Source: an uncultured Clostridia bacterium
Lineage (GTDB): Bacteria > Bacillota > Clostridia > TANB77 > CAG-508
DNA length: 64,000 bases
Assembly: GCA_948676835.1 (NCBI GenBank)
Contig: CAPOZU010000001.1
Location: 193,250-257,249 of the forward strand
Direction of reading: 5' to 3'
The notes below the pieces were generated by a model. The model saw only the letters and a list, made by a program, of their open reading frames with translations, made no database searches and was not told the DNA's origin. The position numbers were made by a program, and so were the translations under genes. Below, in pieces: positions 1 through 64,000 of this stretch (positions are counted from its first letter, which is position 1; every line of letters starts with the position of its first letter).

Positions 1-730
1 GGTCATCCAAGCCTCTTACTAATAAAAGCTCCATATCTTTATTTACATTGTGATACATCTCAGGTTTATGCATCATTACTACAAGATGAAATAAATCATT
101 GTATGCAGAACATGTAAAACCAATTCCACAATATGGATCATCTATATAAGATTTCACGCTTGCTTCATTATAACATATCCAATCATATTTAGTTTTAGGT
201 TTCTTTATTACATGATTAAATGTGTCTTTACTTACATTTAAAATAAATTTTGATTTATATTTTGGTCCATGTATAGCTGTCATTAAATTAGTAAAAAGAA
301 TTCCAGTATATGCCCCTTTTTGATAATTTGGATAACCTGAAAGTACAACTTTTTTATATGCTTTTGAATTTTCCTGAAGGAGTACTCTAGCTATAATTGA
401 TCCCATAGAATGTGCAAATAAATTAATATTTTGATTTGGAAAATACTTTCGTATAAAATCTGTTATAAATTTTTGGTCTTCAATTAATTCTAAGTATCCT
501 TCTTTTTCTTTAAAATATCCTAAGTCTTTACAAGATTTTCCATGTCCTCTCATATCTGAACTTACTACTGAAAATCCATTTTCGTTTAATACTCTTATGA
601 ATTTTTCATAACGTCCTTGATGTTCTTCCATTCCATGTATAACTTGTACAACAGCTTTTGCATTTGGCACTTCAAATATATGAAGTTCTAAATTATATCC
701 GTCTCTAGCTTTAATAAATTGTTTTTTCAA
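1..730 (-). CDS. alpha/beta hydrolase (lysophospholipase/monoacylglycerol-lipase-like), C-terminus runs off window
   Basis: Minus-strand ORF not in the supplied track because it is edge-truncated. Translation has a GHSMGS nucleophile-elbow motif (LFAHSMGS). TTG start at 728-730 is preceded by AGAGGTG RBS. Confidence 0.55.
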   Translation of the reverse strand, partial: MKKQFIKARDGYNLELHIFEVPNAKAVVQVIHGMEEHQGRYEKFIRVLNENGFSVVSSDMRGHGKSCKDLGYFKEKEGYLELIEDQKFITDFIRKYFPNQNINLFAHSMGSIIARVLLQENSKAYKKVVLSGYPNYQKGAYTGILFTNLMTAIHGPKYKSKFILNVSKDTFNHVIKKPKTKYDWICYNEASVKSYIDDPYCGIGFTCSAYNDLFHLVVMMHKPEMYHNVNKDMELLLVRGLDD

Positions 731-841
731 AATATACACCTCTATTTTTGAAAATTTCTAACAATATAATTATGCCTTTATTTTGGTAAATTAAACAAAA
801 ATAAGCCGAGAAGTTTCGACTTATTTTACTATTTATATAAT

Positions 842-1000
842 TTAATTATTACAACTAGAATCAAGAGCAGATATAGTGGCTAAAGTGTCTCCGAGCTGAG
901 AAAAAAATGTTGACAAAAGATTTATTTCATCTTCTGATTTTCCCTTAGCAATATTAGATGCTAAAATTGAAATAAAAATTACAAATTCACTTGACCCCAT
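842..1000 (-). CDS. small hypothetical protein (52 aa), below the ORF-track cutoff
   Basis: ATG at 998-1000 is preceded by a strong RBS AGAGGTGA at 6 nt. Translation MGSSEFVIFISILASNIAKGKSEDEINLLSTFFSQLGDTLATISALDSSCNN. It sits in an otherwise empty 350-bp gap. Confidence 0.35.
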   Translation of the reverse strand: MGSSEFVIFISILASNIAKGKSEDEINLLSTFFSQLGDTLATISALDSSCNN

Positions 1001-1087
1001 TATATCACCTCTATTAAAGTATATGTTTTGTAAGGTGTTTATGTGATTGGTTGATTATTTCGAATACACTTCTTTTAAAATCTAATA

Positions 1088-1645
1088 TTACATCAATTCT
1101 TTTCCATCACTAAATGCCTGACCAACTTTTTTAGTAACTTCATAATATCCATGAGTAAATGGATCATAAGCAATTGTATTCATTTTTGCAAAATCTGGAT
1201 TTCCATTTTCATCTAAATATCTTTCATCAATAGAAAGATTTACTATTTCACCTAGAACTCCATATTCACCATCAACTTCTACTGCTTTGCATTCCATACA
1301 AACTGGATAATTTTCTATTATCGGAGCATCTACATGTTCACTTTTTACAGCTTTCATTCCAGTTCTTTCAAATTTATCTTTCACATTATTTCCTGAGGCA
1401 ATACCAAAATAATCTGATTCTTTTAATGTTTCAGTAGTTGCTAAAGATACTGTAAAACATCCTGTTCTTCTAATATTTTGTGTTGTTTTATGTCCTTCAC
1501 TAATATTTAATTTTATTTGTGTAAAATCATAAGCCATTCCCCATGCAGCATTCATAACATCAACACTTCCATCTTCATTATATGTTGCTATCATTAAAAC
1601 TGGCATTGGAAATACTGCTGGTATTATTTTTAAATCTCTTCTCAT
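1088..1645 (-). CDS. flavin reductase family protein (FMN-binding split barrel)
   Basis: 185 aa. The N-terminal PAVFPMPVLMIATYNEDGSVDVMNAAW pattern is typical of flavin reductase-like domains. Confidence 0.65.
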   Translation of the reverse strand: MRRDLKIIPAVFPMPVLMIATYNEDGSVDVMNAAWGMAYDFTQIKLNISEGHKTTQNIRRTGCFTVSLATTETLKESDYFGIASGNNVKDKFERTGMKAVKSEHVDAPIIENYPVCMECKAVEVDGEYGVLGEIVNLSIDERYLDENGNPDFAKMNTIAYDPFTHGYYEVTKKVGQAFSDGKELM

Positions 1646-1680
1646 TTAAAATTCCTCCTTTAACCTATATTATATATAAA

Positions 1681-2364
1681 TTATTTTATATTATCTATCC
1701 AAGCATTTATTTCTTCATCTGTAGCATCAGATTGGAAACGGTGTCCATTTTCCCAATTTCCACTATTGGCTTCTCTTTCAAGAATTTTTCCACTTTGTCC
1801 TAATCCTGATGAACTTGAAGTGCAAAATGGAATTACTCTTTTTCCATTAAAATCATTTGCTTTTACAAATGTATTTACTGGCCATGCCGCATTTCCCCAC
1901 CAAATTGGATATCCAATTAATATTGTATCATATTCTTCCCAATTATCTACTGTATCTTTTTCTAATTTTATATTTCTTAAAGATTCATCATCATGCTCTT
2001 TAAAAACTCTTGCATTTTCATCTGTATAATCTAAATCATCTGATGTATATTTATCTTCTGGTATAATTTCAAAAATGTCTGCATCTAATTTATCTGCAAT
2101 TTTTTCTGCAACAGCTTTTGTATGATTTTGAGCTGAAAAATATACCACTAACGTTTTACTTTGATTATTTGAGTTTTCTGTGTTTTCATTTTTCATTACT
2201 GATGTATTTTCTTTTTCGATATTTATATTATCATTTAATGATAATGCATTTTGATTTAAATTATCTGATTTTTTCTCTTTATTTGAATTTAGCATAAAAT
2301 ATGCCCCTGCTCCCATAGCAATAATTATTATTGCTATAACAATTCCAATTACTACTTTTTTCAT
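1681..2364 (-). CDS. flavodoxin-family protein with N-terminal membrane anchor and low-complexity linker
   Basis: N-terminal TM helix, N/S-rich linker, then LVVYFSAQNHTKAVAEKIADKLDADIFEI, a flavodoxin-like fold signature. Confidence 0.6.
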   Translation of the reverse strand: MKKVVIGIVIAIIIIAMGAGAYFMLNSNKEKKSDNLNQNALSLNDNINIEKENTSVMKNENTENSNNQSKTLVVYFSAQNHTKAVAEKIADKLDADIFEIIPEDKYTSDDLDYTDENARVFKEHDDESLRNIKLEKDTVDNWEEYDTILIGYPIWWGNAAWPVNTFVKANDFNGKRVIPFCTSSSSGLGQSGKILEREANSGNWENGHRFQSDATDEEINAWIDNIK

Positions 2365-2374
2365 ATTAACTCCT

Positions 2375-2779
2375 TTAGTTTATCATTTCATCATAAATTT
2401 TATTAATATCTTTCTCGTCCTTATACTTATTTTCCATTGGACACATTCCTGTTTTGCTGTTATTAATAACATATTCTGTTAAAGTTTTATATTCATATTT
2501 TATATTATTTTCTTCTAAAACTGGAATAGCATACTTACTCATAACATCTGCATAAATTTGTTTAACTCCTGCAACTGTTAAAATTGAACCTGCCACTTTT
2601 CCAATTACTTTATCAGCTATAATAGCATCTTTTAATGCCTCTTTATTTTCTTTTAAAATATCTCTTATATCATTAATTCTATTTTGATAATATTCTCTGC
2701 ATTCTCCGTTTGAATATAGAACTACCAAACTTGCATTTTTTTCATACAATTTTTCTTTTACAATTTCTAAATTAGTCAT
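2375..2779 (-). CDS. DUF1893 (TM1506-like) family protein
   Basis: 134 aa with overall pattern similar to the TM1506 family. Overlaps the upstream ECF S gene by 8 nt, indicating translational coupling. Confidence 0.4.
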   Translation of the reverse strand: MTNLEIVKEKLYEKNASLVVLYSNGECREYYQNRINDIRDILKENKEALKDAIIADKVIGKVAGSILTVAGVKQIYADVMSKYAIPVLEENNIKYEYKTLTEYVINNSKTGMCPMENKYKDEKDINKIYDEMIN

Positions 2780-3338
2780 TTTTTAAGTTCATTCCTTTAT
2801 TCATTATTTTAGCTAAAACTGGAACAAATAGTAATTGTAAAATAATTCCTGGTATTCCCATACTTACACTTTCCATAACTGAAATTCCATAACTTGATAA
2901 TCCTAAAATATTAACTGCTGAGAATAAAACTCCTGCATATAAAATTCTTCCTAAAACTACAGTCATAACTAATGATACATAAGAATTGAATTTTTTGTTA
3001 AAAACACTTAGTAAAATTCCATATATCATAAGTTCGATTAACATATATGGAAGTCTTGCTAAACTTGGCATTCCTGTTAATAAAAAACTAAATAAAATTG
3101 AACTTCCAGCAACAACTGTACTACTAACAGCTCCAAATGTTAATGCTGCAATTAAAACACAAATATGCATTGGTAAAAATGTGGCACCAGCTGTGCTACC
3201 TGCTAAAACATGAAATATTCTAGGAATAGCAACTCCTAATCCACTTAGAGCAGCTGTTCCAACAGCATATTTAACCTTTCTATTTGATAAAATCTCTACT
3301 AGACGATTAGTTTTTTTCATATTTTCTACTTTTTCCAT
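2772..3338 (-). CDS. ECF-type transporter S component (substrate-capture membrane protein)
   Basis: 188 aa with about 5-6 hydrophobic helices. Size and topology fit an ECF S component. Vitamin or cofactor specificity unknown. Confidence 0.45.
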   Translation of the reverse strand: MEKVENMKKTNRLVEILSNRKVKYAVGTAALSGLGVAIPRIFHVLAGSTAGATFLPMHICVLIAALTFGAVSSTVVAGSSILFSFLLTGMPSLARLPYMLIELMIYGILLSVFNKKFNSYVSLVMTVVLGRILYAGVLFSAVNILGLSSYGISVMESVSMGIPGIILQLLFVPVLAKIMNKGMNLKND

Positions 3339-3360
3339 AATTATAAATTACCTCCTAAAA

Positions 3361-4497
3361 TTATTTTAATAAATCTACAAAATTAGACATTGCTTCTGAT
3401 ATTTTTAATTGTTGTGGGCAAACAGCCTCACAAGATTTGCATCCTATACAAGCACTTGGCTTTTTATCATCTGGTAATGCACTTATAGCCATTGGAGCTA
3501 TAAATCCTCCACCAGTAAATACATGTTCATTATATAATGCTAAAATCTTTGGAATATCAATTCCTTTTGGACAATGTGCTGTACAATATCTGCAAGAAGT
3601 ACATGGAAGTGTTTTGCTGTTTACCATTTCTCTTGCCATTTCTATTAATTCATTCATTTCATCATTACTTAATTTTTTATCTTCTTCAAATGTTTTAATA
3701 TTCTGCTCTAATTGCTCCATATTTGACATTCCTGAAAGTACCATGGTAACTTCTGGTATAGATTGTAAAAATCTAAATGCCCAAGCTGGTACTGTTTCAT
3801 CTGGTCTTAGATCTTTAAGTTTTGCTTCGTTTTCTTCTGAAAGTTTTGCAAGTTTTCCGCCTCTTAATGGCTCCATAACCCAAACAGGTATATTAAGTTC
3901 TTTTAATAATTTTAGTTTAGCTTTTGCATCTTGGAATTCATAATCTAAATAGTTTAATTGTACTTGGCAAAATTCCATATGCTCTCCATATCTACTATCT
4001 AAGAATTTTTTCATAACGTCAAAACTTCCATGTACTGAAAATCCTAAATGTTTAATTCTTCCATTTTCTTTTTGTTTTAATAAGTAATCTAATATTCCAT
4101 ATTTTTCATCTAAGTATGGATCAACATTTCTTTCATAAACATTATGAATTAAGTAAAAATCAAAATATTCCATTCCTGTTTTTTCTAATTGTTTTTCAAA
4201 AATTTCTTCAACTTTATCCATATTAGATACATCATATCCAGGAAATTTAGTTGCTAAATAAAAACTTTCTCTTGGATATTTTTGTAAAACTTTACCTATT
4301 ACAAGTTCTGATTCTCCATTATGATATCCCCAAGCAGTATCAAAATAGTTTATGCCTTTGTTTATTGCATATTCTACCATTTTGGCTGTTTCTTCTTCAT
4401 CAATTGGTGTATCCCCATTTACTCCTTTGTTAGGTAATCTCATTGTTCCTAAGCCTAAGCTTGATAATTTTAATCCTTTAAAATCTTTGTAAAGCAT
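3361..4497 (-). CDS. aldo/keto reductase fused to a C-terminal 2x[4Fe-4S] ferredoxin domain
   Basis: AKR N-terminus (LGLGTMRLP, GINYFDTAWGY). C-terminal CTSCRYCTAHCP and CIGCKSCEAVCP cysteine clusters. Confidence 0.75.
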   Translation of the reverse strand: MLYKDFKGLKLSSLGLGTMRLPNKGVNGDTPIDEEETAKMVEYAINKGINYFDTAWGYHNGESELVIGKVLQKYPRESFYLATKFPGYDVSNMDKVEEIFEKQLEKTGMEYFDFYLIHNVYERNVDPYLDEKYGILDYLLKQKENGRIKHLGFSVHGSFDVMKKFLDSRYGEHMEFCQVQLNYLDYEFQDAKAKLKLLKELNIPVWVMEPLRGGKLAKLSEENEAKLKDLRPDETVPAWAFRFLQSIPEVTMVLSGMSNMEQLEQNIKTFEEDKKLSNDEMNELIEMAREMVNSKTLPCTSCRYCTAHCPKGIDIPKILALYNEHVFTGGGFIAPMAISALPDDKKPSACIGCKSCEAVCPQQLKISEAMSNFVDLLK

Positions 4498-4530
4498 TGC
4501 TTTTCCTCCTTTTAATTTTATTATAATTTA

Positions 4531-4875
4531 CTATATTCCACCATGTGTTCCTTCATTGTTATCATCTGCATACACTTCATTTATTAATGAAAATGCACTC
4601 CATGCTTTAGGCCATCCAGAATAAAATGCAAGTTGTGTTACAATTTCGACTGCCTCTTCTTTTGTTATACCATGTTTTTTCCCCATAATAAAATGAGATT
4701 TTAATTGTGGAAATAACCCTTGTGCCATTAAAGCAGATATTGTAATCATACTTCTATCTCTTAAAGATAATTTATCTTCTCTTGACCATACTTCTCCAAA
4801 TAATACATCATCATTTAATTCTGCAAATTTAGGTGCTAATTCTCCTAAATTCTCTCTTCCCGCTGTTTGTTTCAT
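4531..4875 (-). CDS. carboxymuconolactone decarboxylase (AhpD-like) family protein
   Basis: 114 aa with CMD-family pattern. Confidence 0.6.
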   Translation of the reverse strand: MKQTAGRENLGELAPKFAELNDDVLFGEVWSREDKLSLRDRSMITISALMAQGLFPQLKSHFIMGKKHGITKEEAVEIVTQLAFYSGWPKAWSAFSLINEVYADDNNEGTHGGI

Positions 4876-4914
4876 TATTTTATCCTCCTTAAAAATTTTA
4901 AAATATTTTTTCTA

Positions 4915-5310
4915 CTAAAGTGTTTCTGTAAAATCTTTCTTTTTTCCAGAAACAATATCATTATATAGTTCAATTTTATAATCCAATCTTTCTAATGAAA
5001 CAGTAATATTTTTTTGTTTTTCTAATAACTTTTCTCTCTGCTCCTCTAATATTTCTTTTCTTCTTTTAGCAGTACTTTTTCCTTTTTCAAATAATTGCAT
5101 ATATTCCAATAAGGCTTCAATTTCAACTCCTGCATCTCTCATACATTTTACAAATTCGATTCTTCTGCAAGAATTTTCATCGTAATTTCTTATACCACTC
5201 TTGTTTCTTGGAACATTAGAAAGTATACCAATTTTTTCGTAGTATCTTAAAGTATCTTGTGTTAGATTATATTTTTTACTTACTTCTGAAATAGTCATAT
5301 TTTCCTCCAT
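4915..5310 (-). CDS. MerR family transcriptional regulator
   Basis: N-terminal HTH MTISEVSKKYNLTQDTLRYYEKIGIL and C-terminal coiled coil. First gene of the redox operon on the minus strand. Confidence 0.75.
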   Translation of the reverse strand: MEENMTISEVSKKYNLTQDTLRYYEKIGILSNVPRNKSGIRNYDENSCRRIEFVKCMRDAGVEIEALLEYMQLFEKGKSTAKRRKEILEEQREKLLEKQKNITVSLERLDYKIELYNDIVSGKKKDFTETL

Positions 5311-5390
5311 TTTTTAGATATTACGCCTCCATTTGTTCTTATAGTATCACTTAGAGTTAGCTCCAAGTCAATAGTTTTTTTATAAAAAAA

Positions 5391-5419
5391 TGAAATTTTT
5401 GGAGCGTCCCTAAATTTCA
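5391..5419. repeat. 29-bp palindrome copy A (TGAAATTT..GTCCCTAAATTTCA family)
   Basis: tgaaatttttggagcGTCCCTAAATTTCA. One of 6 copies in the window. Confidence 0.85.
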
Positions 5420-5422
5420 CAA

Positions 5423-5457
5423 AAAATGAGTCCAAATTTTAAGTTTGAACTCATTTT
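5423..5457 (-). terminator. hairpin terminator after the BceB-like permease
   Basis: AAAATGAGT/ACTCATTTT 9-bp stem. T-run on the minus strand. Confidence 0.6.
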
Positions 5458-5465
5458 ACTTTAAC

Positions 5466-5494
5466 TGAAATTTTTCACCTGTCCCTAAATTTCA
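5466..5494. repeat. 29-bp palindrome copy B
   Basis: tgaaatttttcacctGTCCCTAAATTTCA. Its terminal TCA is the reverse-complement TGA stop of the permease gene. Confidence 0.85.
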
Positions 5495-7876
5495 GTTTTC
5501 TCTTAATCTATCAACAATAGATTCTTTATTAAATATTTTTATACAACATATTGCAATAATAGATGGTACAAGAATTGAAATTACAAAATATAGAGCTAAT
5601 GCTAAAATAGGTAATTTAAATTCCATATAATACATGCCAAACTCTTCGAATATTTTTATCGCAAGATATGCAAAGCTTGGTCCTATAATACTACTTGCTA
5701 AGCAGTTTGGTACTGCAAGCCATATATTTTCAAAAATAATCATTTTATTTACTTGCTTTTTTGTCATTCCCATTGATTGTAATATAGCAATTTCTTTTCT
5801 ACGTGTAACCATACTTGTAATAACTGTATTTATTAAATTAATTATACTAAATATAATTATAAAAATTGAAATTCCTATAAGTCCATTTTTAAAACTGTTT
5901 GCTGTTTGCTCAGCTTGTTCATGCCACTCAGAATATGTCATACATGATATATCTTCATATTTTTTGACAATATTTTTAACTTTATTATCTATATCTTCAT
6001 TATAAATATGATTTTTAGTAGCAACTTCTAAATATCCTGTACTATCAACTCCTTCTGAAATTTGATCATATACATTTTGTGGCACTAATATCCAGCCCAT
6101 TGCTCTTGCATATTTAGAAAATCCTGAATCTCCAATTCCACCAATAGTTAGTTCTATTTGTTTTTCTCCAGCATTAAAATAATGAAATGTTACTTTATCA
6201 CCAACTTTAGGAGTATAACCATACACTTCTTCAAAAACATCACTATAACTTAAATATATTTCTCCATTTTCTGTTAATTCATTTATGTCACCTGTTCCGC
6301 TTTTTAAAGATTTCTTCATTGCTTCTTGCAAGTTTTCATTCATTGATTCAATTTCTTCATTAATAACATCTTTTTTAGTATCTATTTTTAAAAAGTAAGT
6401 TTTTCTAGCATTTATATAATCTACTTCTTCTAAATTTTCTAACTCATCTTTTACTTTTGTAAGATTATTTCCATTACTTATTAAATTATACAATCCATTT
6501 TGACTTTCTTCCATAGATTCTTTTGAAAAATTCAAATAATATTCACAATTTCTAAAATAACCATTTCTCGCATATTTTTCAGTATTTATTGAACCTGTAA
6601 AAGTTAATGCTCCAATAAATAATGCTCCACCTATAATTAAAGATATAAGTGTAATATTAGTCTTTTTTCTGTTTTTGTAAAATTCAATTTTTCCTAAAGA
6701 ATTTGGAGTTAAATTTCTACATAATTTATTTGAAGCCTTAACAATTTCGTCATTTCCTGTATATCTTAAGCCTTCTATTGGTGATACATTACTTGCTCTT
6801 TTGGCAGGTTTTGTTACAGATATAAAAACTGATATTGTTCCTAAAACACCTGATACAACCGCTAATTTTAGAACATTTAAAATATTCCATCCATTTGAAC
6901 TTATAACATATGAAATTATACTACCAATTACAATCCCTAACGGTATTGCTATTTTACAATATTCAAGTCCTTCAATTTTAATAAGTTTTCTAATTTGCTT
7001 TTTAGACATTCCAATAGTTCTCAATTGTGCATACTCTTTAACTTTAGATGATACTGATAAATAAAATATACTGTAAATTACAATTCCACCTATTATAAGA
7101 ACTACAATACTTAATCCTACAAACATTTGAAGTTCTGACATATTTATAGAAAAAGTATCAACAAATTTATTATTTGGATTTACATTTTTTCTTTCAATAC
7201 CATTAGTTTTTCCAAGCTCATAAAAGAAATCTTTAATATATGTTGTACTTGGTATTCTCATATTTGGAGATACTTTTATTAAAGCATCAAGTGTACTGTT
7301 TTTAAATACTATTCCTGATTCTGAATATTCTTTTGAAAATAATGTAGGATAATATATAGATTTTCCATAATCAATAAAACCAGATATAATAAACTTTTCT
7401 CCTAATATCTCAATAGTCTCTCCTATATTTTCTTCTATTCCCAATTCTTTTGCTACTAATACATCTATAACAACTTCATTTGGTTTTGTAGGAAAATTTC
7501 CTTTTGAAAGTTTCTGAGTGTTTATTTCCTGAACTTTATAATCATAATATATTGGTTTAATTTTTATATTCCCAATTTCTTTTTCAAAACCACTTCTATA
7601 TTCCATCACACAGCTTACATTTTCATTAGATTTTAATCCATCTATTTGCTCTTTACTTACATCATAATAAGCACAATCTTGCATTCCTTTTACAATTTCA
7701 CGTTCATATGTTTTGTAATTTAATGATGCAAGTCCAAGTACCATAATAAAGCAGATTGCTAAACTTATAGTTACTGTCATAAAAATATTTTTTATTTTAG
7801 ATTCTTTTAGTGAAGCTTTTGCAATATTATGAATTACTTTGTTATTATTATTTTTTAATAAATTCATTTTCCCCAC
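5492..7876 (-). CDS. BceB-type ABC transporter permease (FtsX domains, large extracellular loop)
   Basis: 794 aa with multi-TM FtsX-like architecture. Follows the ATPase gene with a 5-nt gap. Confidence 0.7.
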   Translation of the reverse strand: MGKMNLLKNNNNKVIHNIAKASLKESKIKNIFMTVTISLAICFIMVLGLASLNYKTYEREIVKGMQDCAYYDVSKEQIDGLKSNENVSCVMEYRSGFEKEIGNIKIKPIYYDYKVQEINTQKLSKGNFPTKPNEVVIDVLVAKELGIEENIGETIEILGEKFIISGFIDYGKSIYYPTLFSKEYSESGIVFKNSTLDALIKVSPNMRIPSTTYIKDFFYELGKTNGIERKNVNPNNKFVDTFSINMSELQMFVGLSIVVLIIGGIVIYSIFYLSVSSKVKEYAQLRTIGMSKKQIRKLIKIEGLEYCKIAIPLGIVIGSIISYVISSNGWNILNVLKLAVVSGVLGTISVFISVTKPAKRASNVSPIEGLRYTGNDEIVKASNKLCRNLTPNSLGKIEFYKNRKKTNITLISLIIGGALFIGALTFTGSINTEKYARNGYFRNCEYYLNFSKESMEESQNGLYNLISNGNNLTKVKDELENLEEVDYINARKTYFLKIDTKKDVINEEIESMNENLQEAMKKSLKSGTGDINELTENGEIYLSYSDVFEEVYGYTPKVGDKVTFHYFNAGEKQIELTIGGIGDSGFSKYARAMGWILVPQNVYDQISEGVDSTGYLEVATKNHIYNEDIDNKVKNIVKKYEDISCMTYSEWHEQAEQTANSFKNGLIGISIFIIIFSIINLINTVITSMVTRRKEIAILQSMGMTKKQVNKMIIFENIWLAVPNCLASSIIGPSFAYLAIKIFEEFGMYYMEFKLPILALALYFVISILVPSIIAICCIKIFNKESIVDRLREN

Positions 7877-7881
7877 TCCTT

Positions 7882-8553
7882 CTAAAAAATCTTTCCATCT
7901 TCAATTCTTATAATTCTATCTGCCATTTGAGCAATTTCTTCATTATGGGTAATCATAACTATTGTTTGATTAAAAGCTTTACTAGTATTTTTTAAAAGCC
8001 CTATTACTTCTAATGATGTTTTTGTATCAAGATTTCCAGTTGGCTCATCTGCTAAAATTATAGATGGTTTAGTTGAAATTGCTCTTGCTATTGCAACTCT
8101 TTGTTGTTGACCACCAGATAATTTATTAGGCATTGTTTTAACTTTTGAAGTTATTCCTAACAAATTAATAATTTCATTTATAAAATCTTTATCTATTTTA
8201 TTTCCATCTAATTGAATTGGAAGTACAATATTTTCATAAACATTTAACATTGGGACTAAATTATAATTTTGAAATATAAATCCTATTTGTCTTCTTCTAA
8301 ATATTGTTAATTCTTCATCTGACATTTTTGAAATTTCATTTCCATCTATTTCAATTTTTCCATAACTTGGATTATCTAAACCACCAATCATATTAAGTAA
8401 TGTTGATTTACCACTTCCTGAAGTTCCTACTACTGCTACAAATTCTCCTCTATTTATTTCTAAAGAAACTCCGTCTAGTGCTTTTACTAAAGCTTCATCA
8501 CTACCATAATACTTTTTTAAATCTTTTACTTTTAAAATACTTTCCATTTTCAT
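7882..8553 (-). CDS. ABC transporter ATP-binding protein (BceA/MacB-type)
   Basis: GTSGSGKST Walker A, LSGGQQQRVAIARA signature, ILADEPTGNLD Walker B. Start refined to the ATG after AGAGAGG RBS; the ORF track gives 8583. Confidence 0.8.
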   Translation of the reverse strand: MKMESILKVKDLKKYYGSDEALVKALDGVSLEINRGEFVAVVGTSGSGKSTLLNMIGGLDNPSYGKIEIDGNEISKMSDEELTIFRRRQIGFIFQNYNLVPMLNVYENIVLPIQLDGNKIDKDFINEIINLLGITSKVKTMPNKLSGGQQQRVAIARAISTKPSIILADEPTGNLDTKTSLEVIGLLKNTSKAFNQTIVMITHNEEIAQMADRIIRIEDGKIF

Positions 8554-8617
8554 TACCTCTCTTCCATGGTTTAATAATATCATACTAATATATCAAAAAA
8601 GTTTCAGTTCAAAAAAA

Positions 8618-8641
8618 GATTGTTTCAAAACTGAAACAATC
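8618..8641 (-). terminator. hairpin between histidine kinase and ABC ATPase (terminator/attenuator ahead of the transporter promoter)
   Basis: GATTGTTTCA aaa CTGAAACAATC perfect stem followed by a T-run on the minus strand. Confidence 0.5.
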
Positions 8642-8643
8642 TT

Positions 8644-9537
8644 TTAAAGTGGCAAAAATATTGAAAATGTGCTACCTTCATTTACTTTTGATTTTACTTT
8701 TATATATCCATTTTGGTTTTCAATAATCTTTTTGCTCAAATACAATCCAATTCCCACACCTTGAATATCCTTAACTTTTCTTTCTCTAAAAAATCTTTTA
8801 AAAATATTAGTTATATTTTCTTCATCAATACCCATTCCATTATCTATAATATCTATTTTTAAAAATGTTTCTAGTTTCTCTAAATTAATAATAATCTTTC
8901 CATTTGGATTTGTGTATTTTATTGCATTTTCAAGCAGATTGCAAATTGCTTCTAATGTCCATTTCTTATCATATTCTAATATGCAATTTTCCCCGATTAT
9001 CTTAATTTCTATATTCTTATTTTCTGCTAATATTTCAACTTGTTCTTTTGCTTGATTTATGCATTCCATAATTTTTGCGCTTTGTTTATTTAAAACAATC
9101 ATGTTAGTTTCAAGTCTTGACATTTTAGTTAAAGAATCCATTAGAAATTCTAGTTTATCTACTTGATTTGATATTATATTCAAAAACTCTTTTTCTTTAT
9201 CTTTTGGTAAATCGTTATTAATAATTGTATCGCTGTACATTCTAATATTTGAAATTGGAGTTTTTACTTGATGAGTAATATCAGACACCATTTGTTCTAC
9301 TTCAGCTTTTGCTCTATTTGATTTTTCTGTTTTTCCTTCAACTACTTCACTTAATTTATATAATTTTGAATCTATTTTTGAATCTAAAGTTTCTTTATTA
9401 ATATTATCTTTTTCATATCTCCCATTTATAAAATTATCAATGATATTTAGAATTTTATTTGTGAATTTTAAATATTTATATCTAAAAAATAAATACATTA
9501 ATATTATAGAAACGATTAATATAATTATTTGTAACAT
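8644..9537 (-). CDS. sensor histidine kinase, intramembrane-sensing BceS-like (no extracytoplasmic domain)
   Basis: N-terminal TM only. H-box ITHQVKTPISN, then a HATPase_c region with GxG motifs. Confidence 0.75.
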   Translation of the reverse strand: MLQIIILIVSIILMYLFFRYKYLKFTNKILNIIDNFINGRYEKDNINKETLDSKIDSKLYKLSEVVEGKTEKSNRAKAEVEQMVSDITHQVKTPISNIRMYSDTIINNDLPKDKEKEFLNIISNQVDKLEFLMDSLTKMSRLETNMIVLNKQSAKIMECINQAKEQVEILAENKNIEIKIIGENCILEYDKKWTLEAICNLLENAIKYTNPNGKIIINLEKLETFLKIDIIDNGMGIDEENITNIFKRFFRERKVKDIQGVGIGLYLSKKIIENQNGYIKVKSKVNEGSTFSIFLPL

Positions 9538-9539
9538 TT

Positions 9540-10212
9540 TTACTCCTCTAAGAACTTATATCCTACACCATAAATTGTTTTTATATATTTATCATTTTCA
9601 TCATCCAATTTTGAACGTAATCTACTAATATTTAATGTTAAAGTATGCTCATCTACAAAATTTTCTTTACTATCCCATAATTTTTCAAGTAATACTTCTC
9701 TTGTAAGCACTGTATTTTTATTTTTAACAAAAATATTTAATAAATCAAATTCAGTTGGAGTTAAACAAATAATCTCGTCATTCTTCTTAAGAATTCTATT
9801 ATCAAAATCGATAATCAGTTCTTTGATTTTGATAATATTTTCTTGTTTTTTGTTATTTCTATTTAAGATGACTTCTATCTTTTTTAATACAATTTTTATA
9901 TTAAATGGTTTTGTTATATAGTCATCTGCCCCGAACTTCAAAACCTTCTAAAATTTCTTCATCTAAGTTATGGGCTGTTAAAAATATAAATGGGATATTG
10001 TATTCTTGCTTAATTGTATTTGCAAATTCAAAACCATTTCCATCTGGTAAATTTACATCTAATAAAATTAAATCTATTTTAGTTTGTTTTATAATTTCCT
10101 TTGCATCTTTTATGCAATATGTGCTTAATGCTTTCCAATTGTTATTTTGAATATTGAAACATATTCCCGCATTTAACATTTCATCATCTTCTATAACTAA
10201 TATGCTAGACAT
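9540..10212 (-). pseudogene. OmpR-family response regulator interrupted by a +1 frameshift (receiver 9922-10212, winged-helix 9540-9941)
   Basis: Two overlapping ORFs, a receiver domain (LILLDVNLPDGNG) and an OmpR wHTH (GVGYKF). Deleting one base in the GGGG run near 9935-9945 restores EGFE-F-GADDYITKPF. Confidence 0.6.
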
Positions 10213-10224
10213 CGTTTTCTCCTT

Positions 10225-11007
10225 TTATTTAGTTTGACTTTTAAACTCAATATCTAATTCTATAGGGCAATGATCACTTCCCATTACTTCTGGGTGAATT
10301 TTAGCATCTATAATATTTTCCTTTATTCTATCAGAAGTAATAAAATAGTCTATTCTCCAGCCTATATTTTTTTCTCTAGCTCTTCCCATATATGACCACC
10401 AAGAATAACTATCTCCTTTTTCTGGATATTTATATCTGAAAGTATCTACAAAACCTGAATTTAGTAAATCAGTCATTTTACCTCTTTCTTCATATGTAAA
10501 ACCTGAATTTCCTACATTTGATTTAGCATTTTTTATATCTATTTCATTATGAGCGACATTTAAATCTCCACAATATATAACTGGTTTTATTTTATCTAAT
10601 CCTTTTAAATATTCTCGGGTTGCATCTTCCCAAACCATTCTATATGGAAGTCTTTCCAGTTCTCTTTTAGAATTTGGTGTATAACAATTTACTAAATAAT
10701 AATTTTCAAATTCTAAAGTAATTAATCTACCTTCATTATCATGTTCTTCTATTCCTAATCCATAGTTAACACTTATTGGTTCGCTTTTCGTAAAAATTGC
10801 AGTTCCTGAATATCCTTTCTTCTCTGCACTATTCCAATATTGATAATAACCTTCAAATATTGCATCCATAATCATATCTTTTTGTTCTAATTGCATTTTA
10901 GTTTCTTGTACACAAAATATATCTGCATCTATTTCATCAAAAAAATTTTTAAATCCTTTATTTACTACGGCTCTTAATCCGTTAACATTCCAAGATATAA
11001 GTTTCAT
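10225..11007 (-). CDS. xth: exodeoxyribonuclease III
   Basis: 260 aa with MKLISWNVNGLRA start and a C-terminal SDHCPIELD AP-endonuclease motif. Confidence 0.8.
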   Translation of the reverse strand: MKLISWNVNGLRAVVNKGFKNFFDEIDADIFCVQETKMQLEQKDMIMDAIFEGYYQYWNSAEKKGYSGTAIFTKSEPISVNYGLGIEEHDNEGRLITLEFENYYLVNCYTPNSKRELERLPYRMVWEDATREYLKGLDKIKPVIYCGDLNVAHNEIDIKNAKSNVGNSGFTYEERGKMTDLLNSGFVDTFRYKYPEKGDSYSWWSYMGRAREKNIGWRIDYFITSDRIKENIIDAKIHPEVMGSDHCPIELDIEFKSQTK

Positions 11008-11019
11008 ATTTCCCCCTAT

Positions 11020-11715
11020 TTATTTAGAAATTAAATCTTTAACAACTTCCCCCGCAATTATTAATCCTGCAACTGATGGAACAAAAGATATACTTGTGGG
11101 TGGTTGTTTTTTTCCCTCTTCTTTTGGTATCACTTTTACTGGCTCTTCTTTTGAATATACAACTTTCAATTTTTTTATGCCTCTTAACTTTAATTCTTTT
11201 CTCATTACTTTAGCAAGTGGACATACTTCTGTTTTATAAATATCTGTTACTTCAAATCTAGTTGGGTCTAATTTATTACCAGTTCCCATGCTTGATATAA
11301 TTGGAATATTTAATTTATTCGCACGCATTACAAGTTCAATTTTTGCTGTAACAGTATCTACTGCATCTACAATATAGTCTACTGTTTCATCTAATATTCC
11401 TTCACTTTCTGGCATAAAAAATTCTTCATGAATTTTCACTTCTGCATCTGGATTTATTTCAAGAATTCTTTCTTTGCTAACTTCAACTTTAGCTTTTCCA
11501 ACTGTTTTATGAGTAGCAATTATTTGCCTATTTAAATTAGTTATATCTACTTTGTCTTTATCAATTAGTACAAATTTTCCTACACCTGCTCTTGCTAGTC
11601 CCTCAACAACATAAGAACCAACTCCTCCAATTCCAAATATTGCTACTTTTGATTTATTTAATTTTTTAACATTTTCTTTACCAATTAATAATTCTGTTCT
11701 TGAAAATTGCTCCAT
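11020..11715 (-). CDS. tcdA: tRNA threonylcarbamoyladenosine dehydratase (ThiF/E1-like)
   Basis: GIGGVGS nucleotide-binding motif, ThiF-fold, and the typical TcdA C-terminus. Confidence 0.7.
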   Translation of the reverse strand: MEQFSRTELLIGKENVKKLNKSKVAIFGIGGVGSYVVEGLARAGVGKFVLIDKDKVDITNLNRQIIATHKTVGKAKVEVSKERILEINPDAEVKIHEEFFMPESEGILDETVDYIVDAVDTVTAKIELVMRANKLNIPIISSMGTGNKLDPTRFEVTDIYKTEVCPLAKVMRKELKLRGIKKLKVVYSKEEPVKVIPKEEGKKQPPTSISFVPSVAGLIIAGEVVKDLISK

Positions 11716-11787
11716 CTTTTTTCACCTCTAGTAATATTTATATCAAAAAAGCAGATAACTTTCAATTATCTGCTTTACATTTGTTAA

Positions 11788-11991
11788 TTAATTTGTGAAA
11801 AAGTCTAATATATTCATTCCCGCATCTGTTACTGATTTATATATTTCTGTGTATCCGCATTTAGTGCAGCTTACTGTAATAAATCTTTTATTTTGAACAT
11901 CAAATATCTTAGCAAAATTTCCTCCAGTTGCTTGGAATTGGTCTTTTTCATATTCTGCATTTCCACATTTCACACATTTCCAATCTGACAT
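11788..11991 (-). CDS. zinc-ribbon domain protein
   Basis: 67 aa with two CxxC pairs (CVKCG, CTKCG). Confidence 0.5.
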   Translation of the reverse strand: MSDWKCVKCGNAEYEKDQFQATGGNFAKIFDVQNKRFITVSCTKCGYTEIYKSVTDAGMNILDFFTN

Positions 11992-12198
11992 AATAAATCC
12001 TCCTCTATGTAATTATACTATTATTATATCAGAATTCATATTAATATTTTATTAAAATAATTTATTCTCAAGTTTATAAATATGAAAATATTATCAAAAT
12101 TGTAATATTATTGTTGATTTTTTATGTAAAATGTCTTATAATTTTGTATGCTAGTTATGATTTGTACAGCAGTAATTTTAAATATTATATAAAGGAGT

Positions 12199-13230
12199 GT
12201 GAATTTATTTTTTATGAATAGGGTAAAAAATCGTACAAAAGATGATTCAAAAACCCTAAAGATTATAAAAATTATTTTAATTATTCTAATAGTAACTATA
12301 ACTTTACTATATATTACATGTAAACCTGCTTACAAAGTTATTATAGCAGGAGAAACTATAGGATTAGTTACTAACAAAGAAATTATTACACAAGAAATCA
12401 ATGTGTATTTAAGTGAAACTAACGAAAATATAACACATCGAGAATTAAATGTTTCTCCTGAATATAAATTTCAACTTATAAGAAAAGATATAAAAACAGA
12501 TGAAACTTCTGTTTTATCAACTGTAAAAGATAATATAACTACAACTTATAAAGCTTACTCAGTAAACTTTAATGGTGAACAAAAGGCAATTATTGCAAAT
12601 CAAGAAGAGGCCAACAATTTAATAAATGAAATTAAATCTGACCTTAATGAAGAAATTGAATTAAATTTTGATATTGTTGAAGTTTATTCTGATGAATTTA
12701 ATGTATCAAGTGAAGATTCTGCAAAGCAATCTCTAAATGAAGTTAAAATAGAGAAAGTTTCAGAATATGAGAAGAAAAAAGCTGAGGAAAAAGCTGCAAA
12801 AGAAAAAGCAGAAGCCGAACGTAAAGCAAAAGAAGCAGCAGCAATCACTCCTAATACTTGGAGATTAGAAATTCCTAAAATTGGTTTAAGAGGAAATATT
12901 GCAGAAGGAACTGATGCAAATGTTTTAGAACATTTAATTGGTCATTTTTCAGAAACAGTTGCTGATGGTGGAAATGTCGGTTTAGCTGCACATAATGCTG
13001 GACATAGCGCAAATTACTTTGCTAGAATAAATAGTTTAGGAGCAGGTGATTTAATTTATTATATACATGGTGGAGTTAAGAAAACTTATTCTGTTGTTTC
13101 AAAAGATATAATAAGTGTTTACGATTGGAGCAAACTAGGTGCAACAGCAGATGAAAGAGTAACTTTAATAACATGTGTAAGCGGTGATACAGAAATAAGA
13201 TTATGTGTTCAAGCTGTAAGAGTAGATTAA
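12199..13230 (+). CDS. sortase family transpeptidase with N-terminal TM anchor and K/A/E-rich linker
   Basis: Catalytic His region (LAAHNAGHS), TLITC active-site Cys motif, conserved Arg near the C-terminus. Confidence 0.75.
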   Translation: MNLFFMNRVKNRTKDDSKTLKIIKIILIILIVTITLLYITCKPAYKVIIAGETIGLVTNKEIITQEINVYLSETNENITHRELNVSPEYKFQLIRKDIKTDETSVLSTVKDNITTTYKAYSVNFNGEQKAIIANQEEANNLINEIKSDLNEEIELNFDIVEVYSDEFNVSSEDSAKQSLNEVKIEKVSEYEKKKAEEKAAKEKAEAERKAKEAAAITPNTWRLEIPKIGLRGNIAEGTDANVLEHLIGHFSETVADGGNVGLAAHNAGHSANYFARINSLGAGDLIYYIHGGVKKTYSVVSKDIISVYDWSKLGATADERVTLITCVSGDTEIRLCVQAVRVD

Positions 13231-13240
13231 TATTAAAGAA

Positions 13241-13264
13241 GGGACTGTGAAAAGTCCCTTCTTT
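13241..13264. terminator. bidirectional hairpin between sortase (+) and XRE gene (-)
   Basis: GAAGGGACT gtgaaa AGTCCCTTC stem flanked by T-runs. Confidence 0.7.
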
Positions 13265-13269
13265 TTGGT

Positions 13270-14241
13270 TTATTCTCCATATATAATTTTATCTTTGTAT
13301 TTTTCAAGTGGGTCTTCTATTTCTCTAAGACCATTCTGTACATAATTATAATTATATGATGATAAATTATGAAATCCACGATATTCTGATGTTACATCAT
13401 AATATTCTATTAAGTAATCATTATTAAGTTTAATTTTTACAATATATTCATCTGAACGTGCTCTGATTTCACGATTTATAATAGAAACATAAATTCTTGG
13501 GTCTATAGAAGCAAGAAAAATATCTTTAAAACTTGAAGGAATTGCTGATAAGGTAGTTTCTCTTATTATGTTTTCTGACTTATCATAATATTCTTCTTCA
13601 TTATCTATATTATTCTTCATATCTTCGTATTCATACATATCTGTTTCATTATCATAGTTTAGCATATATGAGATTTTTTTATTCTTATCTATAAATTGTA
13701 TACTATATGAATCATAATTTACTTTCCCATTTTCATAATCTTGCTCGTCACTTAAAACTCCAGATGTTAGTTCTATTTTATTTCCAAATTTATAAGTATG
13801 CCAAAATGTTCGCACTACCGCATTATGCTCACTAGTATGTACAAAGCTAAGATTCATAAAATAGTTTTCTTCTGAAAAACTATTAGCTATTAAATAAAAT
13901 CTGTAAAGTACTATAAATTTATATATACAAACTAGCGAATATAGTAGTAATATTAATAAAAATACTTTTAGAATAATTTTTCCTTTATGTTTTTTATTCT
14001 TTGTTGTAACTTCTGAAATTCGTTCCATATTTTCTACATCATCATCTAACAAATATTCATAAGTTACATTAAATTTTCTAACTATTTCTTGAATTTTATC
14101 TATATCTGGTTTTGATTCATCATTCTCCCACTTAGAAACAGCTTGTCTTGATACATTAATTTCGTTTCCAAACTCTTCTTGTGAAAGACCTTCTTCTTTC
14201 CTTAATTTAATTATTTTCTCATTTAACTTCATTTGTATCAC
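13270..14241 (-). CDS. membrane-anchored XRE-family HTH regulator
   Basis: N-terminal HTH_XRE (LSQEEFGNEINVSRQAVSKWE), central TM segment, about 200-aa C-terminal extracytoplasmic domain. Confidence 0.6.
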   Translation of the reverse strand: MIQMKLNEKIIKLRKEEGLSQEEFGNEINVSRQAVSKWENDESKPDIDKIQEIVRKFNVTYEYLLDDDVENMERISEVTTKNKKHKGKIILKVFLLILLLYSLVCIYKFIVLYRFYLIANSFSEENYFMNLSFVHTSEHNAVVRTFWHTYKFGNKIELTSGVLSDEQDYENGKVNYDSYSIQFIDKNKKISYMLNYDNETDMYEYEDMKNNIDNEEEYYDKSENIIRETTLSAIPSSFKDIFLASIDPRIYVSIINREIRARSDEYIVKIKLNNDYLIEYYDVTSEYRGFHNLSSYNYNYVQNGLREIEDPLEKYKDKIIYGE

Positions 14242-14342
14242 CTTCCTTTCAATTTAATTATGACTTGCAATTCATAATTAAATTATACTAAAATTCCATG
14301 TTTTATTCTACCATTTTTACCTTGATATCTGTCAACTAGACC

Positions 14343-14654
14343 TTACATTTTAAATTTACTATATTTATTTACATCAATTTTATGTGATAATAGTTCTTGC
14401 AGATTATTTTTTCTTATTAATTCTTCTTTTTGGGATTTTGATAAGGTCTTTTTTATATGATATTCTAGTTTTGAAGCTGATACTCTATCTTCTGCTGTCC
14501 AAGCACTTTCGATTTTCTTTACACTATGATTTAAAGTGTATTTTGCACATTTTTTATTTTTAGAAAGATGCTCTTCAAATCTTCTTTCTAAATTTGTAGT
14601 TATACCTGTATATAAAGAGTTATCTTCGCATCTTAACATATAAATATAATACAT
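14343..14654 (-). CDS. GIY-YIG nuclease family protein
   Basis: YYIYMLRCEDNSLYTGITTNLERRFEEH is a canonical GIY-YIG motif. Confidence 0.7.
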   Translation of the reverse strand: MYYIYMLRCEDNSLYTGITTNLERRFEEHLSKNKKCAKYTLNHSVKKIESAWTAEDRVSASKLEYHIKKTLSKSQKEELIRKNNLQELLSHKIDVNKYSKFKM

Positions 14655-14699
14655 TTTCTTACTCCTTTTTATACAGGTATAATAACATATTTTATATTT

Positions 14700-16256
14700 T
14701 TAATCTATAATTTCTAAATTATTAATTTTAGCTGTTTGACTATCCTCAGTTGGAATTTTCAAGTTAACTGGCTCTCCTACTTTTTCAGTTACACAACCAA
14801 ATAATAGTGTAAATTCTAAGTTATCTAAATTATCTAAAGACATTTTGTTTAAGTTAAGGCCAGTTGCCCTATCTAGATTTCTAGAGAAAATAATTTTATT
14901 TTCTTTACTATTAACTCCTTTAATTTCTTCTTTAATGGCATTAATATAATTCATATCATCTATTTTTTCTCTGATTATTATTTTCCATTCATCACCTAAA
15001 GAACCATTTTCATTATAACTAAATACAATATTTTCATCATTTGCATCTATTTTTTCAACTGTAAATGTTCCACCTAAGCCACTTTTGGCAGAATATTTGC
15101 TATCTCCTACTTTTACGGGATACCATGTAGCTTTATTATACATTTCTTTCTCTTCTGACTGGCCATTTTCGTTAACATTTCTATCTTCAAAAATTCTACT
15201 TTTTACAGGAGTTACCTTTAAATTAGCACTATCATTTTCAGAACTAATTAATATTATAAAGTTTTCTTCTTGCATTATTTTATCTGTTTCTTTAATTTCT
15301 GTTTTTTCTTTCAAATTTCCGTTCTCATTTACATATATTTTCTTGCCAGCTGTACTTCCATCATAAATAATTTTTGATATAGAATTATCATTCTCATCTG
15401 TAACTAAAAAGCTAGTATATTTCATTGAATTTTCATTGTATTCTTTATATGTTATATCTTCAACTATCTTTTTAGCTGTTATATATGTTTGAAATTTAGT
15501 ATTAGCAATTTTTTCAATAATAACTTTTGTATGATCATCAATTTTTTGCTCAGATATTACAGATTCATTTTCATTTCCATTTAATTCGACTTCAGATTTT
15601 ATAGTTTTTCCTATTTTTATAGCCTCATTATCTCCATTTTCAAATCCGTGGATTGTTCCAGAAGAAATTTCATCTATTGTTATTTCTAAATTCAAATTAT
15701 TTTTATTTACATCCATTATATTTATTACTTGTGTGTATACATATTCGTTTTCAGAAATTTTATCAACATATTCATTCACATTTGTGATTTCTTTTGAATT
15801 TACAAAAACTTTTTCCCCAACCCTTAAGTCATATCCCAATCCTTCAACATATTCTATTGGTTTTGTCATCTTTTCAAAAGCTTTATTTTTAAATTTAATT
15901 TTATACTCAGCAATAATATATGCTTTGTCTCCTGCCATACTTTCTAAAGTTATGTTACAATATTCATTTTCTATTGATTTATTAACTTCTGTTCTACTAC
16001 TTTCATAATTTTCACTTAATTTTAGAAATCCCATTTTTTCCATGTTTATATTTCCACTTATTCCAGCATATGCAGTCACACTTAATGTTCCTACAATTAA
16101 TACTGTAGCTACTTTTTGTAAGCTAATTAACCCATGTTTCTTTTTAGGCTTTATTTCTTCAAAATTATCCGCAATATCACTATTTTTTAAATTTTCATGT
16201 TTTAAATAAATTGCATCTTTAAAATACTTTCTTTTTTCTTCTATATTTTTATTCAT
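14700..16256 (-). CDS. putative anti-sigma factor (DUF4179-like): cytoplasmic N-terminus, one TM, large extracellular domain
   Basis: Overlaps the upstream ECF sigma gene by 8 nt. Single TM (LIVGTLSVTAYAGI) after a roughly 45-aa cytoplasmic part. Confidence 0.5.
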   Translation of the reverse strand: MNKNIEEKRKYFKDAIYLKHENLKNSDIADNFEEIKPKKKHGLISLQKVATVLIVGTLSVTAYAGISGNINMEKMGFLKLSENYESSRTEVNKSIENEYCNITLESMAGDKAYIIAEYKIKFKNKAFEKMTKPIEYVEGLGYDLRVGEKVFVNSKEITNVNEYVDKISENEYVYTQVINIMDVNKNNLNLEITIDEISSGTIHGFENGDNEAIKIGKTIKSEVELNGNENESVISEQKIDDHTKVIIEKIANTKFQTYITAKKIVEDITYKEYNENSMKYTSFLVTDENDNSISKIIYDGSTAGKKIYVNENGNLKEKTEIKETDKIMQEENFIILISSENDSANLKVTPVKSRIFEDRNVNENGQSEEKEMYNKATWYPVKVGDSKYSAKSGLGGTFTVEKIDANDENIVFSYNENGSLGDEWKIIIREKIDDMNYINAIKEEIKGVNSKENKIIFSRNLDRATGLNLNKMSLDNLDNLEFTLLFGCVTEKVGEPVNLKIPTEDSQTAKINNLEIID

Positions 16257-16806
16257 TATAACAGTCTGCCTCCTTCATTAATATTTGTTTTAATTTTTTT
16301 CTTCCTCTATGAATTAATGTTTTTACTTGTGATAAAGACATTCCCAATATACTACAAATTTCTTTATACGATAATTCTTCTATATCAACTAAATATATTA
16401 GCTGATTTTGTGGTTCGGGTAGTCTATCTATTGCCAATTTTAATTGTTTACTTTTTTCTTTACTAAAAACAGCATCTTCTATTTCCTCTTCAGTAAAAAG
16501 ATATTCATTATCTTGCAGATATGAAATTTTACTTTCCTTTTTTATATAATTTATTGCTTTACTTTTAGAAATTGTATAAAGATAAGTTTTTAACGAATAT
16601 TTAGAATCATATTTTTCTTTATTCATAAGAATATAAACAAAAACATCTTGTGCCAAATCTTCTGCTACATCTATTCTTTTCACAAATCTATATATAAAAT
16701 AAATTATCTTTTCCATATACTTATCTACTATAAGCTCAAAAGATTCATTATCACCATTTAAAAACTTCTTATATAGTTTTTTATCTTCCTCCATTTTTTC
16801 CTCCAT
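16249..16806 (-). CDS. RNA polymerase ECF-type sigma-70 factor
   Basis: Sigma-70 region 2 (DLAQDVFVYI) and region 4 (LSYKEICSILGMSLSQVKTLIHRGRKKL). Confidence 0.75.
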   Translation of the reverse strand: MEEKMEEDKKLYKKFLNGDNESFELIVDKYMEKIIYFIYRFVKRIDVAEDLAQDVFVYILMNKEKYDSKYSLKTYLYTISKSKAINYIKKESKISYLQDNEYLFTEEEIEDAVFSKEKSKQLKLAIDRLPEPQNQLIYLVDIEELSYKEICSILGMSLSQVKTLIHRGRKKLKQILMKEADCYNE

Positions 16807-16880
16807 TTGAATATAAGATCTTATTTCTAATTATAATACAATTTTGAAATACTAAAAGTTGCAGTTTTAAAAAAAATAAA

Positions 16881-16909
16881 TGAAATTTAGGAACGTTCCT
16901 TAAATTTCA
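16881..16909. repeat. 29-bp palindrome copy C
   Basis: tgaaatttaggaacGTTCCTTAAATTTCA, upstream of the ECF sigma gene. Confidence 0.85.
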
Positions 16910-16927
16910 TTTCTACCATAAAAAACA

Positions 16928-17103
16928 CATAAAAATATTTCATATTATTTTATTATACACCTTGGTGTCGCAACTCGCTAATTGTTAATTATAAAATAAA
17001 TTTTATAATTAACAATTGTAAGATAGTTGCTCCAAATCGCACTCATTTCATTCGTTTGGTCGCTTACGCGGTGTATTTAAAAATAATATGAAATATTTTT
17101 ATG
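16928..17103. repeat. nested inverted-repeat element (34-bp outer IRs plus 18-bp perfect inner palindrome), MITE-like or structured RNA
   Basis: Left arm cataaaaatatttcatattattttattatacacc pairs with the reverse complement of ggtgtatttaaaaataatatgaaatatttttatg. Inner palindrome aattgttaattataaaat/attttataattaacaatt at 16981-17018. Confidence 0.7.
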
Positions 17104-17124
17104 AAATTACATTAAATAGTAAGA

Positions 17125-17153
17125 TAAAATTTAAGGAACGTCCCTAAATTTCA
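17125..17153. repeat. 29-bp palindrome copy D
   Basis: taaaatttaaggaacGTCCCTAAATTTCA. Its terminal TCA is the reverse-complement TGA stop of the ABC-2 permease. Confidence 0.8.
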
Positions 17154-18389
17154 TTCAACTTGATGTCTACTATAAATTTTTTTTGCTAATATTAATGAAA
17201 TAATCATTATGCAAATATAAGAAAAAATCGTCATTGTAGGTAAATCAAAAACAATACTTCCAAGCTTATAAGATACCATTTTTGTGAAATTTGAATAAAT
17301 TGCATTATATGGCATTAAAAATAGTATTTTATTTATAATTCCAAATCCAGATTTCACACTTAAAAATACTGGTAACATTACAATACAAATATCAATTACT
17401 AATGTACTTATAGGATTTTTTATTTTTGAAGATAAAAACAATGTTAACCCTACAATTCCGAAAAGTACTGCATAAGAAATAAATATATTATATATAAGTG
17501 ATTGTGCAAATGTTAAATTATATGGACTTAATATATTTAAAAGCTGTATTGGAAGATTCCCACCTTCTGTACCAAACATTAATAATACAGCCAATATTGC
17601 GAATATTAAATATATTGCAAATACTATACTAGCAAATATATATGAAGCAATTACTTTGGCTGTTGCTCCTTTACTTTTTCCATATTTAGTAGTTAGTAAT
17701 ATTTTATCTGTTCCGTTTTGATATTCTCCTGAAAAAACTGATGCTATACATATACAAACTGCAATCAATCCAATAATAAGCATTTCATAAGTACTATATA
17801 AATTCGAATATCCAAAATAAAAGTCATATTCATAAGGTATATTTACATTTTTAGATTTTTCTATCCAATATTCTTTTTCCTTTTCTGTATATGTTCTTCC
17901 TTTATAATCTTGACTTGAAACTATAAGTTCTTCTATTCTTTTTTCTCTATTTTCATAAAAATCTATTTTATTTTCTAGATTCAATTGAGATAATCCATTT
18001 AAATAATTATCTCCATATACATGATTTATATTGGTTAACAAATTAAGTCTGTTATTTAAATATTTATTATAAACATCTCTACTAAACTCTTTTTCTCCAT
18101 AACTATTTATAACAATATTATCTGGATTGTTATTCAATTCTTGCAAACTTCTTATTTCATCTACAATTCTTTCATTTGTTAGTATTCCTGAAATTTCTTT
18201 TATCTGTTCTTTTCTAAGTCTTATAGCTTCTTTTCCTTTATAAGATTTTCCACTTTCATCTGTTGCTAAAAAGTCTGTTCCTGATAAAGAAAATAATAAA
18301 ATTATTAGAAATAAACAGCTTATAATTACAACAATATTCATCTTTTTATTAAATAACTTTTTTAATTCGTATTTTACTAACTCTCCCAT
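17151..18389 (-). CDS. ABC-2 type exporter permease
   Basis: 412 aa with an N-terminal TM, a roughly 170-aa extracytoplasmic domain, and a C-terminal 5-6 TM bundle. Confidence 0.6.
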   Translation of the reverse strand: MGELVKYELKKLFNKKMNIVVIISCLFLIILLFSLSGTDFLATDESGKSYKGKEAIRLRKEQIKEISGILTNERIVDEIRSLQELNNNPDNIVINSYGEKEFSRDVYNKYLNNRLNLLTNINHVYGDNYLNGLSQLNLENKIDFYENREKRIEELIVSSQDYKGRTYTEKEKEYWIEKSKNVNIPYEYDFYFGYSNLYSTYEMLIIGLIAVCICIASVFSGEYQNGTDKILLTTKYGKSKGATAKVIASYIFASIVFAIYLIFAILAVLLMFGTEGGNLPIQLLNILSPYNLTFAQSLIYNIFISYAVLFGIVGLTLFLSSKIKNPISTLVIDICIVMLPVFLSVKSGFGIINKILFLMPYNAIYSNFTKMVSYKLGSIVFDLPTMTIFSYICIMIISLILAKKIYSRHQVE

Positions 18390-18405
18390 ATTACAAATTT
18401 CCTCC

Positions 18406-19272
18406 TCACTTTTCTTGAAAATAAGCCAAATACAAATCTTCTAAATTGGGCTCAATATTAACAGCAGTTAAGTTTGGCTTTTCATCACTTACAATTCTAA
18501 GCTCTACAACATCTTTTTCTTGATGAATATTTATAATACAGTATTCGCGATTTAAAGTATCAACCTCTTGTTTACTATAAGCTAAACATTTCCAAACTTT
18601 ACCTTGTAAGTTTTGTGTAAGTTCTTCTGGTGTTCCTGATAATATTTTTTGTCCCTCTTTCATAACAATAATTTTATCTGCAATAAATTCTATATCAGAT
18701 ACAATATGAGTAGATAATATAACAATTTTATCTTTTGAAAAGCTACTTATTAGATTTCTAAATTTTACTCTCTCTTTAGGATCAAGCCCTGTAGTTGGCT
18801 CATCTAATATTAGTATTTTAGGATTGTTAAGCATTGCTTGTGCAATTCCTAATCTTTGTTTCATTCCACCTGAAAATGTTTTTACTTTTTGTTTTCTTTC
18901 TTTTTCTAAATTTACAATCTGTAATAATTCATTTACTCTTGATTCAGCTTTTTGTTTTGATAGACCTTTTAGAGCTGATATATACATTAAAAAGTCATAG
19001 GCTGTAAAATCCGGATAATATCCAAAATCTTGTGGCAAGTATCCAATAAGAGCTCTATAATCTTCCCCTAATTTTTGAATATTTTTTCCATTATATTTAA
19101 TTTGACCTGATGTAGGCTTTTGAATATCACAAATCATCCTCATAAGTGTTGTTTTTCCAGCTCCATTTGCTCCAAGTAATCCATAAATACCTTCATTTAA
19201 TTTAGCTTCGAATCTATCTACTGCTATTTTATTTTTATATTGTTTAGTTAACCTATCTATTGTAAGTTCCAT
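18406..19272 (-). CDS. ABC transporter ATP-binding protein
   Basis: GANGAGKTT Walker A, FSGGMKQRLGIAQA signature, ILILDEPTTGLD Walker B. Confidence 0.85.
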   Translation of the reverse strand: MELTIDRLTKQYKNKIAVDRFEAKLNEGIYGLLGANGAGKTTLMRMICDIQKPTSGQIKYNGKNIQKLGEDYRALIGYLPQDFGYYPDFTAYDFLMYISALKGLSKQKAESRVNELLQIVNLEKERKQKVKTFSGGMKQRLGIAQAMLNNPKILILDEPTTGLDPKERVKFRNLISSFSKDKIVILSTHIVSDIEFIADKIIVMKEGQKILSGTPEELTQNLQGKVWKCLAYSKQEVDTLNREYCIINIHQEKDVVELRIVSDEKPNLTAVNIEPNLEDLYLAYFQEK

Positions 19273-20000
19273 ATGAAATCTTCCTCCTTTTCACATATTT
19301 CATAAACATTTTTTACAAAATAATATATAGCTATTATTAATAAACCTGCCCATATTAAAGTATTTGAGGTTTCATAAACATAAGGAAATTTTATATCAAT
19401 TATTAATAATATCGCATTCACAAAAAGCATAACAATAAAGTTTATTAATTCATTTGATTTGTGCTTTTGTAATCGAATTATTCCAATATTAATAGTATTT
19501 GTTATCATAAGTGGCACTAAAAAATATAAAATTAACAAGGAAATTGAATATTTAAAATAACTTCCAGCTATAATTGCAAATATAGTCATAATACATAAAT
19601 TTACAAATGCATATATTATCAATTTAATCAAAATTAACTCTTTTAAATTCAATTTACAACTTATTTCAATTTCATACATATTATATTTAAAGCTTTTTTC
19701 TAATTCTATGATTTGAAGAAGTGCAAGTATTGGCATGACTGTTGATAGTATTAATCTTGTTTTTTCAAATTCGGTAGAAGTTATTATATTTATTCCTAAT
19801 ATTAACAATATAAATTGAAAAATAATTATTTTTTTACTTAGGAATGGAATATATCTTTTTACTTTTTCAAAATAATTTTCTTTTACTTGTATATCAATTT
19901 TCTCTATTTCAATTTTTAGATTTTCTATTGCGTCATTTTTCTTTTCCTCATCTATTTGAATTGATTTATTTTCATAAAAAAAACTTTTCAAATCTTTCAT
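19257..20000 (-). CDS. polytopic membrane protein, putative anti-sigma factor translationally coupled to the sigma gene
   Basis: ATGA overlap with the sigma gene stop. Roughly 55-aa cytoplasmic N-terminus then about 6 TM helices. Confidence 0.4.
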   Translation of the reverse strand: MKDLKSFFYENKSIQIDEEKKNDAIENLKIEIEKIDIQVKENYFEKVKRYIPFLSKKIIIFQFILLILGINIITSTEFEKTRLILSTVMPILALLQIIELEKSFKYNMYEIEISCKLNLKELILIKLIIYAFVNLCIMTIFAIIAGSYFKYSISLLILYFLVPLMITNTINIGIIRLQKHKSNELINFIVMLFVNAILLIIDIKFPYVYETSNTLIWAGLLIIAIYYFVKNVYEICEKEEDFIWNLQ

Positions 20001-20533
20001 TAATAAAAATCCTCCTTCCTAAAACTTTTATTTAATTTTTCTAAGCCTTGTTTTAGTCGTGATTTAACAGTTGGCACTTTTTCATCAAGTATTTTAGCTA
20101 TATCTCTAATTTTTAAGTCTTCATAATATTTTAAAATAATTACTTCTTTTTGTTTTTCTGGTAATTCACTTAAAGCCTTCATAATTATATCTTTTTGTTC
20201 AAAAGTTCCCATTTCTTTTAAAGTGCTTTCGTCAGAAGTAGCGTTATCTAATTCTTCAAACTGCGTATTATTCTTATAAAAATAACTATTACATACATTT
20301 ATTGCAATTGTAACTATATAATTTTTTAGTTTTCCTTTATGTTCATAATTTTCTATATATTTAATTACTCTTAAAAATGTTTCTTGTGTTAAATCATGAG
20401 AAATCGAGGCATTTCCTGTTTTGTAGTAGCAAAATTTATAAATATTATCATAGTATTTTTGAATTAATTCTTCTAGTAATTCTTTTTCACCATGCTGTAT
20501 TCTATAAATTAGTTCTTTATCTTCCAAAAACAA
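20000..20533 (-). CDS. RNA polymerase ECF-type sigma-70 factor
   Basis: Region 2 (HDLTQETFLRVIKYI) and region 4 (LKIRDIAKILDEKVPTVKSRLKQG). Confidence 0.75.
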   Translation of the reverse strand: MFLEDKELIYRIQHGEKELLEELIQKYYDNIYKFCYYKTGNASISHDLTQETFLRVIKYIENYEHKGKLKNYIVTIAINVCNSYFYKNNTQFEELDNATSDESTLKEMGTFEQKDIIMKALSELPEKQKEVIILKYYEDLKIRDIAKILDEKVPTVKSRLKQGLEKLNKSFRKEDFY

Positions 20534-20608
20534 TACCTCCTTCTTTCATAAATGCATTTACATATAATATAACCTTAAAAATGAAAAAAAAGATTTAAAA
20601 TTTTCTAA

Positions 20609-20637
20609 TGAAATTTAGGGACGTTCCTCAAATTTCA
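20609..20637. repeat. 29-bp palindrome copy E
   Basis: tgaaatttagggacGTTCCTCAAATTTCA. Confidence 0.85.
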
Positions 20638-20665
20638 TTAGCAAAACTTTGATAAAAAATCAAAA

Positions 20666-20692
20666 TCTCGCTAACACTAACTGCTAGCGAGA
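20666..20692 (-). terminator. asnS terminator hairpin
   Basis: TCTCGCTA...TAGCGAGA stem. T-rich on the minus strand. Confidence 0.65.
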
Positions 20693-20703
20693 CATTTTAA
20701 TTA

Positions 20704-20732
20704 TGAAATTTGAGGAACGTCCCTAAATTTCA
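20704..20732. repeat. 29-bp palindrome copy F, abutting the asnS stop codon
   Basis: tgaaatttgaggaacGTCCCTAAATTTCA. The asnS TAA stop begins at 20733. Confidence 0.85.
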
Positions 20733-22124
20733 TTAAAATTCACAATTTTTTGGTGTTCTTGGGAAAGGAATAACATCACGAATATTTTGCATTCCTGTGA
20801 TGTACATTATTAATCTTTCAAATCCAAGACCAAATCCTGAGTGAGGAACACTTCCATATTTTCTTAAATCTAAGTACCACCAATAATCTTGTTCATCCAT
20901 ATTTAAATCTTTTATTTTGTTTTGTAAAATTTCTAAACTATCTTCTCTTTGGCTTCCACCAATTATTTCTCCAATTCCTGGTGCTAAAAGGTCAGCTGCT
21001 GCAACAGTTTTTCCATCTGGATTTAATTTCATGTAAAATGCTTTTATCTCTGCTGGATAATCTGTTACAAATACGGGCTTTTTAAATATTTGTTCACTTA
21101 AATATCTTTCATGTTCTGTTTGAAGATCTGTTCCCCAAGATACTTTATATTCAAATTTATCGTTTACTTTTTCTAATTCTTTTACAGCATCTGTATAAGA
21201 AATTCTTCCAAATTCTGATTTTACTAAATTATGAAGTCTTTCAAGTAATGTTTTATCTATAAAATTATTGAAAAATTCCATTTCTTCTGGACAGTTTTCT
21301 AAAACATAATTTATAACATATTTTAGCATATTTTCTGCTAAATCCATATCATCTTTTAAATCTGCAAAACAAATCTCTGGTTCTATCATCCAGAATTCTG
21401 CTGCATGTTTTACAGTATTTGAATTTTCAGCTCTAAATGTTGGACCAAAAGTATAAACATTTCTAAATGCAAAAGCATATGTTTCAACATTAAGTTGTCC
21501 ACTAACTGTAAGATGAGCTGGTTTTCCAAAAAAGTCTTTTGAAAAATCTACTGTTCCATCTTCTAATTTATCAACATTTTGTAAATCAAATGTGTTTAAA
21601 TTGAACATTTCTCCTGCACCTTCTGCATCACTTCCTGTGATTATTGGTGTATGAACATATACAAAATTATTTTCTTGGAAAAATTTGTGTATGGCATATG
21701 AAGCTGCAGAACGAACTCTAAATACTGCATTAAATGTATTTGTTCTAGGTCTTAAATGAGCTATTGTTCTTAAATATTCCATTGAATGTCTTTTCTTTTG
21801 TAATGGATATTCTGGATCTGAAAGTGCAATAATTTCAACACTTTTTGCTTTTACTTCAAAAGGTTGTTTTGCATTTTCAGTTTTTACTAAATCTCCAATA
21901 ACTGTAATTGATGAGCTTAATGTTAACTTACAAATTTCATCAAAATTACTTAAAGTGTTATCAAAAACAACTTGTAAATTTTTGAAGAATGAACCATCAT
22001 TAATCTCAATAAATCCAAATGTTTTAGAATCTCTAACTGTTCTAACCCATCCAGATACTTTTATTTCTTTTGAATAATAATTTTCTGATTTTCTATATAA
22101 ATCTTTAATTATAACACTATCCAT
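20733..22124 (-). CDS. asnS: asparagine--tRNA ligase
   Basis: 463 aa class II aaRS with N-terminal OB anticodon-binding domain and motifs 1-3 (FRVRS, GFERLIM). Confidence 0.9.
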
Positions 22125-22184
22125 AAGTATTCCTCCACTATTAATCTTGAAACATTATATAAGAATATTTACAAATTTTCAATA

Positions 22185-23054
22185 CTATTTATTAAATACA
22201 AATCTTTCTGTTTCTTCTATAAATTCAAATCCAACTTTTTCATACACACTTTTTGCAGCTTCGTTTGTTGATAAAACATGTAATGTAATATAATTATATC
22301 CCTCTTCTAATAGTCTTTTTGATAAAGCATAAATACATTTTTTCCCATATCCTTTTCCCCTAAACTCTTTTGGAGAAATAACAGCACCTATTGTGCATCC
22401 ATTTATTTGTTTTCTAACAGTTACTGCATGACAAAAAACATTTTCCTCACTATTATCTGTTAAAATATATAGTCCTTTTTTTAAATAAATATTTGCAATT
22501 CTTAAAGCTTCTTCATCTGAACATGCCTCAACTCCAGATATATCTGTATGAATATCTTTAACAATCTGACTCATTTTTCCCATATCTGAATTTTCAAAAT
22601 TAAGCTTGATTAATTTTTCGTTTTCTTCTAAAACATGCTCTTGTTTCAATTTTTTTAAAGCCAAAGTATATATTATACTATTTTCGATAATTATTTTTTT
22701 AGATTTTTCTACATAACTTTCTGCTATTATTGAAGAAAATTTCTTATCTCCAAATACTTGGTCTAAATTGATATTTAAATTTACAATATTATCAACAAAA
22801 AATTCTATTTCTTCTTTTGATATATCTCCTGTAGGACAATAAAAAAGTAATCCTTGTTTATCATCATCTGCTAAAAATACCATTTTTACTTCATTATTAT
22901 TTTCAATTCTTCCAAGAAACCAATTATTAACTTTTTCATCATTATGCTCAAGAACAATTCCTAGCATAAGCTCATTTTTGTATTCTTCCTTTAATAGAAT
23001 TTCTAGATTTTCGTTTAAAAAATCTTTTTTACTTTCATATTTTACAAATTTCAT
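22185..23054 (-). CDS. GNAT family N-acetyltransferase
   Basis: C-terminal acetyl-CoA-binding pattern RGKGYGKKCIYALS...GFEF. Confidence 0.6.
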   Translation of the reverse strand: MKFVKYESKKDFLNENLEILLKEEYKNELMLGIVLEHNDEKVNNWFLGRIENNNEVKMVFLADDDKQGLLFYCPTGDISKEEIEFFVDNIVNLNINLDQVFGDKKFSSIIAESYVEKSKKIIIENSIIYTLALKKLKQEHVLEENEKLIKLNFENSDMGKMSQIVKDIHTDISGVEACSDEEALRIANIYLKKGLYILTDNSEENVFCHAVTVRKQINGCTIGAVISPKEFRGKGYGKKCIYALSKRLLEEGYNYITLHVLSTNEAAKSVYEKVGFEFIEETERFVFNK

Positions 23055-23100
23055 TTAAATACCATACAATAAATTTATTATACTTTTCCTTTCTTTATTA

Positions 23101-24270
23101 TTATGCTTCATCTATCCATAAACGGTATTTACCACAGTGGCTACACTTAAATAAATATCCAGTCATGCTTCCATCTCTTTCAAGACATTCTTTTATATCT
23201 TCTAACGAAAATTTATTTTTATTCTCACTTACATAATTTTTTAATACTTCATCTGTTATTCCTAATTCGTCTAATTCTTCTATTCCTACTCTTCCTAAAT
23301 ATTGGCAATAATCATCACAACAAGCAAGCCAATATTCACCTTGCCATGAAATATATCCTGGTGTTCTATGAAATAATTCATCTCTCTTTTTAGAATCAGT
23401 TACGTATTCTGCATCTTGTATAAATTCTGCATCAAACTTTTTAGCTGCTTCACCATTTGATACACATTCTAAGCAAATACAATCAACATCACTTCTACTG
23501 TAAATGTTTTCAATGTATGCTTCCACTTCTCTTCCACAGCATTGACATATTTCTTCTTCAAAAATTACAATATCATCATCACTTAAATTTGGATGATACT
23601 TAAAGCTTGATAATAATTTAATTATATCATTATTAGATTTTTTCTTTATTTTCATACTATTTGAATTACTATTTATTAACTTTTCAATATATTTATGGTC
23701 ACTTCTAAATAAATCATTAATTTTAATGTTATATATTGTATCTTCAATTATAAATTCTGGCTTCATAGTAACTGCTGAGACTAACATTTCATATAATTTT
23801 CCTACATCTGTTTCAAATTTATTTTCTTCAATAAAATCTTCAATTGCTTTATCTTGTGATGATGTTCCACTTGAAAGAAAATTCCAGTCTTCATAACTTT
23901 CTTCAAAATTTTTTTGGCTAGCAAGATCTTGGCTAGTAAAATAATGTATTAATGATTTACATGTTAAAAGCAAATTAAAAAATTCTCTAACATTTCTTGA
24001 TAAAATTCCACAAAGTTGAGCACTTCTATTACCAGCTATATAAGCCACATATTCATCATCAACTAATATAAAAATTCCATTTCTACTATCACGTCCAAAT
24101 GGATAAATTTTATTATCGCATTTTCTATCTTTTAATAATCGATTTATATTTTCTTGTAGTACATTTTCCTTTTCAAAATTAAAATCGCACTCTTCATAAA
24201 TTGCATCTTGTAATATTTTATTTTCAAATATTTGATTTTTAAAATATTCTAGCATTTCTATTTCTGTCAT
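23101..24270 (-). CDS. CbrC/UPF0167-family domain protein with a roughly 230-aa N-terminal extension
   Basis: C-terminal CQCCGREVEAYIENIYS...CICLECVSNGEAAKKFDAEF matches the CbrC pattern (CxCC...YxY, C..C..G.AA..FDA.F). Confidence 0.5.
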   Translation of the reverse strand: MTEIEMLEYFKNQIFENKILQDAIYEECDFNFEKENVLQENINRLLKDRKCDNKIYPFGRDSRNGIFILVDDEYVAYIAGNRSAQLCGILSRNVREFFNLLLTCKSLIHYFTSQDLASQKNFEESYEDWNFLSSGTSSQDKAIEDFIEENKFETDVGKLYEMLVSAVTMKPEFIIEDTIYNIKINDLFRSDHKYIEKLINSNSNSMKIKKKSNNDIIKLLSSFKYHPNLSDDDIVIFEEEICQCCGREVEAYIENIYSRSDVDCICLECVSNGEAAKKFDAEFIQDAEYVTDSKKRDELFHRTPGYISWQGEYWLACCDDYCQYLGRVGIEELDELGITDEVLKNYVSENKNKFSLEDIKECLERDGSMTGYLFKCSHCGKYRLWIDEA

Positions 24271-24291
24271 ACAAAATTCTCCTTCCTAATT

Positions 24292-25503
24292 CTAAAAATA
24301 ATCAGATATATATGGAACATCTTGTCCAATAGAATTTTCAAGCATTTCAACAATTTTCTTATCAGCTTTTATTCTACCAATTTTATATAAATATTCTGGT
24401 CTTTTATATCCCATAAGCATTGTAGTCATTGTTTGTATACTAATTTCATCATCACAATGCTCAGAAATCTTTTCAGCAGTTGCTTTTCCATTTTTATCTA
24501 TAGTAAGGCAAAAGTTCCCTTGATTTTCTTCTAGCATTGGATCTGTAAGAACAAATTTCCATGTTCTAGTTTCTAAATCACTTTTTTTGAAATTATATTC
24601 TTTTACAAATTCTATAAAGTCTACAATTCTTGCCATATAATATGGTGAAATAACTTCTTTTATACTTGAATCTTCTAATAGAAATGATAATTTTTCATCA
24701 GTATAAGTATTTCCTTCAACCTTATCTATCATTGAAAAATGTGCTGATACAAAGTTCCATAATCCAACACGTGCTTCTTCATTATTAAATATCATATCTT
24801 TAATATGAAATACTTCATCTGCAATCCAATATATAATATACCCATCTGGTTCATTGTTTTTATTATAGTATATTGCAGCCATCATATCATCTGGATCCCA
24901 TAACCAATATTCATTCCAAGCCAAATCATCTCTTAATACTGCTCCATGTGTATGCATAGCAAATTTTGTATAAGTTTCTTTTAACTCTTCACTATCATAT
25001 TTTACACGTCTTACATCTCCTGCCACTTGATGATTTTTTGGTAATTGATAATCTGCTATTTCATATGTTATTTTATTCGAAATTATCTCCCAACCTTTTC
25101 TTCTATAATATGGAATTGAATATGGAAATAAATATGTTATATATTGTCCCCTTTGCTTCATCTTCCTTAAAGCTGTTTCTAATAGTTTATGCATTAAACC
25201 TTGATTTGAATATTCTGGATAAGTTCCAACTCCTGTAAGTCCACCCATACAATATGTTTTACCAAAAATTCTTACTTGCATAGGATAAACAGCCACTTGT
25301 GATACAAGTGTATCATTATCAAACCAACCTATAACATCTGCCCTTTTAAATGTTGGAAATTTAGCTCTAATAATTTCCTTTTCTTCCCAATCAATTGAGC
25401 TTAACTCTTGGTCTGTTACCTGAAAAACATATCTTAAAAGAGCGTTGTATTGTTCCATATATTCGTTTCCAACTTCTTTCATTTTAAGGTTTTTCTTATT
25501 CAT
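24292..25503 (-). CDS. Eis-like GNAT acetyltransferase (GNAT plus SCP2-like C-terminus)
   Basis: 403 aa with GNAT core and the C-terminal fold typical of enhanced-intracellular-survival-like proteins. Confidence 0.55.
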   Translation of the reverse strand: MNKKNLKMKEVGNEYMEQYNALLRYVFQVTDQELSSIDWEEKEIIRAKFPTFKRADVIGWFDNDTLVSQVAVYPMQVRIFGKTYCMGGLTGVGTYPEYSNQGLMHKLLETALRKMKQRGQYITYLFPYSIPYYRRKGWEIISNKITYEIADYQLPKNHQVAGDVRRVKYDSEELKETYTKFAMHTHGAVLRDDLAWNEYWLWDPDDMMAAIYYNKNNEPDGYIIYWIADEVFHIKDMIFNNEEARVGLWNFVSAHFSMIDKVEGNTYTDEKLSFLLEDSSIKEVISPYYMARIVDFIEFVKEYNFKKSDLETRTWKFVLTDPMLEENQGNFCLTIDKNGKATAEKISEHCDDEISIQTMTTMLMGYKRPEYLYKIGRIKADKKIVEMLENSIGQDVPYISDYF

Positions 25504-25816
25504 TATAAAATTTTCCTTTCTTAATATATCTCGTAATCAATTTTTTATTAATGTTAATATTAGAATAATATCATACATCTTTGATGAATACAATATACAA
25601 AAGTGTGCTATATTCTATACAATTCTTCTGTTGTATGATATGATAATGATAAGGAATTGGAAGTAAAATAGAACATCTAATTTCTTTTTTATGAAAAGCT
25701 TGGTTTTGAGAGAATTGAAGAAACTCAATATTTAGTAAGAAAAATATAAAATTTCCAATATGAAGAATATTAATTATTAATAAAAAATTCACATATTAAA
25801 TTATTTAAAAAAAGTA

Positions 25817-25845
25817 TTGACTTTTTCAACTTATCGAGTTATAAT
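25817..25845 (+). promoter_or_regulatory. sigma-A consensus promoter for tRNA-Pro
   Basis: TTGACT-17 nt-TATAAT exactly, about 22 nt upstream of the mature tRNA 5' end. Confidence 0.75.
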
Positions 25846-25867
25846 AATCGATGTCTGTAAAAGATAT

Positions 25868-25943
25868 CGAGGTGTAGCGCAGTTGGTAGCGCGCGTGGTT
25901 TGGGACCATGAGGTCGCAGGTTCGATCCCTGTCACCTCGACCA
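25868..25943 (+). tRNA. tRNA-Pro (anticodon UGG), CCA encoded
   Basis: Hand-folded cloverleaf: acceptor CGAGGTG/CACCTCG, anticodon loop TTTGGGA, T-arm GGTTCGATCC. Confidence 0.85.
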
Positions 25944-25975
25944 TATAAGAGAGTTTTTAAACTCTCTTATTTTTT
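25944..25975 (+). terminator. tRNA terminator hairpin doubling as the att core (attL)
   Basis: AAGAGAG ttttta AACTCTCTT plus T8. The same core recurs at 27391, 27750 and 44261. Confidence 0.7.
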
Positions 25976-26165
25976 TTGCAAAATTTCTCAAACTTTGATA
26001 TTTCAAGCCTTTTCAGTAATTAGACTTTTTCAAACTTTCTTGGAATTTCTCAAAATTTAGTAAAATTTCTGCACATTAACTCGACAAAACTTTGACATTT
26101 TTTCTTTGTCGAGTTAATTTTAACAATTTATAACTCGACAAAGATTTTTGTTGATATTTCAATAG

Positions 26166-27335
26166 TTACAGAGTAATTCCGTCATCAAAAAAGCCTTTTT
26201 CTAAATAATATTCTTCTAGTTTATCTGACTCGTTTTGTTTATATTCTTCGGTTAAATCAACATATGTATTTAGAGTAGTTGAAATATCTGTATGTCCAAC
26301 CATATCTTTTAATGCACCTAAATTCATATGTGCTTCATTACATCTTGTTGCATAAGTATGTCTTAAACTATGTGTTGATATATCTGTTATATTAAAGTTT
26401 GTTTCTAATATTTTTTTCAATTTACGATTCACATTTCTGCTATCTACATAATTACCCTTTGGACTTAAAAATAGCATACCATTATCATTATTTTCTGCAA
26501 TTTTTAATTGTTCAATAACACACATTCTTATTCTTTTTGGAATTGGTAAAATTCTATTTCCAGCATAAGTTTTTGTTGTATCTCCCATAATTACTTTTCC
26601 GTCTCCGTCTGTTGTTAAAGTTTTATTTATTCTTATAAAGTTTATATCAGTATTAACATCTTTTTTTGATAGTGCCAAGACTTCTCCAATTCGTAATCCC
26701 ATATACATTTGAATTAGAAATATATTTTTATAATTTTCATCTTTTACATCTAATTTTAGCAGTAAATTTGTAAAGTCTTGTTGTTCTTTAATATTTAATG
26801 CTCGCACCTTTTTTGTTTTTTTATTACTTTTAGGCTTAAATACTTCAGTCATTGGATTTTGTGTAATATAGCCTTTATTTTTAGCATACAAAAAAGCATT
26901 AGTAAACTGTTCAAATATTTTTTTCAAGTATGAATTACTATAATGTTTTAATGAATTTAGATAGCCTTGTATTTCCTCAGTAGACAATTCATCCACTTTT
27001 TTATGTGAAACATTAGAAGTTGATATTAAATTAATTGTTTTAGTTATTCTAGAATATTGACTATCAGAAATTACATTTGAATCATGTTTCCTTTTTGCAT
27101 TTGTTTTCATTATTTCAATTAATGGAATACCGTTATCTTTTATGTATATCGGATTCTCCATTTGACACATTATGCAGTCTAAATAATCTTCAGCTTCTTT
27201 TCTGGTAGGAAAACTTTTTTGTCTTTTTACAACCTTATTTTTTTCATAACTAAATTCATAGTATTGAGCTATAAAGTTATCTCTTCTTTTGTCATAATAA
27301 ACACTACCTATACTTTTTTTCTTTTTTGGTGGCAT
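26166..27335 (-). CDS. int: tyrosine-type site-specific integrase (arm-binding N-terminus plus catalytic domain)
   Basis: HSLRHTYAT...HTDISTTLNTYVDL catalytic motifs. Three AACTCGACAAA arm-type repeats in the 26070-26150 flank. Confidence 0.85.
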   Translation of the reverse strand: MPPKKKKSIGSVYYDKRRDNFIAQYYEFSYEKNKVVKRQKSFPTRKEAEDYLDCIMCQMENPIYIKDNGIPLIEIMKTNAKRKHDSNVISDSQYSRITKTINLISTSNVSHKKVDELSTEEIQGYLNSLKHYSNSYLKKIFEQFTNAFLYAKNKGYITQNPMTEVFKPKSNKKTKKVRALNIKEQQDFTNLLLKLDVKDENYKNIFLIQMYMGLRIGEVLALSKKDVNTDINFIRINKTLTTDGDGKVIMGDTTKTYAGNRILPIPKRIRMCVIEQLKIAENNDNGMLFLSPKGNYVDSRNVNRKLKKILETNFNITDISTHSLRHTYATRCNEAHMNLGALKDMVGHTDISTTLNTYVDLTEEYKQNESDKLEEYYLEKGFFDDGITL

Positions 27336-27442
27336 TTTTTCACTCCTTCAAAATAAATTTGCAAAGTGAAAATGCTTTCAAAGTGTGCAAAAAGAGAGTT
27401 CTAAAACTCTCTTTTGCTTATAAATATTAAATTGTTATACAT

Positions 27443-27694
27443 TTATCTTTCATCATTAGTTTTATTCTCTGTTAATGGTAATTTTTGAACATTATCTATT
27501 TTTTGATACTCAGTTTCATTAGAAGAACATAATATTGAGTGTGCAAATCTAATCGCGTCTTTTCTTGTTTTGAAAAATTTTTGTTTTCTTATTAATTTAT
27601 TTTGTTCATAATCTTTCTCATAATATATTAGGCTAATTTTCTTATTTTTCCTACAAACGCATATAGTAGGCTTAAGATTTCTTTTTGAAAACAT
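27443..27694 (-). pseudogene. integrase N-terminal (arm-binding domain) fragment, remnant of a tandem element
   Basis: 83 aa similar only to the first 80 aa of the integrases. Its 100-bp upstream region (27695-27802) duplicates 27336-27442 at about 95% identity. Confidence 0.5.
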
Positions 27695-27802
27695 ATTATC
27701 ACTCCTTTAAAACAAATTTGCAAAGTGAAAATGCTTCTAAAGTGTGCAAAAAGAGAGTTCTAAAAACTCTCTTTTGCTTATAAATATTAAATTGTTATAA
27801 TT

Positions 27803-28981
27803 TTATCTTTCGTTTTCTTCATCTCTTTCGTTGATGTAATTATTTAAAAAATCTATACCTTGAAGAAATGATTTTGTTTCTTCTAATGTTTCAAAATCTT
27901 TTTTACATTGAATTGTATACTTATCCTTTAAAGATAATGTTTTTCCATAATTCAAATCATCAATTTCGCCATTTACAACTAATCCTTTTTTATCTTTAGA
28001 AAATATCTTTTTATTAATTCTTTTTGTTTTACTCAATATATATTGCTTATTTTGGTCAATTTTTAATTTGTTGTTTTCATAATAATCTAATAATTCATTG
28101 ATATTCATACTTAATAATTTATTACTAGATGTTTTATAAATATCATTTAATCTATTGTGGCTTTGCATATCTTCAATATGTCTTTGCATATATGTACCTC
28201 TTAATCCATGTATTAAAATTCTCTCTTCACGCAAATAATTTTTGAAAATTTTATGTATCATAAATCTAGCTTTAGCATTATTGTAATTATAAAATAAATA
28301 ATTCTCTTTATTTTGTATTGAATCGTTATATTGTTTCATTAGGTTTTCTCTTAAAAAATTTGGAATTTGTAAAGTCCTAGAAGTATATTCATTTGAAGAA
28401 TCTATTTTCATAATATTATCATCAAAATTAATGTCGTCTGGTGCTAATTGGCTAATTTCTCCTGTTCTTAATCCCATATATAACTGCAATAAATAAGCTG
28501 TCTTATATGGTTCTTTTATTATATTAGTTTTTAAAAGTAAGTTAGTAAATCTTTTTTGTGCTGTAATAGATAGAGCAACTGGAAATGTTGTTCTTTTTCT
28601 ATAATTACAAAGCATTGAAATATGTTTAGTCATACTATCATCAAATATATTTTCATCAATATAATTTTGAGATTTTGCAAGTTCAAATCCTCTTTTCATT
28701 AATGAAACATTTTTCTTAATATATGAATTACTACAATCTTTCATTGAATTAAAAAATGTTGCAATATAATTTGTTGTTATCTCAGATATATTTGTATGTC
28801 CAAAAAATTTTTCAATTCTATCTATTAGTACTTTGTCTGTTTCGTAATGTATACGAGAACTTATAGAGTTTTTAGGATTTTTTTCAATTTCCTCTTTTAA
28901 CACATCTACTAAAGAAATATCTTTTTTTGAATCTGACATATAATCACTCCTTAAAATTAATTTGTAAAGTGATACTGTCAA
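27803..28981 (-). CDS. divergent tyrosine recombinase/integrase
   Basis: LYMGLRTGE (box I-like) and HGLRGTY (box II-like). Same upstream RBS and promoter sequence as int1. Confidence 0.5.
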   Translation of the reverse strand: MTVSLYKLILRSDYMSDSKKDISLVDVLKEEIEKNPKNSISSRIHYETDKVLIDRIEKFFGHTNISEITTNYIATFFNSMKDCSNSYIKKNVSLMKRGFELAKSQNYIDENIFDDSMTKHISMLCNYRKRTTFPVALSITAQKRFTNLLLKTNIIKEPYKTAYLLQLYMGLRTGEISQLAPDDINFDDNIMKIDSSNEYTSRTLQIPNFLRENLMKQYNDSIQNKENYLFYNYNNAKARFMIHKIFKNYLREERILIHGLRGTYMQRHIEDMQSHNRLNDIYKTSSNKLLSMNINELLDYYENNKLKIDQNKQYILSKTKRINKKIFSKDKKGLVVNGEIDDLNYGKTLSLKDKYTIQCKKDFETLEETKSFLQGIDFLNNYINERDEENER

Positions 28982-28998
28982 TCAATATAATTATTTTG

Positions 28999-29268
28999 CT
29001 ACTGTCTTTTTTCCATTTTCCAAATAAGATACGCAAGAAGAGTAATTGTTTTTGTTTTTCCAATATTTATTGAAGGGAAATCATCTCGCCTAAAAAGTTC
29101 ATTTGTTAAATTTTCTCCCATTTTTAAATCTTTTGCTACATCAGCAACAGTAAGGTTTAAAAATGGATTTTTTACTCTCTTCATTGCGTTTAAAATCATT
29201 AGTTCTTTTAAAGAATAAGCATGAGGTTCTTCTTTAGCATTTGTTAAATTTTCTAATTCATTTTGCAT
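28999..29268 (-). CDS. xis: excisionase-like/HTH DNA-binding protein
   Basis: 89 aa. Paralogous to 62891-63172, with shared NPFKNLTVxDVxKDL...NDFPSxNIGKTKTxTxLAYLxWKM. Confidence 0.5.
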   Translation of the reverse strand: MQNELENLTNAKEEPHAYSLKELMILNAMKRVKNPFLNLTVADVAKDLKMGENLTNELFRRDDFPSINIGKTKTITLLAYLIWKMEKRQ

Positions 29269-29388
29269 TAATTAACACCCCCTAATTTTTCAATTAATTT
29301 TAAAAGTGTAAGTTGAGCTTGTACAACTTCAACTAATGTTTCTTTTGTATCAATATTATTAAGCTTTTTATTATGTATATTAGGCAAA

Positions 29389-30831
29389 TTAAATTTCTCT
29401 GTCACGTTCTTCTTTGGAATAATATTTTTTGTTATTGGTGGGATACTTGTATTTAAAACTTTTGTACATTAAATCATCACGTACTTTTATAATTTCGTCT
29501 CTTGTTAAACTTTTAAATCCAGCTTTTTCGTAATCATCTCCAACAATAAAGCAGTTTCCTGCGATATAATCATAATCAAACACTAGATTAGGTAATAAAT
29601 TATTTATTTTTCCTTCTTCATTACATACAATTAATAAATCATTGTATGGTATAACTTCTATCAATCCACCAACTAAATCTTGTTTAGCTTTTAATGTATC
29701 ATCAATTATTTTTATTACTGGAGCTTTTCCAACTTCTTTGTATAAAATTCGTAATTTCTTTTTAGGAACATCTTCAAGTTCAATTGGTATATATGTATCA
29801 AAATCTTCATCATATTTCTTGTTAATTCCTTGAAAATCATCAATAGTAAATTTGTAGTTTTCTTTTTCATCAGATACGTGTAATAAACTCGCTGATACCG
29901 AGAAATCATCAAACAATTTATGATTTTTACTGCCTTTAATGTTATTTGGACTATCACAAATATAGATTTTGTTTCCGTCACATTTATAATATAAACTATC
30001 TAAAAAAGTGCCATAATTTAAGTGTTCTAATGATTTTTTATAAGAGTTATTATCTTGAGTGACAAAGAATATTCTATCAACTCCATTTAATCTAGCTAAA
30101 TTTTTAAAGTAGCCATTTAATTGTTCTGTATTCATATTAAGCATTTTAGGTGGAATATCTAAAATCATTCGTATACCACCTCTACAATCAGTTAATATAG
30201 CAGTAGAACAGACTTTACTATTATTTAAGTAATAAAGAAAATTAACTAAATCATCTCTACTATGTATTTTCATATTATAAATAGATTTTTTGCTCATCAT
30301 TTTACATATTTTATCTGCTTTATTAGTTTTTATAGGTATATTTTCTTTAACTTTTGTATTGTTTTTATTATCAATATCAATCCAAGAATAGTTATCAATT
30401 CCAAGTATTAAATGACCTTTAAAACCTTTAACCTTTTGAGCAAAATTTTGAGTTGTTTTTAAATCTATACTTGAAGGAGAAGAAACGCCACTTGTATGAT
30501 TATGCAACATATAATAGCCATTTGCTTGTAAACGTTTTATTCTGTCATTGATTTTATAGTAATTTTGTTCTGCTTTAATTTTTCCTGTATTATCTTTTGT
30601 AAATAAATTGACACTTGTTGGAGTTCTTGAAGTAATACTTTCATAGCCAACAATTTCGTTATCTTTTGTATAAACAAGTCTAAATGTTTCATAACATGGA
30701 TTTCTAAAAATATTTGCTATTTCAACTAAATCTTCTTTAGTATTAACAAATCTATGATTTAAGTTAATGAATCCTTTTTTATCAAAATCTTTTGTAATTT
30801 TCTTATAGATTACTTTTACATTATTATTCAT
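29389..30831 (-). CDS. RadC-like JAB/MPN domain protein fused to C-terminal DUF3846 domain
   Basis: HNHTSGVSSPSSIDLKTT matches JAMM/RadC HNHPSGxxxPSxxD. C-terminal 110 aa homologous to stand-alone ORF 61081-61608 (VGGLIEV...CNEEGK). Confidence 0.55.
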   Translation of the reverse strand: MNNNVKVIYKKITKDFDKKGFINLNHRFVNTKEDLVEIANIFRNPCYETFRLVYTKDNEIVGYESITSRTPTSVNLFTKDNTGKIKAEQNYYKINDRIKRLQANGYYMLHNHTSGVSSPSSIDLKTTQNFAQKVKGFKGHLILGIDNYSWIDIDNKNNTKVKENIPIKTNKADKICKMMSKKSIYNMKIHSRDDLVNFLYYLNNSKVCSTAILTDCRGGIRMILDIPPKMLNMNTEQLNGYFKNLARLNGVDRIFFVTQDNNSYKKSLEHLNYGTFLDSLYYKCDGNKIYICDSPNNIKGSKNHKLFDDFSVSASLLHVSDEKENYKFTIDDFQGINKKYDEDFDTYIPIELEDVPKKKLRILYKEVGKAPVIKIIDDTLKAKQDLVGGLIEVIPYNDLLIVCNEEGKINNLLPNLVFDYDYIAGNCFIVGDDYEKAGFKSLTRDEIIKVRDDLMYKSFKYKYPTNNKKYYSKEERDREI

Positions 30832-31201
30832 TGTTATTTGCTCCTTTACTTAAATTAGTTTTGAAATGATTAATTGCTTGTTTTTTTAGAGTTATAATTT
30901 CGTTAGGTGTTTTATTTAAGATTTTTGAAACTTGTTTTATACTTAATTCACGTACAATTAACCAATATAAAACTTTCTTCTCTAATAAAGGAATATTCTT
31001 CATAGCATAATAATGTTTTTCATTTCCAAAAGCATTTTCAAGATGTTCTTCATCTAAATCTATATTTGTAAATTCATTTCCTGTGTAGTTTTTATAAGTC
31101 ATCTTATCTAATAACTTATTAACTTTTTTCTCTTGTATACTGTTATTTAAATTTTCATTATTCTCAAAATATTCTTTTGAGATGTGATCAAAATGTTCCA
31201 T
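30824..31201 (-). CDS. sigma-70 region 4-like small DNA-binding protein (Tn916 Orf7-like)
   Basis: 125 aa with C-terminal LSIKQVSKILNKTPNEIITLKKQAINHF HTH. Paralog at 60729-61139. Confidence 0.45.
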   Translation of the reverse strand: MEHFDHISKEYFENNENLNNSIQEKKVNKLLDKMTYKNYTGNEFTNIDLDEEHLENAFGNEKHYYAMKNIPLLEKKVLYWLIVRELSIKQVSKILNKTPNEIITLKKQAINHFKTNLSKGANNNE

Positions 31202-31404
31202 TTTGAACCTCCTAAAATAATATTTTGATTATCGATAATCGTTAGTTGTTCGAACTAATTTCATTTTAGCAGATATTTTCTCAAATGATTTATAATAGGG
31301 TAATATAGGACAGTATGGGAAAGTTTGGGGGAAAATTTTGTTCGTATAAAATAGCAAAAAAATAAAGCTAGATTTCTCTAGCTTTATCTTGTATATTTAA
31401 GTAA

Positions 31405-32112
31405 TTATACACCTTTAAATCCAGTATTGTTTGATATATCAGGATACCAATAGCCATTTTTTAATAAATTTGCTCGTTCATTATCTGTTAAATTTAATCT
31501 TTTCATAATTTCGCTTTTTTCTTCATCTTTTATTTTTCTTTTAGATAATATAAATTTCTTTATAACTGGTAAGTTAACATCTTCTCTTAATGCTAATAAT
31601 ACACCTGCATTCATTCCGTCTATACTAAATTTCATATTTATTGTAAGTTGCAATTTTTCAAAAGACTGATTTACTGCATAATAGTTTTTTAAACTTATAA
31701 ATGCAATATCAGAATTTGATTCAATAGTTCCAGTATAATATATTTGATTATCCCCTAATAAAAAATCAACTTTCATAAATCCATTTTCTGGAGTTATTTT
31801 TAATCTATATTCAGCTAAACTGCCAAATCCTAAATAATAGATATATAACAAATCTGTTGTAAATGGATTTACAGAAGTTTCTCTATTTACTTCAATTCTA
31901 TCTTTTATAGTCAAGTCATTAATATCTATTTCTAGAACATTACATATTTCTAGCGTAGTAATTAAATCAGGAGCAACCTCGTCTCTTTCATATTTATAAA
32001 CAGTGGTTGTTGATTTACAAATTCTTTTAGCAAGTTCTTCAATACTTAATCCCTTTGATTTTCTTACTTCTCTTATTATTTTTCCAATTTTATAGGCTTC
32101 TAAATTATACAT
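31405..32112 (-). CDS. XRE-family HTH regulator with C-terminal domain (element regulator)
   Basis: HTH KGLSIEELAKRICKSTTTVYKYE. Start refined to the ATG after AAAGGAGA RBS. Homolog at 59717-60424. Confidence 0.65.
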   Translation of the reverse strand: MYNLEAYKIGKIIREVRKSKGLSIEELAKRICKSTTTVYKYERDEVAPDLITTLEICNVLEIDINDLTIKDRIEVNRETSVNPFTTDLLYIYYLGFGSLAEYRLKITPENGFMKVDFLLGDNQIYYTGTIESNSDIAFISLKNYYAVNQSFEKLQLTINMKFSIDGMNAGVLLALREDVNLPVIKKFILSKRKIKDEEKSEIMKRLNLTDNERANLLKNGYWYPDISNNTGFKGV

Positions 32113-32589
32113 ATAGAAATCTCCTTTCAATTGTTTACATAATTATACCATTTTTATAGTGTTTTTGCAACTTTCCTTACAATTTATAAAAATGTGATAA
32201 AATTGCATAAAATGACGAAATATGCTATAATATAGTTATCTATTAAGATAGATAATCGGTTATGCTTTTATAGTATATACTTTAATCCGATTGCTCAAGT
32301 AAGCTTGAAACAAAAATTCTAAGCTTCGCGAGAGCTTGGATTATATATATATTATACAAGGTCATTCGATTTCTGTGTAATATAGTTTGTTAATATCTTA
32401 TTAGAAATTTATTGCACGGGGTACAATCGTAATGGCAGATTCAAAAAGAATATCATTAGGACTTCCTGGAGGATTTCCTATTTATTAATTAATTCTCATA
32501 ATCGAGAAAAAGGGGATTTTTTCCCCTTTCCCTTTGGGGAGAACTGAATTCGTTTTAAACTAGACTACTCGCGATAGTTTAGTTTAATA

Positions 32590-32640
32590 TAAAAGCCATA
32601 GGTTCCGTGTAATTGCCATTACATCCTATGGCTATTTTTT
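32590..32640 (+). terminator. hairpin terminator closing a structured non-coding region
   Basis: AGCCATAGG-22-nt loop-CCTATGGCT then T6. The homologous hairpin is at 59181-59213. Confidence 0.55.
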
Positions 32641-32851
32641 GTCATAAAAATACAATAATTATGATTTTAACCATTTAATGGTAGTTTTTAATATATTTTC
32701 ATTGAAAATATATTTAATTTATTATAAGATTTCTTACATTTTATAACTTTTCTTATAAAAAATAATATTTTTTTGTAATTTTTCTTATAGCCTTCCAAAA
32801 TTGATTTATGTAAACACAAAATGCTATACTATAATCAGAAAGGGGGTATAT

Positions 32852-33232
32852 ATGAACTGTTCTTATGAATATACAAAAGATGTTAAGTATAAATCATACG
32901 AGCAATTTGTTTATAACTCTCTTATCAATTTAGGATTTAATATTAATATTTTTGGAACTAAACTATTAAAAGATTTAATTTTATATACTTATTTCAATCA
33001 AGACTACGATATTTATTTCGATAAAGTTGTATCATCATTTTTTAAATATCGTTCAATTAATAATATTTCTGTAAATACTGCAAGTCATAGAATTTGTTAT
33101 GCAATACAAAATATTAATAATACAATGTTTAAAGATAATTTTTATACTATATTTAATGTAAAATATGATTATTATCTAAAAACTCCTAAAAATTTATTAA
33201 TATTATTTATGAATGTTTTAGAAAATAAATAA
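32852..33232 (+). CDS. Spo0A C-terminal-domain-like small protein
   Basis: Start refined to the ATG after AAGGGGGT RBS. Pattern similar to Spo0A_C, also seen in 58583-58948. Confidence 0.4.
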   Translation: MNCSYEYTKDVKYKSYEQFVYNSLINLGFNINIFGTKLLKDLILYTYFNQDYDIYFDKVVSSFFKYRSINNISVNTASHRICYAIQNINNTMFKDNFYTIFNVKYDYYLKTPKNLLILFMNVLENK

Positions 33233-33264
33233 GAAGTAGTATAATTATTTATCTATAATTTACA

Positions 33265-33501
33265 CTACTTCTTATTTGGTATATATTCAACTATATCTGT
33301 TATAGAACAATTAAAATAATCACATAATCTTGCTAGAACAAATATATCAATTCTAACTAATTCGCCAGTCATCAATCTTTTTATAACTTTGAAATCTGTG
33401 TTTGTATCTCTGATAAGTTTATTGATACTTATATTATTTCTTTCTATTAAATCTTCTAACTTGAAAAGATAATAGCCATTTTCTATCTTTACTTTCACCA
33501 T
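33265..33501 (-). CDS. small Cro/CI-type HTH regulator (paralog 1 of 4)
   Basis: 78 aa, about 75% identical to 56173-56409, 57951-58187 and 58300-58536. GAGGTAATTAGT-ATG RBS. Confidence 0.65.
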   Translation of the reverse strand: MVKVKIENGYYLFKLEDLIERNNISINKLIRDTNTDFKVIKRLMTGELVRIDIFVLARLCDYFNCSITDIVEYIPNKK

Positions 33502-33542
33502 ACTAATTACCTCGACTTGATTATATAATTAGTATTTGACAC

Positions 33543-33571
33543 TTGACTATTGGTTATACAACCAGTATAAT
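33543..33571 (+). promoter_or_regulatory. consensus sigma-A promoter with embedded palindromic operator (TGGTTATACAACCA) divergent from the Cro-like gene
   Basis: TTGACT-17-TATAAT. The 14-bp palindrome at 33551-33564 lies in the spacer. Confidence 0.7.
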
Positions 33572-33606
33572 AGTTTAGCTGTTAAATTTTGAAAGGAGAA
33601 AATGAG

Positions 33607-33738
33607 ATGCATAAAAAATTAGATGATGAAATAGATATGATAAAAAAAGAAAAAGCAAAAATAGTATCAGAATGTGATTTTGAAAGTTTATGTAAAAAAC
33701 TTGAAAACTTGTTCATGGACTTTGAGAGAAATAGGTAG
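33607..33738 (+). CDS. 43-aa leader ORF; its stop overlaps a hairpin
   Basis: AAAGGAGA RBS 8 nt upstream. Stop TAG at 33736-33738 is the 5' stem of hairpin TAGTTC-acattgc-GAACTA followed by a T-run. Confidence 0.3.
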   Translation: MHKKLDDEIDMIKKEKAKIVSECDFESLCKKLENLFMDFERNR

Positions 33739-33805
33739 TTCACATTGCGAACTATCTATTTTTATGATATAAATTATTTAAATAAATAATTTGCAGAGGT
33801 AAAAA

Positions 33806-34123
33806 ATGAAAATTTTTAGAGTTATAAATATAATTATTACCATTTTAAATATAATGTATTTAGTTCTAATAAATACATTATATGTTCAACTCCCAGTACC
33901 TAATAAAGAATATTTGAGAGATTTAAATTTTGGTGGTACTTTTCCAAAATATTTTATAAATTTTTCTTTGATTAGTTTGTCTATAAATATATTATTGATT
34001 ATTTTATATTATTTTAAATATCGTAAAAACTTAAAAAAAATAGAAACTATAACAAATATTGTATTAATAGTAATTGAATGTATAGTAATCATTTTAAGTT
34101 TACTTTATGCTAAATATATTTAA
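33806..34123 (+). CDS. small membrane protein (3 TM)
   Basis: 105 aa, hydrophobic. First of a co-directional cassette. Confidence 0.45.
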   Translation: MKIFRVINIIITILNIMYLVLINTLYVQLPVPNKEYLRDLNFGGTFPKYFINFSLISLSINILLIILYYFKYRKNLKKIETITNIVLIVIECIVIILSLLYAKYI

Positions 34124-34138
34124 TGTAAGGGAGAAAAA

Positions 34139-34390
34139 ATGAATATATTATATGTTCCACTAATTACATTTATAAGTACATTCGTATTTCAAGTAATTAT
34201 AATATTTATATTTAATTATTTAAAGTATAGAAAAAAATCACAAGAATTAACTCCAGAAGAAGAATATAAAAAGAATATTAGATTTATGATAAAAATTTTA
34301 ATAGCATTAGTAATATCACTTATATTATCAATAGTTTTTTACTTTGGTAGTGTAATGTATACATTTTATGAGTTAAGAAAAGGACACTAA
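34139..34390 (+). CDS. small membrane protein (2 TM)
   Basis: 83 aa. Gap of 15 nt to the previous gene. Confidence 0.45.
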   Translation: MNILYVPLITFISTFVFQVIIIFIFNYLKYRKKSQELTPEEEYKKNIRFMIKILIALVISLILSIVFYFGSVMYTFYELRKGH

Positions 34391-34420
34391 TTTCGTTATT
34401 AAACAGAAGGGAAAATTGAA

Positions 34421-34783
34421 GTGGAAATAAATACTTTTTTTATAGTAATAACAATACTTATACTTGCAATTTTTATTATAGGAAAATTAAAACAAAATGA
34501 AAAAATAAGAATGAAAATACTATTATTACTTATATTTTTATATAATTGTTTGGTAGGAAAGGCTAGTTTTCTTGCTTTTTACATTATAATTTTTTCAACT
34601 TTATTTTTTAATTCTTTTATGTTAAGTACAATAATAATTGGTCTATATTTCTTATTATTACTAGTTCCAATTAATATTTATGTAAAAAGAAAAATTGCTA
34701 TTAGTTGGAAAAAATATGTATTAATAAATATGATAAGTTTCTTAATTGGTGCGTGTATATTGTGGAGAAAATTTAATATTTAA
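34421..34783 (+). CDS. small membrane protein (4 TM)
   Basis: 120 aa. Confidence 0.45.
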   Translation: MEINTFFIVITILILAIFIIGKLKQNEKIRMKILLLLIFLYNCLVGKASFLAFYIIIFSTLFFNSFMLSTIIIGLYFLLLLVPINIYVKRKIAISWKKYVLINMISFLIGACILWRKFNI

Positions 34784-34795
34784 ATTAGAAGTTAG

Positions 34796-35215
34796 GTGAT
34801 ATGTTTGAGAAAGAAAATATTAACTTGTATATTTATTATTTTAATTATATTTTTATTAATTTTTATACATTGGAATGTCAGAAATAAACAAAAAATATCT
34901 TATGAAGCTACTCAAAAATTAATGCAACTATTATACATAGAAAATTCATCATCATTTTTACCAATTTCAATTAATACAGTTGATTTGGGATTTGGAGATA
35001 CTACTGAATGCTATGTATTAAAATTTGAAATATCAATAGAAGATTATAATGAAAATTCTTTAGATTATAACGATATAGATACAACAGAAAATTCATTAAA
35101 TTGGAAAGAGAAAAAAGATGAGCAAACGTATATATGTTATGTTAGAGAATGGGAAGAAAATGAACATAGAAAAGATTTATTTAATGAGCTAAAAAAATTG
35201 AAAGAAAAATATTAA
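34796..35215 (+). CDS. membrane-anchored protein with acidic extracytoplasmic domain
   Basis: N-terminal TM then a roughly 105-aa domain. Confidence 0.45.
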   Translation: MICLRKKILTCIFIILIIFLLIFIHWNVRNKQKISYEATQKLMQLLYIENSSSFLPISINTVDLGFGDTTECYVLKFEISIEDYNENSLDYNDIDTTENSLNWKEKKDEQTYICYVREWEENEHRKDLFNELKKLKEKY

Positions 35216-35237
35216 AAGTATTAGAAATGGAGAAAAA

Positions 35238-35993
35238 ATGAAAAATAGTATAATAAAAATTTTAGCAATAATTATATGTATAATTATTGTTGTTGTTGCA
35301 ATATTATCAGTAATGTTAAAAAATAATCAAAAAAATAAATCAAATGAATCTGAAAATGTTAGAAATTATATAGTATATGATTCTGAAAAAGAAAGTGAAA
35401 TAGGCGATATTGAGAAAGATGTATCTATAACCGGTATAGTCGAACTTCATCACAATGGATTTATTTATATATTTGGTGGACAACATTTTGGTGAATTAGG
35501 CTATGAAATAGAAGAATATACAACTTCTAATATTGATGATACTAATCAAAGTTGTATAGACTATTTAACATTAAAAGAATATGATACAAGCTATATTGAA
35601 GAAGATGACTTAATAATTTGTTCTGGTGATTTAATTAAAAAAGGAAGTTTTAATAATGATTTTAAAACTAAAGGTTCTATCGTTGTTTTAAAATCGGATG
35701 ACTATAATCAGATGAAGAGTGACACTATATGTGGAAAAAGAACATTTGAATCTACAATAGTTGCTGGAGATATTTATAAAGAAGAAGGGTACATGTATTT
35801 AAAATATGATATAGAAGATGATACAAATTCAGATACAGTTTATCATTTCCCATTTATACAAAAAGTATATATTAATGAAAATACAGAAATAATTGGAAAT
35901 TTACAAAAAGGAAATATAGTAGAGGTAGAATATGAAAATTTAAGTGAATCATTAGTTGATTTAAAATTGAAATCAATAAAAGTCATTGAGTAA
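35238..35993 (+). CDS. membrane-anchored/secreted protein
   Basis: N-terminal TM then a roughly 220-aa domain. Confidence 0.45.
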   Translation: MKNSIIKILAIIICIIIVVVAILSVMLKNNQKNKSNESENVRNYIVYDSEKESEIGDIEKDVSITGIVELHHNGFIYIFGGQHFGELGYEIEEYTTSNIDDTNQSCIDYLTLKEYDTSYIEEDDLIICSGDLIKKGSFNNDFKTKGSIVVLKSDDYNQMKSDTICGKRTFESTIVAGDIYKEEGYMYLKYDIEDDTNSDTVYHFPFIQKVYINENTEIIGNLQKGNIVEVEYENLSESLVDLKLKSIKVIE

Positions 35994-36020
35994 TTAGAAA
36001 AAATATTCATAGAGGTATGT

Positions 36021-36950
36021 ATGAAAAAAGTTATATTTATCTTGGCAGTATTAATCATTATTATAATGCTTATATTGCAAATTAATAGAATTCAAAAAAT
36101 GCAGAAAAATGATAATTTTGAAAATGAAATTTTATATGATTTTAAATATTTTTCCCCTATTAATTCAGAGGTTTATTATGGAGATACCATGAAATTTCAT
36201 AATTCAATTTATTACGAAGTAATAAATGATTATAAAGAATATTTATTATATAAAAATAATTATCAAGATATTTTAGATATGTCTGAGAAAGATTTTGAAA
36301 CTAATTTTATGATTTTAACAGTAACGGAAAATGAATCCACTAAAAATTTAGCTTTTGGTAGTATTAATTCAGATAATAATACCTTATATATTGGGTTAAG
36401 TAAAGAAAATAGTATAAAAGAACCTGATTTAGATAGAGGAATATCAATTAAAATTGATAGAGCATTACTAAAAGAAAACGTTGATATATATATAACAATA
36501 GATGATATAGATTTTATGAATAATTATGAAAATATAAAAAATCTTTCACAAAATTATACAATAGAAAATGCTATTGCTGATAGATGTTTTGTTATAATAA
36601 CAAATCCTGCTAGTAATATAGATGTTTTTGATGAATTTATTGACAATATAAATAATAATAAAGATGCAGAAATAAGAATTGTTTCGCAACTATCAACAAT
36701 AGAAAATAGTTTATTAATATATGATATAAAATATTCTAATTTAAACAATAAATATTATGTTTGTAAAGATTCATCTAGAAGTACCATGTCTTCAGAGAGT
36801 TATAACTATTTTGAATTTGATAGTTTTGAAAAAGAAGATTTAACAGACAGTATTTTTAGAGAACCACAAAAAATAAGTTCTTATCAATTTTATAATAATG
36901 AATTTCCAGAAACTAATATTAAAATTCAGTTTTATAATACAGAATATTAA
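36021..36950 (+). CDS. membrane-anchored/secreted protein
   Basis: N-terminal TM then a roughly 280-aa domain. Confidence 0.45.
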   Translation: MKKVIFILAVLIIIIMLILQINRIQKMQKNDNFENEILYDFKYFSPINSEVYYGDTMKFHNSIYYEVINDYKEYLLYKNNYQDILDMSEKDFETNFMILTVTENESTKNLAFGSINSDNNTLYIGLSKENSIKEPDLDRGISIKIDRALLKENVDIYITIDDIDFMNNYENIKNLSQNYTIENAIADRCFVIITNPASNIDVFDEFIDNINNNKDAEIRIVSQLSTIENSLLIYDIKYSNLNNKYYVCKDSSRSTMSSESYNYFEFDSFEKEDLTDSIFREPQKISSYQFYNNEFPETNIKIQFYNTEY

Positions 36951-36978
36951 TAAAAATTGAGTATAAAATATTTTATAC

Positions 36979-37293
36979 TCAATTTTTATTTTCTTTATTT
37001 TTTTGTTTTTTATTAACTAATATGTTAGTAATACAAAAAATTATTGTTGGAATGTTAAATATAATAAAAAGTATAATATAAGAAGGTATTTCCTTTACGA
37101 AATTATCTTTTACTGGATTTCTATATTTTTGGCTCTCATTTATATTATAAATTACAAGACCTAAAACATTCATTAAAGATAAAATATAAGAAATAATTGG
37201 TAGAACATATTTTCCAAATTTATTCTTTGCAATTAAGATATGTATTGCTTCAAATGGCAAAGAAATAATTATAAATACTTTTATCAATTCCAT
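36979..37293 (-). CDS. small membrane protein
   Basis: 104 aa with 3 hydrophobic helices and a K-rich tail. Confidence 0.4.
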   Translation of the reverse strand: MELIKVFIIISLPFEAIHILIAKNKFGKYVLPIISYILSLMNVLGLVIYNINESQKYRNPVKDNFVKEIPSYIILFIIFNIPTIIFCITNILVNKKQKNKENKN

Positions 37294-37375
37294 AAAATAG
37301 ATCCTTTCAAATGTATTTTACTAATTATATCAATATTAGTTAATTTATTAAAGCAGTTATTCAAATTTTAGTTTA

Positions 37376-38341
37376 TTAATTTTTTTGAAAAGATTTTATG
37401 AAATTATCAACTAAGTTTTTAAATGTATGTACAGGAAAATTAAATAGTTGTTTGGCAACTTCAAAAGTTTTTTCAATATAATTCTTTAGTTTATAATTTT
37501 CTTGCTTTAAATTTTCGTTTTCACGTTTCAAATTAGTATTTTCTTGTTCAAGTTTTATACATCTTTCAATTGCATTTTGAGATTTTATATAATAACCTCT
37601 TAATGTATTTGTATACTTAACTAGCTTTTTATTATGTAGTTTAAGTTCTTCTATGTTATTACTATTTATTTCAGTTATAGGTGTTTGAGTTTGTTCATAT
37701 TTTATATTTTCATATTCTGTTATACTTTTTAATGTTTCAATAGGAATATGTGCATTTTCTTTTGCATTTCCACGTTCTAAATCAAAACCTGATTTTATCA
37801 TATAAGAATAAAAATTATCTTGTAATCTTTTATAACTGTCTTTTCCTCTCCAGTATTCAGAACAAGCAATTTTATTAATTATTTTTCCACTTTTATTATC
37901 TAATTTGTGTATAACTGGAACAAAAACAATATGCATATGAGGTGTTGTTTCATCTAAATGTACTTTTGCTGATACAATATAATCTTCGCCTAAATTTTGA
38001 TAACTTGATACAAATTTATAAGCAGTTTGAAAATATCTTTTTGTTTCTTCTAGTCCAATTTTTTCAAAAAATTCTTTATCAGATGTAATTATAAATTCAC
38101 ACATTACATTAGTTGTTTTTATAATTCTTCCTTGTAAATTATGTTCTTCTTGTAATTTTTTTAGATAATTTGTGTATGTTGTTTGTGGATTTTTTAAAGA
38201 GTAATTTTTACAAAACATATTCTTATTAATATCTTTATTAGAATAGTTTGTGTTTTTTCTTTCGTTATGTTTGTAAAGTCCTGCAAGATTATCTCTTTTG
38301 TAATTAGCATTTCTTATAATAGCATAACTCATATAAATCAC
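37376..38341 (-). CDS. mob: MobV-family (Mob/Pre) relaxase
   Basis: KVHLDETTPHMHIVFVPV is the HxDExTPHxH motif of Mob_Pre. 60% identical to 61927-62928. Confidence 0.75.
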   Translation of the reverse strand: MIYMSYAIIRNANYKRDNLAGLYKHNERKNTNYSNKDINKNMFCKNYSLKNPQTTYTNYLKKLQEEHNLQGRIIKTTNVMCEFIITSDKEFFEKIGLEETKRYFQTAYKFVSSYQNLGEDYIVSAKVHLDETTPHMHIVFVPVIHKLDNKSGKIINKIACSEYWRGKDSYKRLQDNFYSYMIKSGFDLERGNAKENAHIPIETLKSITEYENIKYEQTQTPITEINSNNIEELKLHNKKLVKYTNTLRGYYIKSQNAIERCIKLEQENTNLKRENENLKQENYKLKNYIEKTFEVAKQLFNFPVHTFKNLVDNFIKSFQKN

Positions 38342-38421
38342 TCCTTCTTATACTAGCTACACTTTGTAGCTTTTCTTTATTTTAAAATTTCTTATTATGA
38401 CATAACTTATATAAAACTTTC

Positions 38422-38485
38422 GTGAGTTTCTAACATACTAGAAGCTCACAGAGCTTCTGTATGATTAGGGAACATATTTCCCTAA
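38422..38485 (-). promoter_or_regulatory. oriT of element 1 (inverted repeats and nic-like sequence)
   Basis: The reverse complement aligns with the element-2 oriT: TTAGGGAAATATGTTCCCTAA IR, AGAAGCTC/GAGCTTCT IR, and CTAGTATGTTAG versus pMV158-like TAGTGTG/TTA. Confidence 0.6.
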
Positions 38486-38771
38486 TAACCCATTTTAGCA
38501 CGATTGAATATTTATATTTGTTGTGATCTTTTTACAAAGGACAACAAATACCATAAACTTTTGAAAAAGTTTATTTAATATTTTAATCGTGTTATAAAAA
38601 TATTCGTACAATTACTCATTATTTTTATAAATAATTTTAGCCCCTTAATTGATTCTGGGCTAAAATTATGAGAAACCTCTGTCGGTTTCTCAAACTCTTC
38701 CACTATAACTAATAAAAGTATCAAAAATTAAATTTTGATACTTTTATTAGTTTTTTATTTAGTTAGAAAAG

Positions 38772-40133
38772 TTATATTTTGTCTTTATTAAAAATCCTAT
38801 ATAAAAAATTGGCTATTTTTATAGATAGATTATATTTTTTATCAAAAACATATACAACTGTTTTATTTAGTTCTCCAACAATATAATTTATATAAATATC
38901 TTGATTTTTTTCTAAAAGTTCATACTCATCTTTTTTTATACTATTGTAGAATCCATAATGTATATTGTCCCTACATTTTCTGTTAATAATAAAAAAATCT
39001 GTATCTAGTTCTTTGGGTAATTGATTTACTATTTTCTTTAAAAAAGGAATATTATTATTTTGATTATCATTCCAAATCATTTCAATCAATGTTGCTTTAA
39101 TTTTTATAAGAAAAGCATTAAAATCTAAATAAAAGCCATCATTGTCTTTTTCTATGACAAATTTATCATTTCCAAAAATATCACAAATTAATTTAATAGT
39201 TTTTATTAATCCAATTCTTTGTAATATATATACTTTTTCATCATATGATAAATCTATACTAAATAATTTTTTGGTAGAATATGACTTTGAAACAATTTTA
39301 ATTTTACTAAATCTTTTTATAAATTCTTCAACAAATTCTTTTCTTACTTCTTCGAATAGGCTATTTAATTCTTTTGGTAATTGATTTTTTATCCATCTTC
39401 TAGGGCTAAGTATTATACCATTATACATTTCAAAATCATTACTCTTATTAATATTCCAGTTTCGACTATTAATATCAATAAGTTCATTATTAACTAAATT
39501 TAATACAATATCAAATGTTCCATCCTTATCAAAATCTATTCCCATTTCATTTATTATTTTCTTTATATTTTTAGAATCATATAAAGGGCATTTTTTTAAA
39601 TATGAATTTCTTATCTGCTTTAGCATTTTATTCGTGAGTTCTGAATTTTTAATTTCTCCTAGCTTATATTGAACAATTTCTTGGCAAAATATAGAAGAAA
39701 AAAATAATAAGAAAGATGATAATATATTTTTCATTTGATAATCTTCTAGGTTATCTTCGACCGTTAATATTATTCCTAACCAGAAGGAATCATTTATTAT
39801 TTCAAAAAATATATTGTTGATAATATCTAATAATATACTTTTATGAATTTTGTCATCTATTATTTCATATGCTTCATTTATGATTTTGCATTCATATTTT
39901 TTATTTCCTGTAAAATTATCAGTATGTGCTTTTATTAATGTATAATTATCAGTATCTTTTAATATTTCTAGACTTTTTTCTTTTATTTTTATATTATATT
40001 TTTTAAAAAAAGTATCACTAATGTTTGTAATATCTTTTTGATATTTTAATGATGGCAATTTATATTGATTGTTAATATTATCTATTAAAAATTGTGCATT
40101 TCCCATATCTATTAAAAAAATTATTTGTTTCAT
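38772..40133 (-). CDS. hypothetical 453-aa protein with C-terminal Rx4-6H (HEPN-like) motif, candidate Abi-type protein
   Basis: RKCRDNIHYGFY near the C-terminus fits R-x(4-6)-H. No other recognisable domain. Confidence 0.35.
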   Translation of the reverse strand: MKQIIFLIDMGNAQFLIDNINNQYKLPSLKYQKDITNISDTFFKKYNIKIKEKSLEILKDTDNYTLIKAHTDNFTGNKKYECKIINEAYEIIDDKIHKSILLDIINNIFFEIINDSFWLGIILTVEDNLEDYQMKNILSSFLLFFSSIFCQEIVQYKLGEIKNSELTNKMLKQIRNSYLKKCPLYDSKNIKKIINEMGIDFDKDGTFDIVLNLVNNELIDINSRNWNINKSNDFEMYNGIILSPRRWIKNQLPKELNSLFEEVRKEFVEEFIKRFSKIKIVSKSYSTKKLFSIDLSYDEKVYILQRIGLIKTIKLICDIFGNDKFVIEKDNDGFYLDFNAFLIKIKATLIEMIWNDNQNNNIPFLKKIVNQLPKELDTDFFIINRKCRDNIHYGFYNSIKKDEYELLEKNQDIYINYIVGELNKTVVYVFDKKYNLSIKIANFLYRIFNKDKI

Positions 40134-40373
40134 TATTCCTTCTTTCTAATAATAAAATAATAGTATAAATTATTATTTATCTTACTTATATATCAATATC
40201 TAGCTATTTTCAAGTCATAATTTTTTAATTGAGACCATATTTTTTATTTTTAATTCCCTATAATAACTGAATATCAGAATTTTATGTCGTGTGAATTATA
40301 TTAACTTTAACTATATTTATTGATTTTATAAATTTCTAAAAATACAATAAATAAAAAACAAAGGAGAAGAATT

Positions 40374-40643
40374 ATGAAAAATAAAAAGTCAATTAGAGAA
40401 TTATATTTATCGGTTGAAACACAACTTAATGATAATTTAGTTTTAATGGATTCCTACAAAGAAATTGTTAATCGCAGAAATGAAAAAGAGATATTACTTG
40501 AAAATCAACTTACACAAAATGATTTCAAACTTTTTCAAGAATATGTCGACATTGAAAGTGAAATGCAAGGATTAGAAATGGAAGAATCTTTTATAAGAGG
40601 TTTTTCAATAGCATATCAATTATTTGTAGATTCATTGCAATAG
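40374..40643 (+). CDS. hypothetical protein
   Basis: 89 aa with AAGGAGAAGAATTATG RBS. Confidence 0.35.
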   Translation: MKNKKSIRELYLSVETQLNDNLVLMDSYKEIVNRRNEKEILLENQLTQNDFKLFQEYVDIESEMQGLEMEESFIRGFSIAYQLFVDSLQ

Positions 40644-40785
40644 CATATTGACAATGAAATACATATCATCTTCTAAATGCATTTCATTGTCAAAATTTAT
40701 TATGTAGATTTATTGAATAAACTGTATGAAAAATATAATTAATGTGATATAATATAAAGTATAGAAATGAAAAGGAGTGAAGAGT

Positions 40786-41034
40786 ATGTCTATTCAAAAA
40801 CAAGAATTATATAACATTATAGAAAGCTTACCTGAAGAACTTTCTAGTAAAGTTATGGAATATATAGAATATCTTAAATTTGCTTCTATTACTGATAATG
40901 CACCAGAGGATTTAATTATTAAAGATAAAGATGATTTAAAGAAAAAATTAGAAAAAGGTATACAAGATACAGAAAACGGCAATGTATGTTCTGTTGATGA
41001 GGCTTTTTCAGAAATCGAAGAAATGTTAAATTAG
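40786..41034 (+). CDS. type II antitoxin (ParD/Phd-like), start refined to MSIQKQ
   Basis: Lies 9 nt upstream of a RelE/ParE toxin. Acidic C-terminus ...VDEAFSEIEEMLN. AAAGGAGTGAAGAGT-ATG RBS. Confidence 0.5.
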   Translation: MSIQKQELYNIIESLPEELSSKVMEYIEYLKFASITDNAPEDLIIKDKDDLKKKLEKGIQDTENGNVCSVDEAFSEIEEMLN

Positions 41035-41043
41035 GAGTTACAA

Positions 41044-41361
41044 ATGTCAAAAAAATATAAAGTACAATTATCTTTAATAGCTAAAAATGATTTAAGACGT
41101 ATTATTATGTATATAAAAGATGAATTACAAGAGCCAAATATTGCTAGAAAATATGCAAAATTAATAAAAGAAGAAATAAAGCAACTTGAATATTCTCCTC
41201 AAAAATTTGCTATTATCGATATAGAAATACCTAATTATGATAATATTAGAAAACTTATTATAAAAAACTATATTGCTTTTTATAGAATAAACGAAAATGA
41301 AAAAATAGTATATATAGATAGAATTTTGTATGGAGCTTCAAATTGGAAAGACAAATTATAA
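41044..41361 (+). CDS. type II toxin, RelE/ParE family
   Basis: 105 aa with ParE-like pattern (DLRRI..YI, IAFYRI...IVYIDRILYG). Confidence 0.65.
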   Translation: MSKKYKVQLSLIAKNDLRRIIMYIKDELQEPNIARKYAKLIKEEIKQLEYSPQKFAIIDIEIPNYDNIRKLIIKNYIAFYRINENEKIVYIDRILYGASNWKDKL

Positions 41362-41529
41362 TTGTTTATGAAAAGTAGTATGTATGTTATAAATATACAT
41401 ACTACTTTTTTTATAAAATAACTAATATCTTCTTCATTTTTTAATAAAAAGCATAAACCTTATTGCTTTTGATATTTTTAGAAAAATACTTAATTCTTTA
41501 TTATATAATTTCATTTATTTCAATATAAA

Positions 41530-42267
41530 TTATTTATTGCTTTTATGATAAATTATATAACCACTATCGATTGGAATCAAATAAATATTATCATTATCAG
41601 AAAATTGATATAATCCATCATAATTTCCATAATAAACATATTCATTCTCAGTATTATCACTTATATTATGGTATAACACTTCTTGTCCTTTAAATCCTCC
41701 TAAAGAAATTGGAATTTCTAGTATTAAAGTTATATAGAATATAATAATTATTAAGTTAGATGATTTATATTTACTATCAATTAGCATAATAATAATTGGA
41801 AAAACTATATAATAGCTTATACATATTAATAATGTTCTTTCCATATTTCCTAAAATAAAAAGAAATATAGAAAGAATAATAAGCATAAAAACAATATGTA
41901 CTATTATTTGTACTATCATTTGAAATATAATATTTTTTTCTTTTTTTACTATTCTTTTAAAAAATTCAATTAATTGTATGTTGCTATATTCTATGCAAGT
42001 ATACATTATTAAAAAAATGCCTACATATACAACTATAACAGCAAACTGAATTAAAGAAATTGGTGAAAATGGCAACCCATATTCCTTATCTCTTATAATT
42101 AGAGCTATCGTTCCTATAAAATAGATTATTGGAACAATCCAAACATTATTCTTTATAAATAAATTTAGTTTTTCAAATATTTTAGTATGTATAATTGTAT
42201 TAAAATATTCATAAAAAGAATTTTCAATCTTTTTCATATTTTTCTCCATTATATAAATTGTTTTCAC
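41530..42267 (-). CDS. polytopic membrane protein
   Basis: 245 aa with about 6 TM. Confidence 0.4.
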   Translation of the reverse strand: MKTIYIMEKNMKKIENSFYEYFNTIIHTKIFEKLNLFIKNNVWIVPIIYFIGTIALIIRDKEYGLPFSPISLIQFAVIVVYVGIFLIMYTCIEYSNIQLIEFFKRIVKKEKNIIFQMIVQIIVHIVFMLIILSIFLFILGNMERTLLICISYYIVFPIIIMLIDSKYKSSNLIIIIFYITLILEIPISLGGFKGQEVLYHNISDNTENEYVYYGNYDGLYQFSDNDNIYLIPIDSGYIIYHKSNK

Positions 42268-42497
42268 GTTATTTATATATCAATATCTAGTTATTTTCAA
42301 GTCTAAAATCTTTTTATTAACAATATTGATAATTATCCAAACAAAAAATATAAAATGACATAGCTAATATTAAAAATTATAATAACGTTTTTGAATATTT
42401 CTCAAACTTCCTCATACTTCAAAAACTTTCTGCACATTCACACGACAAGATTTTCGAAAACACTTATTTTTATATACTTTGAAGTATTTGACTGTAA

Positions 42498-42560
42498 TCA
42501 CCTCGACCAGCAAGATGCAAAAAGTGTTGAAAATAGTAGTTTTCAACACTTTTTATTTTT
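42498..42560 (+). repeat. att-like remnant: tRNA-Pro 3' end (TCACCTCGACCA) followed by a different terminator hairpin
   Basis: 12-nt match to the tRNA 3' end then AAAGTGTTGAAAATAGTAGTTTTCAACACTTT-T run. Upstream 42423-42460 resembles the int-proximal arm region at 26065-26100. Confidence 0.55.
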
Positions 42561-42850
42561 ATTCAAAATTATTGAATAGTATCTCAAAATGCCTAAAAAT
42601 AAGCATTTTATCATTCAAGATTATTTAAAATTATTTAGACTAATACAGCGTTACAGAGTTTTTGTTAGATTTATTGTTAGACTTCTCCAAAAAACTGTCT
42701 AACAAAAACTAAATCTTTGTAATCTTTGAGTAACAAGGAAGGCATAGATTTCTGTTAGAATTATTGTTAGACATTATTATTTAAAATTATATAGAATTAT
42801 TTAAGCACATAAAAAGGGAAGTAATAAATACTTCCCAAATCATATTAACT

Positions 42851-43048
42851 TTATTCTATCATTGATTCAATCATCAATTTATTTGAAAGATTATAACCAT
42901 AAGCAAAAGCTTTTTTCCTTTCTAAATCAATTAATTGTGCCTCTTTAGAAAGAGTATTTTTTAGCAACTCATCAATTTCGTTAATTTCAGCCCATATATT
43001 ATCTAGTCTACTATCTTTACAAATATCTCGTACAATTTTATCTTGCAT
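42851..43048 (-). CDS. hypothetical small protein
   Basis: 65-aa ORF. Confidence 0.3.
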   Translation of the reverse strand: MQDKIVRDICKDSRLDNIWAEINEIDELLKNTLSKEAQLIDLERKKAFAYGYNLSNKLMIESMIE

Positions 43049-43172
43049 ATTATCGTATAAATCTTCTATTTTACTTTTCTCAAGGATATTATAATCTTGT
43101 AAAAGTTAACAAAATATGTTAATATAATCACAATAAAATTGAATTAAAATATAAGCAAGAGGTAATCTAAAA

Positions 43173-43547
43173 ATGTTGTTCAAACTTTCGGAAGAATATA
43201 AGGGCATAGAAAAAGAATATAAAGCAAAATTAATTATCAATACACCTATATATTGGGAAAATGCAGAAAAGGAAAAATCATATACAGATAATATGTTTCA
43301 ACAAATGCTAGAAGAACTGAATGAGATGGAAACTAAGATGCTAATTAATAACAAGGAAACGAAAGTTAAACTAAAAATAGAAAAAAATGCAAAATGTGAT
43401 ATTTTTCTATTTATTAGCATGGATATTAACAGAGAAAAATATAAATATACAGTTGAAAAGAATTTGGAAGAAAAAGATGAAAATAAGGATATTATTGAAC
43501 TTATACATATAGAAAGTGTAATATATGATTTTAAGCAACAAATATAA
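43173..43547 (+). CDS. hypothetical protein
   Basis: 124 aa, K/E-rich. Confidence 0.3.
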   Translation: MLFKLSEEYKGIEKEYKAKLIINTPIYWENAEKEKSYTDNMFQQMLEELNEMETKMLINNKETKVKLKIEKNAKCDIFLFISMDINREKYKYTVEKNLEEKDENKDIIELIHIESVIYDFKQQI

Positions 43548-43769
43548 AATTTTGAAATAGCAATCAATATTAGTTATCCAGGCTTATTAGAAGTACGTGA
43601 AACAGAAATTTATATAAATAATAAGTATCATAGTTCTTCTAATAGATCATTAAGCTCTTTACTAGTTTCTGTTACTGAAGCCAACAAAAATGAATGGCCT
43701 AAAATAAATATTATTAATATAGATAAGAGTTGGAATTGGTTAAAACAAAGAACAGGTTTTATAAAAGGT

Positions 43770-44183
43770 ATGGCTACTAACTCTATTGAAAGAGCACTAA
43801 GTGCACTCACCTATATATATGATTGCTATTCTTATGAAGACTTATTCTATTCTATGATAGGAATTGAAGCTATATATGTTAGAAGCAAAGAAGGAATATT
43901 ACAACAAATTAAAGATAAAAGTAAGTCTATATTTGGAGAACCAAAAGATTATATGAAAAGGTTAAAACATATGTACAATGTAAGATCACGTTTTATTCAT
44001 GGAGAGCTAAATTTTCCACCACGATATTGTCCAGATGGTGATACTCAAGAATTTTTTCAATTTTCAGATAAAGAATATTTTGATGCATTAAATATGGCAC
44101 AGGCTTTATTAATTGCAAGTATTCAGCAATTTATATTAATGGATACAGATGAAATAGAATTTGAACTTAAAGTAAAAATTTAA
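43770..44183 (+). CDS. hypothetical protein
   Basis: 137 aa. Only one in-frame ATG. Confidence 0.3.
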   Translation: MATNSIERALSALTYIYDCYSYEDLFYSMIGIEAIYVRSKEGILQQIKDKSKSIFGEPKDYMKRLKHMYNVRSRFIHGELNFPPRYCPDGDTQEFFQFSDKEYFDALNMAQALLIASIQQFILMDTDEIEFELKVKI

Positions 44184-44249
44184 AACATAGCAAAATTATA
44201 TAAATATAAAATGTATATTACTTATTTATTTGAAAATATTATCAAGGTT

Positions 44250-44290
44250 CACCTTGACCATATAAGAGATTTTCTAAACTCTCTTATTTT
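44250..44290 (+). repeat. attR: degenerate duplicate of tRNA-Pro 3' end plus hairpin core
   Basis: caccttgaccatataagagattttctaaactctcttattttt versus attL cacctcgaccatataagagagtttttaaactctcttattttt. Confidence 0.7.
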
Positions 44291-44828
44291 TATATTTAGT
44301 AAATTTATTTCTATAAATTATTTTTTAATTTATACCAAGTTTCATGGTATCCCTTTCTTCCACCAATAATTTCTCCTGTTGTTGTATCTACAAAATAAGT
44401 ATAACATTTATCTGATGGGCTTGCATCAATATCCATATCATATATTACAGCAACCATCCAAGCCCTTCTCATTAAATAATCTGTACGATAATATACAATA
44501 TTTTCAATAGGATAGTTTGAAGTAGATTCTTTACAATGACACTTTAAATCATATTTGACATAATTATATAAATAATGCTATAATATTTATACATTGATGA
44601 ACTAGCCGTTCATTATGTAATACTTGATATGTGGTGATGACACATATCTTTTTTTATTTCTATAAAAACAGAGCAAGTGATGACTGCTCTGAACTGATTT
44701 TATTCAGTTTTTGATAGTTTTTCTTTGTATGAAGGAAATCCCTGATTCCTAAAAGAGTTTTTATTTAGTGATAGAAATGTAGTTTGTTTAAGTTGCTATA
44801 GAGTTTTATACATTTTTGGTTCTTTTTG

Positions 44829-44930
44829 ACTTACTCTTCGGTCACCTGCTCAATTGCAGCTTTTTCGGCTTCGCAGCCCTTCAGTGCTTCCAATCCAGCA
44901 AGGGCCGCTTTGGAGAGGTCTTCATTCTAC
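44829..44930 (-). pseudogene. GC-rich 3' gene remnant (C-terminal about 33 codons, no start)
   Basis: Minus-strand frame reads NEDLSKAALAGLEALKGCEAEKAAIEQVTEE* at about 55% GC with no upstream ATG. It begins at the GC-composition jump. Confidence 0.4.
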
Positions 44931-44933
44931 CAA

Positions 44934-44975
44934 AACAGAAAGCGCCCAGCATTTGCTGGGCGCCTTCTGTTTTTC
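44934..44975 (-). terminator. strong rho-independent terminator after the helicase gene
   Basis: CAGAAGGCGCCCAGCA aat TGCTGGGCGCTTTCTG stem (GC-rich) then a T-run on the minus strand. Confidence 0.75.
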
Positions 44976-44990
44976 TATGCCTCTTTTCCG

Positions 44991-47693
44991 TTAGCTCGCT
45001 TTCTTGATGTTCTCGGTAATTTCCTGGAAGTACTCCTCCAGGAACTCCAAGTTCTCCTTAGCATTGCCAACAGTCAATCCGCTGAGCAACTCTCTAACCA
45101 GAGAATCGAATTCCATTTTCACCTCATTTTCCTTCGGAGTAAGAATCTTTTTCTTCTTTCCCGTCTGAGCACTAAAACTGCCCATAGGGTAGCATCTCTC
45201 AACCTCCTTCATAAACAGATACTGCATAGCCTCACGCGTATTACCTGCCGCCTTCTCCTCATCATCCAACAGCTCAAAAGAAACTGTCTTCTTTTTCAGA
45301 GTAATGCAGCCATACGCAAGAATTGGTTCATCGCCATATCCACCTTTGTTCATGGTAAGCTCGATTGTGCCGATTTCATCGGCATAGTCCAAAACATCCT
45401 GCAAAGTGCCGACCTGGATTCTCTCATACCCTCTCTTCTTGTAATCACGAATTCTAGTGATTCGCTGATTTTCAACGGCATTGCGAAGACCAGCCATGCT
45501 CTCCTCTTCTCTCCGATATACATTATCGTTTCGGAGCATTACCCGTGTGCCATTATCAAGTGCTACGGTTTTGACATCTGTTGTGAACAGAGTTTTATCG
45601 TCAACACAGATATACGGCTTACGGTAGGAATAGTAGACCTGAAATTCTTTGCCGTCAATTACAACAGTTTGCTGACGCGTGTCAGCAATCCTACTCTCAT
45701 AGGAACTGCTGGAAGAATAGAGCTTCCTACGCCATTCCTGTTCCGCCTCATACTCGGCTTTCAGATTGGCATAGTCGGGATGATTATAGTCCAGCTCAGA
45801 ATCAGTGCTGAGTTTAAGCTGGAGATAATACCTGCTTTTGAATACCATAACGGCATCATTTTCAGCATCATAAACACACTCAGACTCTTCACGGATTTGG
45901 CTGGGCACAAGCAACTTCTCAAGCGTACTTTTGCTAATTTTCGTAGCAAAAGTAACCAGATTCATCTGATCAGTGTACCCCCAACGCCCTTTAACAGGGA
46001 AACTTTTCGGTGTACCAACCACGCAATAAACCGGCTCCAAATAGGTAGAATGCACGCAGGAACCTTTGTCCAGCTGTCTGACGACTCCATCTTCTCCCAC
46101 AAAACGACCATATCCGTCAGAAACGAAAATGTTTGTTGCCATGCCGGCAATGCAGGATTTAACAATGGCCTCGCGGTCATCGTTATTCTGGATATCAATC
46201 AGATTGTCCAGCGCATTCTTAAGCTTCTTGATATGCTCCTTGATTCTCCGGAAGTTTTTCTTGCTGATACCAACCTCGTTGAAGTCGATATAGTCCTTCT
46301 CGCAGAGTTTATTCCACACATCAAGCTCAGCTAGCAAATCGCTGCCGTGCTCATAGGTGAAATTGCTGTAGCTAACCCAAGAATACTTCTTGCCTTTTCT
46401 GAGCAGTCCGCCAAATTCAATGATAGCCGCAATGGTCATAACCTGCTCGGTCACGCCATATTTTTCGGCCTCAATAATCATTCGGGCAAGTTCGACAGAA
46501 ACAGGCATTTTCACCATTTTGGAACCCAACTCAGTAACGTTGTTATCAGAGTCGGTTGCGCCGAGAGCAATCAGCTTCTTTTTGGCCAGCCGAATTGCCT
46601 CGCTATCCGGCTGATGATAGAACTCGAGCTCTTCAGCATCAAGTCCAGCTGCAGCCAGCTGCAGGACAATACGGTCCAGAATGGAACGCTGGATTTCCGG
46701 AACAGTATAATCTTCACGCTCCTCATAAGGATAATCAGAGCAAAGAGTATACCTGCCACCTTCGGTCCTGCCGGCTCTTCCTTCACGCTGTTTGCAATCA
46801 GCCTTGCTGATTTCAATCTCTACCAACCCTTCAACGCCGGACTCCGCATTGGAAATCTTGGCTTTGCCAGTGTCAATAACACTGATTCCAGGAATAGTTA
46901 CACCATCCTGAGCAATGTTGGTTGCAACGATGACCTTAGGAACGTTATAGCTCAAATAGCACTTTTTCTGCTCTTCCCACTCGAGGTCGCCGTGTAGCGG
47001 CAGGATAACTGCATCGCAGTTTTCCTCTTTAATATCCTCGATCAGGCTTTCCATCTCTTTTTTGCCGGAAACAAAAACAATAGTGTCGCGTTTTTCATTG
47101 ACATACTCCAGAACAGTAGGAACCAGCATGTAAGCGGGGCGGTGCTCGACCGCAACCTCATACAGCCTGCCAGGAACGTTGATGATTTCAGTCTTGCTTC
47201 CCAAATAGGATTTAAGCTTCTCAGCATCCATGGTAGCAGACATAATCACCACCTTGGTGTTCCACTTGTTCCTCATGAACTTGCACCAGGCAACCAGAGC
47301 CTCCATATTGCGATTCCACAGGTGGATTTCGTCAATAACCAGGACGTTCTCTTTGCTACCGTCAGCCATGGTGATAGTTCTAACGAGCTGAAGCCCATCA
47401 GTACAGAAAAGAATTCTGCTGTCAGCAGAGAAGCACTTGTCGTAGCCCGTCTTGTATCCGATTTCCTTGCCAACCGTCACTCCCATTTCCTCCGCAACGC
47501 GGTGAGAAGCGGTCTTCGCCGTCAAAATGCGCGGCTCAGTGACGATAACCTGGGCAAATTTGTTAACCAGGAATTGGGGAATCCGCGTGGTCTTGCCACA
47601 GCCGGTTCTTCCCACAACGATAAGAAAATCGTTCTTGGCGATAGCATTGACAATAGCGTCCTTGTACTGATCGATAGGAAGATTGATGTTCAT
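44991..47693 (-). CDS. DEAH-box (HrpA/HrpB-like) ATP-dependent helicase with roughly 400-aa uncharacterised C-terminal extension
   Basis: GRTGCGKTT Walker A, VIDEIH, SAT, TNIAQDGVTIPG (motif V), QREGRAGRT (motif VI), HA2-like region. About 50% GC versus 25% background. Confidence 0.8.
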   Translation of the reverse strand: MNINLPIDQYKDAIVNAIAKNDFLIVVGRTGCGKTTRIPQFLVNKFAQVIVTEPRILTAKTASHRVAEEMGVTVGKEIGYKTGYDKCFSADSRILFCTDGLQLVRTITMADGSKENVLVIDEIHLWNRNMEALVAWCKFMRNKWNTKVVIMSATMDAEKLKSYLGSKTEIINVPGRLYEVAVEHRPAYMLVPTVLEYVNEKRDTIVFVSGKKEMESLIEDIKEENCDAVILPLHGDLEWEEQKKCYLSYNVPKVIVATNIAQDGVTIPGISVIDTGKAKISNAESGVEGLVEIEISKADCKQREGRAGRTEGGRYTLCSDYPYEEREDYTVPEIQRSILDRIVLQLAAAGLDAEELEFYHQPDSEAIRLAKKKLIALGATDSDNNVTELGSKMVKMPVSVELARMIIEAEKYGVTEQVMTIAAIIEFGGLLRKGKKYSWVSYSNFTYEHGSDLLAELDVWNKLCEKDYIDFNEVGISKKNFRRIKEHIKKLKNALDNLIDIQNNDDREAIVKSCIAGMATNIFVSDGYGRFVGEDGVVRQLDKGSCVHSTYLEPVYCVVGTPKSFPVKGRWGYTDQMNLVTFATKISKSTLEKLLVPSQIREESECVYDAENDAVMVFKSRYYLQLKLSTDSELDYNHPDYANLKAEYEAEQEWRRKLYSSSSSYESRIADTRQQTVVIDGKEFQVYYSYRKPYICVDDKTLFTTDVKTVALDNGTRVMLRNDNVYRREEESMAGLRNAVENQRITRIRDYKKRGYERIQVGTLQDVLDYADEIGTIELTMNKGGYGDEPILAYGCITLKKKTVSFELLDDEEKAAGNTREAMQYLFMKEVERCYPMGSFSAQTGKKKKILTPKENEVKMEFDSLVRELLSGLTVGNAKENLEFLEEYFQEITENIKKAS

Positions 47694-47744
47694 TTTTAGC
47701 CCTCCATAAAAATATAAAATTAAGATGAGAATGTACTTTAAGGT

Positions 47745-47775
47745 AAATAAGCATACCTGTTAAAATTATATCATT
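47745..47775 (-). promoter_or_regulatory. sigma-A-like promoter for the helicase gene
   Basis: Minus strand TTGCAA-17-TATAAT. GGAGGG RBS before the ATG. Confidence 0.5.
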
Positions 47776-47875
47776 TCTTATTTTTTTTTGCAAATTCTTT
47801 AATTTACCATGCAAAAGAGGGGACGCAATTATGCATCCCCCCTTTGTAATTATGGTCATTACCTGACCCTACGTT

Positions 47876-49765
47876 TTAATTAGACAATTCTACATTTTTA
47901 AACAACTCTTCAATCTCGTTATTTGACAACATACCTTTCTGAACAAGAGCCTCTGCCAGCGCATCCAAATATGCCTTCTTCTCCTTCAGAAGCTTTTCTG
48001 TGTACTCACGAGCTTCCTTCAGGATTTCATCCATATGAGTATTGATATCAGAAATCATTTTCTGGCTGAACATTCCCTGGTCATCTTTGATAAACACACG
48101 ATCCTGAGACATATCCTCAACCAGACCATACTGTGTTACCATAGCCCTTGCAACCACAGTTGCTTTATTCAAATCAGAAACTGCACCAGCAGTTAATGTT
48201 TTGGAATACATTCTTTCAGCAATTCTGCCTGCAAGGAAACATCCAATCTTCTGGATATAGTAGTCTCTGTTTTTGGAAGCAGTCATATCTCGGTCGATTT
48301 CAAAGACATTCACTCCCAGATAATCTTCTGCCGGCATAATAGATACAGCAAGCAACACATATTCAACAAGTTCTTCAGAGAATTTATGAGCAATATAATG
48401 CCCTGCTTCGTGATATGCAGTAGCATACTTAGTTTTTTCGCTCATTTTATCAAATTTCTTTTGATTAACTTTGAAATTCTCCAAAATATCCTGCTGAGTA
48501 ACTTCTTTTCTGCCTTCAAGTTCAGCACAAACCATAGTTTTGTCCAGCAAATCCAGAGTTCTATCCGGATTTTTAGTTTCGAAATTGAAACAGGCTGCCT
48601 TGAAAATAACAGCATCTACAAGTTCCTTAGAAATGGTGGTATGATGAGCCTGCTCAAGCAGTTTAATCTGATTTTTAATCATATCATAAACTTCATCTGC
48701 CCTCGGCTCACGAACCTCAATAGGCTCAAATCTCCGTTTCAATGCAGAGTCCTTAGAAAAATACTTTTGATATTCATCTTCGGTAGTAGCACCAATTACA
48801 CGAGTTTCTCCTCTGGCCAGCATAGGTTTCAGCGCATTTGCTAAATCCAAATCACCTTCGCGGCATGCACCTGCACCAAGCAATAAATGGATTTCATCCA
48901 CAAACAAAATGCATCTGGGATTCTTTTCTAAGAATTCAATGAGCAGTCTAAATCGTTCTTCAGCAGTTCCTCTGTACTGAGTACCTGCTACAATAGCATT
49001 AACATCAAGACTCAAAACAATGCTATTCTTAAACTGCTCAGGGCAATTTCCTGTAACAATCATCCATGTGAATTTCTCAACCAATGCTGTTTTACCTACT
49101 CCGGCAAAGCCGATGAGTACAGCATTTCTCTTTGTTTTCTTCATCAGGATTCTTATAAGAGCTTTCGTCTCTTCATCCCGCCCGCAGATATGGCATTCTG
49201 TACTGTCTTTGGAATACTTGTCATTCAGAATAGTTAAAAAGCTGCTAAGTTCTCTTGGCACTTCAAAATAATCTTCCATAATATCCGCTCCTAACTGGTT
49301 GAGAGTATTCGGAATTCCAATAGTAGGAATATAAGTTTTCATGATGTGCATAAACTCTTCCGGATACAACTCTGAAAAAGCCTCTGTAATATGAGTAATT
49401 CCCATTGCTTCAGATCCATATTCCTTTTCAGCAATTTCCATTGCCTTATCCAGGATTTTTAGAATCTCGTTATCAACCATAAGCATATCTGGATTGTCAG
49501 GGTCTTCTGTTGCAATCTGGAAAGGAACTGCATAATACTCTTTTTGCCCCATAATCATCTCATTGAAAAGCATTGTCCGCTTTTGCTCAATTTCCTTTTC
49601 ATCTACTCCTTTAGAAATGAAGTATTTGTAAACAGGTGTACTGGGAAAACCACAAAGAACTGTAAAAAGTGTTTCTTTGGGCAAAAGAGGTAATCCAATT
49701 CTTGCTGCAACCTCCCAAGCAGAATAGATTGCAAAAATTGCTGTTCCATCAAAATTGTATGACAT
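47876..49765 (-). CDS. Clp N-domain + ClpA/B-type D1 AAA+ module + FtsH-like M41 zinc-metalloprotease fusion (no TM, no D2)
   Basis: Two Clp_N-like repeats. GFAGVGKTALVE...ILFVDEIHLLLGAG...GATTEDEY...LKRRF matches ClpA/B D1. C-terminal YHEAGHYIAH HEXXH as in FtsH peptidase. About 40% GC. Confidence 0.75.
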   Translation of the reverse strand: MSYNFDGTAIFAIYSAWEVAARIGLPLLPKETLFTVLCGFPSTPVYKYFISKGVDEKEIEQKRTMLFNEMIMGQKEYYAVPFQIATEDPDNPDMLMVDNEILKILDKAMEIAEKEYGSEAMGITHITEAFSELYPEEFMHIMKTYIPTIGIPNTLNQLGADIMEDYFEVPRELSSFLTILNDKYSKDSTECHICGRDEETKALIRILMKKTKRNAVLIGFAGVGKTALVEKFTWMIVTGNCPEQFKNSIVLSLDVNAIVAGTQYRGTAEERFRLLIEFLEKNPRCILFVDEIHLLLGAGACREGDLDLANALKPMLARGETRVIGATTEDEYQKYFSKDSALKRRFEPIEVREPRADEVYDMIKNQIKLLEQAHHTTISKELVDAVIFKAACFNFETKNPDRTLDLLDKTMVCAELEGRKEVTQQDILENFKVNQKKFDKMSEKTKYATAYHEAGHYIAHKFSEELVEYVLLAVSIMPAEDYLGVNVFEIDRDMTASKNRDYYIQKIGCFLAGRIAERMYSKTLTAGAVSDLNKATVVARAMVTQYGLVEDMSQDRVFIKDDQGMFSQKMISDINTHMDEILKEAREYTEKLLKEKKAYLDALAEALVQKGMLSNNEIEELFKNVELSN

Positions 49766-49907
49766 AATGCTACCTCCTTGTGTTGTAAAAACAGTATTTA
49801 GTTACAAAAATTTGTATTGTCTTTTTAAACGTCACCTCCTATGGTGTTTATGTAAACATAAACATATAATATGTGTATTTTATAAGGGTTTTCCCCATTT
49901 GTCAACA

Positions 49908-49940
49908 AAAAAAGATAAAAACTATAAAATTTTTATCTTT
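49908..49940 (-). terminator. terminator after the NUDIX gene
   Basis: AAAAAGATAAAAA ctat AAAATTTTTATCTTTTTT hairpin. Confidence 0.6.
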
Positions 49941-49945
49941 TTTTA

Positions 49946-50404
49946 CTAATTATTCTCATAATATTTTTTTATTCTATTCCAATATCTTCTCATGAAATCT
50001 GGCATATTATCTGGCTCATTATCAAAAGCAAACCATTCGAAGCCTAATGATTCATCATCATTTATTTTTAAATTACCATGATATCCTGTAACTTCATATA
50101 CAGCAGTAACATCATAAACCTTATCTCCATTTGGATATTCTCTATAAGTTTCTTCTCCAGATACTATATCTATTAATTTTAATGTATCTAAAATCAATCC
50201 TGTTTCTTCTTCTAACTCTCTTTTTGCAGTATCTTCTAGACTTTCACCTAATTCAAGTCCTCCACCAGGAAATCCCCATTGTTTATAATCAGACCTAAGC
50301 TGCATTAAAATTTCTTTTTTTTCATTAAATACAACTAATATTGTTCCTGACGTTAAAATTGGGTCATGTCCTATAAATTTTCTTAGTTTTTGATAATAAT
50401 TCAT
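49946..50404 (-). CDS. NUDIX hydrolase
   Basis: Nudix box GGGLELGESLEDTAKRELEEETG. Confidence 0.75.
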   Translation of the reverse strand: MNYYQKLRKFIGHDPILTSGTILVVFNEKKEILMQLRSDYKQWGFPGGGLELGESLEDTAKRELEEETGLILDTLKLIDIVSGEETYREYPNGDKVYDVTAVYEVTGYHGNLKINDDESLGFEWFAFDNEPDNMPDFMRRYWNRIKKYYENN

Positions 50405-50606
50405 TTTTTACCTCAATAATAGTATATTATAGTTAAAATGACTCTTCTTCAGAGCCATTTTAACTATTTTAATTTTGGGGAATCTTGCAAAATATTTAAC
50501 TATTTTTGCAAGCGTTAAGGTATTTTTTTATATCTTAACATATAAATATTATCATTTTTCATAATAAATATCAACATTATTTTTAAAAGTATTCTTTAAG
50601 ATTTTC

Positions 50607-51332
50607 TTAAACTAAAATGCTATACTTATTATTTAACAGTTTTCTTCTATCCTTCCAATTTGAAATAAACATTTCAACTAAATTATAAAAACTTTTACTA
50701 TGATCTTGATACTTAAAATGTGCCAATTCATGTACAACAACATATTCAATACACTCAATTGGAGTTTTTATTAAACTTAAATTAAATGTAATTTTATTTT
50801 TTTGTGGAGTGCAACTTCCCCACCTAGTTTTCAACTTTTTTATCTCAATCTGTGGAAATCTCTTTACGTATTTTTCCATTTCTTTTTGATATTTGATAAC
50901 TAATTCTTCAAATACCTTATATGAAATCTCTTTTAAACACCTATCATATTGCTTATTAATATAATTTATATTATTTATGTACTTTTCTTTAATATATAAT
51001 TTTATAGTTTTTTCTTCTATTTTCATATTATTTTTTTTACTAGGAATTATATTTAATATATATATATTACCTAAAAAGTATACTTTACCATTATTTTGAA
51101 CATTCTCATCTTCTTTTTCTCTAGAATACTCTCTTAATTTTTTCTGTTGTGTTAAAATCCAATTATACTTTTGTATTAAAAATTTCTCTGCCTCTTCTGT
51201 TTTCATTTTTAATGGACAGGATAAATAAATATTAGAATCTTTCTTTATTCTAATATTTACATTTTTCATTTTCTTTTTAGTTAAATAATAATCAACTCTA
51301 TTTTCACCTATTATAATATATCTTTTTTCCAT
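50607..51332 (-). CDS. YgjP-like (DUF45/M48-family) metal-dependent hydrolase
   Basis: C-terminal VVHELAHF HEXXH and a WLM-like layout. Confidence 0.55.
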   Translation of the reverse strand: MEKRYIIIGENRVDYYLTKKKMKNVNIRIKKDSNIYLSCPLKMKTEEAEKFLIQKYNWILTQQKKLREYSREKEDENVQNNGKVYFLGNIYILNIIPSKKNNMKIEEKTIKLYIKEKYINNINYINKQYDRCLKEISYKVFEELVIKYQKEMEKYVKRFPQIEIKKLKTRWGSCTPQKNKITFNLSLIKTPIECIEYVVVHELAHFKYQDHSKSFYNLVEMFISNWKDRRKLLNNKYSILV

Positions 51333-51641
51333 TTTTCTCCTTAAACTATGTATGATTTTATCACATTTGTATCATATTATCACTAAAAAGTTATAGTTTT
51401 CTTACAATTTCAATACATTTTCATTTGTATTATTGACTTTATTAAACAAGTTTGGTAAAGTATTGCCATGTAAGATGAATAATCTATTATTAAAACTAAT
51501 TACAATATCAAAAAAGTGACTACAAATGTTTCTATAATATTAAATTTTGTTTACTTTTCTTGACTTTATTGGAATTTTTTGATAGATTAGTTTCAATACA
51601 AAAGAGATAATAATAAAAGAAATTTAAGGAGGGAATTTGTT

Positions 51642-51917
51642 ATGAACAAAGCTGAATTAGTAGCAGCTATCGCTGAAAAAACAAACGTAACAAAAAAAGC
51701 AGCTGAAGAATCATTAGATGCTTTAGTAGAAGTAATGTCAGAAGAACTAAAGAAAGGTGGAAAAGTTCAATTAGTTGGATTTGGTTCACTAGAAGTTAGA
51801 AAAAGAGCAGCTAGAAAAGGTAGAAATCCACAAACTGGAGAAGAAATCAAAATACCTGCTTCAAAAGCTCCTGCTTTCAAACCAGGAAAAGCTTTAAAAG
51901 ATGCTGTTAATAACTAG
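51642..51917 (+). CDS. hup: HU family DNA-binding protein
   Basis: [14 protein letters not shown]...[23 protein letters not shown], canonical HU. Confidence 0.9.
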
Positions 51918-51958
51918 TATAAAATAAATGAAAGACCTAATTACTTAGGTCTTTTTTC

Positions 51959-54280
51959 TTATCTAGAAACTATATTATATTTTCCTTTTTCTAAATAAAC
52001 ATATACATACTTATCATCTTTCTTTTCAAATTTTGATATTTTATTTTTCTTAAAATCTCCATTTTTGTATACTGTTTTGTGATTAATTACAATTTCACAA
52101 TTATCTGATAATTTTTCAATTGCCACTAATGTTTTTTCTGGAACATCAATTTTTAAATTTAAATTCCCATCAATTTTTTCAGCCTGCATTTCAATTATTC
52201 CTCTAACAGTATTTACCTTTGAATTTAATTTACTTAAATTTCCAAAATCAGGTTTAATTAGTATTTCCGAATATCCAGGTTCTAGAGGTTTTATTCCTGC
52301 AAAGTATTTCGACATTATAATTAATGGGCCACCAGTCCAAGCATGATTTTTACTTCCAGAACTATTAAACCAATATTCCCAAAGAGTTGTACTATAATCT
52401 TGATTTTTAATCATATCACTATATCTTGTTTTAATTCTATTTTGGACTTTTTCAATTTCTCCTATTTCAGACATAGCTTCTAAAATATATTTTTCCATAA
52501 ATGTTGAATTATTATAACTGTTTTCTATTATACTTAATAGAGATTCGTATTTTTCTTCATCAGCTATTCCAGATAAAACGGCAATTGCGTTTACTCTTAC
52601 ATCATATCCTTCATATTCAGCTGTTTTATATCCTTCTCCATCCCAAAAATTATTATTAATTGTTTTATTCATTTTATTTAGTTGTGATTTATATTTTATT
52701 ACATCTTCTCTATGCCCTAAAACTCTTGCCATTTCTTGAGTATTTTTTAATGCATAATAATACCATAAATTTTCTAATATTACAGAATCAGCTTCTCCTT
52801 GTGAATCATACCATTTCCATAAGTTTAAAAAATAATTTCCTCTTCCTACAACTAATCCATTTTCTTTCATTTCCCATAGATTTAAATATTGTACTACACT
52901 TGGATATACCATTTCTAAAAATGATTCATTTCCAGTGTATTGATAATATTCATACATTGAACATATTGATAATAGATTTTGAATTGGTAATTGCAAATTT
53001 GAAATTAAAGATGGAGATACTGTATAAAAAGTATCCTCTTTTCTCCAACCTATAAGAGTTTTTATAGATTTTTCATATAAAGCATTGGCTGATATATCTA
53101 ATCCATACATTGCTTCTTCCATTTCAACACTTGCATCTCCTACCCACATAGCTCTTTCTCTATCTGGACAATCCATGTATGTGTCTCTCATATTTACATA
53201 TAATGTTCTATTTGCCATTGTCCATAAAGTATTGAAATCTTCATCATCGCATTCAAATTTCCCACTCATTTGGGTATCATATCCAGTTTGTCTGTAACCT
53301 AAAGAAATTACTTCCACACCTTCTGGTATTGAATAATATATTTTATCTCCATTTATCCAACTAGGAGATTCATATTCTTGAGTTCCATCTTTAGTAATAT
53401 ATGTTACTTTTCCATACAATTCGTGATTATCAAAATCTTTGTTATTTGATATGATAATTTTTTGATTTGAATTTGCTTTTACTTTTAAGTAAGGAACTAG
53501 TTGCATATTATATGGTAATTTCATTTCTAGAATCTCATTATTTGATATTTCATTTTCATATTCTTGTATATCTGAATATTTAAAAAATGGTATATCTCTT
53601 TTAATTAATTCTCCCCATTTTGCTGAATCATAATCTCCACAAATAACAGCATTTTTCCATTCTGAGTCATCAAACTTAGTAGTATGCCAATTTTCTATAG
53701 CAAGATTTGAATCATAATATATATTAGATTCACTCAATCTTGCATTTTCAATTTCGTTATCTGCTAAATATGCTGGATTTTGAATTGTTTTCCAACTATC
53801 ATCACTAATAATTAAATTGTTACCAATTTGAGTTTGAAAAAGTAATGCTCCTTGTCCAGAATCTATATGAGAAAAACTGCTTTTTCCAAAATGCCACACT
53901 AATATTGAAATATTATTTTCTCCAACTTTTAAGTACTCATCTATATTTATTTGATCATAATATATAGAATTTCCTTTTTCTCCTCTCTTCAATTGCCCAT
54001 CTCTTACAACAATTTCGCCATTTATATATAACCAATATTTTGAATCTGCTGCTATTCTACAAACAACATCTTTTATATCATTTTTATTATCTATATTAAA
54101 ATTTTTTCTAAAACATACCCATTTATTACGAACTTCATTTTCTTCTATTTCATTCCAGATATACTTAGCATGCCAATCAAAATTATCTTCTACATCTATA
54201 TGTTCATTATTAGTTCTAAAAGCCAAAAATCCTAAGATGATTATTACTACAATAATCAACATAATAGCCTTTTTTCTCAT
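51959..54280 (-). CDS. alpha-L-rhamnosidase-like glycoside hydrolase (GH78 family), membrane-anchored
   Basis: DCPDRERAMWVGDA matches the GH78 DCPxRxERxGWxGD region. N-terminal TM anchor. Confidence 0.55.
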   Translation of the reverse strand: MRKKAIMLIIVVIIILGFLAFRTNNEHIDVEDNFDWHAKYIWNEIEENEVRNKWVCFRKNFNIDNKNDIKDVVCRIAADSKYWLYINGEIVVRDGQLKRGEKGNSIYYDQINIDEYLKVGENNISILVWHFGKSSFSHIDSGQGALLFQTQIGNNLIISDDSWKTIQNPAYLADNEIENARLSESNIYYDSNLAIENWHTTKFDDSEWKNAVICGDYDSAKWGELIKRDIPFFKYSDIQEYENEISNNEILEMKLPYNMQLVPYLKVKANSNQKIIISNNKDFDNHELYGKVTYITKDGTQEYESPSWINGDKIYYSIPEGVEVISLGYRQTGYDTQMSGKFECDDEDFNTLWTMANRTLYVNMRDTYMDCPDRERAMWVGDASVEMEEAMYGLDISANALYEKSIKTLIGWRKEDTFYTVSPSLISNLQLPIQNLLSICSMYEYYQYTGNESFLEMVYPSVVQYLNLWEMKENGLVVGRGNYFLNLWKWYDSQGEADSVILENLWYYYALKNTQEMARVLGHREDVIKYKSQLNKMNKTINNNFWDGEGYKTAEYEGYDVRVNAIAVLSGIADEEKYESLLSIIENSYNNSTFMEKYILEAMSEIGEIEKVQNRIKTRYSDMIKNQDYSTTLWEYWFNSSGSKNHAWTGGPLIIMSKYFAGIKPLEPGYSEILIKPDFGNLSKLNSKVNTVRGIIEMQAEKIDGNLNLKIDVPEKTLVAIEKLSDNCEIVINHKTVYKNGDFKKNKISKFEKKDDKYVYVYLEKGKYNIVSR

Positions 54281-54420
54281 CTTTTTCCCCTTTCATCTCC
54301 ATAGACTATCATATAGTGTGTCCACTTACAAGCGATAATATATATTATGTGAAAAAGATAAAAAAAAGAACAAAAAAGTATAGTAATAATAAGCTATAGC
54401 AGAAATCTATTTACATAACA

Positions 54421-56064
54421 TTATTCATTTGTTTCATCCTTCATTTTCATTTCAATAATTAGTTCTTCTTTTTTATTTGTTCGCAAATGTATTTTTATAT
54501 TTTCTGTTCTATCAAAATATGTATAATTAAACAATGCGTGATATCTAATTTTACCAGGTTCTATCATTTCAAATCCAGTTCCTTCTGAACCTACTTCATA
54601 AAATTTCTCTCCATTTTCATTTTCTATATATAATTCATTAAACGCTAACATATCAAACACATTCATTGTTTTCGGATTTCTATTTTGCATTTTTTCAAAA
54701 TCAATTTTCTTAGTATTTGTTATTAACTCTAATCTCATATTAGACATAGATAAACTAGCTTCTATTACTTCTGTTCTATTATCATTAATATTAACTACTT
54801 CATACTCTATTGTATTTCTTTTTTCATATATTTCTTCTAAGTCTACTTCAAATTCCCAATTACCTGTAATTGTTCTACACTGACTTTTAGGTGTATCTTC
54901 AAAACCATTTACTAAAGCAAATGCATAGGCTTTGCTATTTAAAAAATAGATTGTATCAAATTTAATATGTAATACTTTAGATTCAGGAAATTTTTTTGAT
55001 GATATTAGTTCAGAAACAAGAAATTTATTATTATTTTCACTGCTAAAAACTTTTCGTGTACTCCCTCCATTAGAACATCCTGTATAAAACTCTCCTTTTT
55101 CAAAATTATTGTCCTCACAAAAATCTATAAATTCTTGTACATGTTTATAATCTGCATGTAATATATTATTATTTTCATCCATAATTAATAAATTATCAAA
55201 TTCAATTTTTGATACATCTAATTTCTTTAAAAACTCATTATTCTCTACTAAAATATTGAATACAATAGATAAATTATAATCATCTAGCATAACTGAATCA
55301 ATTTTGGCTTTTATACCATTTGATAATACATATTTCATATCTATTTGAGCTTCATAGCTATTATCTATAGCTGTCGTAATTCCTTCATTATATGTACCAA
55401 AAATGTTTTGGGTTAAATTATGAACAATTAATCTAATTTCTTCAGCAAACGTAATTCCAGATAAAAATAATCCAACACAAAGTATTGTAATAAGTAGTTT
55501 AGATAATTTACTATTTTTATAAAATCCTTTTGCAACTAGATTTTTTCTTAACTCTTTTTTTCCTCTATGTACAAGATTTTTGGTATTTTGAATTGTTTCT
55601 CCTAAAATCTGTGATGTTTCCTTATATGATAATTCCTCGATTTGAGTTAAATATACTGCATTTTTATATTTATCCTCTAATTCATTTATTGCATCAATTA
55701 GTTCTTTTTTAGTTTCTTCACATGAAATAAATTCAGCTATATCTGACTCTACAGCTTCACCTTCATTTTTTATATATTTTTCTGTTATTTCTTCTCTTCT
55801 TTTCTCAGTTTCTATATAAGAAATTGCCCTACTTTTTGCAACAAAATATAAATAATTTTTAAAACTATAATTTTCTTTAGATTGATTTTGAAATACATAT
55901 ATAAAAACATCTTGGGTTATGTCCTCTGCTCTTTGATAATCTTTTACAATATTAAAAACAAAGAATTCTATTTTACTTTTGTATTTACTATATAATAAAT
56001 CGAAAATTTCTTTTTTGCCTTCGAAATATTCATTGTATAATTTGCTATCTAAATCTTTTCCCAT
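54421..56064 (-). CDS. fused ECF sigma factor / anti-sigma factor (sigma-70 r2 plus r4, TM, extracytoplasmic domain)
   Basis: Region 2 AEDITQDVFIYVF, region 4 LSYKETSQILGETIQNTKNLVHRGKKEL, then a TM (LLITILCVGLFLSGITFA) and a roughly 340-aa outside domain. Confidence 0.55.
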   Translation of the reverse strand: MGKDLDSKLYNEYFEGKKEIFDLLYSKYKSKIEFFVFNIVKDYQRAEDITQDVFIYVFQNQSKENYSFKNYLYFVAKSRAISYIETEKRREEITEKYIKNEGEAVESDIAEFISCEETKKELIDAINELEDKYKNAVYLTQIEELSYKETSQILGETIQNTKNLVHRGKKELRKNLVAKGFYKNSKLSKLLITILCVGLFLSGITFAEEIRLIVHNLTQNIFGTYNEGITTAIDNSYEAQIDMKYVLSNGIKAKIDSVMLDDYNLSIVFNILVENNEFLKKLDVSKIEFDNLLIMDENNNILHADYKHVQEFIDFCEDNNFEKGEFYTGCSNGGSTRKVFSSENNNKFLVSELISSKKFPESKVLHIKFDTIYFLNSKAYAFALVNGFEDTPKSQCRTITGNWEFEVDLEEIYEKRNTIEYEVVNINDNRTEVIEASLSMSNMRLELITNTKKIDFEKMQNRNPKTMNVFDMLAFNELYIENENGEKFYEVGSEGTGFEMIEPGKIRYHALFNYTYFDRTENIKIHLRTNKKEELIIEMKMKDETNE

Positions 56065-56172
56065 ATATTATCTCCTTCAATTATACATACCCATATGATA
56101 TTAAAAAGTTTCACATTTTTCAAATTTTATTTTTTATATACATAATGATATAATCAAATTGAGGTAATTAGT

Positions 56173-56409
56173 ATGGTAAAAGTAGAAATTGAAAATGGTT
56201 ATTATCTTTTCAAATTAGAGGATTTAATACAAATAAACAATTTGGGTATAAATAAACTTATTAGAGATACAAATATGGATTTTAAAGTTATAAAAAGACT
56301 GATGACTGGTGAATTAATAAGAATAGATCTCTTTGTCTTATCAAGATTATGTAATTATTTTAATTGTTCTATTAAAGATATAATTGAATATATACCTAGA
56401 AAAGAGTAG
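56173..56409 (+). CDS. small Cro/CI-type HTH regulator (paralog 2)
   Basis: 78 aa with GAGGTAATTAGT-ATG RBS. Divergent from the sigma/anti-sigma fusion gene. Confidence 0.65.
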   Translation: MVKVEIENGYYLFKLEDLIQINNLGINKLIRDTNMDFKVIKRLMTGELIRIDLFVLSRLCNYFNCSIKDIIEYIPRKE

Positions 56410-56736
56410 TATGAAACTAGAAGAAGCGATTAAAATAAGAATTAATTATTTTATGAAAAAAAATAATATCAATCTAAAAGACTTCTTTGATGACCCAATG
56501 TTTTTAGATGTAGAAGATATAGCAGAAGATTTGAAGAATTAAATATATATAATTTTAAAATTTTTTAAATATTGTTAAAAGCAAAAAAATAAACCGTACT
56601 TTGTACGGTTTATGGTGAACCAGAGCGTAAAAAATGTTGAAATATCTAGCTATATTTATCATTTGGGGTAGTCTTTGGGTAAGTATTTTGAGAGATGTTG
56701 TAAGATGTTGAAATGTTTTATAGTTTAATTCATTAC

Positions 56737-57189
56737 TTAAGTATTATATTTATCGAATATATTTTCGAGTATATCTATAGTTTTTCCTTTATCTGAAACA
56801 ATATCATAATATCTATTGTTGCCTACCTTATATAACGAATTATTATTTAATTCTATATTATTATCAGTTATATAAAAATATATTCGGTAGTATATATCTT
56901 TATGTACAAGAGGAATTTTTATTTTTTCTAATTCAATATAGTCTGAAATTTCTTGTAATTCTAGTAATTGGATTATTTCCTGTTTTTCTTGCTCATTTAT
57001 ATTTTTTAAGTTAACAGTATTATAACTAGTCTTACCTGAAAGAACCCAGATAGACCATATAGGCATTGTTATTATAATTAACATTGCTATTAAGACTAAA
57101 ACTATTGAAATTATTAGAAAAACATTTATTTTATTACTTTTACTTATTTTTTTTATGTCTTCATCTAATTTTTTTTCCCATTTATCCAT
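56737..57189 (-). CDS. membrane-anchored hypothetical protein
   Basis: 150 aa with one TM. Confidence 0.35.
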   Translation of the reverse strand: MDKWEKKLDEDIKKISKSNKINVFLIISIVLVLIAMLIIITMPIWSIWVLSGKTSYNTVNLKNINEQEKQEIIQLLELQEISDYIELEKIKIPLVHKDIYYRIYFYITDNNIELNNNSLYKVGNNRYYDIVSDKGKTIDILENIFDKYNT

Positions 57190-57296
57190 AGAATTTCCTC
57201 AAATTATAATTTATTATAAAAATATTTTAACATAAATTTTCTAATGATACAATAAATAGAAAAACTCGTATCTTAAAAGGTTACAAGTTTTTTTAT

Positions 57297-57839
57297 TTAA
57301 TTTTTAAAATTATAGTCATTATCAATTTTTGAAAAGATTTTTAAAAATTCTTTCTTTTCTGTTTCAGAAATATTATTTATAGATGAATGTACCAAAATTT
57401 CTCTTTTAATTAATTGATATTCTTCCTCTGTGTATAATTTTTCTTCAACAAATATTTTTAATCTTTCTAAAATTTCTATTTGTGTTTGATTTAAGTATTT
57501 TGAAAACTCAACAATTCTTTTACTACAATATTCCTCTGAATAAATTTTTATTTCTTTTTTTAAATCTGATAGTTCCATTCCTGTTAATAATCCAATATTA
57601 TAGATAAGTGCAAATTCATATGTTTTATGGTCTATCATATAATTGTTATACTTTTCAAAAGCATTCTGTAATTCTGTATTATTTGTTTTTGAACAAATTA
57701 TTTCATGTAAATCTGTAATACAATTTTCTTGTTTACAGTAATCTGTATTTTTCAATAATACAGATAAATTATTTTCTATAATATTAGACACTCTTTCTAA
57801 TTCCTCTTTTGAAAATATGTGTTCATTAATTTCTTGCAT
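57297..57839 (-). CDS. hypothetical protein driven by a Cro-switch promoter
   Basis: 180 aa with AAAGGAG RBS. Downstream of the minus-strand TTGACT-17-TATAAT promoter at 57874-57902. Confidence 0.4.
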   Translation of the reverse strand: MQEINEHIFSKEELERVSNIIENNLSVLLKNTDYCKQENCITDLHEIICSKTNNTELQNAFEKYNNYMIDHKTYEFALIYNIGLLTGMELSDLKKEIKIYSEEYCSKRIVEFSKYLNQTQIEILERLKIFVEEKLYTEEEYQLIKREILVHSSINNISETEKKEFLKIFSKIDNDYNFKN

Positions 57840-57873
57840 ATATAAACTCCTTTAAATTTAAAATAACTAAAAC

Positions 57874-57902
57874 ATTATACTGGCTATATAACCAATAGTC
57901 AA
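57874..57902 (-). promoter_or_regulatory. consensus promoter plus palindromic operator (TGGCTATATAACCA) of Cro-like switch 3
   Basis: The reverse complement reads TTGACT-attggttatatagccag-TATAAT. Confidence 0.65.
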
Positions 57903-57950
57903 GTAGCAAATGATAATTATATAATCAAATAAAAAATTGTGAGAATTGAT

Positions 57951-58187
57951 ATGATAAAATTAAAGATAGAAAATGGCTATTATCTTTTTAAATTGGAAAA
58001 TTTACTAAAAGAAAGAAAATTAAGCATTAATAAAGTTTTAGAAGATACAAACACAGATTTTAAAGTTTTAAAAAGAATAATGACAGGAGAATTAGTTAGA
58101 ATTGATATATTTGTAATAGCAAGATTATGTGATTATTTTAATTGTTCTATGAAAGATATAATTGAATATGTACCGAATAAGAAGTAA
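57951..58187 (+). CDS. small Cro/CI-type HTH regulator (paralog 3)
   Basis: Start refined to ATG 57951 (MIKLKIENGYYLFKL) to match paralogs. The ORF track starts at GTG 57939. Confidence 0.6.
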   Translation: MIKLKIENGYYLFKLENLLKERKLSINKVLEDTNTDFKVLKRIMTGELVRIDIFVIARLCDYFNCSMKDIIEYVPNKK

Positions 58188-58225
58188 TATAGTATAATAT
58201 TATTTCTTATTTTTTTATATAAATC

Positions 58226-58254
58226 ATTTAAGTGGTTGTATAGCCAATAGTCAA
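58226..58254 (-). promoter_or_regulatory. promoter/operator of Cro-like switch 4 (TTGACT-17-TTAAAT; operator TGGTTGTATAGCCA)
   Basis: Reverse complement of 58226-58254. It points leftward into the end of paralog 3, suggesting a tandem-duplication relic. Confidence 0.45.
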
Positions 58255-58299
58255 GCAACATACACTAATTATATAATCAAATCAAATTGAGGTAATTAT

Positions 58300-58536
58300 A
58301 TGAAAAAAATGAGAATAGAAAATGGCTATTATCTTCTCAAACTAGAAGATTTAATAAAAGAAAATGATATAAGTATTAATAAAGTTATTCGAGATACGAA
58401 TACAGACTTCAAAGTATTAAAAAGAATAATGACAGGAGAATTAGTTAGAATTGATATATTTGTAATAGCAAGATTATGTGATTATTTTAATTGTTCTATG
58501 AGAGATATAATTGAATATGTACCAAATAAAAAGTAG
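58300..58536 (+). CDS. small Cro/CI-type HTH regulator (paralog 4)
   Basis: 78 aa, 85% identical to paralog 3. Confidence 0.65.
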   Translation: MKKMRIENGYYLLKLEDLIKENDISINKVIRDTNTDFKVLKRIMTGELVRIDIFVIARLCDYFNCSMRDIIEYVPNKK

Positions 58537-58582
58537 TATAAATTATAAAAAATAATTATACTACTTTTTATTTATTCATATA

Positions 58583-58948
58583 CTAGTTACTTATCAAATA
58601 ACATATTAAATCTTCTATAAAATTTTTTGAAGATTTATATTTTTCATCATATTCAAAATTAAAAATGCTTGAATAATTATCTTCATATTTTTTTGAAGAA
58701 TTATAAATACAGTCATTAACTGCCTGCTTAACAGAAGCCATACTTTTTGTATATTTTTTTGCAATAGCTGTATAATATGAATTTAAGTTCAAAATTTCTG
58801 ATTCTTTTTTAATTTCACTTAAAACAATAATTCTTATATAATTTGCTCCATTAGTTTTATAGGAGATACCTAGAGTTTTCAAGATATTAAAAATAATAGA
58901 ATTATATTTATTTAATTTTTTATCTTTATATTGATTATATAATTCCAT
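58583..58948 (-). CDS. Spo0A C-terminal-domain-like small protein
   Basis: 121 aa with a pattern resembling the Spo0A_C DNA-binding domain (GISYKTNGANYIRIIV...KKYTKSMASVKQAVNDCI). Confidence 0.45.
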   Translation of the reverse strand: MELYNQYKDKKLNKYNSIIFNILKTLGISYKTNGANYIRIIVLSEIKKESEILNLNSYYTAIAKKYTKSMASVKQAVNDCIYNSSKKYEDNYSSIFNFEYDEKYKSSKNFIEDLICYLISN

Positions 58949-59716
58949 TATTAACCTCCTTAAATATGTATTTTAAGATATATATTATAAGTGATTACAA
59001 TAATAGTATATAAAAATTATGTTAACATATCAAATTTAAAATTGTGAACTTTTACACATTTATGTGAGTTATTTACACAAAATCAAATAAACTTCATTGT
59101 TTATAACATAAATTAATAGAATAATTTCTCAAATTTAAAATATTTTTTTAAAAATGTGAAAATTTTACACAAAAGAATAAGCCATAGGAGCAGATGAACA
59201 ACCCTATGGCTTTAACATATAAATCTTAATCTTTATATGTTGTATAAGTTAAACTGTGCAAGCAATTTAACTTATATATGTATTATACTATAAATTTATA
59301 ATTATTTCAAATATTATAAAATGATAAAGGGGGAAATTACTTCCCCCAAAAGTCCAGAACAGTTTTAATCTGGAAATCCTTTTTCCACTTGTGGTTTCAT
59401 CTGCTTTAATTCCTTTATATAAATTCAAACAAAAATAAGTCATATATTATACGGAAACCAACAGATAATAGGATTTCGTATAAACAACCCAGCTCTTGCA
59501 CGCTGGTGATTGTAATGACCATCAGCGTTGCTGAAGTAATGGATTGTTTAATTAAGATAACTACCATTCTAATATTTATTTGTAAATATATTATAGCATA
59601 TTTTTGAACACAAATCAATTTTTGCTAATAATATCAATGCTTTCAAGTTTTATAAATTTGATTAAAATGTAAAAAAATGGTATAATTAAATTATGAATTT
59701 ATAAAGGAGATAGCCT

Positions 59717-60424
59717 ATGTATAAATTTGATAAATATGATTTTGGAAAAAAGCTAAAAACTTTTAGAAAAAGTCAAGGACTAACCCAAAATGAATTTGCA
59801 GATAAACTAGGAATTGAAAGAAGTAATATTAGTAGATATGAAAATGGAGATACATTGCCTAGTATAGAAATATTTTTAGAAATATGTAATATATTAAATA
59901 CTGATATTGAAAATTTTGTTAAATATATTGATGAAGAAAAAGAAAATAATATTGAAAATCCCTTCTATTGTGATACTGTATATGTTTATTATATTAGCAG
60001 TAGTAACCGAAGCAGAAAAGCAAAGTTTCGCTTTGATATAGTTCAAAAGAAAGATAAATTAGAAGTTCAATGGGTAGGTTGTACAAATAATACAATATAT
60101 ATGACAGGCGAGTTAATTGCTAATGATGATGTTGCATTTTTCTTATTTGAAAATTATGAACCTAATAATCCTCAATTAGAAAGAACTGAAATAATAATAA
60201 ATTTAAGATATAGTGCTGACGGTATTTATATGGGAACACTAAACGGAAATGCAGATGGCTATAAACAAGTAACTAAAAAAATAATGTTATCTAAAAAAGA
60301 TTTAGAATTTACAGAAGAAATGTTAGAAAGATTAAAAATTTCTAATAAAGAATATGAAAATATGAAAAAAGACTGGTGTTGGTATGTAGATACTAGAAAT
60401 AAAACAGACTTTTTCAATGAATAA
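59717..60424 (+). CDS. XRE-family HTH regulator (element 2)
   Basis: HTH QGLTQNEFADKLGIERSNISRYE. Homolog of 31405-32112. Confidence 0.65.
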   Translation: MYKFDKYDFGKKLKTFRKSQGLTQNEFADKLGIERSNISRYENGDTLPSIEIFLEICNILNTDIENFVKYIDEEKENNIENPFYCDTVYVYYISSSNRSRKAKFRFDIVQKKDKLEVQWVGCTNNTIYMTGELIANDDVAFFLFENYEPNNPQLERTEIIINLRYSADGIYMGTLNGNADGYKQVTKKIMLSKKDLEFTEEMLERLKISNKEYENMKKDWCWYVDTRNKTDFFNE

Positions 60425-60728
60425 AAATAAACATTCTATCTGCTAGATGTATTTAAGAGAGTAAAGCTAAAATATAAGCTTTATTCTCTTTTTTTGTGAT
60501 TATAAAGATATTGTTTTTGTTGCTAGAGTAAGAAAAACTCAGAAAATCCTTACTTTTCCTATATATTCCTATTTTATACTATTATTTTTACATTGAGAGT
60601 TTTGAAAAGTGTATCATTAAATCAAGCTTAAGCTACAAATGATTTCTAGAAATTTTCTTAGCCGTTTTTGCGTTAGCAAATTACGGATAAGTTATGCATA
60701 TGCACAAATATTTTAAGGAGTACGAGAA

Positions 60729-61139
60729 ATGAAATATTTTGAATATGAAACAGGACAAAAGAAAAATATTAATTTTGATGAAATTAGTTTAAATGATTAT
60801 AACACTCAAAAATTATTAAATAATCAAAGTTATCAAAATTATTTAAGAGAATTTTCAAATAATACAAATGAAAAATTAAAATATAAAAAACGATTAGAAG
60901 AAATATTTAAGAATGAAATTTATTATTCTGCATTAAAGAAATTACCATTACAAGAAAAAAGAATTTTCTATCTATCTTTATTTAAAAGATTACAATTAGA
61001 TGAAATCTGTAAAATAGAGAAATTATCAAAAAAAGAAGTAATCAGAATTAAAGAAATCTCTATTGAACACTTTATAAAAAATGTTCAGCTACTTGAGAAA
61101 CAATATTTTAATAAGCAAACAGGTGAAGAAAATGAATAA
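60729..61139 (+). CDS. sigma-70 region 4-like small protein (Orf7-like)
   Basis: Paralog of 30824-31201. Confidence 0.45.
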   Translation: MKYFEYETGQKKNINFDEISLNDYNTQKLLNNQSYQNYLREFSNNTNEKLKYKKRLEEIFKNEIYYSALKKLPLQEKRIFYLSLFKRLQLDEICKIEKLSKKEVIRIKEISIEHFIKNVQLLEKQYFNKQTGEENE

Positions 61140-61608
61140 TAGCGAAAATATAATCGTTGTCTATAAGGAAGTTGGAAAAAAGCCTGTATTAAAGAAAATT
61201 AAAAATAATGTTGAAACTTTTGAACTTATACTTGGTGGAAAAATAGAAATATTGCAATATGAAGATATACAAGTTATATGCAAAAAAGATAGAGATAAAT
61301 TACTTCCTAACGTATATCTAAATATTAACTTTAACAAATTAAATACATCTATAAGAGGAAATTTCATTATTGTCAGTATGCATAATAATACTTTTAAATC
61401 ATTAACTAAAAATCAAGCTATTAAATATGGAAAACTTCTTGTAATGGAAAGTTTTAACTATGAAAAGATTAATACAAAATATAAATATTTAAACAGTAGC
61501 AATAAGTTTGCAAATGAAAATAAAACAATAAATTCTGACAAAACATTGAATTTAATTTTAGATATACAACGAGATATTTTAAAATTTATAAGAAATATAA
61601 ATGCTTAA
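61081..61608 (+). CDS. DUF3846 domain protein
   Basis: VVYKEVGKKPVLKKI...LGGKIEI...VICKKD pattern. Homologous to the C-terminus of 29389-30831. Confidence 0.5.
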   Translation: MFSYLRNNILISKQVKKMNNSENIIVVYKEVGKKPVLKKIKNNVETFELILGGKIEILQYEDIQVICKKDRDKLLPNVYLNINFNKLNTSIRGNFIIVSMHNNTFKSLTKNQAIKYGKLLVMESFNYEKINTKYKYLNSSNKFANENKTINSDKTLNLILDIQRDILKFIRNINA

Positions 61609-61761
61609 AATGTTTGCTTAAGGAAAAGTTTGAAAAACCATTAATGGTGTTTCAATATGTTTGAGCTTATAGATCCATTTTCTATAAAAGCTCAAACACA
61701 AACAAAATTATTATTTATCACTTTCTATAAAGACTGATATTAAATAATAATTTTAAGGGGT

Positions 61762-61813
61762 TATTAGGGTACTCCCTAATCGCACAGAAACTCTATGAGT
61801 TTCTAGTGTGTTA
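61762..61813 (+). promoter_or_regulatory. oriT of element 2 with pMV158-like nic sequence TAGTGTG/TTA
   Basis: ATTAGGGTACTCCCTAAT IR, AGAAACTC tat GAGTTTCT IR, then TAGTGTGTTAG. Lies 110 bp upstream of the mob gene. Confidence 0.65.
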
Positions 61814-61926
61814 GAAACTGAAATTAGTTTTTCGTATTTTCTGTATAAAATTATAGTTATTATTTAAGAAAAACTGCGAAGTGAGGCTTTATAGAAAGTG
61901 AAATATATTATTAAGAAAGGTTAAAT

Positions 61927-62928
61927 ATGAGTTTTGCAATTATACGAAATAGTAATTACAAGAAAGATAATTTAGCAGGACTATATAAACATAATGAACG
62001 TAAAAATACAAATTATTCAAATAAAAATATTGATAGGTCAAAATTTAATCTTAATTATTCTTTAAAAAAGTGTAATACAACATATTATAACGCTTTTAAA
62101 AACTTGCAAAATCAATATGATTTAAAAGGAAGAATAATAAGTACGACAAACATTTTTTGTGAATATGTAATAACTTCTGATAAAGAATTTTTTGAAAAAA
62201 TCGGAAAAGATGAAACTTTAAGATATTTTAAAACTGCATATAAATTTGTAGCAAACTATCAAAATTTAGGCGAAGAATTTATAGTTTCTGCTAAAGTACA
62301 TATGGATGAGGCTTGTCCTCATATGCACATAGTATTTGTGCCAGTTGTACACAAATTAGATACAAAAAGTGGAAAACAAATAAGTAAAATTGCTTGTTCT
62401 GAATATTGGAAAGGTAAAGACAGTTATAAACGATTACAAGATAATTTTCATAGTTATATGACAAAATCGGGGTTCAATTTGGAAAGAGGCTTAAATGGTA
62501 ATACTCATATTGAAACAGATAAACTAAAACAATTAACAAACTATGAAGTACAAAAATACGAAATGAAGTCAATAAATTTAGAACAAGAAAAAGAAATAAT
62601 TGATACAGAAGAATTAAAAGAGGAATACAAAAGAATAATAAAAAAATTTAATACACTAGCAAAACAATATACAAAAATAAAAAGTTTAACAGATACTACT
62701 ACTCAAAAATACCAAGAAATGCAAATTGAATATCATAATATAAAAACTGAAAATATAAAGTTAAAACAAGAAAATAAAGGACTTAAAAATTATATACAAA
62801 AAAGCATTGAATGGGTATCAGTTGTATTAAATTGGTCTTTTGAAAGAGTAAATAAATTAATAAATGATTATATTGAAAGGAACGAAGAAAATGAACGAGA
62901 TTATAAATGTAGAACACACAGAAGATAA
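61927..62928 (+). CDS. mob: MobV-family (Mob/Pre) relaxase
   Basis: KVHMDEACPHMHIVFVPV motif. Confidence 0.75.
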   Translation: MSFAIIRNSNYKKDNLAGLYKHNERKNTNYSNKNIDRSKFNLNYSLKKCNTTYYNAFKNLQNQYDLKGRIISTTNIFCEYVITSDKEFFEKIGKDETLRYFKTAYKFVANYQNLGEEFIVSAKVHMDEACPHMHIVFVPVVHKLDTKSGKQISKIACSEYWKGKDSYKRLQDNFHSYMTKSGFNLERGLNGNTHIETDKLKQLTNYEVQKYEMKSINLEQEKEIIDTEELKEEYKRIIKKFNTLAKQYTKIKSLTDTTTQKYQEMQIEYHNIKTENIKLKQENKGLKNYIQKSIEWVSVVLNWSFERVNKLINDYIERNEENERDYKCRTHRR

Positions 62929-63172
62929 AACATTATCAATAGAAGAAATGCTAATAAAAGAAGCGATTAAAAATATTGGAAATCCTTTTAAAAATTTAAC
63001 AGTAAAAGACGTAATGAAAGATTTATTAGTTAGTGAAGCTACGGCAAATATGATTTTTAAAAGAAATGATTTTCCGTCTGTAAATATAGGTAAAACAAAG
63101 ACAGTTACAATGCTTGCTTATTTAATGTGGAAGATGAAACGAAAAGAAAGTGAGGTAAATAAAGATGTCTAA
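62891..63172 (+). CDS. xis: excisionase-like/HTH protein
   Basis: Start refined to ATG 62891 after GAAAGGA RBS. Paralog of 28999-29268. Confidence 0.5.
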   Translation: MNEIINVEHTEDKTLSIEEMLIKEAIKNIGNPFKNLTVKDVMKDLLVSEATANMIFKRNDFPSVNIGKTKTVTMLAYLMWKMKRKESEVNKDV

Positions 63173-64000
63173 TAAAAATGAAGGTTTTGTATGTTACAGA
63201 GCTGATAGAAAAACATATTGTGCACGTTATCCAGAGCTTAACCCTGTTACTAATAAAACTATAATGAAAAGTAAAAGTTTTAAAACAAAAGAAGAAGCTC
63301 AAAAATATTTAGATACAATTATGTATCAAAAAGATAATTCATTATATATTGAACACCATGGCATACCTCTTTGTGAATTTATGAAATCTAATTTAAAATT
63401 AAAGCTAGACACAAATCAAATTACTCCTACTACATATTATAGAGTTTTACAAGTTATTAAACAAATACAAACATTTCCTATTGGAATAAAAAATATAGAT
63501 GAAATAACAGACGAAGAGCTTCAAGAATATTTAAATTATCATAAAAATTTAAGTAATTCTACTATAACAAAGCTTTATCAACAATTAAATTCAACTTTTA
63601 AAATTGCTATAAATAAAGGCTATTTAATGCGAAATCCAATGATTAATGTTTTAAAACCTAAAAGCAATAAACAAGATAAAGAAGTTAGGGCATTAACAGT
63701 AGAAGAACAACAATTACTTACAGATTATCTTATGAGTAAAGATATATCAAATTGTAAATATAAAAATGTATATCTAATTCAAATGTATATGGGATTAAGA
63801 ATTGGAGAAGTTCTTGCATTAAAAACATCTGATATAGATTTACAAAATAAAAGAATTAGTGTGAAGAAAACATTAACAAGAGATGAAATAGGAAACATTA
63901 TAATGGGAAACACAACAAAAACTTATGCTGGAAGAAGAACACTCCCTATTCCTGAATATCTATATAGCTCTATTATAGAACAAATGAAAATAGCTGAAAA
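63165..64000 (+). CDS. int: tyrosine-type integrase, C-terminus beyond window
   Basis: GAGGT RBS. N-terminal arm-binding domain and LYMGLRIGEVLAL box I, homologous to int1. Confidence 0.8.
   Translation, partial: MSNKNEGFVCYRADRKTYCARYPELNPVTNKTIMKSKSFKTKEEAQKYLDTIMYQKDNSLYIEHHGIPLCEFMKSNLKLKLDTNQITPTTYYRVLQVIKQIQTFPIGIKNIDEITDEELQEYLNYHKNLSNSTITKLYQQLNSTFKIAINKGYLMRNPMINVLKPKSNKQDKEVRALTVEEQQLLTDYLMSKDISNCKYKNVYLIQMYMGLRIGEVLALKTSDIDLQNKRISVKKTLTRDEIGNIIMGNTTKTYAGRRTLPIPEYLYSSIIEQMKIAE

Follow-up and report, generated by a model that had tools for sequence, protein, structure and literature searches.

The 64-kb window analysed here (the whole stretch of DNA under study) contains six copies of a 29-mer of the form TGAAATTT-N7-GTCCCTAAATTTCA, all at the sites given in an earlier note on this DNA and none outside the coordinates listed in Table 1. 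Five occurrences of TGAAATTT-N13-AAATTTCA were found in the window, exclusively at a spacing of 13, and the sixth 29-mer (17125-17153) begins with TAAAATTT in place of TGAAATTT. When up to two mismatches were allowed, the 14-mer GTCCCTAAATTTCA had seven matches in the window against 0.88 expected, a number reached in none of 100 shuffled sequences. With a profile of 78 family members, the six 29-mer sites and no others were recovered from the 64 kb. The layout of the 29-mer is TGAAATTT, a variable 7-mer, an invariant GTCCCT and AAATTTCA. The earlier note had described a near-perfect palindrome; the dyad is real, but the motif is oriented and not truly symmetric. Accordingly oriented, the pair 5391/5466 is direct and the other two pairs are inverted, with copy 5 being the exact reverse complement of copy 6.

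Table 1 Features of the 29-mer family in the 64-kb window.
Feature	Coordinates	Strand	Sequence or fold	Context
REP-like copy 1	5391..5419	+	TGAAATTT TTGGAGC GTCCCT AAATTTCA; nhmmer E 3.6e-10	80 nt 5' of the MerR start codon and a little upstream of the MerR -35 box
REP-like copy 2	5466..5494	+	core TTCACCT	last three letters, TCA, form the TGA stop of an FtsX-type permease gene on the - strand (5492-7876; distance -3)
REP-like copy 3	16881..16909	-	core AAGGAAC, GTTCCT variant	74 nt upstream of ECF sigma gene 16249-16806
REP-like copy 4	17125..17153	+	TAAAATTT AAGGAAC GTCCCT AAATTTCA	provides the TGA stop of the ABC-2 permease (gene 17151-18389; distance -3)
REP-like copy 5	20609..20637	-		75 nt upstream of ECF sigma gene 20000-20533
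REP-like copy 6	20704..20732	+	core GAGGAAC	adjoins the asnS TAA stop (20733-22124; distance 0)
Inverted doublet, REPIN-like	20598..20743	-	44-nt arms, 91% complementary; single long hairpin, -74.6 kcal/mol, z -16.6	
Doublet spacer, 215 nt	16910..17124	.	nested palindrome inside, 24-nt outer arms at 16928-17103	
AU-rich hairpin, then UUUUUUG	5423..5457	-	14-bp stem when 5380-5505 is folded	between copies 2 and 1
Intrinsic-terminator-like hairpin	20665..20693	-	12 pairs, 5 G-C, then TTTGATTTTT	within the doublet; unique host sequence

The gene context reported earlier also held: the proximal copies lie at the stop codons of two permease genes and asnS, and each distal copy precedes a regulator gene (MerR or one of the two ECF sigma genes) by 74-80 nt. 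A motif search of the kind that the earlier note had proposed showed that related genomes hold dozens of dispersed, intergenic copies. Over 115 stretches of 8 kb carried the exact 29-mer pattern, with a concentration in five MAGs, and sampled 8-kb blocks of three low-GC relatives contained at least 73, 45, and 22 copies per genome. The carriers are a few low-GC uncultured gut Clostridia with dozens of copies each, and only one match was found among 2.9 million viral contigs. Five of the 73 CAOTKV copies lie inside ORFs, and none do in the other low-GC genomes. Copies cluster at gene 3' ends, convergent regions included. Of 106 co-directional cases, 34 have the copy overlapping the upstream stop codon, most often at distances of -3 (TGA) and -10 (TAG).

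These distributions bear on the suggestion that the 29-mers form an operator family, through which a dimeric regulator would co-ordinate envelope-stress modules (ECF sigma factors, MerR, and ABC exporters). The motif is a dyad, and the three window copies upstream of regulator genes have ~17 nt of A/T-rich flank in common, as an operator might. However, the other three window copies sit on stop codons, and the family is found in convergent regions and depleted in divergent, promoter-only ones (8 observed vs 25.8 expected). Dozens of copies per genome lie beside unrelated genes. Furthermore, the MerR promoter (TTGACT-17-GATACT) has a separate dyad, ACTTGGAGCTAACTCTAAGT, which is kept in the related locus L073, and no 29-mer was found in 56 orthologous ECF-sigma loci (240 kb), all of which retain the promoter block. 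Orthologous sigma loci have a conserved palindrome whose left arm is replaced by copy 5 in the window. The operator reading is not supported by this evidence, and we consider it extremely unlikely.

DNA uptake sequences, such as the DUS of Neisseria and the USS of Haemophilus, are likewise over-represented, often in inverted pairs that form terminators. The 29-mer resembles them in its many lineage-specific copies and its inverted pairs downstream of genes, but it is much longer at 29 nt, its copies are far sparser, and coding DNA is virtually free of it. A dedicated transposase flanked by the repeat, described below, is a better account, leaving an uptake function with next to no probability.

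Most copies are single 29-mers. The close pairs show a strong polarity, with 23 of 30 pairs in a single inverted arrangement ('-+', 23, vs '+-', 1). The two arms of a doublet differ at 1.71 positions, compared with 3.52 for random pairs, a value reached in 1 of 10000 resamplings. The doublet spacers are all different and range from 6 to 317 nt; the doublet is therefore not duplicated as a unit. In the window, the two inverted pairs fold into hairpins of 146 nt and 296 nt, the latter (16870-17165) folding as a whole at -109.4 kcal/mol (z -14.8). Its 215-nt spacer had no second copy in the sequences searched and matched no Rfam family.

The earlier note had placed a hairpin terminator between paired copies. 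The hairpin 20693-20665 on the minus strand was scored as a terminator by the scan, whereas that at 5423-5457 folds with a U-tail but was not flagged, because it has fewer than three G-C pairs; it probably serves the ABC/FtsX operon of the host as an intrinsic terminator. As for whether pairs always bracket a hairpin, ~40% of doublets enclose a terminator hairpin, but about half have a short spacer and no hairpin. Together with the unique spacers, this leaves the idea of a unit that carries its own terminator partly supported at best. It should be noted that simple REPIN transposition does not account for the ~40% of doublets that enclose a host terminator.

The doublets could also be read as MITEs, i.e., deletion derivatives of a DDE-type insertion sequence that move via terminal inverted repeats and leave target-site duplications. 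Units of 124 and 273 bp with 29-44-nt inverted ends, their position beside genes as in Correia or RUP elements, and the CCTA...CCTA around one filled site are in keeping with this. However, MITEs are copied whole at a fixed length with target duplications, whereas the Clostridia family repeats only the 29-mer arms around a middle of unique host sequence, and the majority of copies are lone 29-mers. No consistent target-site duplications were found around the copies, and the sole repeat-flanked transposase found is a Y1/HUH and not a DDE enzyme. A MITE origin is thus very unlikely. Correia/NEMIS elements of Neisseria, as well as RUP, BOX, ERIC, and bcr1, are similar to the Clostridia family as small, co-transcribed intergenic inverted-repeat units with stable hairpins.

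No transposase gene was found in the 64-kb window, so the link between the window copies and an enzyme rests on related genomes. In the sampled blocks, each motif-rich relative encodes one Y1/HUH transposase of ~255 aa with the motif on both sides (L027:1343-2137, L101:6467-7228, L037:2326-3093, and L030:772-1512), and the copies that bracket the gene have the same polarity as the common doublets. Either the motif or a co-varying relative borders the transposase gene at each of the 11 loci examined. The four ORFs match Pfam Y1_Tnp at 47-50 bits (cut-off 23). Their best NCBIfam model is REP_Tyr_transpos (NF047646; cut-off 80), which L030 matches at 90.2, while the three low-GC proteins remain below the cut-off at 63-66. 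Residues H60, H62, Y120 (in YIHNNPVKA), N124, and P125 are invariant across 47 homologues. The AlphaFold2 model of the transposase has a pLDDT of 90.5, and the closest fold in the PDB is that of 4ER8, the complex of E. coli TnpA_REP with a REP hairpin (E 3.4e-7, TM 0.72). A C-terminal helical extension of ~110 aa is modelled with high confidence. Matches of this part to Sigma70_r4 are weak (E 0.006-0.009, below the cut-off), as are the profile matches to HTH regulators, and some homologues carry precomputed PF04545, PF13384 (HTH_23), or PF13545 matches. The gene is syntenic, in the order NMO-RAYT-GntR-ABC or ruvB-PMT_2-RAYT-queH. We conclude that the transposase is probably a single-copy, vertically inherited enzyme of the RAYT/TIRYT type with an HTH-like C-terminal domain.

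The palindromes co-vary with the transposase. Related palindromes lie on both sides of the homologues with 63, 57, 50, 49, 44, 44, and 41% identity, without exception. Near diverged homologues, the stem GAAATTT/AAATTTC is replaced by GAACTTT/AAAGTTC, GAACTTTT/AAAAGTTC, or GGGAT/ATCCC. These changes are compensatory, and GGGAC(G), i.e., the GGGAC/GTCCC core, is retained around diverged transposases. However, MAGs labelled 'Roseburia' have an identical CGTCCCTAAATTTCA half beside a transposase that is merely 30% identical, which fits poorly with strict co-evolution.

The REP/REPIN-like reading, one of several offered in the earlier note, is strongly supported by the dispersal of the copies, their 3'-end placement, the one-polarity doublets, the flanked TnpA_REP-like transposase, and the co-varying palindromes. 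The six 29-mers are very probably members of a REP family whose inverted pairs are REPIN/BIME-like doublets, and which is paired with a RAYT/TIRYT-type Y1 transposase in low-GC gut Clostridia. In this reading, the window copies are carried along between operons as passengers and do not regulate the ECF or MerR genes; they may insulate or terminate as a side-effect.

From the analogous E. coli TnpA_REP and IS608/ISDra2 systems, we infer that mobility of the 29-mers is driven by the transposase. The enzyme would bind the hairpin formed by the 29-mer in single-stranded DNA at the replication fork, recognise the unpaired invariant CGTCCC tag, and cut and rejoin the DNA there. Such cutting and rejoining may seed new copies or doublets, and may occasionally excise or invert copies. 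Copies would persist in places where they do little harm: past the 3' ends of genes, near terminators already present, and ahead of the next promoter. Transcribed copies would be expected to act as 3' stem-loops that aid termination or mRNA stability. About one third of copies provide the TGA or TAG that closes the upstream reading frame.

Elements of the REP/REPIN type are a known kind; what is new is the Clostridia family with its RAYT/TIRYT-like transposase. REP/RAYT elements were reportedly treated by Nunvar in 2010. The REP, BIME, and REPIN sequences of Escherichia coli and Pseudomonas with their RAYT (TnpA_REP) (Bertels and Rainey 2011, PMC3116915) are likewise imperfect palindromes of 20-40 nt, and their dozens to hundreds of extragenic copies lie for the most part 3' of genes. 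They too have inverted doublets that form long hairpins and a single-copy Y1/HUH transposase flanked by repeats, to which the Clostridia enzyme is closest in fold (4ER8). The Clostridia family differs in lacking the 5' GT[AG]G tag of REPs, as neither GTAG nor GTGG is present at either end of the 29-mer. It has instead an invariant central CGTCCC and A/T-rich stems, its host is low-GC, and many of its copies give the upstream gene its stop codon. Its enzyme is ~90 aa longer, with the HTH-like C-terminal domain.

RAYT-like proteins with a C-terminal HTH of the Bac_DnaA_C, HTH_23, or HTH_28 type, whose flanking inverted repeats share GGGGWSAS, have been described as TIRYTs of 'TIRtrons' (Di Nocera et al. 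2013, PMC3733652) and as TnpA_Y1 subclass 2.1 (Quentin et al. 2018, PMC6006769). Some of the repeats of these proteins form moderately abundant families arranged as dimers (PMC3733652, PMC6006769), and REP-like sequences were not found beside subclass 2.1 genes (PMC6006769). Among the homologues examined, the flanking repeat of L121 has GGGGACAG, an exact match to GGGGWSAS, L117 and L124 have GGGGACGT, and AGGGACGC of the window family matches at six of eight positions. However, the Clostridia flanks differ from those of subclass 2.1 in being short self-complementary hairpins of high copy number, and neither paper gives an example of TIRYT or subclass 2.1 from Firmicutes. The IS200/IS605 transposases have the HUH/Y1 catalytic core in common with the Clostridia enzyme and make up Foldseek matches 2-30, and the recognition of subterminal hairpins in single-stranded DNA by IS608 and ISDra2 is a further presumed likeness. 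These elements are multi-copy and autonomous, with two dissimilar ends and a target of four or five nucleotides, whereas the Clostridia gene occurs once, at a syntenic position, and it is the short hairpin that multiplies.

Comparison of orthologous sites showed both change and stability. Two species have a copy at a site that is empty in a third, and at another orthologous site the 29-mer lies in the opposite orientation. The window locus 5391/5466 has two copies and L073 has one, copy 2 (5466-5494) being missing from the orthologous site. Clean insertion footprints, which the earlier note had suggested looking for, were not found in orthologous regions; the sole filled/empty pair, in which the filled site is flanked by CCTA...CCTA, also fits slippage between the 4-nt repeats. 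Most sites are conserved in position between CAOTKV and CAORJJ. This conservation would also be expected if the 29-mers were structural elements maintained by the host, serving as bidirectional terminators, mRNA 3'-end stabilisers, insulators, or HTH binding sites of a domesticated transposase, with transposition rare or extinct. The same explanation draws on the position of the copies between operons with stop codons overlapped, on the terminator hairpins inside ~40% of doublets, and on the single-copy, syntenic transposase with its extra HTH-like domain. In addition, the copies are flanked by AAAR and YTTT, and in many the A-run before and T-run after extend the palindrome to ~37 nt. However, the commonest variant, with the core TTCGAGC, forms a weak 8-bp A-U stem when alone, hairpin strength does not account for the invariant GTCCC, and orthologous loci manage without the 29-mer. 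We regard host maintenance as unlikely. It overlaps with the REP explanation, and the two are not mutually exclusive.

A further reading, which involves co-option, is also unlikely. Here, an HTH-bearing Y1 transposase, of a class reported not to be REP-associated, would maintain a true REPIN-like population in gut Clostridia, which the host would have turned to use as a modular 3'-end cassette. The copies would supply stops for about one third of neighbouring genes, inverted copies would be built around pre-existing terminators (e.g., by hairpin-templated inverted duplication), and the HTH would read the double-stranded 29-mer. If so, the co-opted REPIN population would constitute a genome-wide layer of operon insulation.

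The six 29-mers of the window are members of a repetitive extragenic palindrome (REP) family, and their inverted pairs are REPIN/BIME-like doublets. This family is tied to a Y1 transposase of the RAYT/TIRYT type. A REP/REPIN-like nature was one of the readings raised in the earlier note, and it is borne out by the many copies in related genomes and by a transposase flanked by them. All six sites claimed were present, and a profile built on 78 distinct family members recovered them from the 64 kb at E-values of 4e-10 to 2e-6, with no other match. The string TGAAATTT-N13-AAATTTCA occurred five times in the window, 13 nt being the only gap length, and the sixth 29-mer begins TAAAATTT. With up to two mismatches, GTCCCTAAATTTCA had seven matches in the window versus 0.88 expected, a number reached in 0 of 100 shuffles. 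The 29-mer had been described as a near-perfect palindrome; its dyad arms were confirmed but its symmetry was not, as the unit is oriented, with TGAAATTT followed by a variable 7-mer and then by the invariant GTCCCT and AAATTTCA. Copies 5 and 6 are exact reverse complements of each other. The genes neighbouring the six copies all lie on the minus strand. As had been reported, copies 2 and 4 provide the TGA of the FtsX-type and ABC-2 permeases, and copy 6 is directly adjacent to the asnS stop codon TAA. Copy 1 was placed 80 nt upstream of the MerR gene, and copies 3 and 5 precede the two ECF sigma genes by 74 and 75 nt, respectively. An Rfam scan of the whole window gave tRNA-Pro as the sole match at the gathering threshold.

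Coordinates of the repeats, mobile-element features, and transposase-associated sequences. Positions without an L-number are in the window; L-numbers denote loci from other genomes or metagenomes.
Feature	Position or locus	Details
29-mer copy 1	5391-5419	orientation +
29-mer copy 2	5466-5494	orientation +
29-mer copy 3	16881-16909	orientation -
29-mer copy 4	17125-17153	orientation +
29-mer copy 5	20609-20637	orientation -
29-mer copy 6	20704-20732	orientation +
Putative integrative mobilizable element (probable)	25868-44291	18.3 kb, at tRNA-Pro (25868-25943)
Direct repeat of the element	25932-25974 and 44249-44291	43 nt, 93% identical
Two tyrosine integrases by tRNA-Pro	26166-27335, 27803-28981	
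Mob_Pre relaxase of the element	37376-38341	
Stem pair at transposase homologue	L117	GAAATTT / AAATTTC
Stem pair at transposase homologue	L119, L126	GAACTTT / AAAGTTC
Stem pair at transposase homologue	L121	GAACTTTT / AAAAGTTC
Stem pair at transposase homologue	L122	GAACTTT(T) / AAAGTTC
Stem pair at transposase homologue	L124	GGGAT / ATCCC
Stem pair at transposase homologue	L125	GAAATTT / AAGTTTC
Region with GGGGGCAAA(A/T) motif	L037:2240-2325, L101:6390-6466, L117:1236-1304	
Region with GGGGGCAAA(A/T) motif	L119, L122, L125, L126	130 nt upstream of transposase start

A single 29-mer folds on itself as RNA at -8.6 to -15.5 kcal/mol, and the inverted pairs at 20598-20743 (-74.6 kcal/mol, z -16.6) and 16870-17165 (-109.4 kcal/mol, z -14.8) each fold as one structure. 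The proposal that the pairs flank hairpin terminators held in part within the window: the hairpin at 20693-20665 was terminator-like in a consensus scan, but that at 5423-5457 is U-tailed with few G-C pairs. A nested palindrome makes up the 215-nt spacer at 16910-17124, which has no other copy among the sequences compared and no Rfam match (16800-17250 gave chance-level matches only). Doublet spacers ranged from 6 to 317 nt, every one different. About half were short and without a hairpin of their own, and about 40% held an apparent host-gene terminator, so the pairs do not always bracket a hairpin. Since the doublet middles are unique in sequence, the proposal of a terminator carried by the unit itself fails. 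Hairpin-templated inverted duplication is one possibility for the inverted pairs around host terminators, and the near-identity of the arms (e.g., copies 5 and 6) would fit it.

An exact-pattern scan of one genome per species found the 29-mer in more than 115 8-kb stretches among the matches listed, nearly all from five MAGs: three uncultured Clostridia with 26-27% GC (CAOTKV, CAORJJ, and CASYFC) and two 'Roseburia'-labelled bins with 38-39% GC. The window has 25.8% GC and is nearest to CANEHB and CASYFC (79-93% nucleotide identity over shared genes). In sampled blocks, a tolerant matcher that demanded near-consensus arms, and thus biased within-family variation downwards, counted at least 73, 45, and 22 copies in the three low-GC genomes and at least 31 and 23 in the two 'Roseburia' bins. 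The main 7-nt cores were TTCGAGC, AAGGAAC, TTGGAGC, and TTCGACT in the low-GC genomes and AGGCTRC in the 'Roseburia' bins. Sequence conservation ended sharply at the edge of the 29-mer, with flanks adding just AAAR ... YTTT.

Based on gene models from simple long-ORF calls, the 29-mers were almost never inside ORFs, were depleted from divergent intergenic regions (8 copies versus 25.8 expected by length), and crowded at gene 3' ends, lying no more than 11 nt from the stop codon in 57 of 106 co-directional cases. The upstream stop codon was overlapped in 34 of these 106, with peaks at -3 (the TGA of the 29-mer) and -10 (the TAG in TGAAATTTAGGGAC). Among 30 close pairs, the GGGAC ends pointed outward in 23 and had the opposite polarity in one. 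Doublet arms resembled each other more than random pairs from the same genome did, with a mean of 1.71 versus 3.52 differences, a value reached in 1 of 10000 resamplings. In the copies at L003:3769, L012:6404, L037:1011, L047:693, L055:3691, L100:2965, and L108:6367, 11-20 nt of the right end were partly duplicated in tandem (e.g., ...GTCCCTAAATTTCA-CCTAAATTTCA), which may have been left behind by slippage or by nested insertion at the repeat. A target-site rule hinted at by these duplications, insertion 3' of TTAGG, was rejected; the flanks showed only the AAAR/YTTT extensions, and CCTA was found at 5 of 140 copies.

The earlier note also considered the palindromes as an operator family shared by envelope-stress modules, which is contradicted by their placement, copy number, a comparison of orthologous loci, and a separate MerR dyad. 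The promoter-like element of the MerR gene, TTGACT-17-GATACT at 5343-5371 (minus strand), holds the dyad ACTTGGAGCTAACTCTAAGT in its spacer, and a dyad in the promoter spacer is the usual MerR arrangement. This element is conserved in the relative L073 and does not depend on the 29-mer. L073 has one copy versus two copies and a hairpin in the window; the last residue of the permease corresponds between the two, with the stop codon being TAA in L073 versus the TGA of the repeat in the window. An ECF-type promoter reading of GGAAC...CGTC was discarded, since the boxes are adjacent rather than ~16 nt apart, and the 29-mer does not fit the consensus of cre, CodY, LexA, Fur, or parS sites.

No 29-mer was found in 56 metagenomic loci (L128-L183, 240 kb) with orthologues of the ECF sigma gene at 20000-20533, in which the same upstream gene (asnS) was not recovered, so that this is not a strict empty-site comparison. 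In these loci, the promoter block was retained together with an A/T-rich palindrome on its upstream side, the left arm of which is replaced by copy 5 in the window. The block of the sigma operon, at 20534-20608 in the window, comprises a AGATTTAAAATTT-AATA-AAATTTTAAATCT palindrome, a T-run, and the promoter; upstream of this palindrome, the sequence differs contig by contig. The sigma/anti-sigma/ABC module looks as if it were mobile or located at a recombination hot spot. Cross-species intergenic alignments, most of them too diverged, yielded no clean insertion footprint. At one site, a copy was present in CAOTKV and CASYFC and absent from CAORJJ, with an ambiguous 35-nt difference between CCTA repeats, and at another orthologous site the 29-mer was oppositely oriented in two species. 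The pattern was found in one of 2.9 million viral contigs, and a phage origin is therefore unlikely.

The window contains no transposase gene. We screened the ORFs of the compared loci with Y1-transposase sequences, which served as a lead only, and obtained one match per genome, in each case the ORF bracketed by 29-mer copies. These ORFs matched Pfam Y1_Tnp at 47-50 bits (cut-off 23), and their best NCBIfam model was the REP-associated tyrosine transposase, with scores of 90.2 for the 'Roseburia' protein and 63-66 for the low-GC proteins, the latter below the cut-off of 80. Across 47 aligned homologues, the HUH histidines H60 and H62 and the tyrosine in C-I-N-Y-I-H-N-N-P-V-K-A were invariant, and a further ~110 residues ended in an HTH-like T-Q-K-E-I-A-x-x-L-G-V-N-R-x-K-I. 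A phmmer search against PDB sequences gave no match, and a profile search gave a weak match to 4ER8 (E 0.026). The top solved-structure match of the AlphaFold2 model (pLDDT 90.5) was also 4ER8, E. coli TnpA_REP with a REP hairpin (E 3.4e-7, target TM 0.72), followed by the IS608 and ISDra2 transposases.

The gene orders NMO-RAYT-GntR-ABC (L117, L037, and L027) and ruvB-PMT_2-RAYT-queH (L122, L125, and L126) recurred, and these conserved syntenic positions indicate that the transposase gene is vertically inherited, as described for RAYTs (PMC5581495). A GGGGGCAAA(A/T) motif ~20 nt upstream of the ribosome-binding site was common to the transposase genes. At several loci, the upstream REP copy runs directly into the -35 box (TTGATA or TTGACA), as in ...TTTCAC-TTGATA, so that the repeat may belong to the control region of the gene itself.

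From 1237 transposase homologues (E <1e-5), seven with 63 to 41% identity were selected for repeat-enzyme co-variation, and all seven were flanked by related palindromes. Where copies lay on both sides, they faced outward, as in the doublets. Among loci, the stems varied and GGGAC(G) was constant. Compensation within the stems, with the unpaired core held invariant, is the pattern expected of a hairpin-plus-tag recognition site. In a model drawn from the biochemistry of IS608/ISDra2 and TnpA_REP (PMC6006769), the enzyme would bind the hairpin in single-stranded DNA and then cleave and rejoin at the conserved unpaired tag, here presumably CGTCCC. This invariant tag is unusual, and the natural stem co-variants offer ready-made specificity mutants for biochemistry.

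To our knowledge, REP/REPIN-RAYT work has been almost wholly on Proteobacteria. Literature searches on the motif strings returned no relevant paper, and those on REP-associated transposases in Firmicutes or Clostridium returned nothing relevant and no described Clostridia REP family. Canonical REPs have a 5' GT[AG]G tag (PMC3733652, PMC6006769), whereas the window family has no such tag. No REP-like neighbours were found for subclass 2.1, which comprises the Y1 proteins with a C-terminal HTH and is equated with TIRYTs (PMC6006769). The inverted repeats flanking TIRYTs have GGGGWSAS in common and are at times moderately abundant families (PMC3733652); GGGGACAG in L121 and AGGGACGC in the window family resemble this motif. 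However, the flanks here are short self-complementary hairpins in high copy. Neither PMC3733652 nor PMC6006769 includes a Firmicutes case, and a sole remark places Group 1 RAYTs in Clostridia (PMC5581495). The Clostridia 29-mer system joins the known REP-type systems, with unusual features, and is a clear case of a repeat paired with an enzyme in gut bacteria that are abundant, uncultured, and low in GC. For annotators, such palindromes are not regulon operators, and the repeat defines many gene ends in the genomes carrying it.

The variant CGAAATTTAGGCTRCGTCCCTAAATTTCA of the 'Roseburia'-labelled MAGs with 38-39% GC (L004, L015, L030, L104, and L109) often formed tandem arrays with a 27-nt period, in which units overlap by 2 nt. 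Its CGTCCCTAAATTTCA half is identical to that of the low-GC family, and despite this common half, the flanked transposase (L030:772-1512) is just 30% identical to the low-GC enzyme.

The remainder of the window is occupied by integrated mobile elements, in which no REP copies were found; among them is the probable 18.3-kb element, which also carries an HTH_3 repressor-like gene and a RadC/DUF3846 gene. This absence fits the REP copies being markers of long-resident core DNA. Repeats in the island suggest a second, related mobile element at 44-64 kb, which would account for the confinement of all REP copies to the first 21 kb. Island segments recur inverted further along the window (33249-33598, 56143-58552, 37770-38334, and 61925-62489), with three copies of a ~243-nt repeat and with a 565-nt inverted repeat (79%) overlapping the relaxase gene. 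The stretch separating the two integrase genes of the island holds two direct repeats (27323-27451 and 27682-27811), 84 and 49 nt long, which are 88-96% identical and 360 nt apart.

Follow-up and report, generated by a model that had tools for sequence, protein, structure and literature searches.

The 64-kb window (the whole stretch of DNA analysed here) carries a compact cassette of ~350 bp that recurs nearly unchanged in more than 100 genomes of uncultured gut Firmicutes, ahead of unrelated genes. The cassette comprises a monocistronic gene encoding an XRE-type (HTH_26) protein of 78 aa, placed back-to-back with a near-consensus sigma-A promoter that faces away from it (P_out), and a 14-bp palindrome lies within the promoter spacer. 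The unit is genuine but unremarkable: a promoter under repressor control, as opposed to a phage-like genetic switch. It probably acts as a self-contained repressor–operator–promoter cassette in which a dimeric repressor blocks RNA polymerase at P_out.

The four regulator genes

Four genes of 78 aa encode the regulator, as an earlier sequence-only reading had stated.

33265–33501, minus strand: copy 1, HTH_26 regulator gene, 78 aa, on element IME1 (ORF)
56173–56409, plus strand: copy 2, HTH_26 gene, 78 aa, chromosomal, without operator (ORF)
57951–58187, plus strand: copy 3, HTH_26 gene, 78 aa, on element IME2 (ORF)
58300–58536, plus strand: copy 4, HTH_26 gene, 78 aa, tandem duplicate of copy 3 (ORF)

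Relative to copy 1, copies 2, 3, and 4 are 82, 76, and 81% identical. Across all pairs, identity is 68–85% for amino acids and 78–87% for nucleotides; the range of 75–85% given earlier thus holds except for its lower bound, which is slightly less (68%). Copies 3 and 4 (85% amino-acid and 87% nucleotide identity) form a tandem duplication with a period of 349 bp.

Copy 1 belongs to Pfam HTH_26 (PF13443; E 1.6e-13, 51.1 bits against a gathering cut-off of 22, profile positions 1–62 of 63), a domain present in every listed homologue. Its AF2 model (pLDDT 91.6) has an XRE-type fold, with a beta-hairpin at the N terminus and a strand at the C terminus. The top PDB matches of this model in Foldseek are all XRE-family regulators, and the nearest solved structures are VanU-G, CylR2, and the N-domain of SaPI2 Stl. 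On the basis of Pfam and the AF2 model, the 78-aa protein is a single domain without a cleavage domain or a recognisable sensor. The recognition helix, DTNTDFKVxKR, is common to all paralogues, and the recognition region is invariant even between proteins that are ~60% identical. When operator variants were compared with this helix for covariation, the helix was invariant and the variants were too few to be informative. The HTH protein has no match in PHROGs or PADLOC; together with the same result for the leader and cargo proteins described below, this leaves a phage-repressor or defence-system reading without support.

The outward promoter and its predicted operator

The promoters and operators of the window are as follows.

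33543–33571, plus strand: P_out of copy 1, TTGACT (33543–33548), 17 nt, TATAAT (33566–33571), read from the sequence
33551–33564: operator of copy 1, TGGTTATACAACCA, in the P_out spacer (exact-match search)
33520–33549, minus strand: candidate HTH-gene promoter of copy 1, TAGTCA, 18 nt, TATAAT (10/12), putatively assigned
57874–57902, minus strand: P_out of copy 3, TTGACT, 17 nt, TATAAT, read from the sequence
57881–57894: operator of copy 3, within the P_out spacer (exact-match search)
58226–58254, minus strand: relic P_out of copy 4, TTGACT, 17 nt, TTAAAT (decayed −10), with an intact operator, read from the sequence
58233–58246: operator of copy 4, within the relic P_out spacer (exact-match search)

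The 14-bp palindrome had been placed in the 17-bp spacer of the outward promoter at three copies, and this is confirmed from the sequence. Exact matches to TGGYTRTAYARCCA occur at these three sites only in the 64-kb window, and each begins 2 nt past the −35 and ends 1 nt ahead of the −10, so that a palindromic site sits between the hexamers of a consensus-like promoter with 17-bp spacing. Each window operator is an imperfect palindrome, with 10–12 of its 14 bases symmetric. That of copy 1, TGGTTATACAACCA, is one base off the consensus proposed earlier, TGGYTRTATARCCA, whereas in the family consensus, TGGTTATATAACCA, the symmetry is complete. The promoter of copy 1 had been called perfect; TTGACT-17-TATAAT is indeed present, but TTGACT is not the canonical TTGACA and the match is 11/12, which is still the best in the 5 kb from 32500 to 37500.

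The outward promoter of copy 4 is a relic, as was also recognized earlier, its −10 having decayed to TTAAAT, and it is directed into the 3′ end of copy 3. Copy 2 has no exact match to the palindrome and no operator; the equivalent position holds a promoter-like TTGAAA-17-TATCAT, read from the sequence. The −35 of the candidate HTH-gene promoter overlaps that of P_out on the opposite strand, and its ATTATATAAT block is moderately conserved across loci.

Promoter-like hexamer pairs are not enriched in the AT-rich DNA of the window (59 found versus 58 expected from shuffles), nor are palindrome matches with up to two mismatches. The significance of the arrangement therefore rests on cross-species conservation and co-occurrence, which are very strong.

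Other roles for the palindrome were considered and rejected. It is not taken as a recombination (att/dif-like) site, since the elements end at tRNA genes and not at the palindrome. Folded as an RNA hairpin, it would have a stem of 5 bp around a loop of 4 nt and would lack a U-run, which does not make a terminator. Activation from the spacer in the manner of MerR-type promoters, which have spacers of 19–20 bp, does not fit a 17-bp spacer between two hexamers that are both near consensus.

Conservation in other genomes

All relatives of the cassette come from uncultured organisms, and their distribution is patchy across MAGs labelled Clostridia and Bacilli. Among 84 homologous copies, 60 have the exact palindrome and 15 a one-mismatch version, 62–111 nt upstream. 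In 77 non-redundant homologous upstream regions from other species, TTGACT is found in 65, TATAAT in 54, and both at the same offset in 51, while an outward −10 within one mismatch, together with the −35, is present in 60. Operator positions G2, G3, C12, and C13 are invariant in 77/77 sites, and conservation drops to approximately zero (background) directly past the −10.

The site also tracks the gene. Of the 63 exact palindromes found in 623 kb, 62 fall in the 200 nt that precede an HTH_26 start. A metagenome search with the 29-mer alone (−35 through −10) returned 45 sites, 39 of which have a divergent HTH gene within 150 nt; the remaining six comprise two contig ends, one truncated gene, one IS insertion, and two orphan promoters. 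Support for binding of the predicted operator by the protein, and for repression through it, comes from co-occurrence and conservation.

Similarity of the 29-mer through recent horizontal spread instead of selection as a binding site, or its recognition by a different host protein, is highly implausible. The presence of the cassette on mobile elements in the window and its patchy occurrence in Clostridia and Bacilli MAGs would suit recent spread. Against it, the adjacent coding sequence has diverged to 60–80% amino-acid identity with many synonymous changes. The 29-mer is unchanged between flanks at background similarity, which argues for purifying selection and not recency, and the site co-occurs with no other gene.

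A second operator is present in 5 of ~80 related loci, 26–34 bp downstream of the first and past the outward −10. Most of these spacings are 32–34 bp, or about three helical turns, as would be expected for a repressor. In nine of the 77 sites (copy 4 of the window plus eight other loci), the −35 and operator are kept and the −10 is lost; there, the predicted operator may serve mainly the HTH gene's own promoter.

These nine sites bear on a further reading, namely that the palindrome exists mainly for autoregulation of the HTH gene and that the outward promoter is secondary, whether as a competing promoter or as a side effect of the −35 that the two have in common. The overlap of the two −35 hexamers on opposite strands is compatible with such a role, and VanU-G, the nearest solved relative, is a negative autoregulator. 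This reading is nevertheless improbable: the outward −10 is exact in 54/77 regions and, together with the −35, within one mismatch in 60/77, which would not be maintained without function, and a ribosome binding site and an ORF are found a short, regular distance further on. In addition, orphan promoter/operator copies (locus L102) precede genes that have no HTH gene nearby, and the second operators are sited past the outward −10.

The ~350-bp unit is the sole part common to the window copies and to the ~80 loci of other species, which upholds its earlier description as a modular, duplicating repressor–operator–promoter cassette ahead of variable accessory genes. The genes past the outward promoter are unrelated from locus to locus, and no other gene is common among loci. 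Most cassettes elsewhere occupy non-mobile chromosomal contexts beside housekeeping genes, one example being a cluster recognized by eye as CtsR-like, and stand ahead of pilin-like surface proteins.

The family is nearly absent from phage collections, with three loci in IMG/VR and only ~30% identity matches in GenBank phages. Megablast of positions 33000–36000 found nothing in PLSDB plasmids or GenBank phages, and tblastn of the HTH protein against the same collections gave only unnamed regulators of 26–35% identity. A full-text literature search with four versions of the operator sequence found no paper, and the literature on HTH_26/PF13443 provided the Aca/AcrIIA1 lead only.

Mobile elements and the origin of the copies

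Although described earlier as four paralogous copies of one system, the genes comprise one chromosomal gene and copies on two separate mobilizable elements. Copy 1 lies on an 18-kb integrative mobilizable element in tRNA-Pro (IME1), and copies 3 and 4 lie on a second element in tRNA-Arg (IME2), which extends from ~56624 to beyond the window end.

25932–25974, plus strand: attL of IME1, the 3′ end of tRNA-Pro (25868–25943) and flank (direct repeat)
44249–44291: attR of IME1, direct repeat of attL, 93% identical
56572–56624, minus strand: left-end att of IME2, duplicate of the 3′ end of tRNA-Arg(tct) (repeat search)

Each element carries a PF00589 integrase and a PF01076 Mob_Pre relaxase, and the Pfam lists of both contain no T4SS gene. 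On these lists, integrase and relaxase occur without a full conjugation apparatus; the ends are tRNA 3′ repeats, and for IME2 an empty site is available. The empty-site contig (L138) lacks IME2, is identical to the window through 56060–56623, and retains copy 2. Copy 2 is therefore chromosomal, and its assignment to IME2 or to the relic of a third element was rejected on the same grounds. It is divergent from a fused ECF sigma/anti-sigma gene. Each element also encodes a separate, larger CI-like XRE protein (241 and 235 aa; PHROG "transcriptional repressor", E 1e-11).

Leader, hairpin, and cargo

The genes downstream of the outward promoters agree with their earlier description (ORF list).

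33607–33738, plus strand: leader ORF, 43 aa, first gene past P_out of copy 1 (ORF list)
33727–33763, plus strand: 15-bp hairpin followed by a U-run, candidate terminator or attenuator (dG −16.1 kcal/mol, z −5.0)
33806–36950, plus strand: six IME1 cargo genes (105, 83, 120, 139, 251, and 309 aa), for the most part encoding membrane or N-terminally anchored proteins (TM counts)
56737–57839, minus strand: copy 3 cargo, a 180-aa gene (57297–57839) and a 150-aa gene (56737–57189) (ORF list)

The leader has no Pfam, NCBIfam, or PHROG match, and one related locus (L010) encodes a homologous ORF of 37 aa with ~40% identity. The stop codon of the leader falls within the 5′ arm of the hairpin, which is 100% identical in L010 despite the diverged leader. 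The minus-strand version of the hairpin is flagged as a terminator, and Rfam finds no known leader or riboswitch in 33000–34200. Because this strong hairpin stands between the leader and the six cargo genes, their transcription from P_out is conditional on read-through, and control of the IME1 cargo by the cassette is indirect at best. The proposal that the promoter of copy 1 drives a leader plus six genes is accordingly correct in its gene list, whereas direct drive, for which the hairpin was overlooked, becomes conditional.

The six IME1 cargo proteins have no significant Pfam, PHROG, or PADLOC match and no homologue in 80 related loci. The copy 3 cargo likewise has no match in these three collections, nor does the 180-aa protein in NCBIfam; homologues of the latter occur in two other loci, downstream of the cassette in one (L012) and in L023.

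Proposed mechanism

It is proposed that the 78-aa protein binds the palindrome TGGYTATATARCCA, most likely as a dimer, at a site that may span ~20 bp (TAnTGG...CCAnTA) and extend into both hexamers. Because the operator fills the 17-bp spacer, its occupation would exclude RNA polymerase and turn the downstream genes off, and any gene placed downstream of the outward promoter would fall under the same control. The HTH-gene promoter appears to share the −35 region on the other strand, with the operator centre near −44 relative to the start of that promoter. The repressor therefore probably does not block its own synthesis, which it may instead tune. The simplest reading is one of dosage control, in which entry into a repressor-poor cell would lead to a burst of expression followed by shut-off. 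The layout of the unit, its conservation, the joint occurrence of gene and site, and the changing cargo are observed directly, whereas binding, repression, dimerisation, autoregulation, and cross-talk are inferred.

Since the recognition helix and operator are the same in all paralogues, chromosomal and element-borne copies should cross-regulate. A bolder extension, in which the cassette is a horizontally shuffled "plug-in" expression module and the chromosome and mobile elements form one trans-acting network sharing one operator specificity, is doubtful. If true, the cargo of incoming elements would come under a resident regulon, and the additional repressor genes that they bring would shut down same-type promoters of the host, from which hypervariable pilin-like LRR surface proteins are expressed in many genomes. 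Elements could then remodel the host cell surface, for example to exclude phages or other elements.

The Cro/CI-type switch, an unlikely reading

The sequence-only reading interpreted the cassette as a Cro/CI-like switch, possibly tied to element induction. In such a bistable switch for element excision or transfer, maintenance repression would fall to the HTH_26 protein, with the outward product as its antagonist. Several features invite this comparison. The back-to-back promoters diverge and the operator lies at approximately −44 of the HTH-gene promoter, a geometry that recalls lambda PRM/OR2; three of the four copies reside on integrative mobilizable elements; and in two related loci (L051 and L057), the first outward gene encodes a 61-aa XRE HTH protein.

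Nonetheless, a true switch of this type is very unlikely, and neither claim is sustained. Two divergent, antagonistic DNA-binding proteins are not seen: the leader and the 180-aa protein, the first outward genes in the window, have no HTH match, indeed no match to any family. Each cassette has one exact site in place of an array of two or three shared operators. The 78-aa single-domain protein has no inducible inactivation domain (e.g., S24 autocleavage) and no sensor. The outward units encode membrane or unknown proteins without PHROG matches, and not lytic or induction genes; the integrase, relaxase, and DUF3846 genes lie outside them. IME1 and IME2 already carry their own larger CI-like proteins. 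Finally, homologous cassettes are mostly chromosomal and non-mobile, adjoining housekeeping genes and ahead of pilin-like surface proteins, and phages nearly lack the family. These observations favor the repressor-controlled promoter.

Implications

The cassette reveals no new regulatory principle. Its value lies in the definition, from sequence alone, of a regulator and its predicted operator in a broad set of uncultured low-GC gut Firmicutes; the HTH family comprises ~1,550 protein clusters, none named past "helix-turn-helix transcriptional regulator". Both the operator and the promoter are predicted in precise, testable form, and the operator can be used for regulon prediction across pilin-like LRR surface proteins, transporters, and mobile-element cargo. 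In such organisms, the 29-bp promoter/operator and the 78-aa repressor could be used as a small, portable part for repressible expression. The annotation of the window is also corrected to two tRNA-integrated mobilizable elements with defined ends, and to one chromosomal and three element-borne copies.

Comparison with known systems

Lambdoid and 434 CI/Cro proteins share the XRE fold (434 Cro and the 434 repressor are among the fold matches) and divergent back-to-back promoters, and the phage 434 operator is a 14-bp palindrome, as here. In contrast, the cassette lacks a second repressor, a tripartite operator, a cleavable C-terminal domain, and phage genes. The C proteins of restriction-modification systems (C.AhdI and C.BclI), also among the fold matches, are XRE-fold proteins of ~80 aa that bind palindromic promoter operators and time gene expression after transfer. 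They are 12–13% identical to the HTH protein and act at their own promoter, and no restriction or methylase genes are near the cassette.

CylR2, the Enterococcus faecalis cytolysin repressor (PDB 1UTX/2XIU), is a 66-aa HTH protein of similar fold (TM 0.72–0.84) and 17–18% identity. It dimerises through beta strands and binds an inverted repeat at divergent overlapping promoters. CylR2 responds to a quorum signal and works together with the membrane protein CylR1, a product of the same operon, whereas no CylR1-like partner is found beside the HTH gene.

Aca proteins and the N-terminal domain of AcrIIA1, which carries an HTH_26 domain, are small mobile-element HTH proteins that repress a strong promoter via an inverted repeat in the core promoter, sometimes with a second repeat (PMC9410906). 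The logic of limiting accessory-gene expression after entry would be the same. Aca genes lie downstream in the repressed operon, while the HTH gene here is divergent and monocistronic. PADLOC finds no known acr gene or defence-related family downstream of the cassette, and AcrIIA1 is absent from the solved-structure sequence matches of the HTH protein at E ≤ 1.

The nearest solved relative is VanU-G of the E. faecalis vanG operon (PDB 3TYR/3TYS). It is only ~21% identical, and the HTH protein scores 19.6 bits on the VanU equivalog model (NCBIfam NF000090), where the cut-off is 150. VanU-G is encoded at the start of the operon that it represses and competes with a response regulator, whereas the HTH gene is monocistronic and divergent, with no two-component system. 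Yet VanU-G is a small XRE-type protein of 75 aa, is the best solved-structure match by profile (E 0.017) and by fold (Foldseek E 3e-4, TM ~0.7), and has the C-terminal motif LxxxCxYxNCxxxDIIE in common with the HTH protein. As a repressor it negatively autoregulates, and its binding sites are 14-bp imperfect inverted repeats that span sigma-70-type promoters (PMC4405338).

HTH Genes and Outward Promoters in the Window

Four open reading frames (ORFs) of 78 residues, each encoding a small helix-turn-helix (HTH) protein, are all present where the sequence-only reading had placed them.

33265-33501, minus strand: copy 1, HTH_26 gene, 78 residues (ORF)
56173-56409, plus strand: copy 2, HTH_26 gene, 78 residues (ORF)
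57951-58187, plus strand: copy 3, HTH_26 gene, 78 residues (ORF)
58300-58536, plus strand: copy 4, HTH_26 gene, 78 residues (ORF)
33543-48 (TTGACT), 17-nt spacer ATTGGTTATACAACCAG, 33566-71 (TATAAT), directed away from the gene: copy 1 outward promoter (DNA read directly)
57874-57902, minus strand: copy 3 outward promoter, arranged as in copy 1 (DNA read directly)
58226-58254, directed into the 3′ end of copy 3: copy 4 promoter, TTGACT, 17 nt, TTAAAT (DNA read directly)

The other three proteins are 76-82% identical to copy 1, and across all pairs of copies identity ranges over 68-85% at the protein level and 78-87% at the DNA level. The copy 1 protein fits Pfam HTH_26 (PF13443) over the whole domain (E 1.6e-13). 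The homology block common to the window copies spans only ~340-360 bp, from the outward −10 to just beyond the HTH stop codon.

The operator is a 14-bp palindrome located in the 17-bp spacer of the outward promoter. The sequence TGGYTRTAYARCCA has three exact matches in the 64 kb, only at the promoters of copies 1, 3, and 4; an exact-match scan of the same 64 kb found no operator palindrome at the copy 2 locus. The −10 of copy 4 (TTAAAT) lacks the key A at position 2. The promoter, previously described as perfect, is consensus-like, but its −35 agrees at 5 of 6 positions (11/12 in total). The palindrome is likewise present, although each individual copy is imperfect, copy 1 being one base off the consensus first proposed. 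In the AT-rich DNA of the window, promoter-like hexamers (59 found vs 58 expected) and loose palindrome matches are no more frequent than by chance, and the case therefore has to rest on comparison with other genomes.

Conservation across Genomes

A protein-alignment scan of one genome per species (GTDB) identified 134 relatives, and the best 80 loci were taken. All of these best 80 belong to uncultured gut Bacillota MAGs labeled Clostridia, Clostridium sp., or Bacilli, with host animals including human, rabbit, mouse, and ruminants. Together with the window, they harbor 90 gene copies (tblastn). Among the 84 copies with at least 200 nt upstream, the palindrome is exact in 60, has one mismatch in 15, and two mismatches in 5, lying 62-111 nt before the start codon in every case. 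After duplicate removal, 77 palindrome-anchored upstream regions remain, and every one of them keeps the palindrome's GG and CC. TTGACT occurs at the same offset in 65/77 regions and TATAAT in 54/77; 51 regions have both hexamers exact, and 60 have both with at most one mismatch. Information content reaches background right after the outward −10; toward the HTH gene, it does so past the −10 block of that gene's own promoter. A conserved palindrome occupies the spacer of a conserved near-consensus promoter with 17-bp spacing, and this unit co-occurs specifically with a small HTH gene on the opposite strand. In 623 kb of loci, 62 of 63 exact palindromes precede an HTH_26 start by no more than 200 nt; on this distribution, the palindrome is judged specific to the HTH_26 gene.

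In the reverse test, the 29-mer TTGACTATTGGYTATATAACCANTATAAT alone was searched against metagenome contigs and returned 45 sites. A divergent HTH_26 homologue, in some cases only ~60% identical to copy 1, is found within 150 nt at 39 of them, while the others comprise two contig ends, a truncated HTH gene, an IS element replacing the gene, and two orphan promoters. The adjoining coding sequence is diverged and rich in synonymous changes, and the 29-mer is unchanged; therefore, the site is under purifying selection. The recognition region of the protein, DTNTDFKVxKR, is invariant among homologues, in keeping with an invariant operator.

The Protein and Its Family

In public data, clustering at 90% identity gives ~1,550 clusters for the family, none informatively named. 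It is almost absent from viral contigs (3 loci), and cultured plasmids and phages contain relatives only at ~30% identity. The 78-aa protein has no PHROG or PADLOC family match and is assigned by its sequence to Pfam HTH_26, outside any named subfamily.

An AlphaFold2 model derived from 40 homologues has high confidence (pLDDT 91.6). Its elements are a β-hairpin (residues 2-13), a set of four helices that includes the helix-turn-helix (~26-45), and a C-terminal strand (71-75). Among solved structures, VanU-G (E 3e-4), CylR2, and the SaPI2 Stl N-terminal domain come closest, ahead of numerous other XRE regulators such as 434 Cro, SinR, and R-M controller proteins. At the sequence level, only VanU-G is detected among solved structures, and weakly. 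VanU-G has a demonstrated repressor function: it autoregulates and binds imperfect inverted repeats of 14 bp that span σ70-type promoters (PMC4405338).

Proposed Mechanism

An HTH dimer bound to the palindrome would exclude RNA polymerase from the outward promoter. A weak TA...TA flank symmetry suggests that the site may reach 20 bp, extending into both hexamers. The 78-aa protein has no sensor domain, and repression may be relieved by dosage or dilution control after transfer, or by a partner protein.

33549-33520: candidate own promoter of the HTH gene (TAGTCA, 18 nt, TATAAT), overlapping the outward −35 on the opposite strand

Because of this overlap, the operator center falls near −44 of the HTH promoter; self-blocking by the bound protein is therefore unlikely. 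At its own promoter, the bound protein may displace competing polymerase or touch polymerase directly. The −35 and operator are kept and the outward −10 is decayed in 9/77 sites, including window copy 4, which hints at a possible second role at the HTH gene's own promoter. Given their common specificity, chromosomal and element-borne paralogues should act on each other's promoters.

Mobile Elements and Chromosomal Context

25932-25974 (tRNA-Pro 3′ end) and 44249-44291: 43-bp direct repeat of IME1
56572-56624: repeat of IME2 (the tRNA, the relaxase-distal part, and the integrase are all located past the window end)

Copy 1 resides on IME1, a mobilizable element of ~18.3 kb whose genes encode two tyrosine integrases, a Mob_Pre relaxase, and a ParE toxin, together with a DUF3846 protein, an XRE protein of 241 aa, and a small Spo0A_C-like protein. 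An exact match to the copy 1 protein appears in 38 indexed collection blocks vs 217 for the copy 2 protein, 152 for the 180-aa IME2 protein, and 158 for a chromosomal helicase; therefore, IME1 is the rarer, accessory element. Its integrase genes (389 and 392 aa) are in tandem at 26166-28981, each preceded by a ~130-nt repeat (27323-27451 and 27682-27811, 88-96% identical). This layout suggests that duplication took place at tRNA-Pro or that two elements accreted there.

Copies 3 and 4, a tandem duplication of the cassette (349 bp), are on IME2, a second related element inserted in tRNA-Arg(tct). Contig L138, which comes from a different sample, matches window 56060-56623 without differences and runs from there straight into an intact tRNA-Arg and chromosomal genes. 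Its positions 5888-6800 represent an empty site for IME2, with divergence at the tRNA-Arg(tct) 3′ end, which proves the left boundary of IME2 (~56624) and places copy 2 on the chromosome. A fused ECF sigma/anti-sigma gene of 547 aa (54421-56172; Sigma70_r2/r4_2 plus a weak DUF4179 match) is transcribed divergently from copy 2, and the 108-nt spacer between them has TTGAAA-17-TATCAT at the operator-promoter position of the other copies. A homologous ECF gene also occurs near an HTH_26 cassette in two other loci (L025 and L026). Directly after copy 2, the strain without IME2 carries a second HTH_26-type gene of 87-96 aa (L138 6239-6502); in the window (56411-56542), this gene is shortened to 43 aa by an in-frame deletion of 132 bp, with loss of the helix-turn-helix.

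Each element also encodes a Spo0A_C-like small protein, of 143 aa (32801-33232, plus strand) and 121 aa (58583-58948, minus strand), convergent with an HTH_26 gene. The two are 23% identical (E 3e-5), and the 121-aa protein weakly matches the DNA-binding C-terminal domain (TIGR02875, E 1.7e-4) of the sporulation regulator Spo0A; both could be receiver-less Spo0A mimics. The XRE proteins, one per element, are of 241 aa (31405-32130, minus strand) and 235 aa (59717-60424, plus strand). They share 32% identity, an HTH at the N terminus, and a conserved C-terminal domain of no assigned function. The 241-aa protein matches a PHROG "transcriptional repressor" (E 1e-11). These XRE proteins are better candidates for the element master regulator than the 78-aa protein.

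Leader, Hairpin, and Cargo

33607-33738: IME1 leader ORF, 43 aa, preceded by an RBS and located after the outward promoter
33727-33763: 15-bp hairpin ending in a U-run (ΔG −16.1 kcal/mol, z −5.0)

The leader stop codon is inside the 5′ arm of the hairpin. An element in a mouse-gut MAG (L010) is 86% identical to IME1 over window 31414-33799. Between L010 2943-3130 and window 33607-33800, the hairpin and the following 45 nt show zero changes, and the leader peptide is ~40% identical and 6 residues shorter. The homology ends just before the cargo genes, beyond which the cargo is entirely different; in L010 it includes a 210-aa protein (1269-1901) that, from its HHxxxDG motif by eye, may be a chloramphenicol acetyltransferase. 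The hairpin looks like a candidate translation-coupled terminator/attenuator between promoter and cargo slot, and its region is a candidate border of that slot. Cassette control of the six membrane-protein genes is conditional on read-through because a terminator-like hairpin, overlapped by a promoter-like TTCACA-18-TATGAT, intervenes.

The idea of a modular cassette is borne out by the cross-species data. No gene besides the HTH gene is common to the 80 related loci and the window; homologues of the IME1 cargo genes are absent from the 80 loci, and two of these loci contain the 180-aa protein found with copy 3. The first outward genes form many unrelated groups. The largest (24 loci) encodes variable proteins that combine BspA-type leucine-rich repeats (LRR_5, E 4e-11) with a pilin-like methylation motif at the N terminus (weak N_methyl match). 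Others encode ABC-transporter ATPases with large permeases, a P-type ATPase, a RecX-like protein, fn3 surface proteins, and many different helical proteins of 43-90 aa.

In five loci, at least four of which precede pilin-like genes, the operator is followed by another one 26-34 bp downstream, in most cases at a distance of 32-34 bp, close to three helical turns; such an arrangement is expected of a repressor. In locus L102, the exact promoter/operator 29-mer occurs twice (8598-8626 and 10303-10331), ahead of a tandem pair of genes for pilin-like LRR proteins of 500 and 523 aa, and the vicinity contains no HTH_26 gene. As read from sequence, these orphan promoters imply regulation in trans.

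Comparison with Known Systems

The Cro/CI-like switch of the sequence-only reading is not upheld, as the window cassettes lack an antagonist, operator array, inducible domain, and phage or induction genes; the suggested tie to element induction is not supported. The exception is found in two related loci, L051 (3712-3897) and L057 (3701-3886), one of them a related mobilizable element, in which the first outward gene encodes a 61-aa Cro-like, XRE-type HTH. This arrangement gives what would genuinely be a Cro/CI-like divergent pair.

The main value of the cassette is a sharply defined operator/promoter plus regulator for uncultured gut Firmicutes, and further value lies in the corrected map of two mobilizable elements. 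The cassette resembles the many small XRE repressors with an operator inside the core promoter, among them VanU-G, CylR2, R-M controller proteins, the 434 repressor, and the Aca proteins and AcrIIA1 N-domain (PMC9410906).
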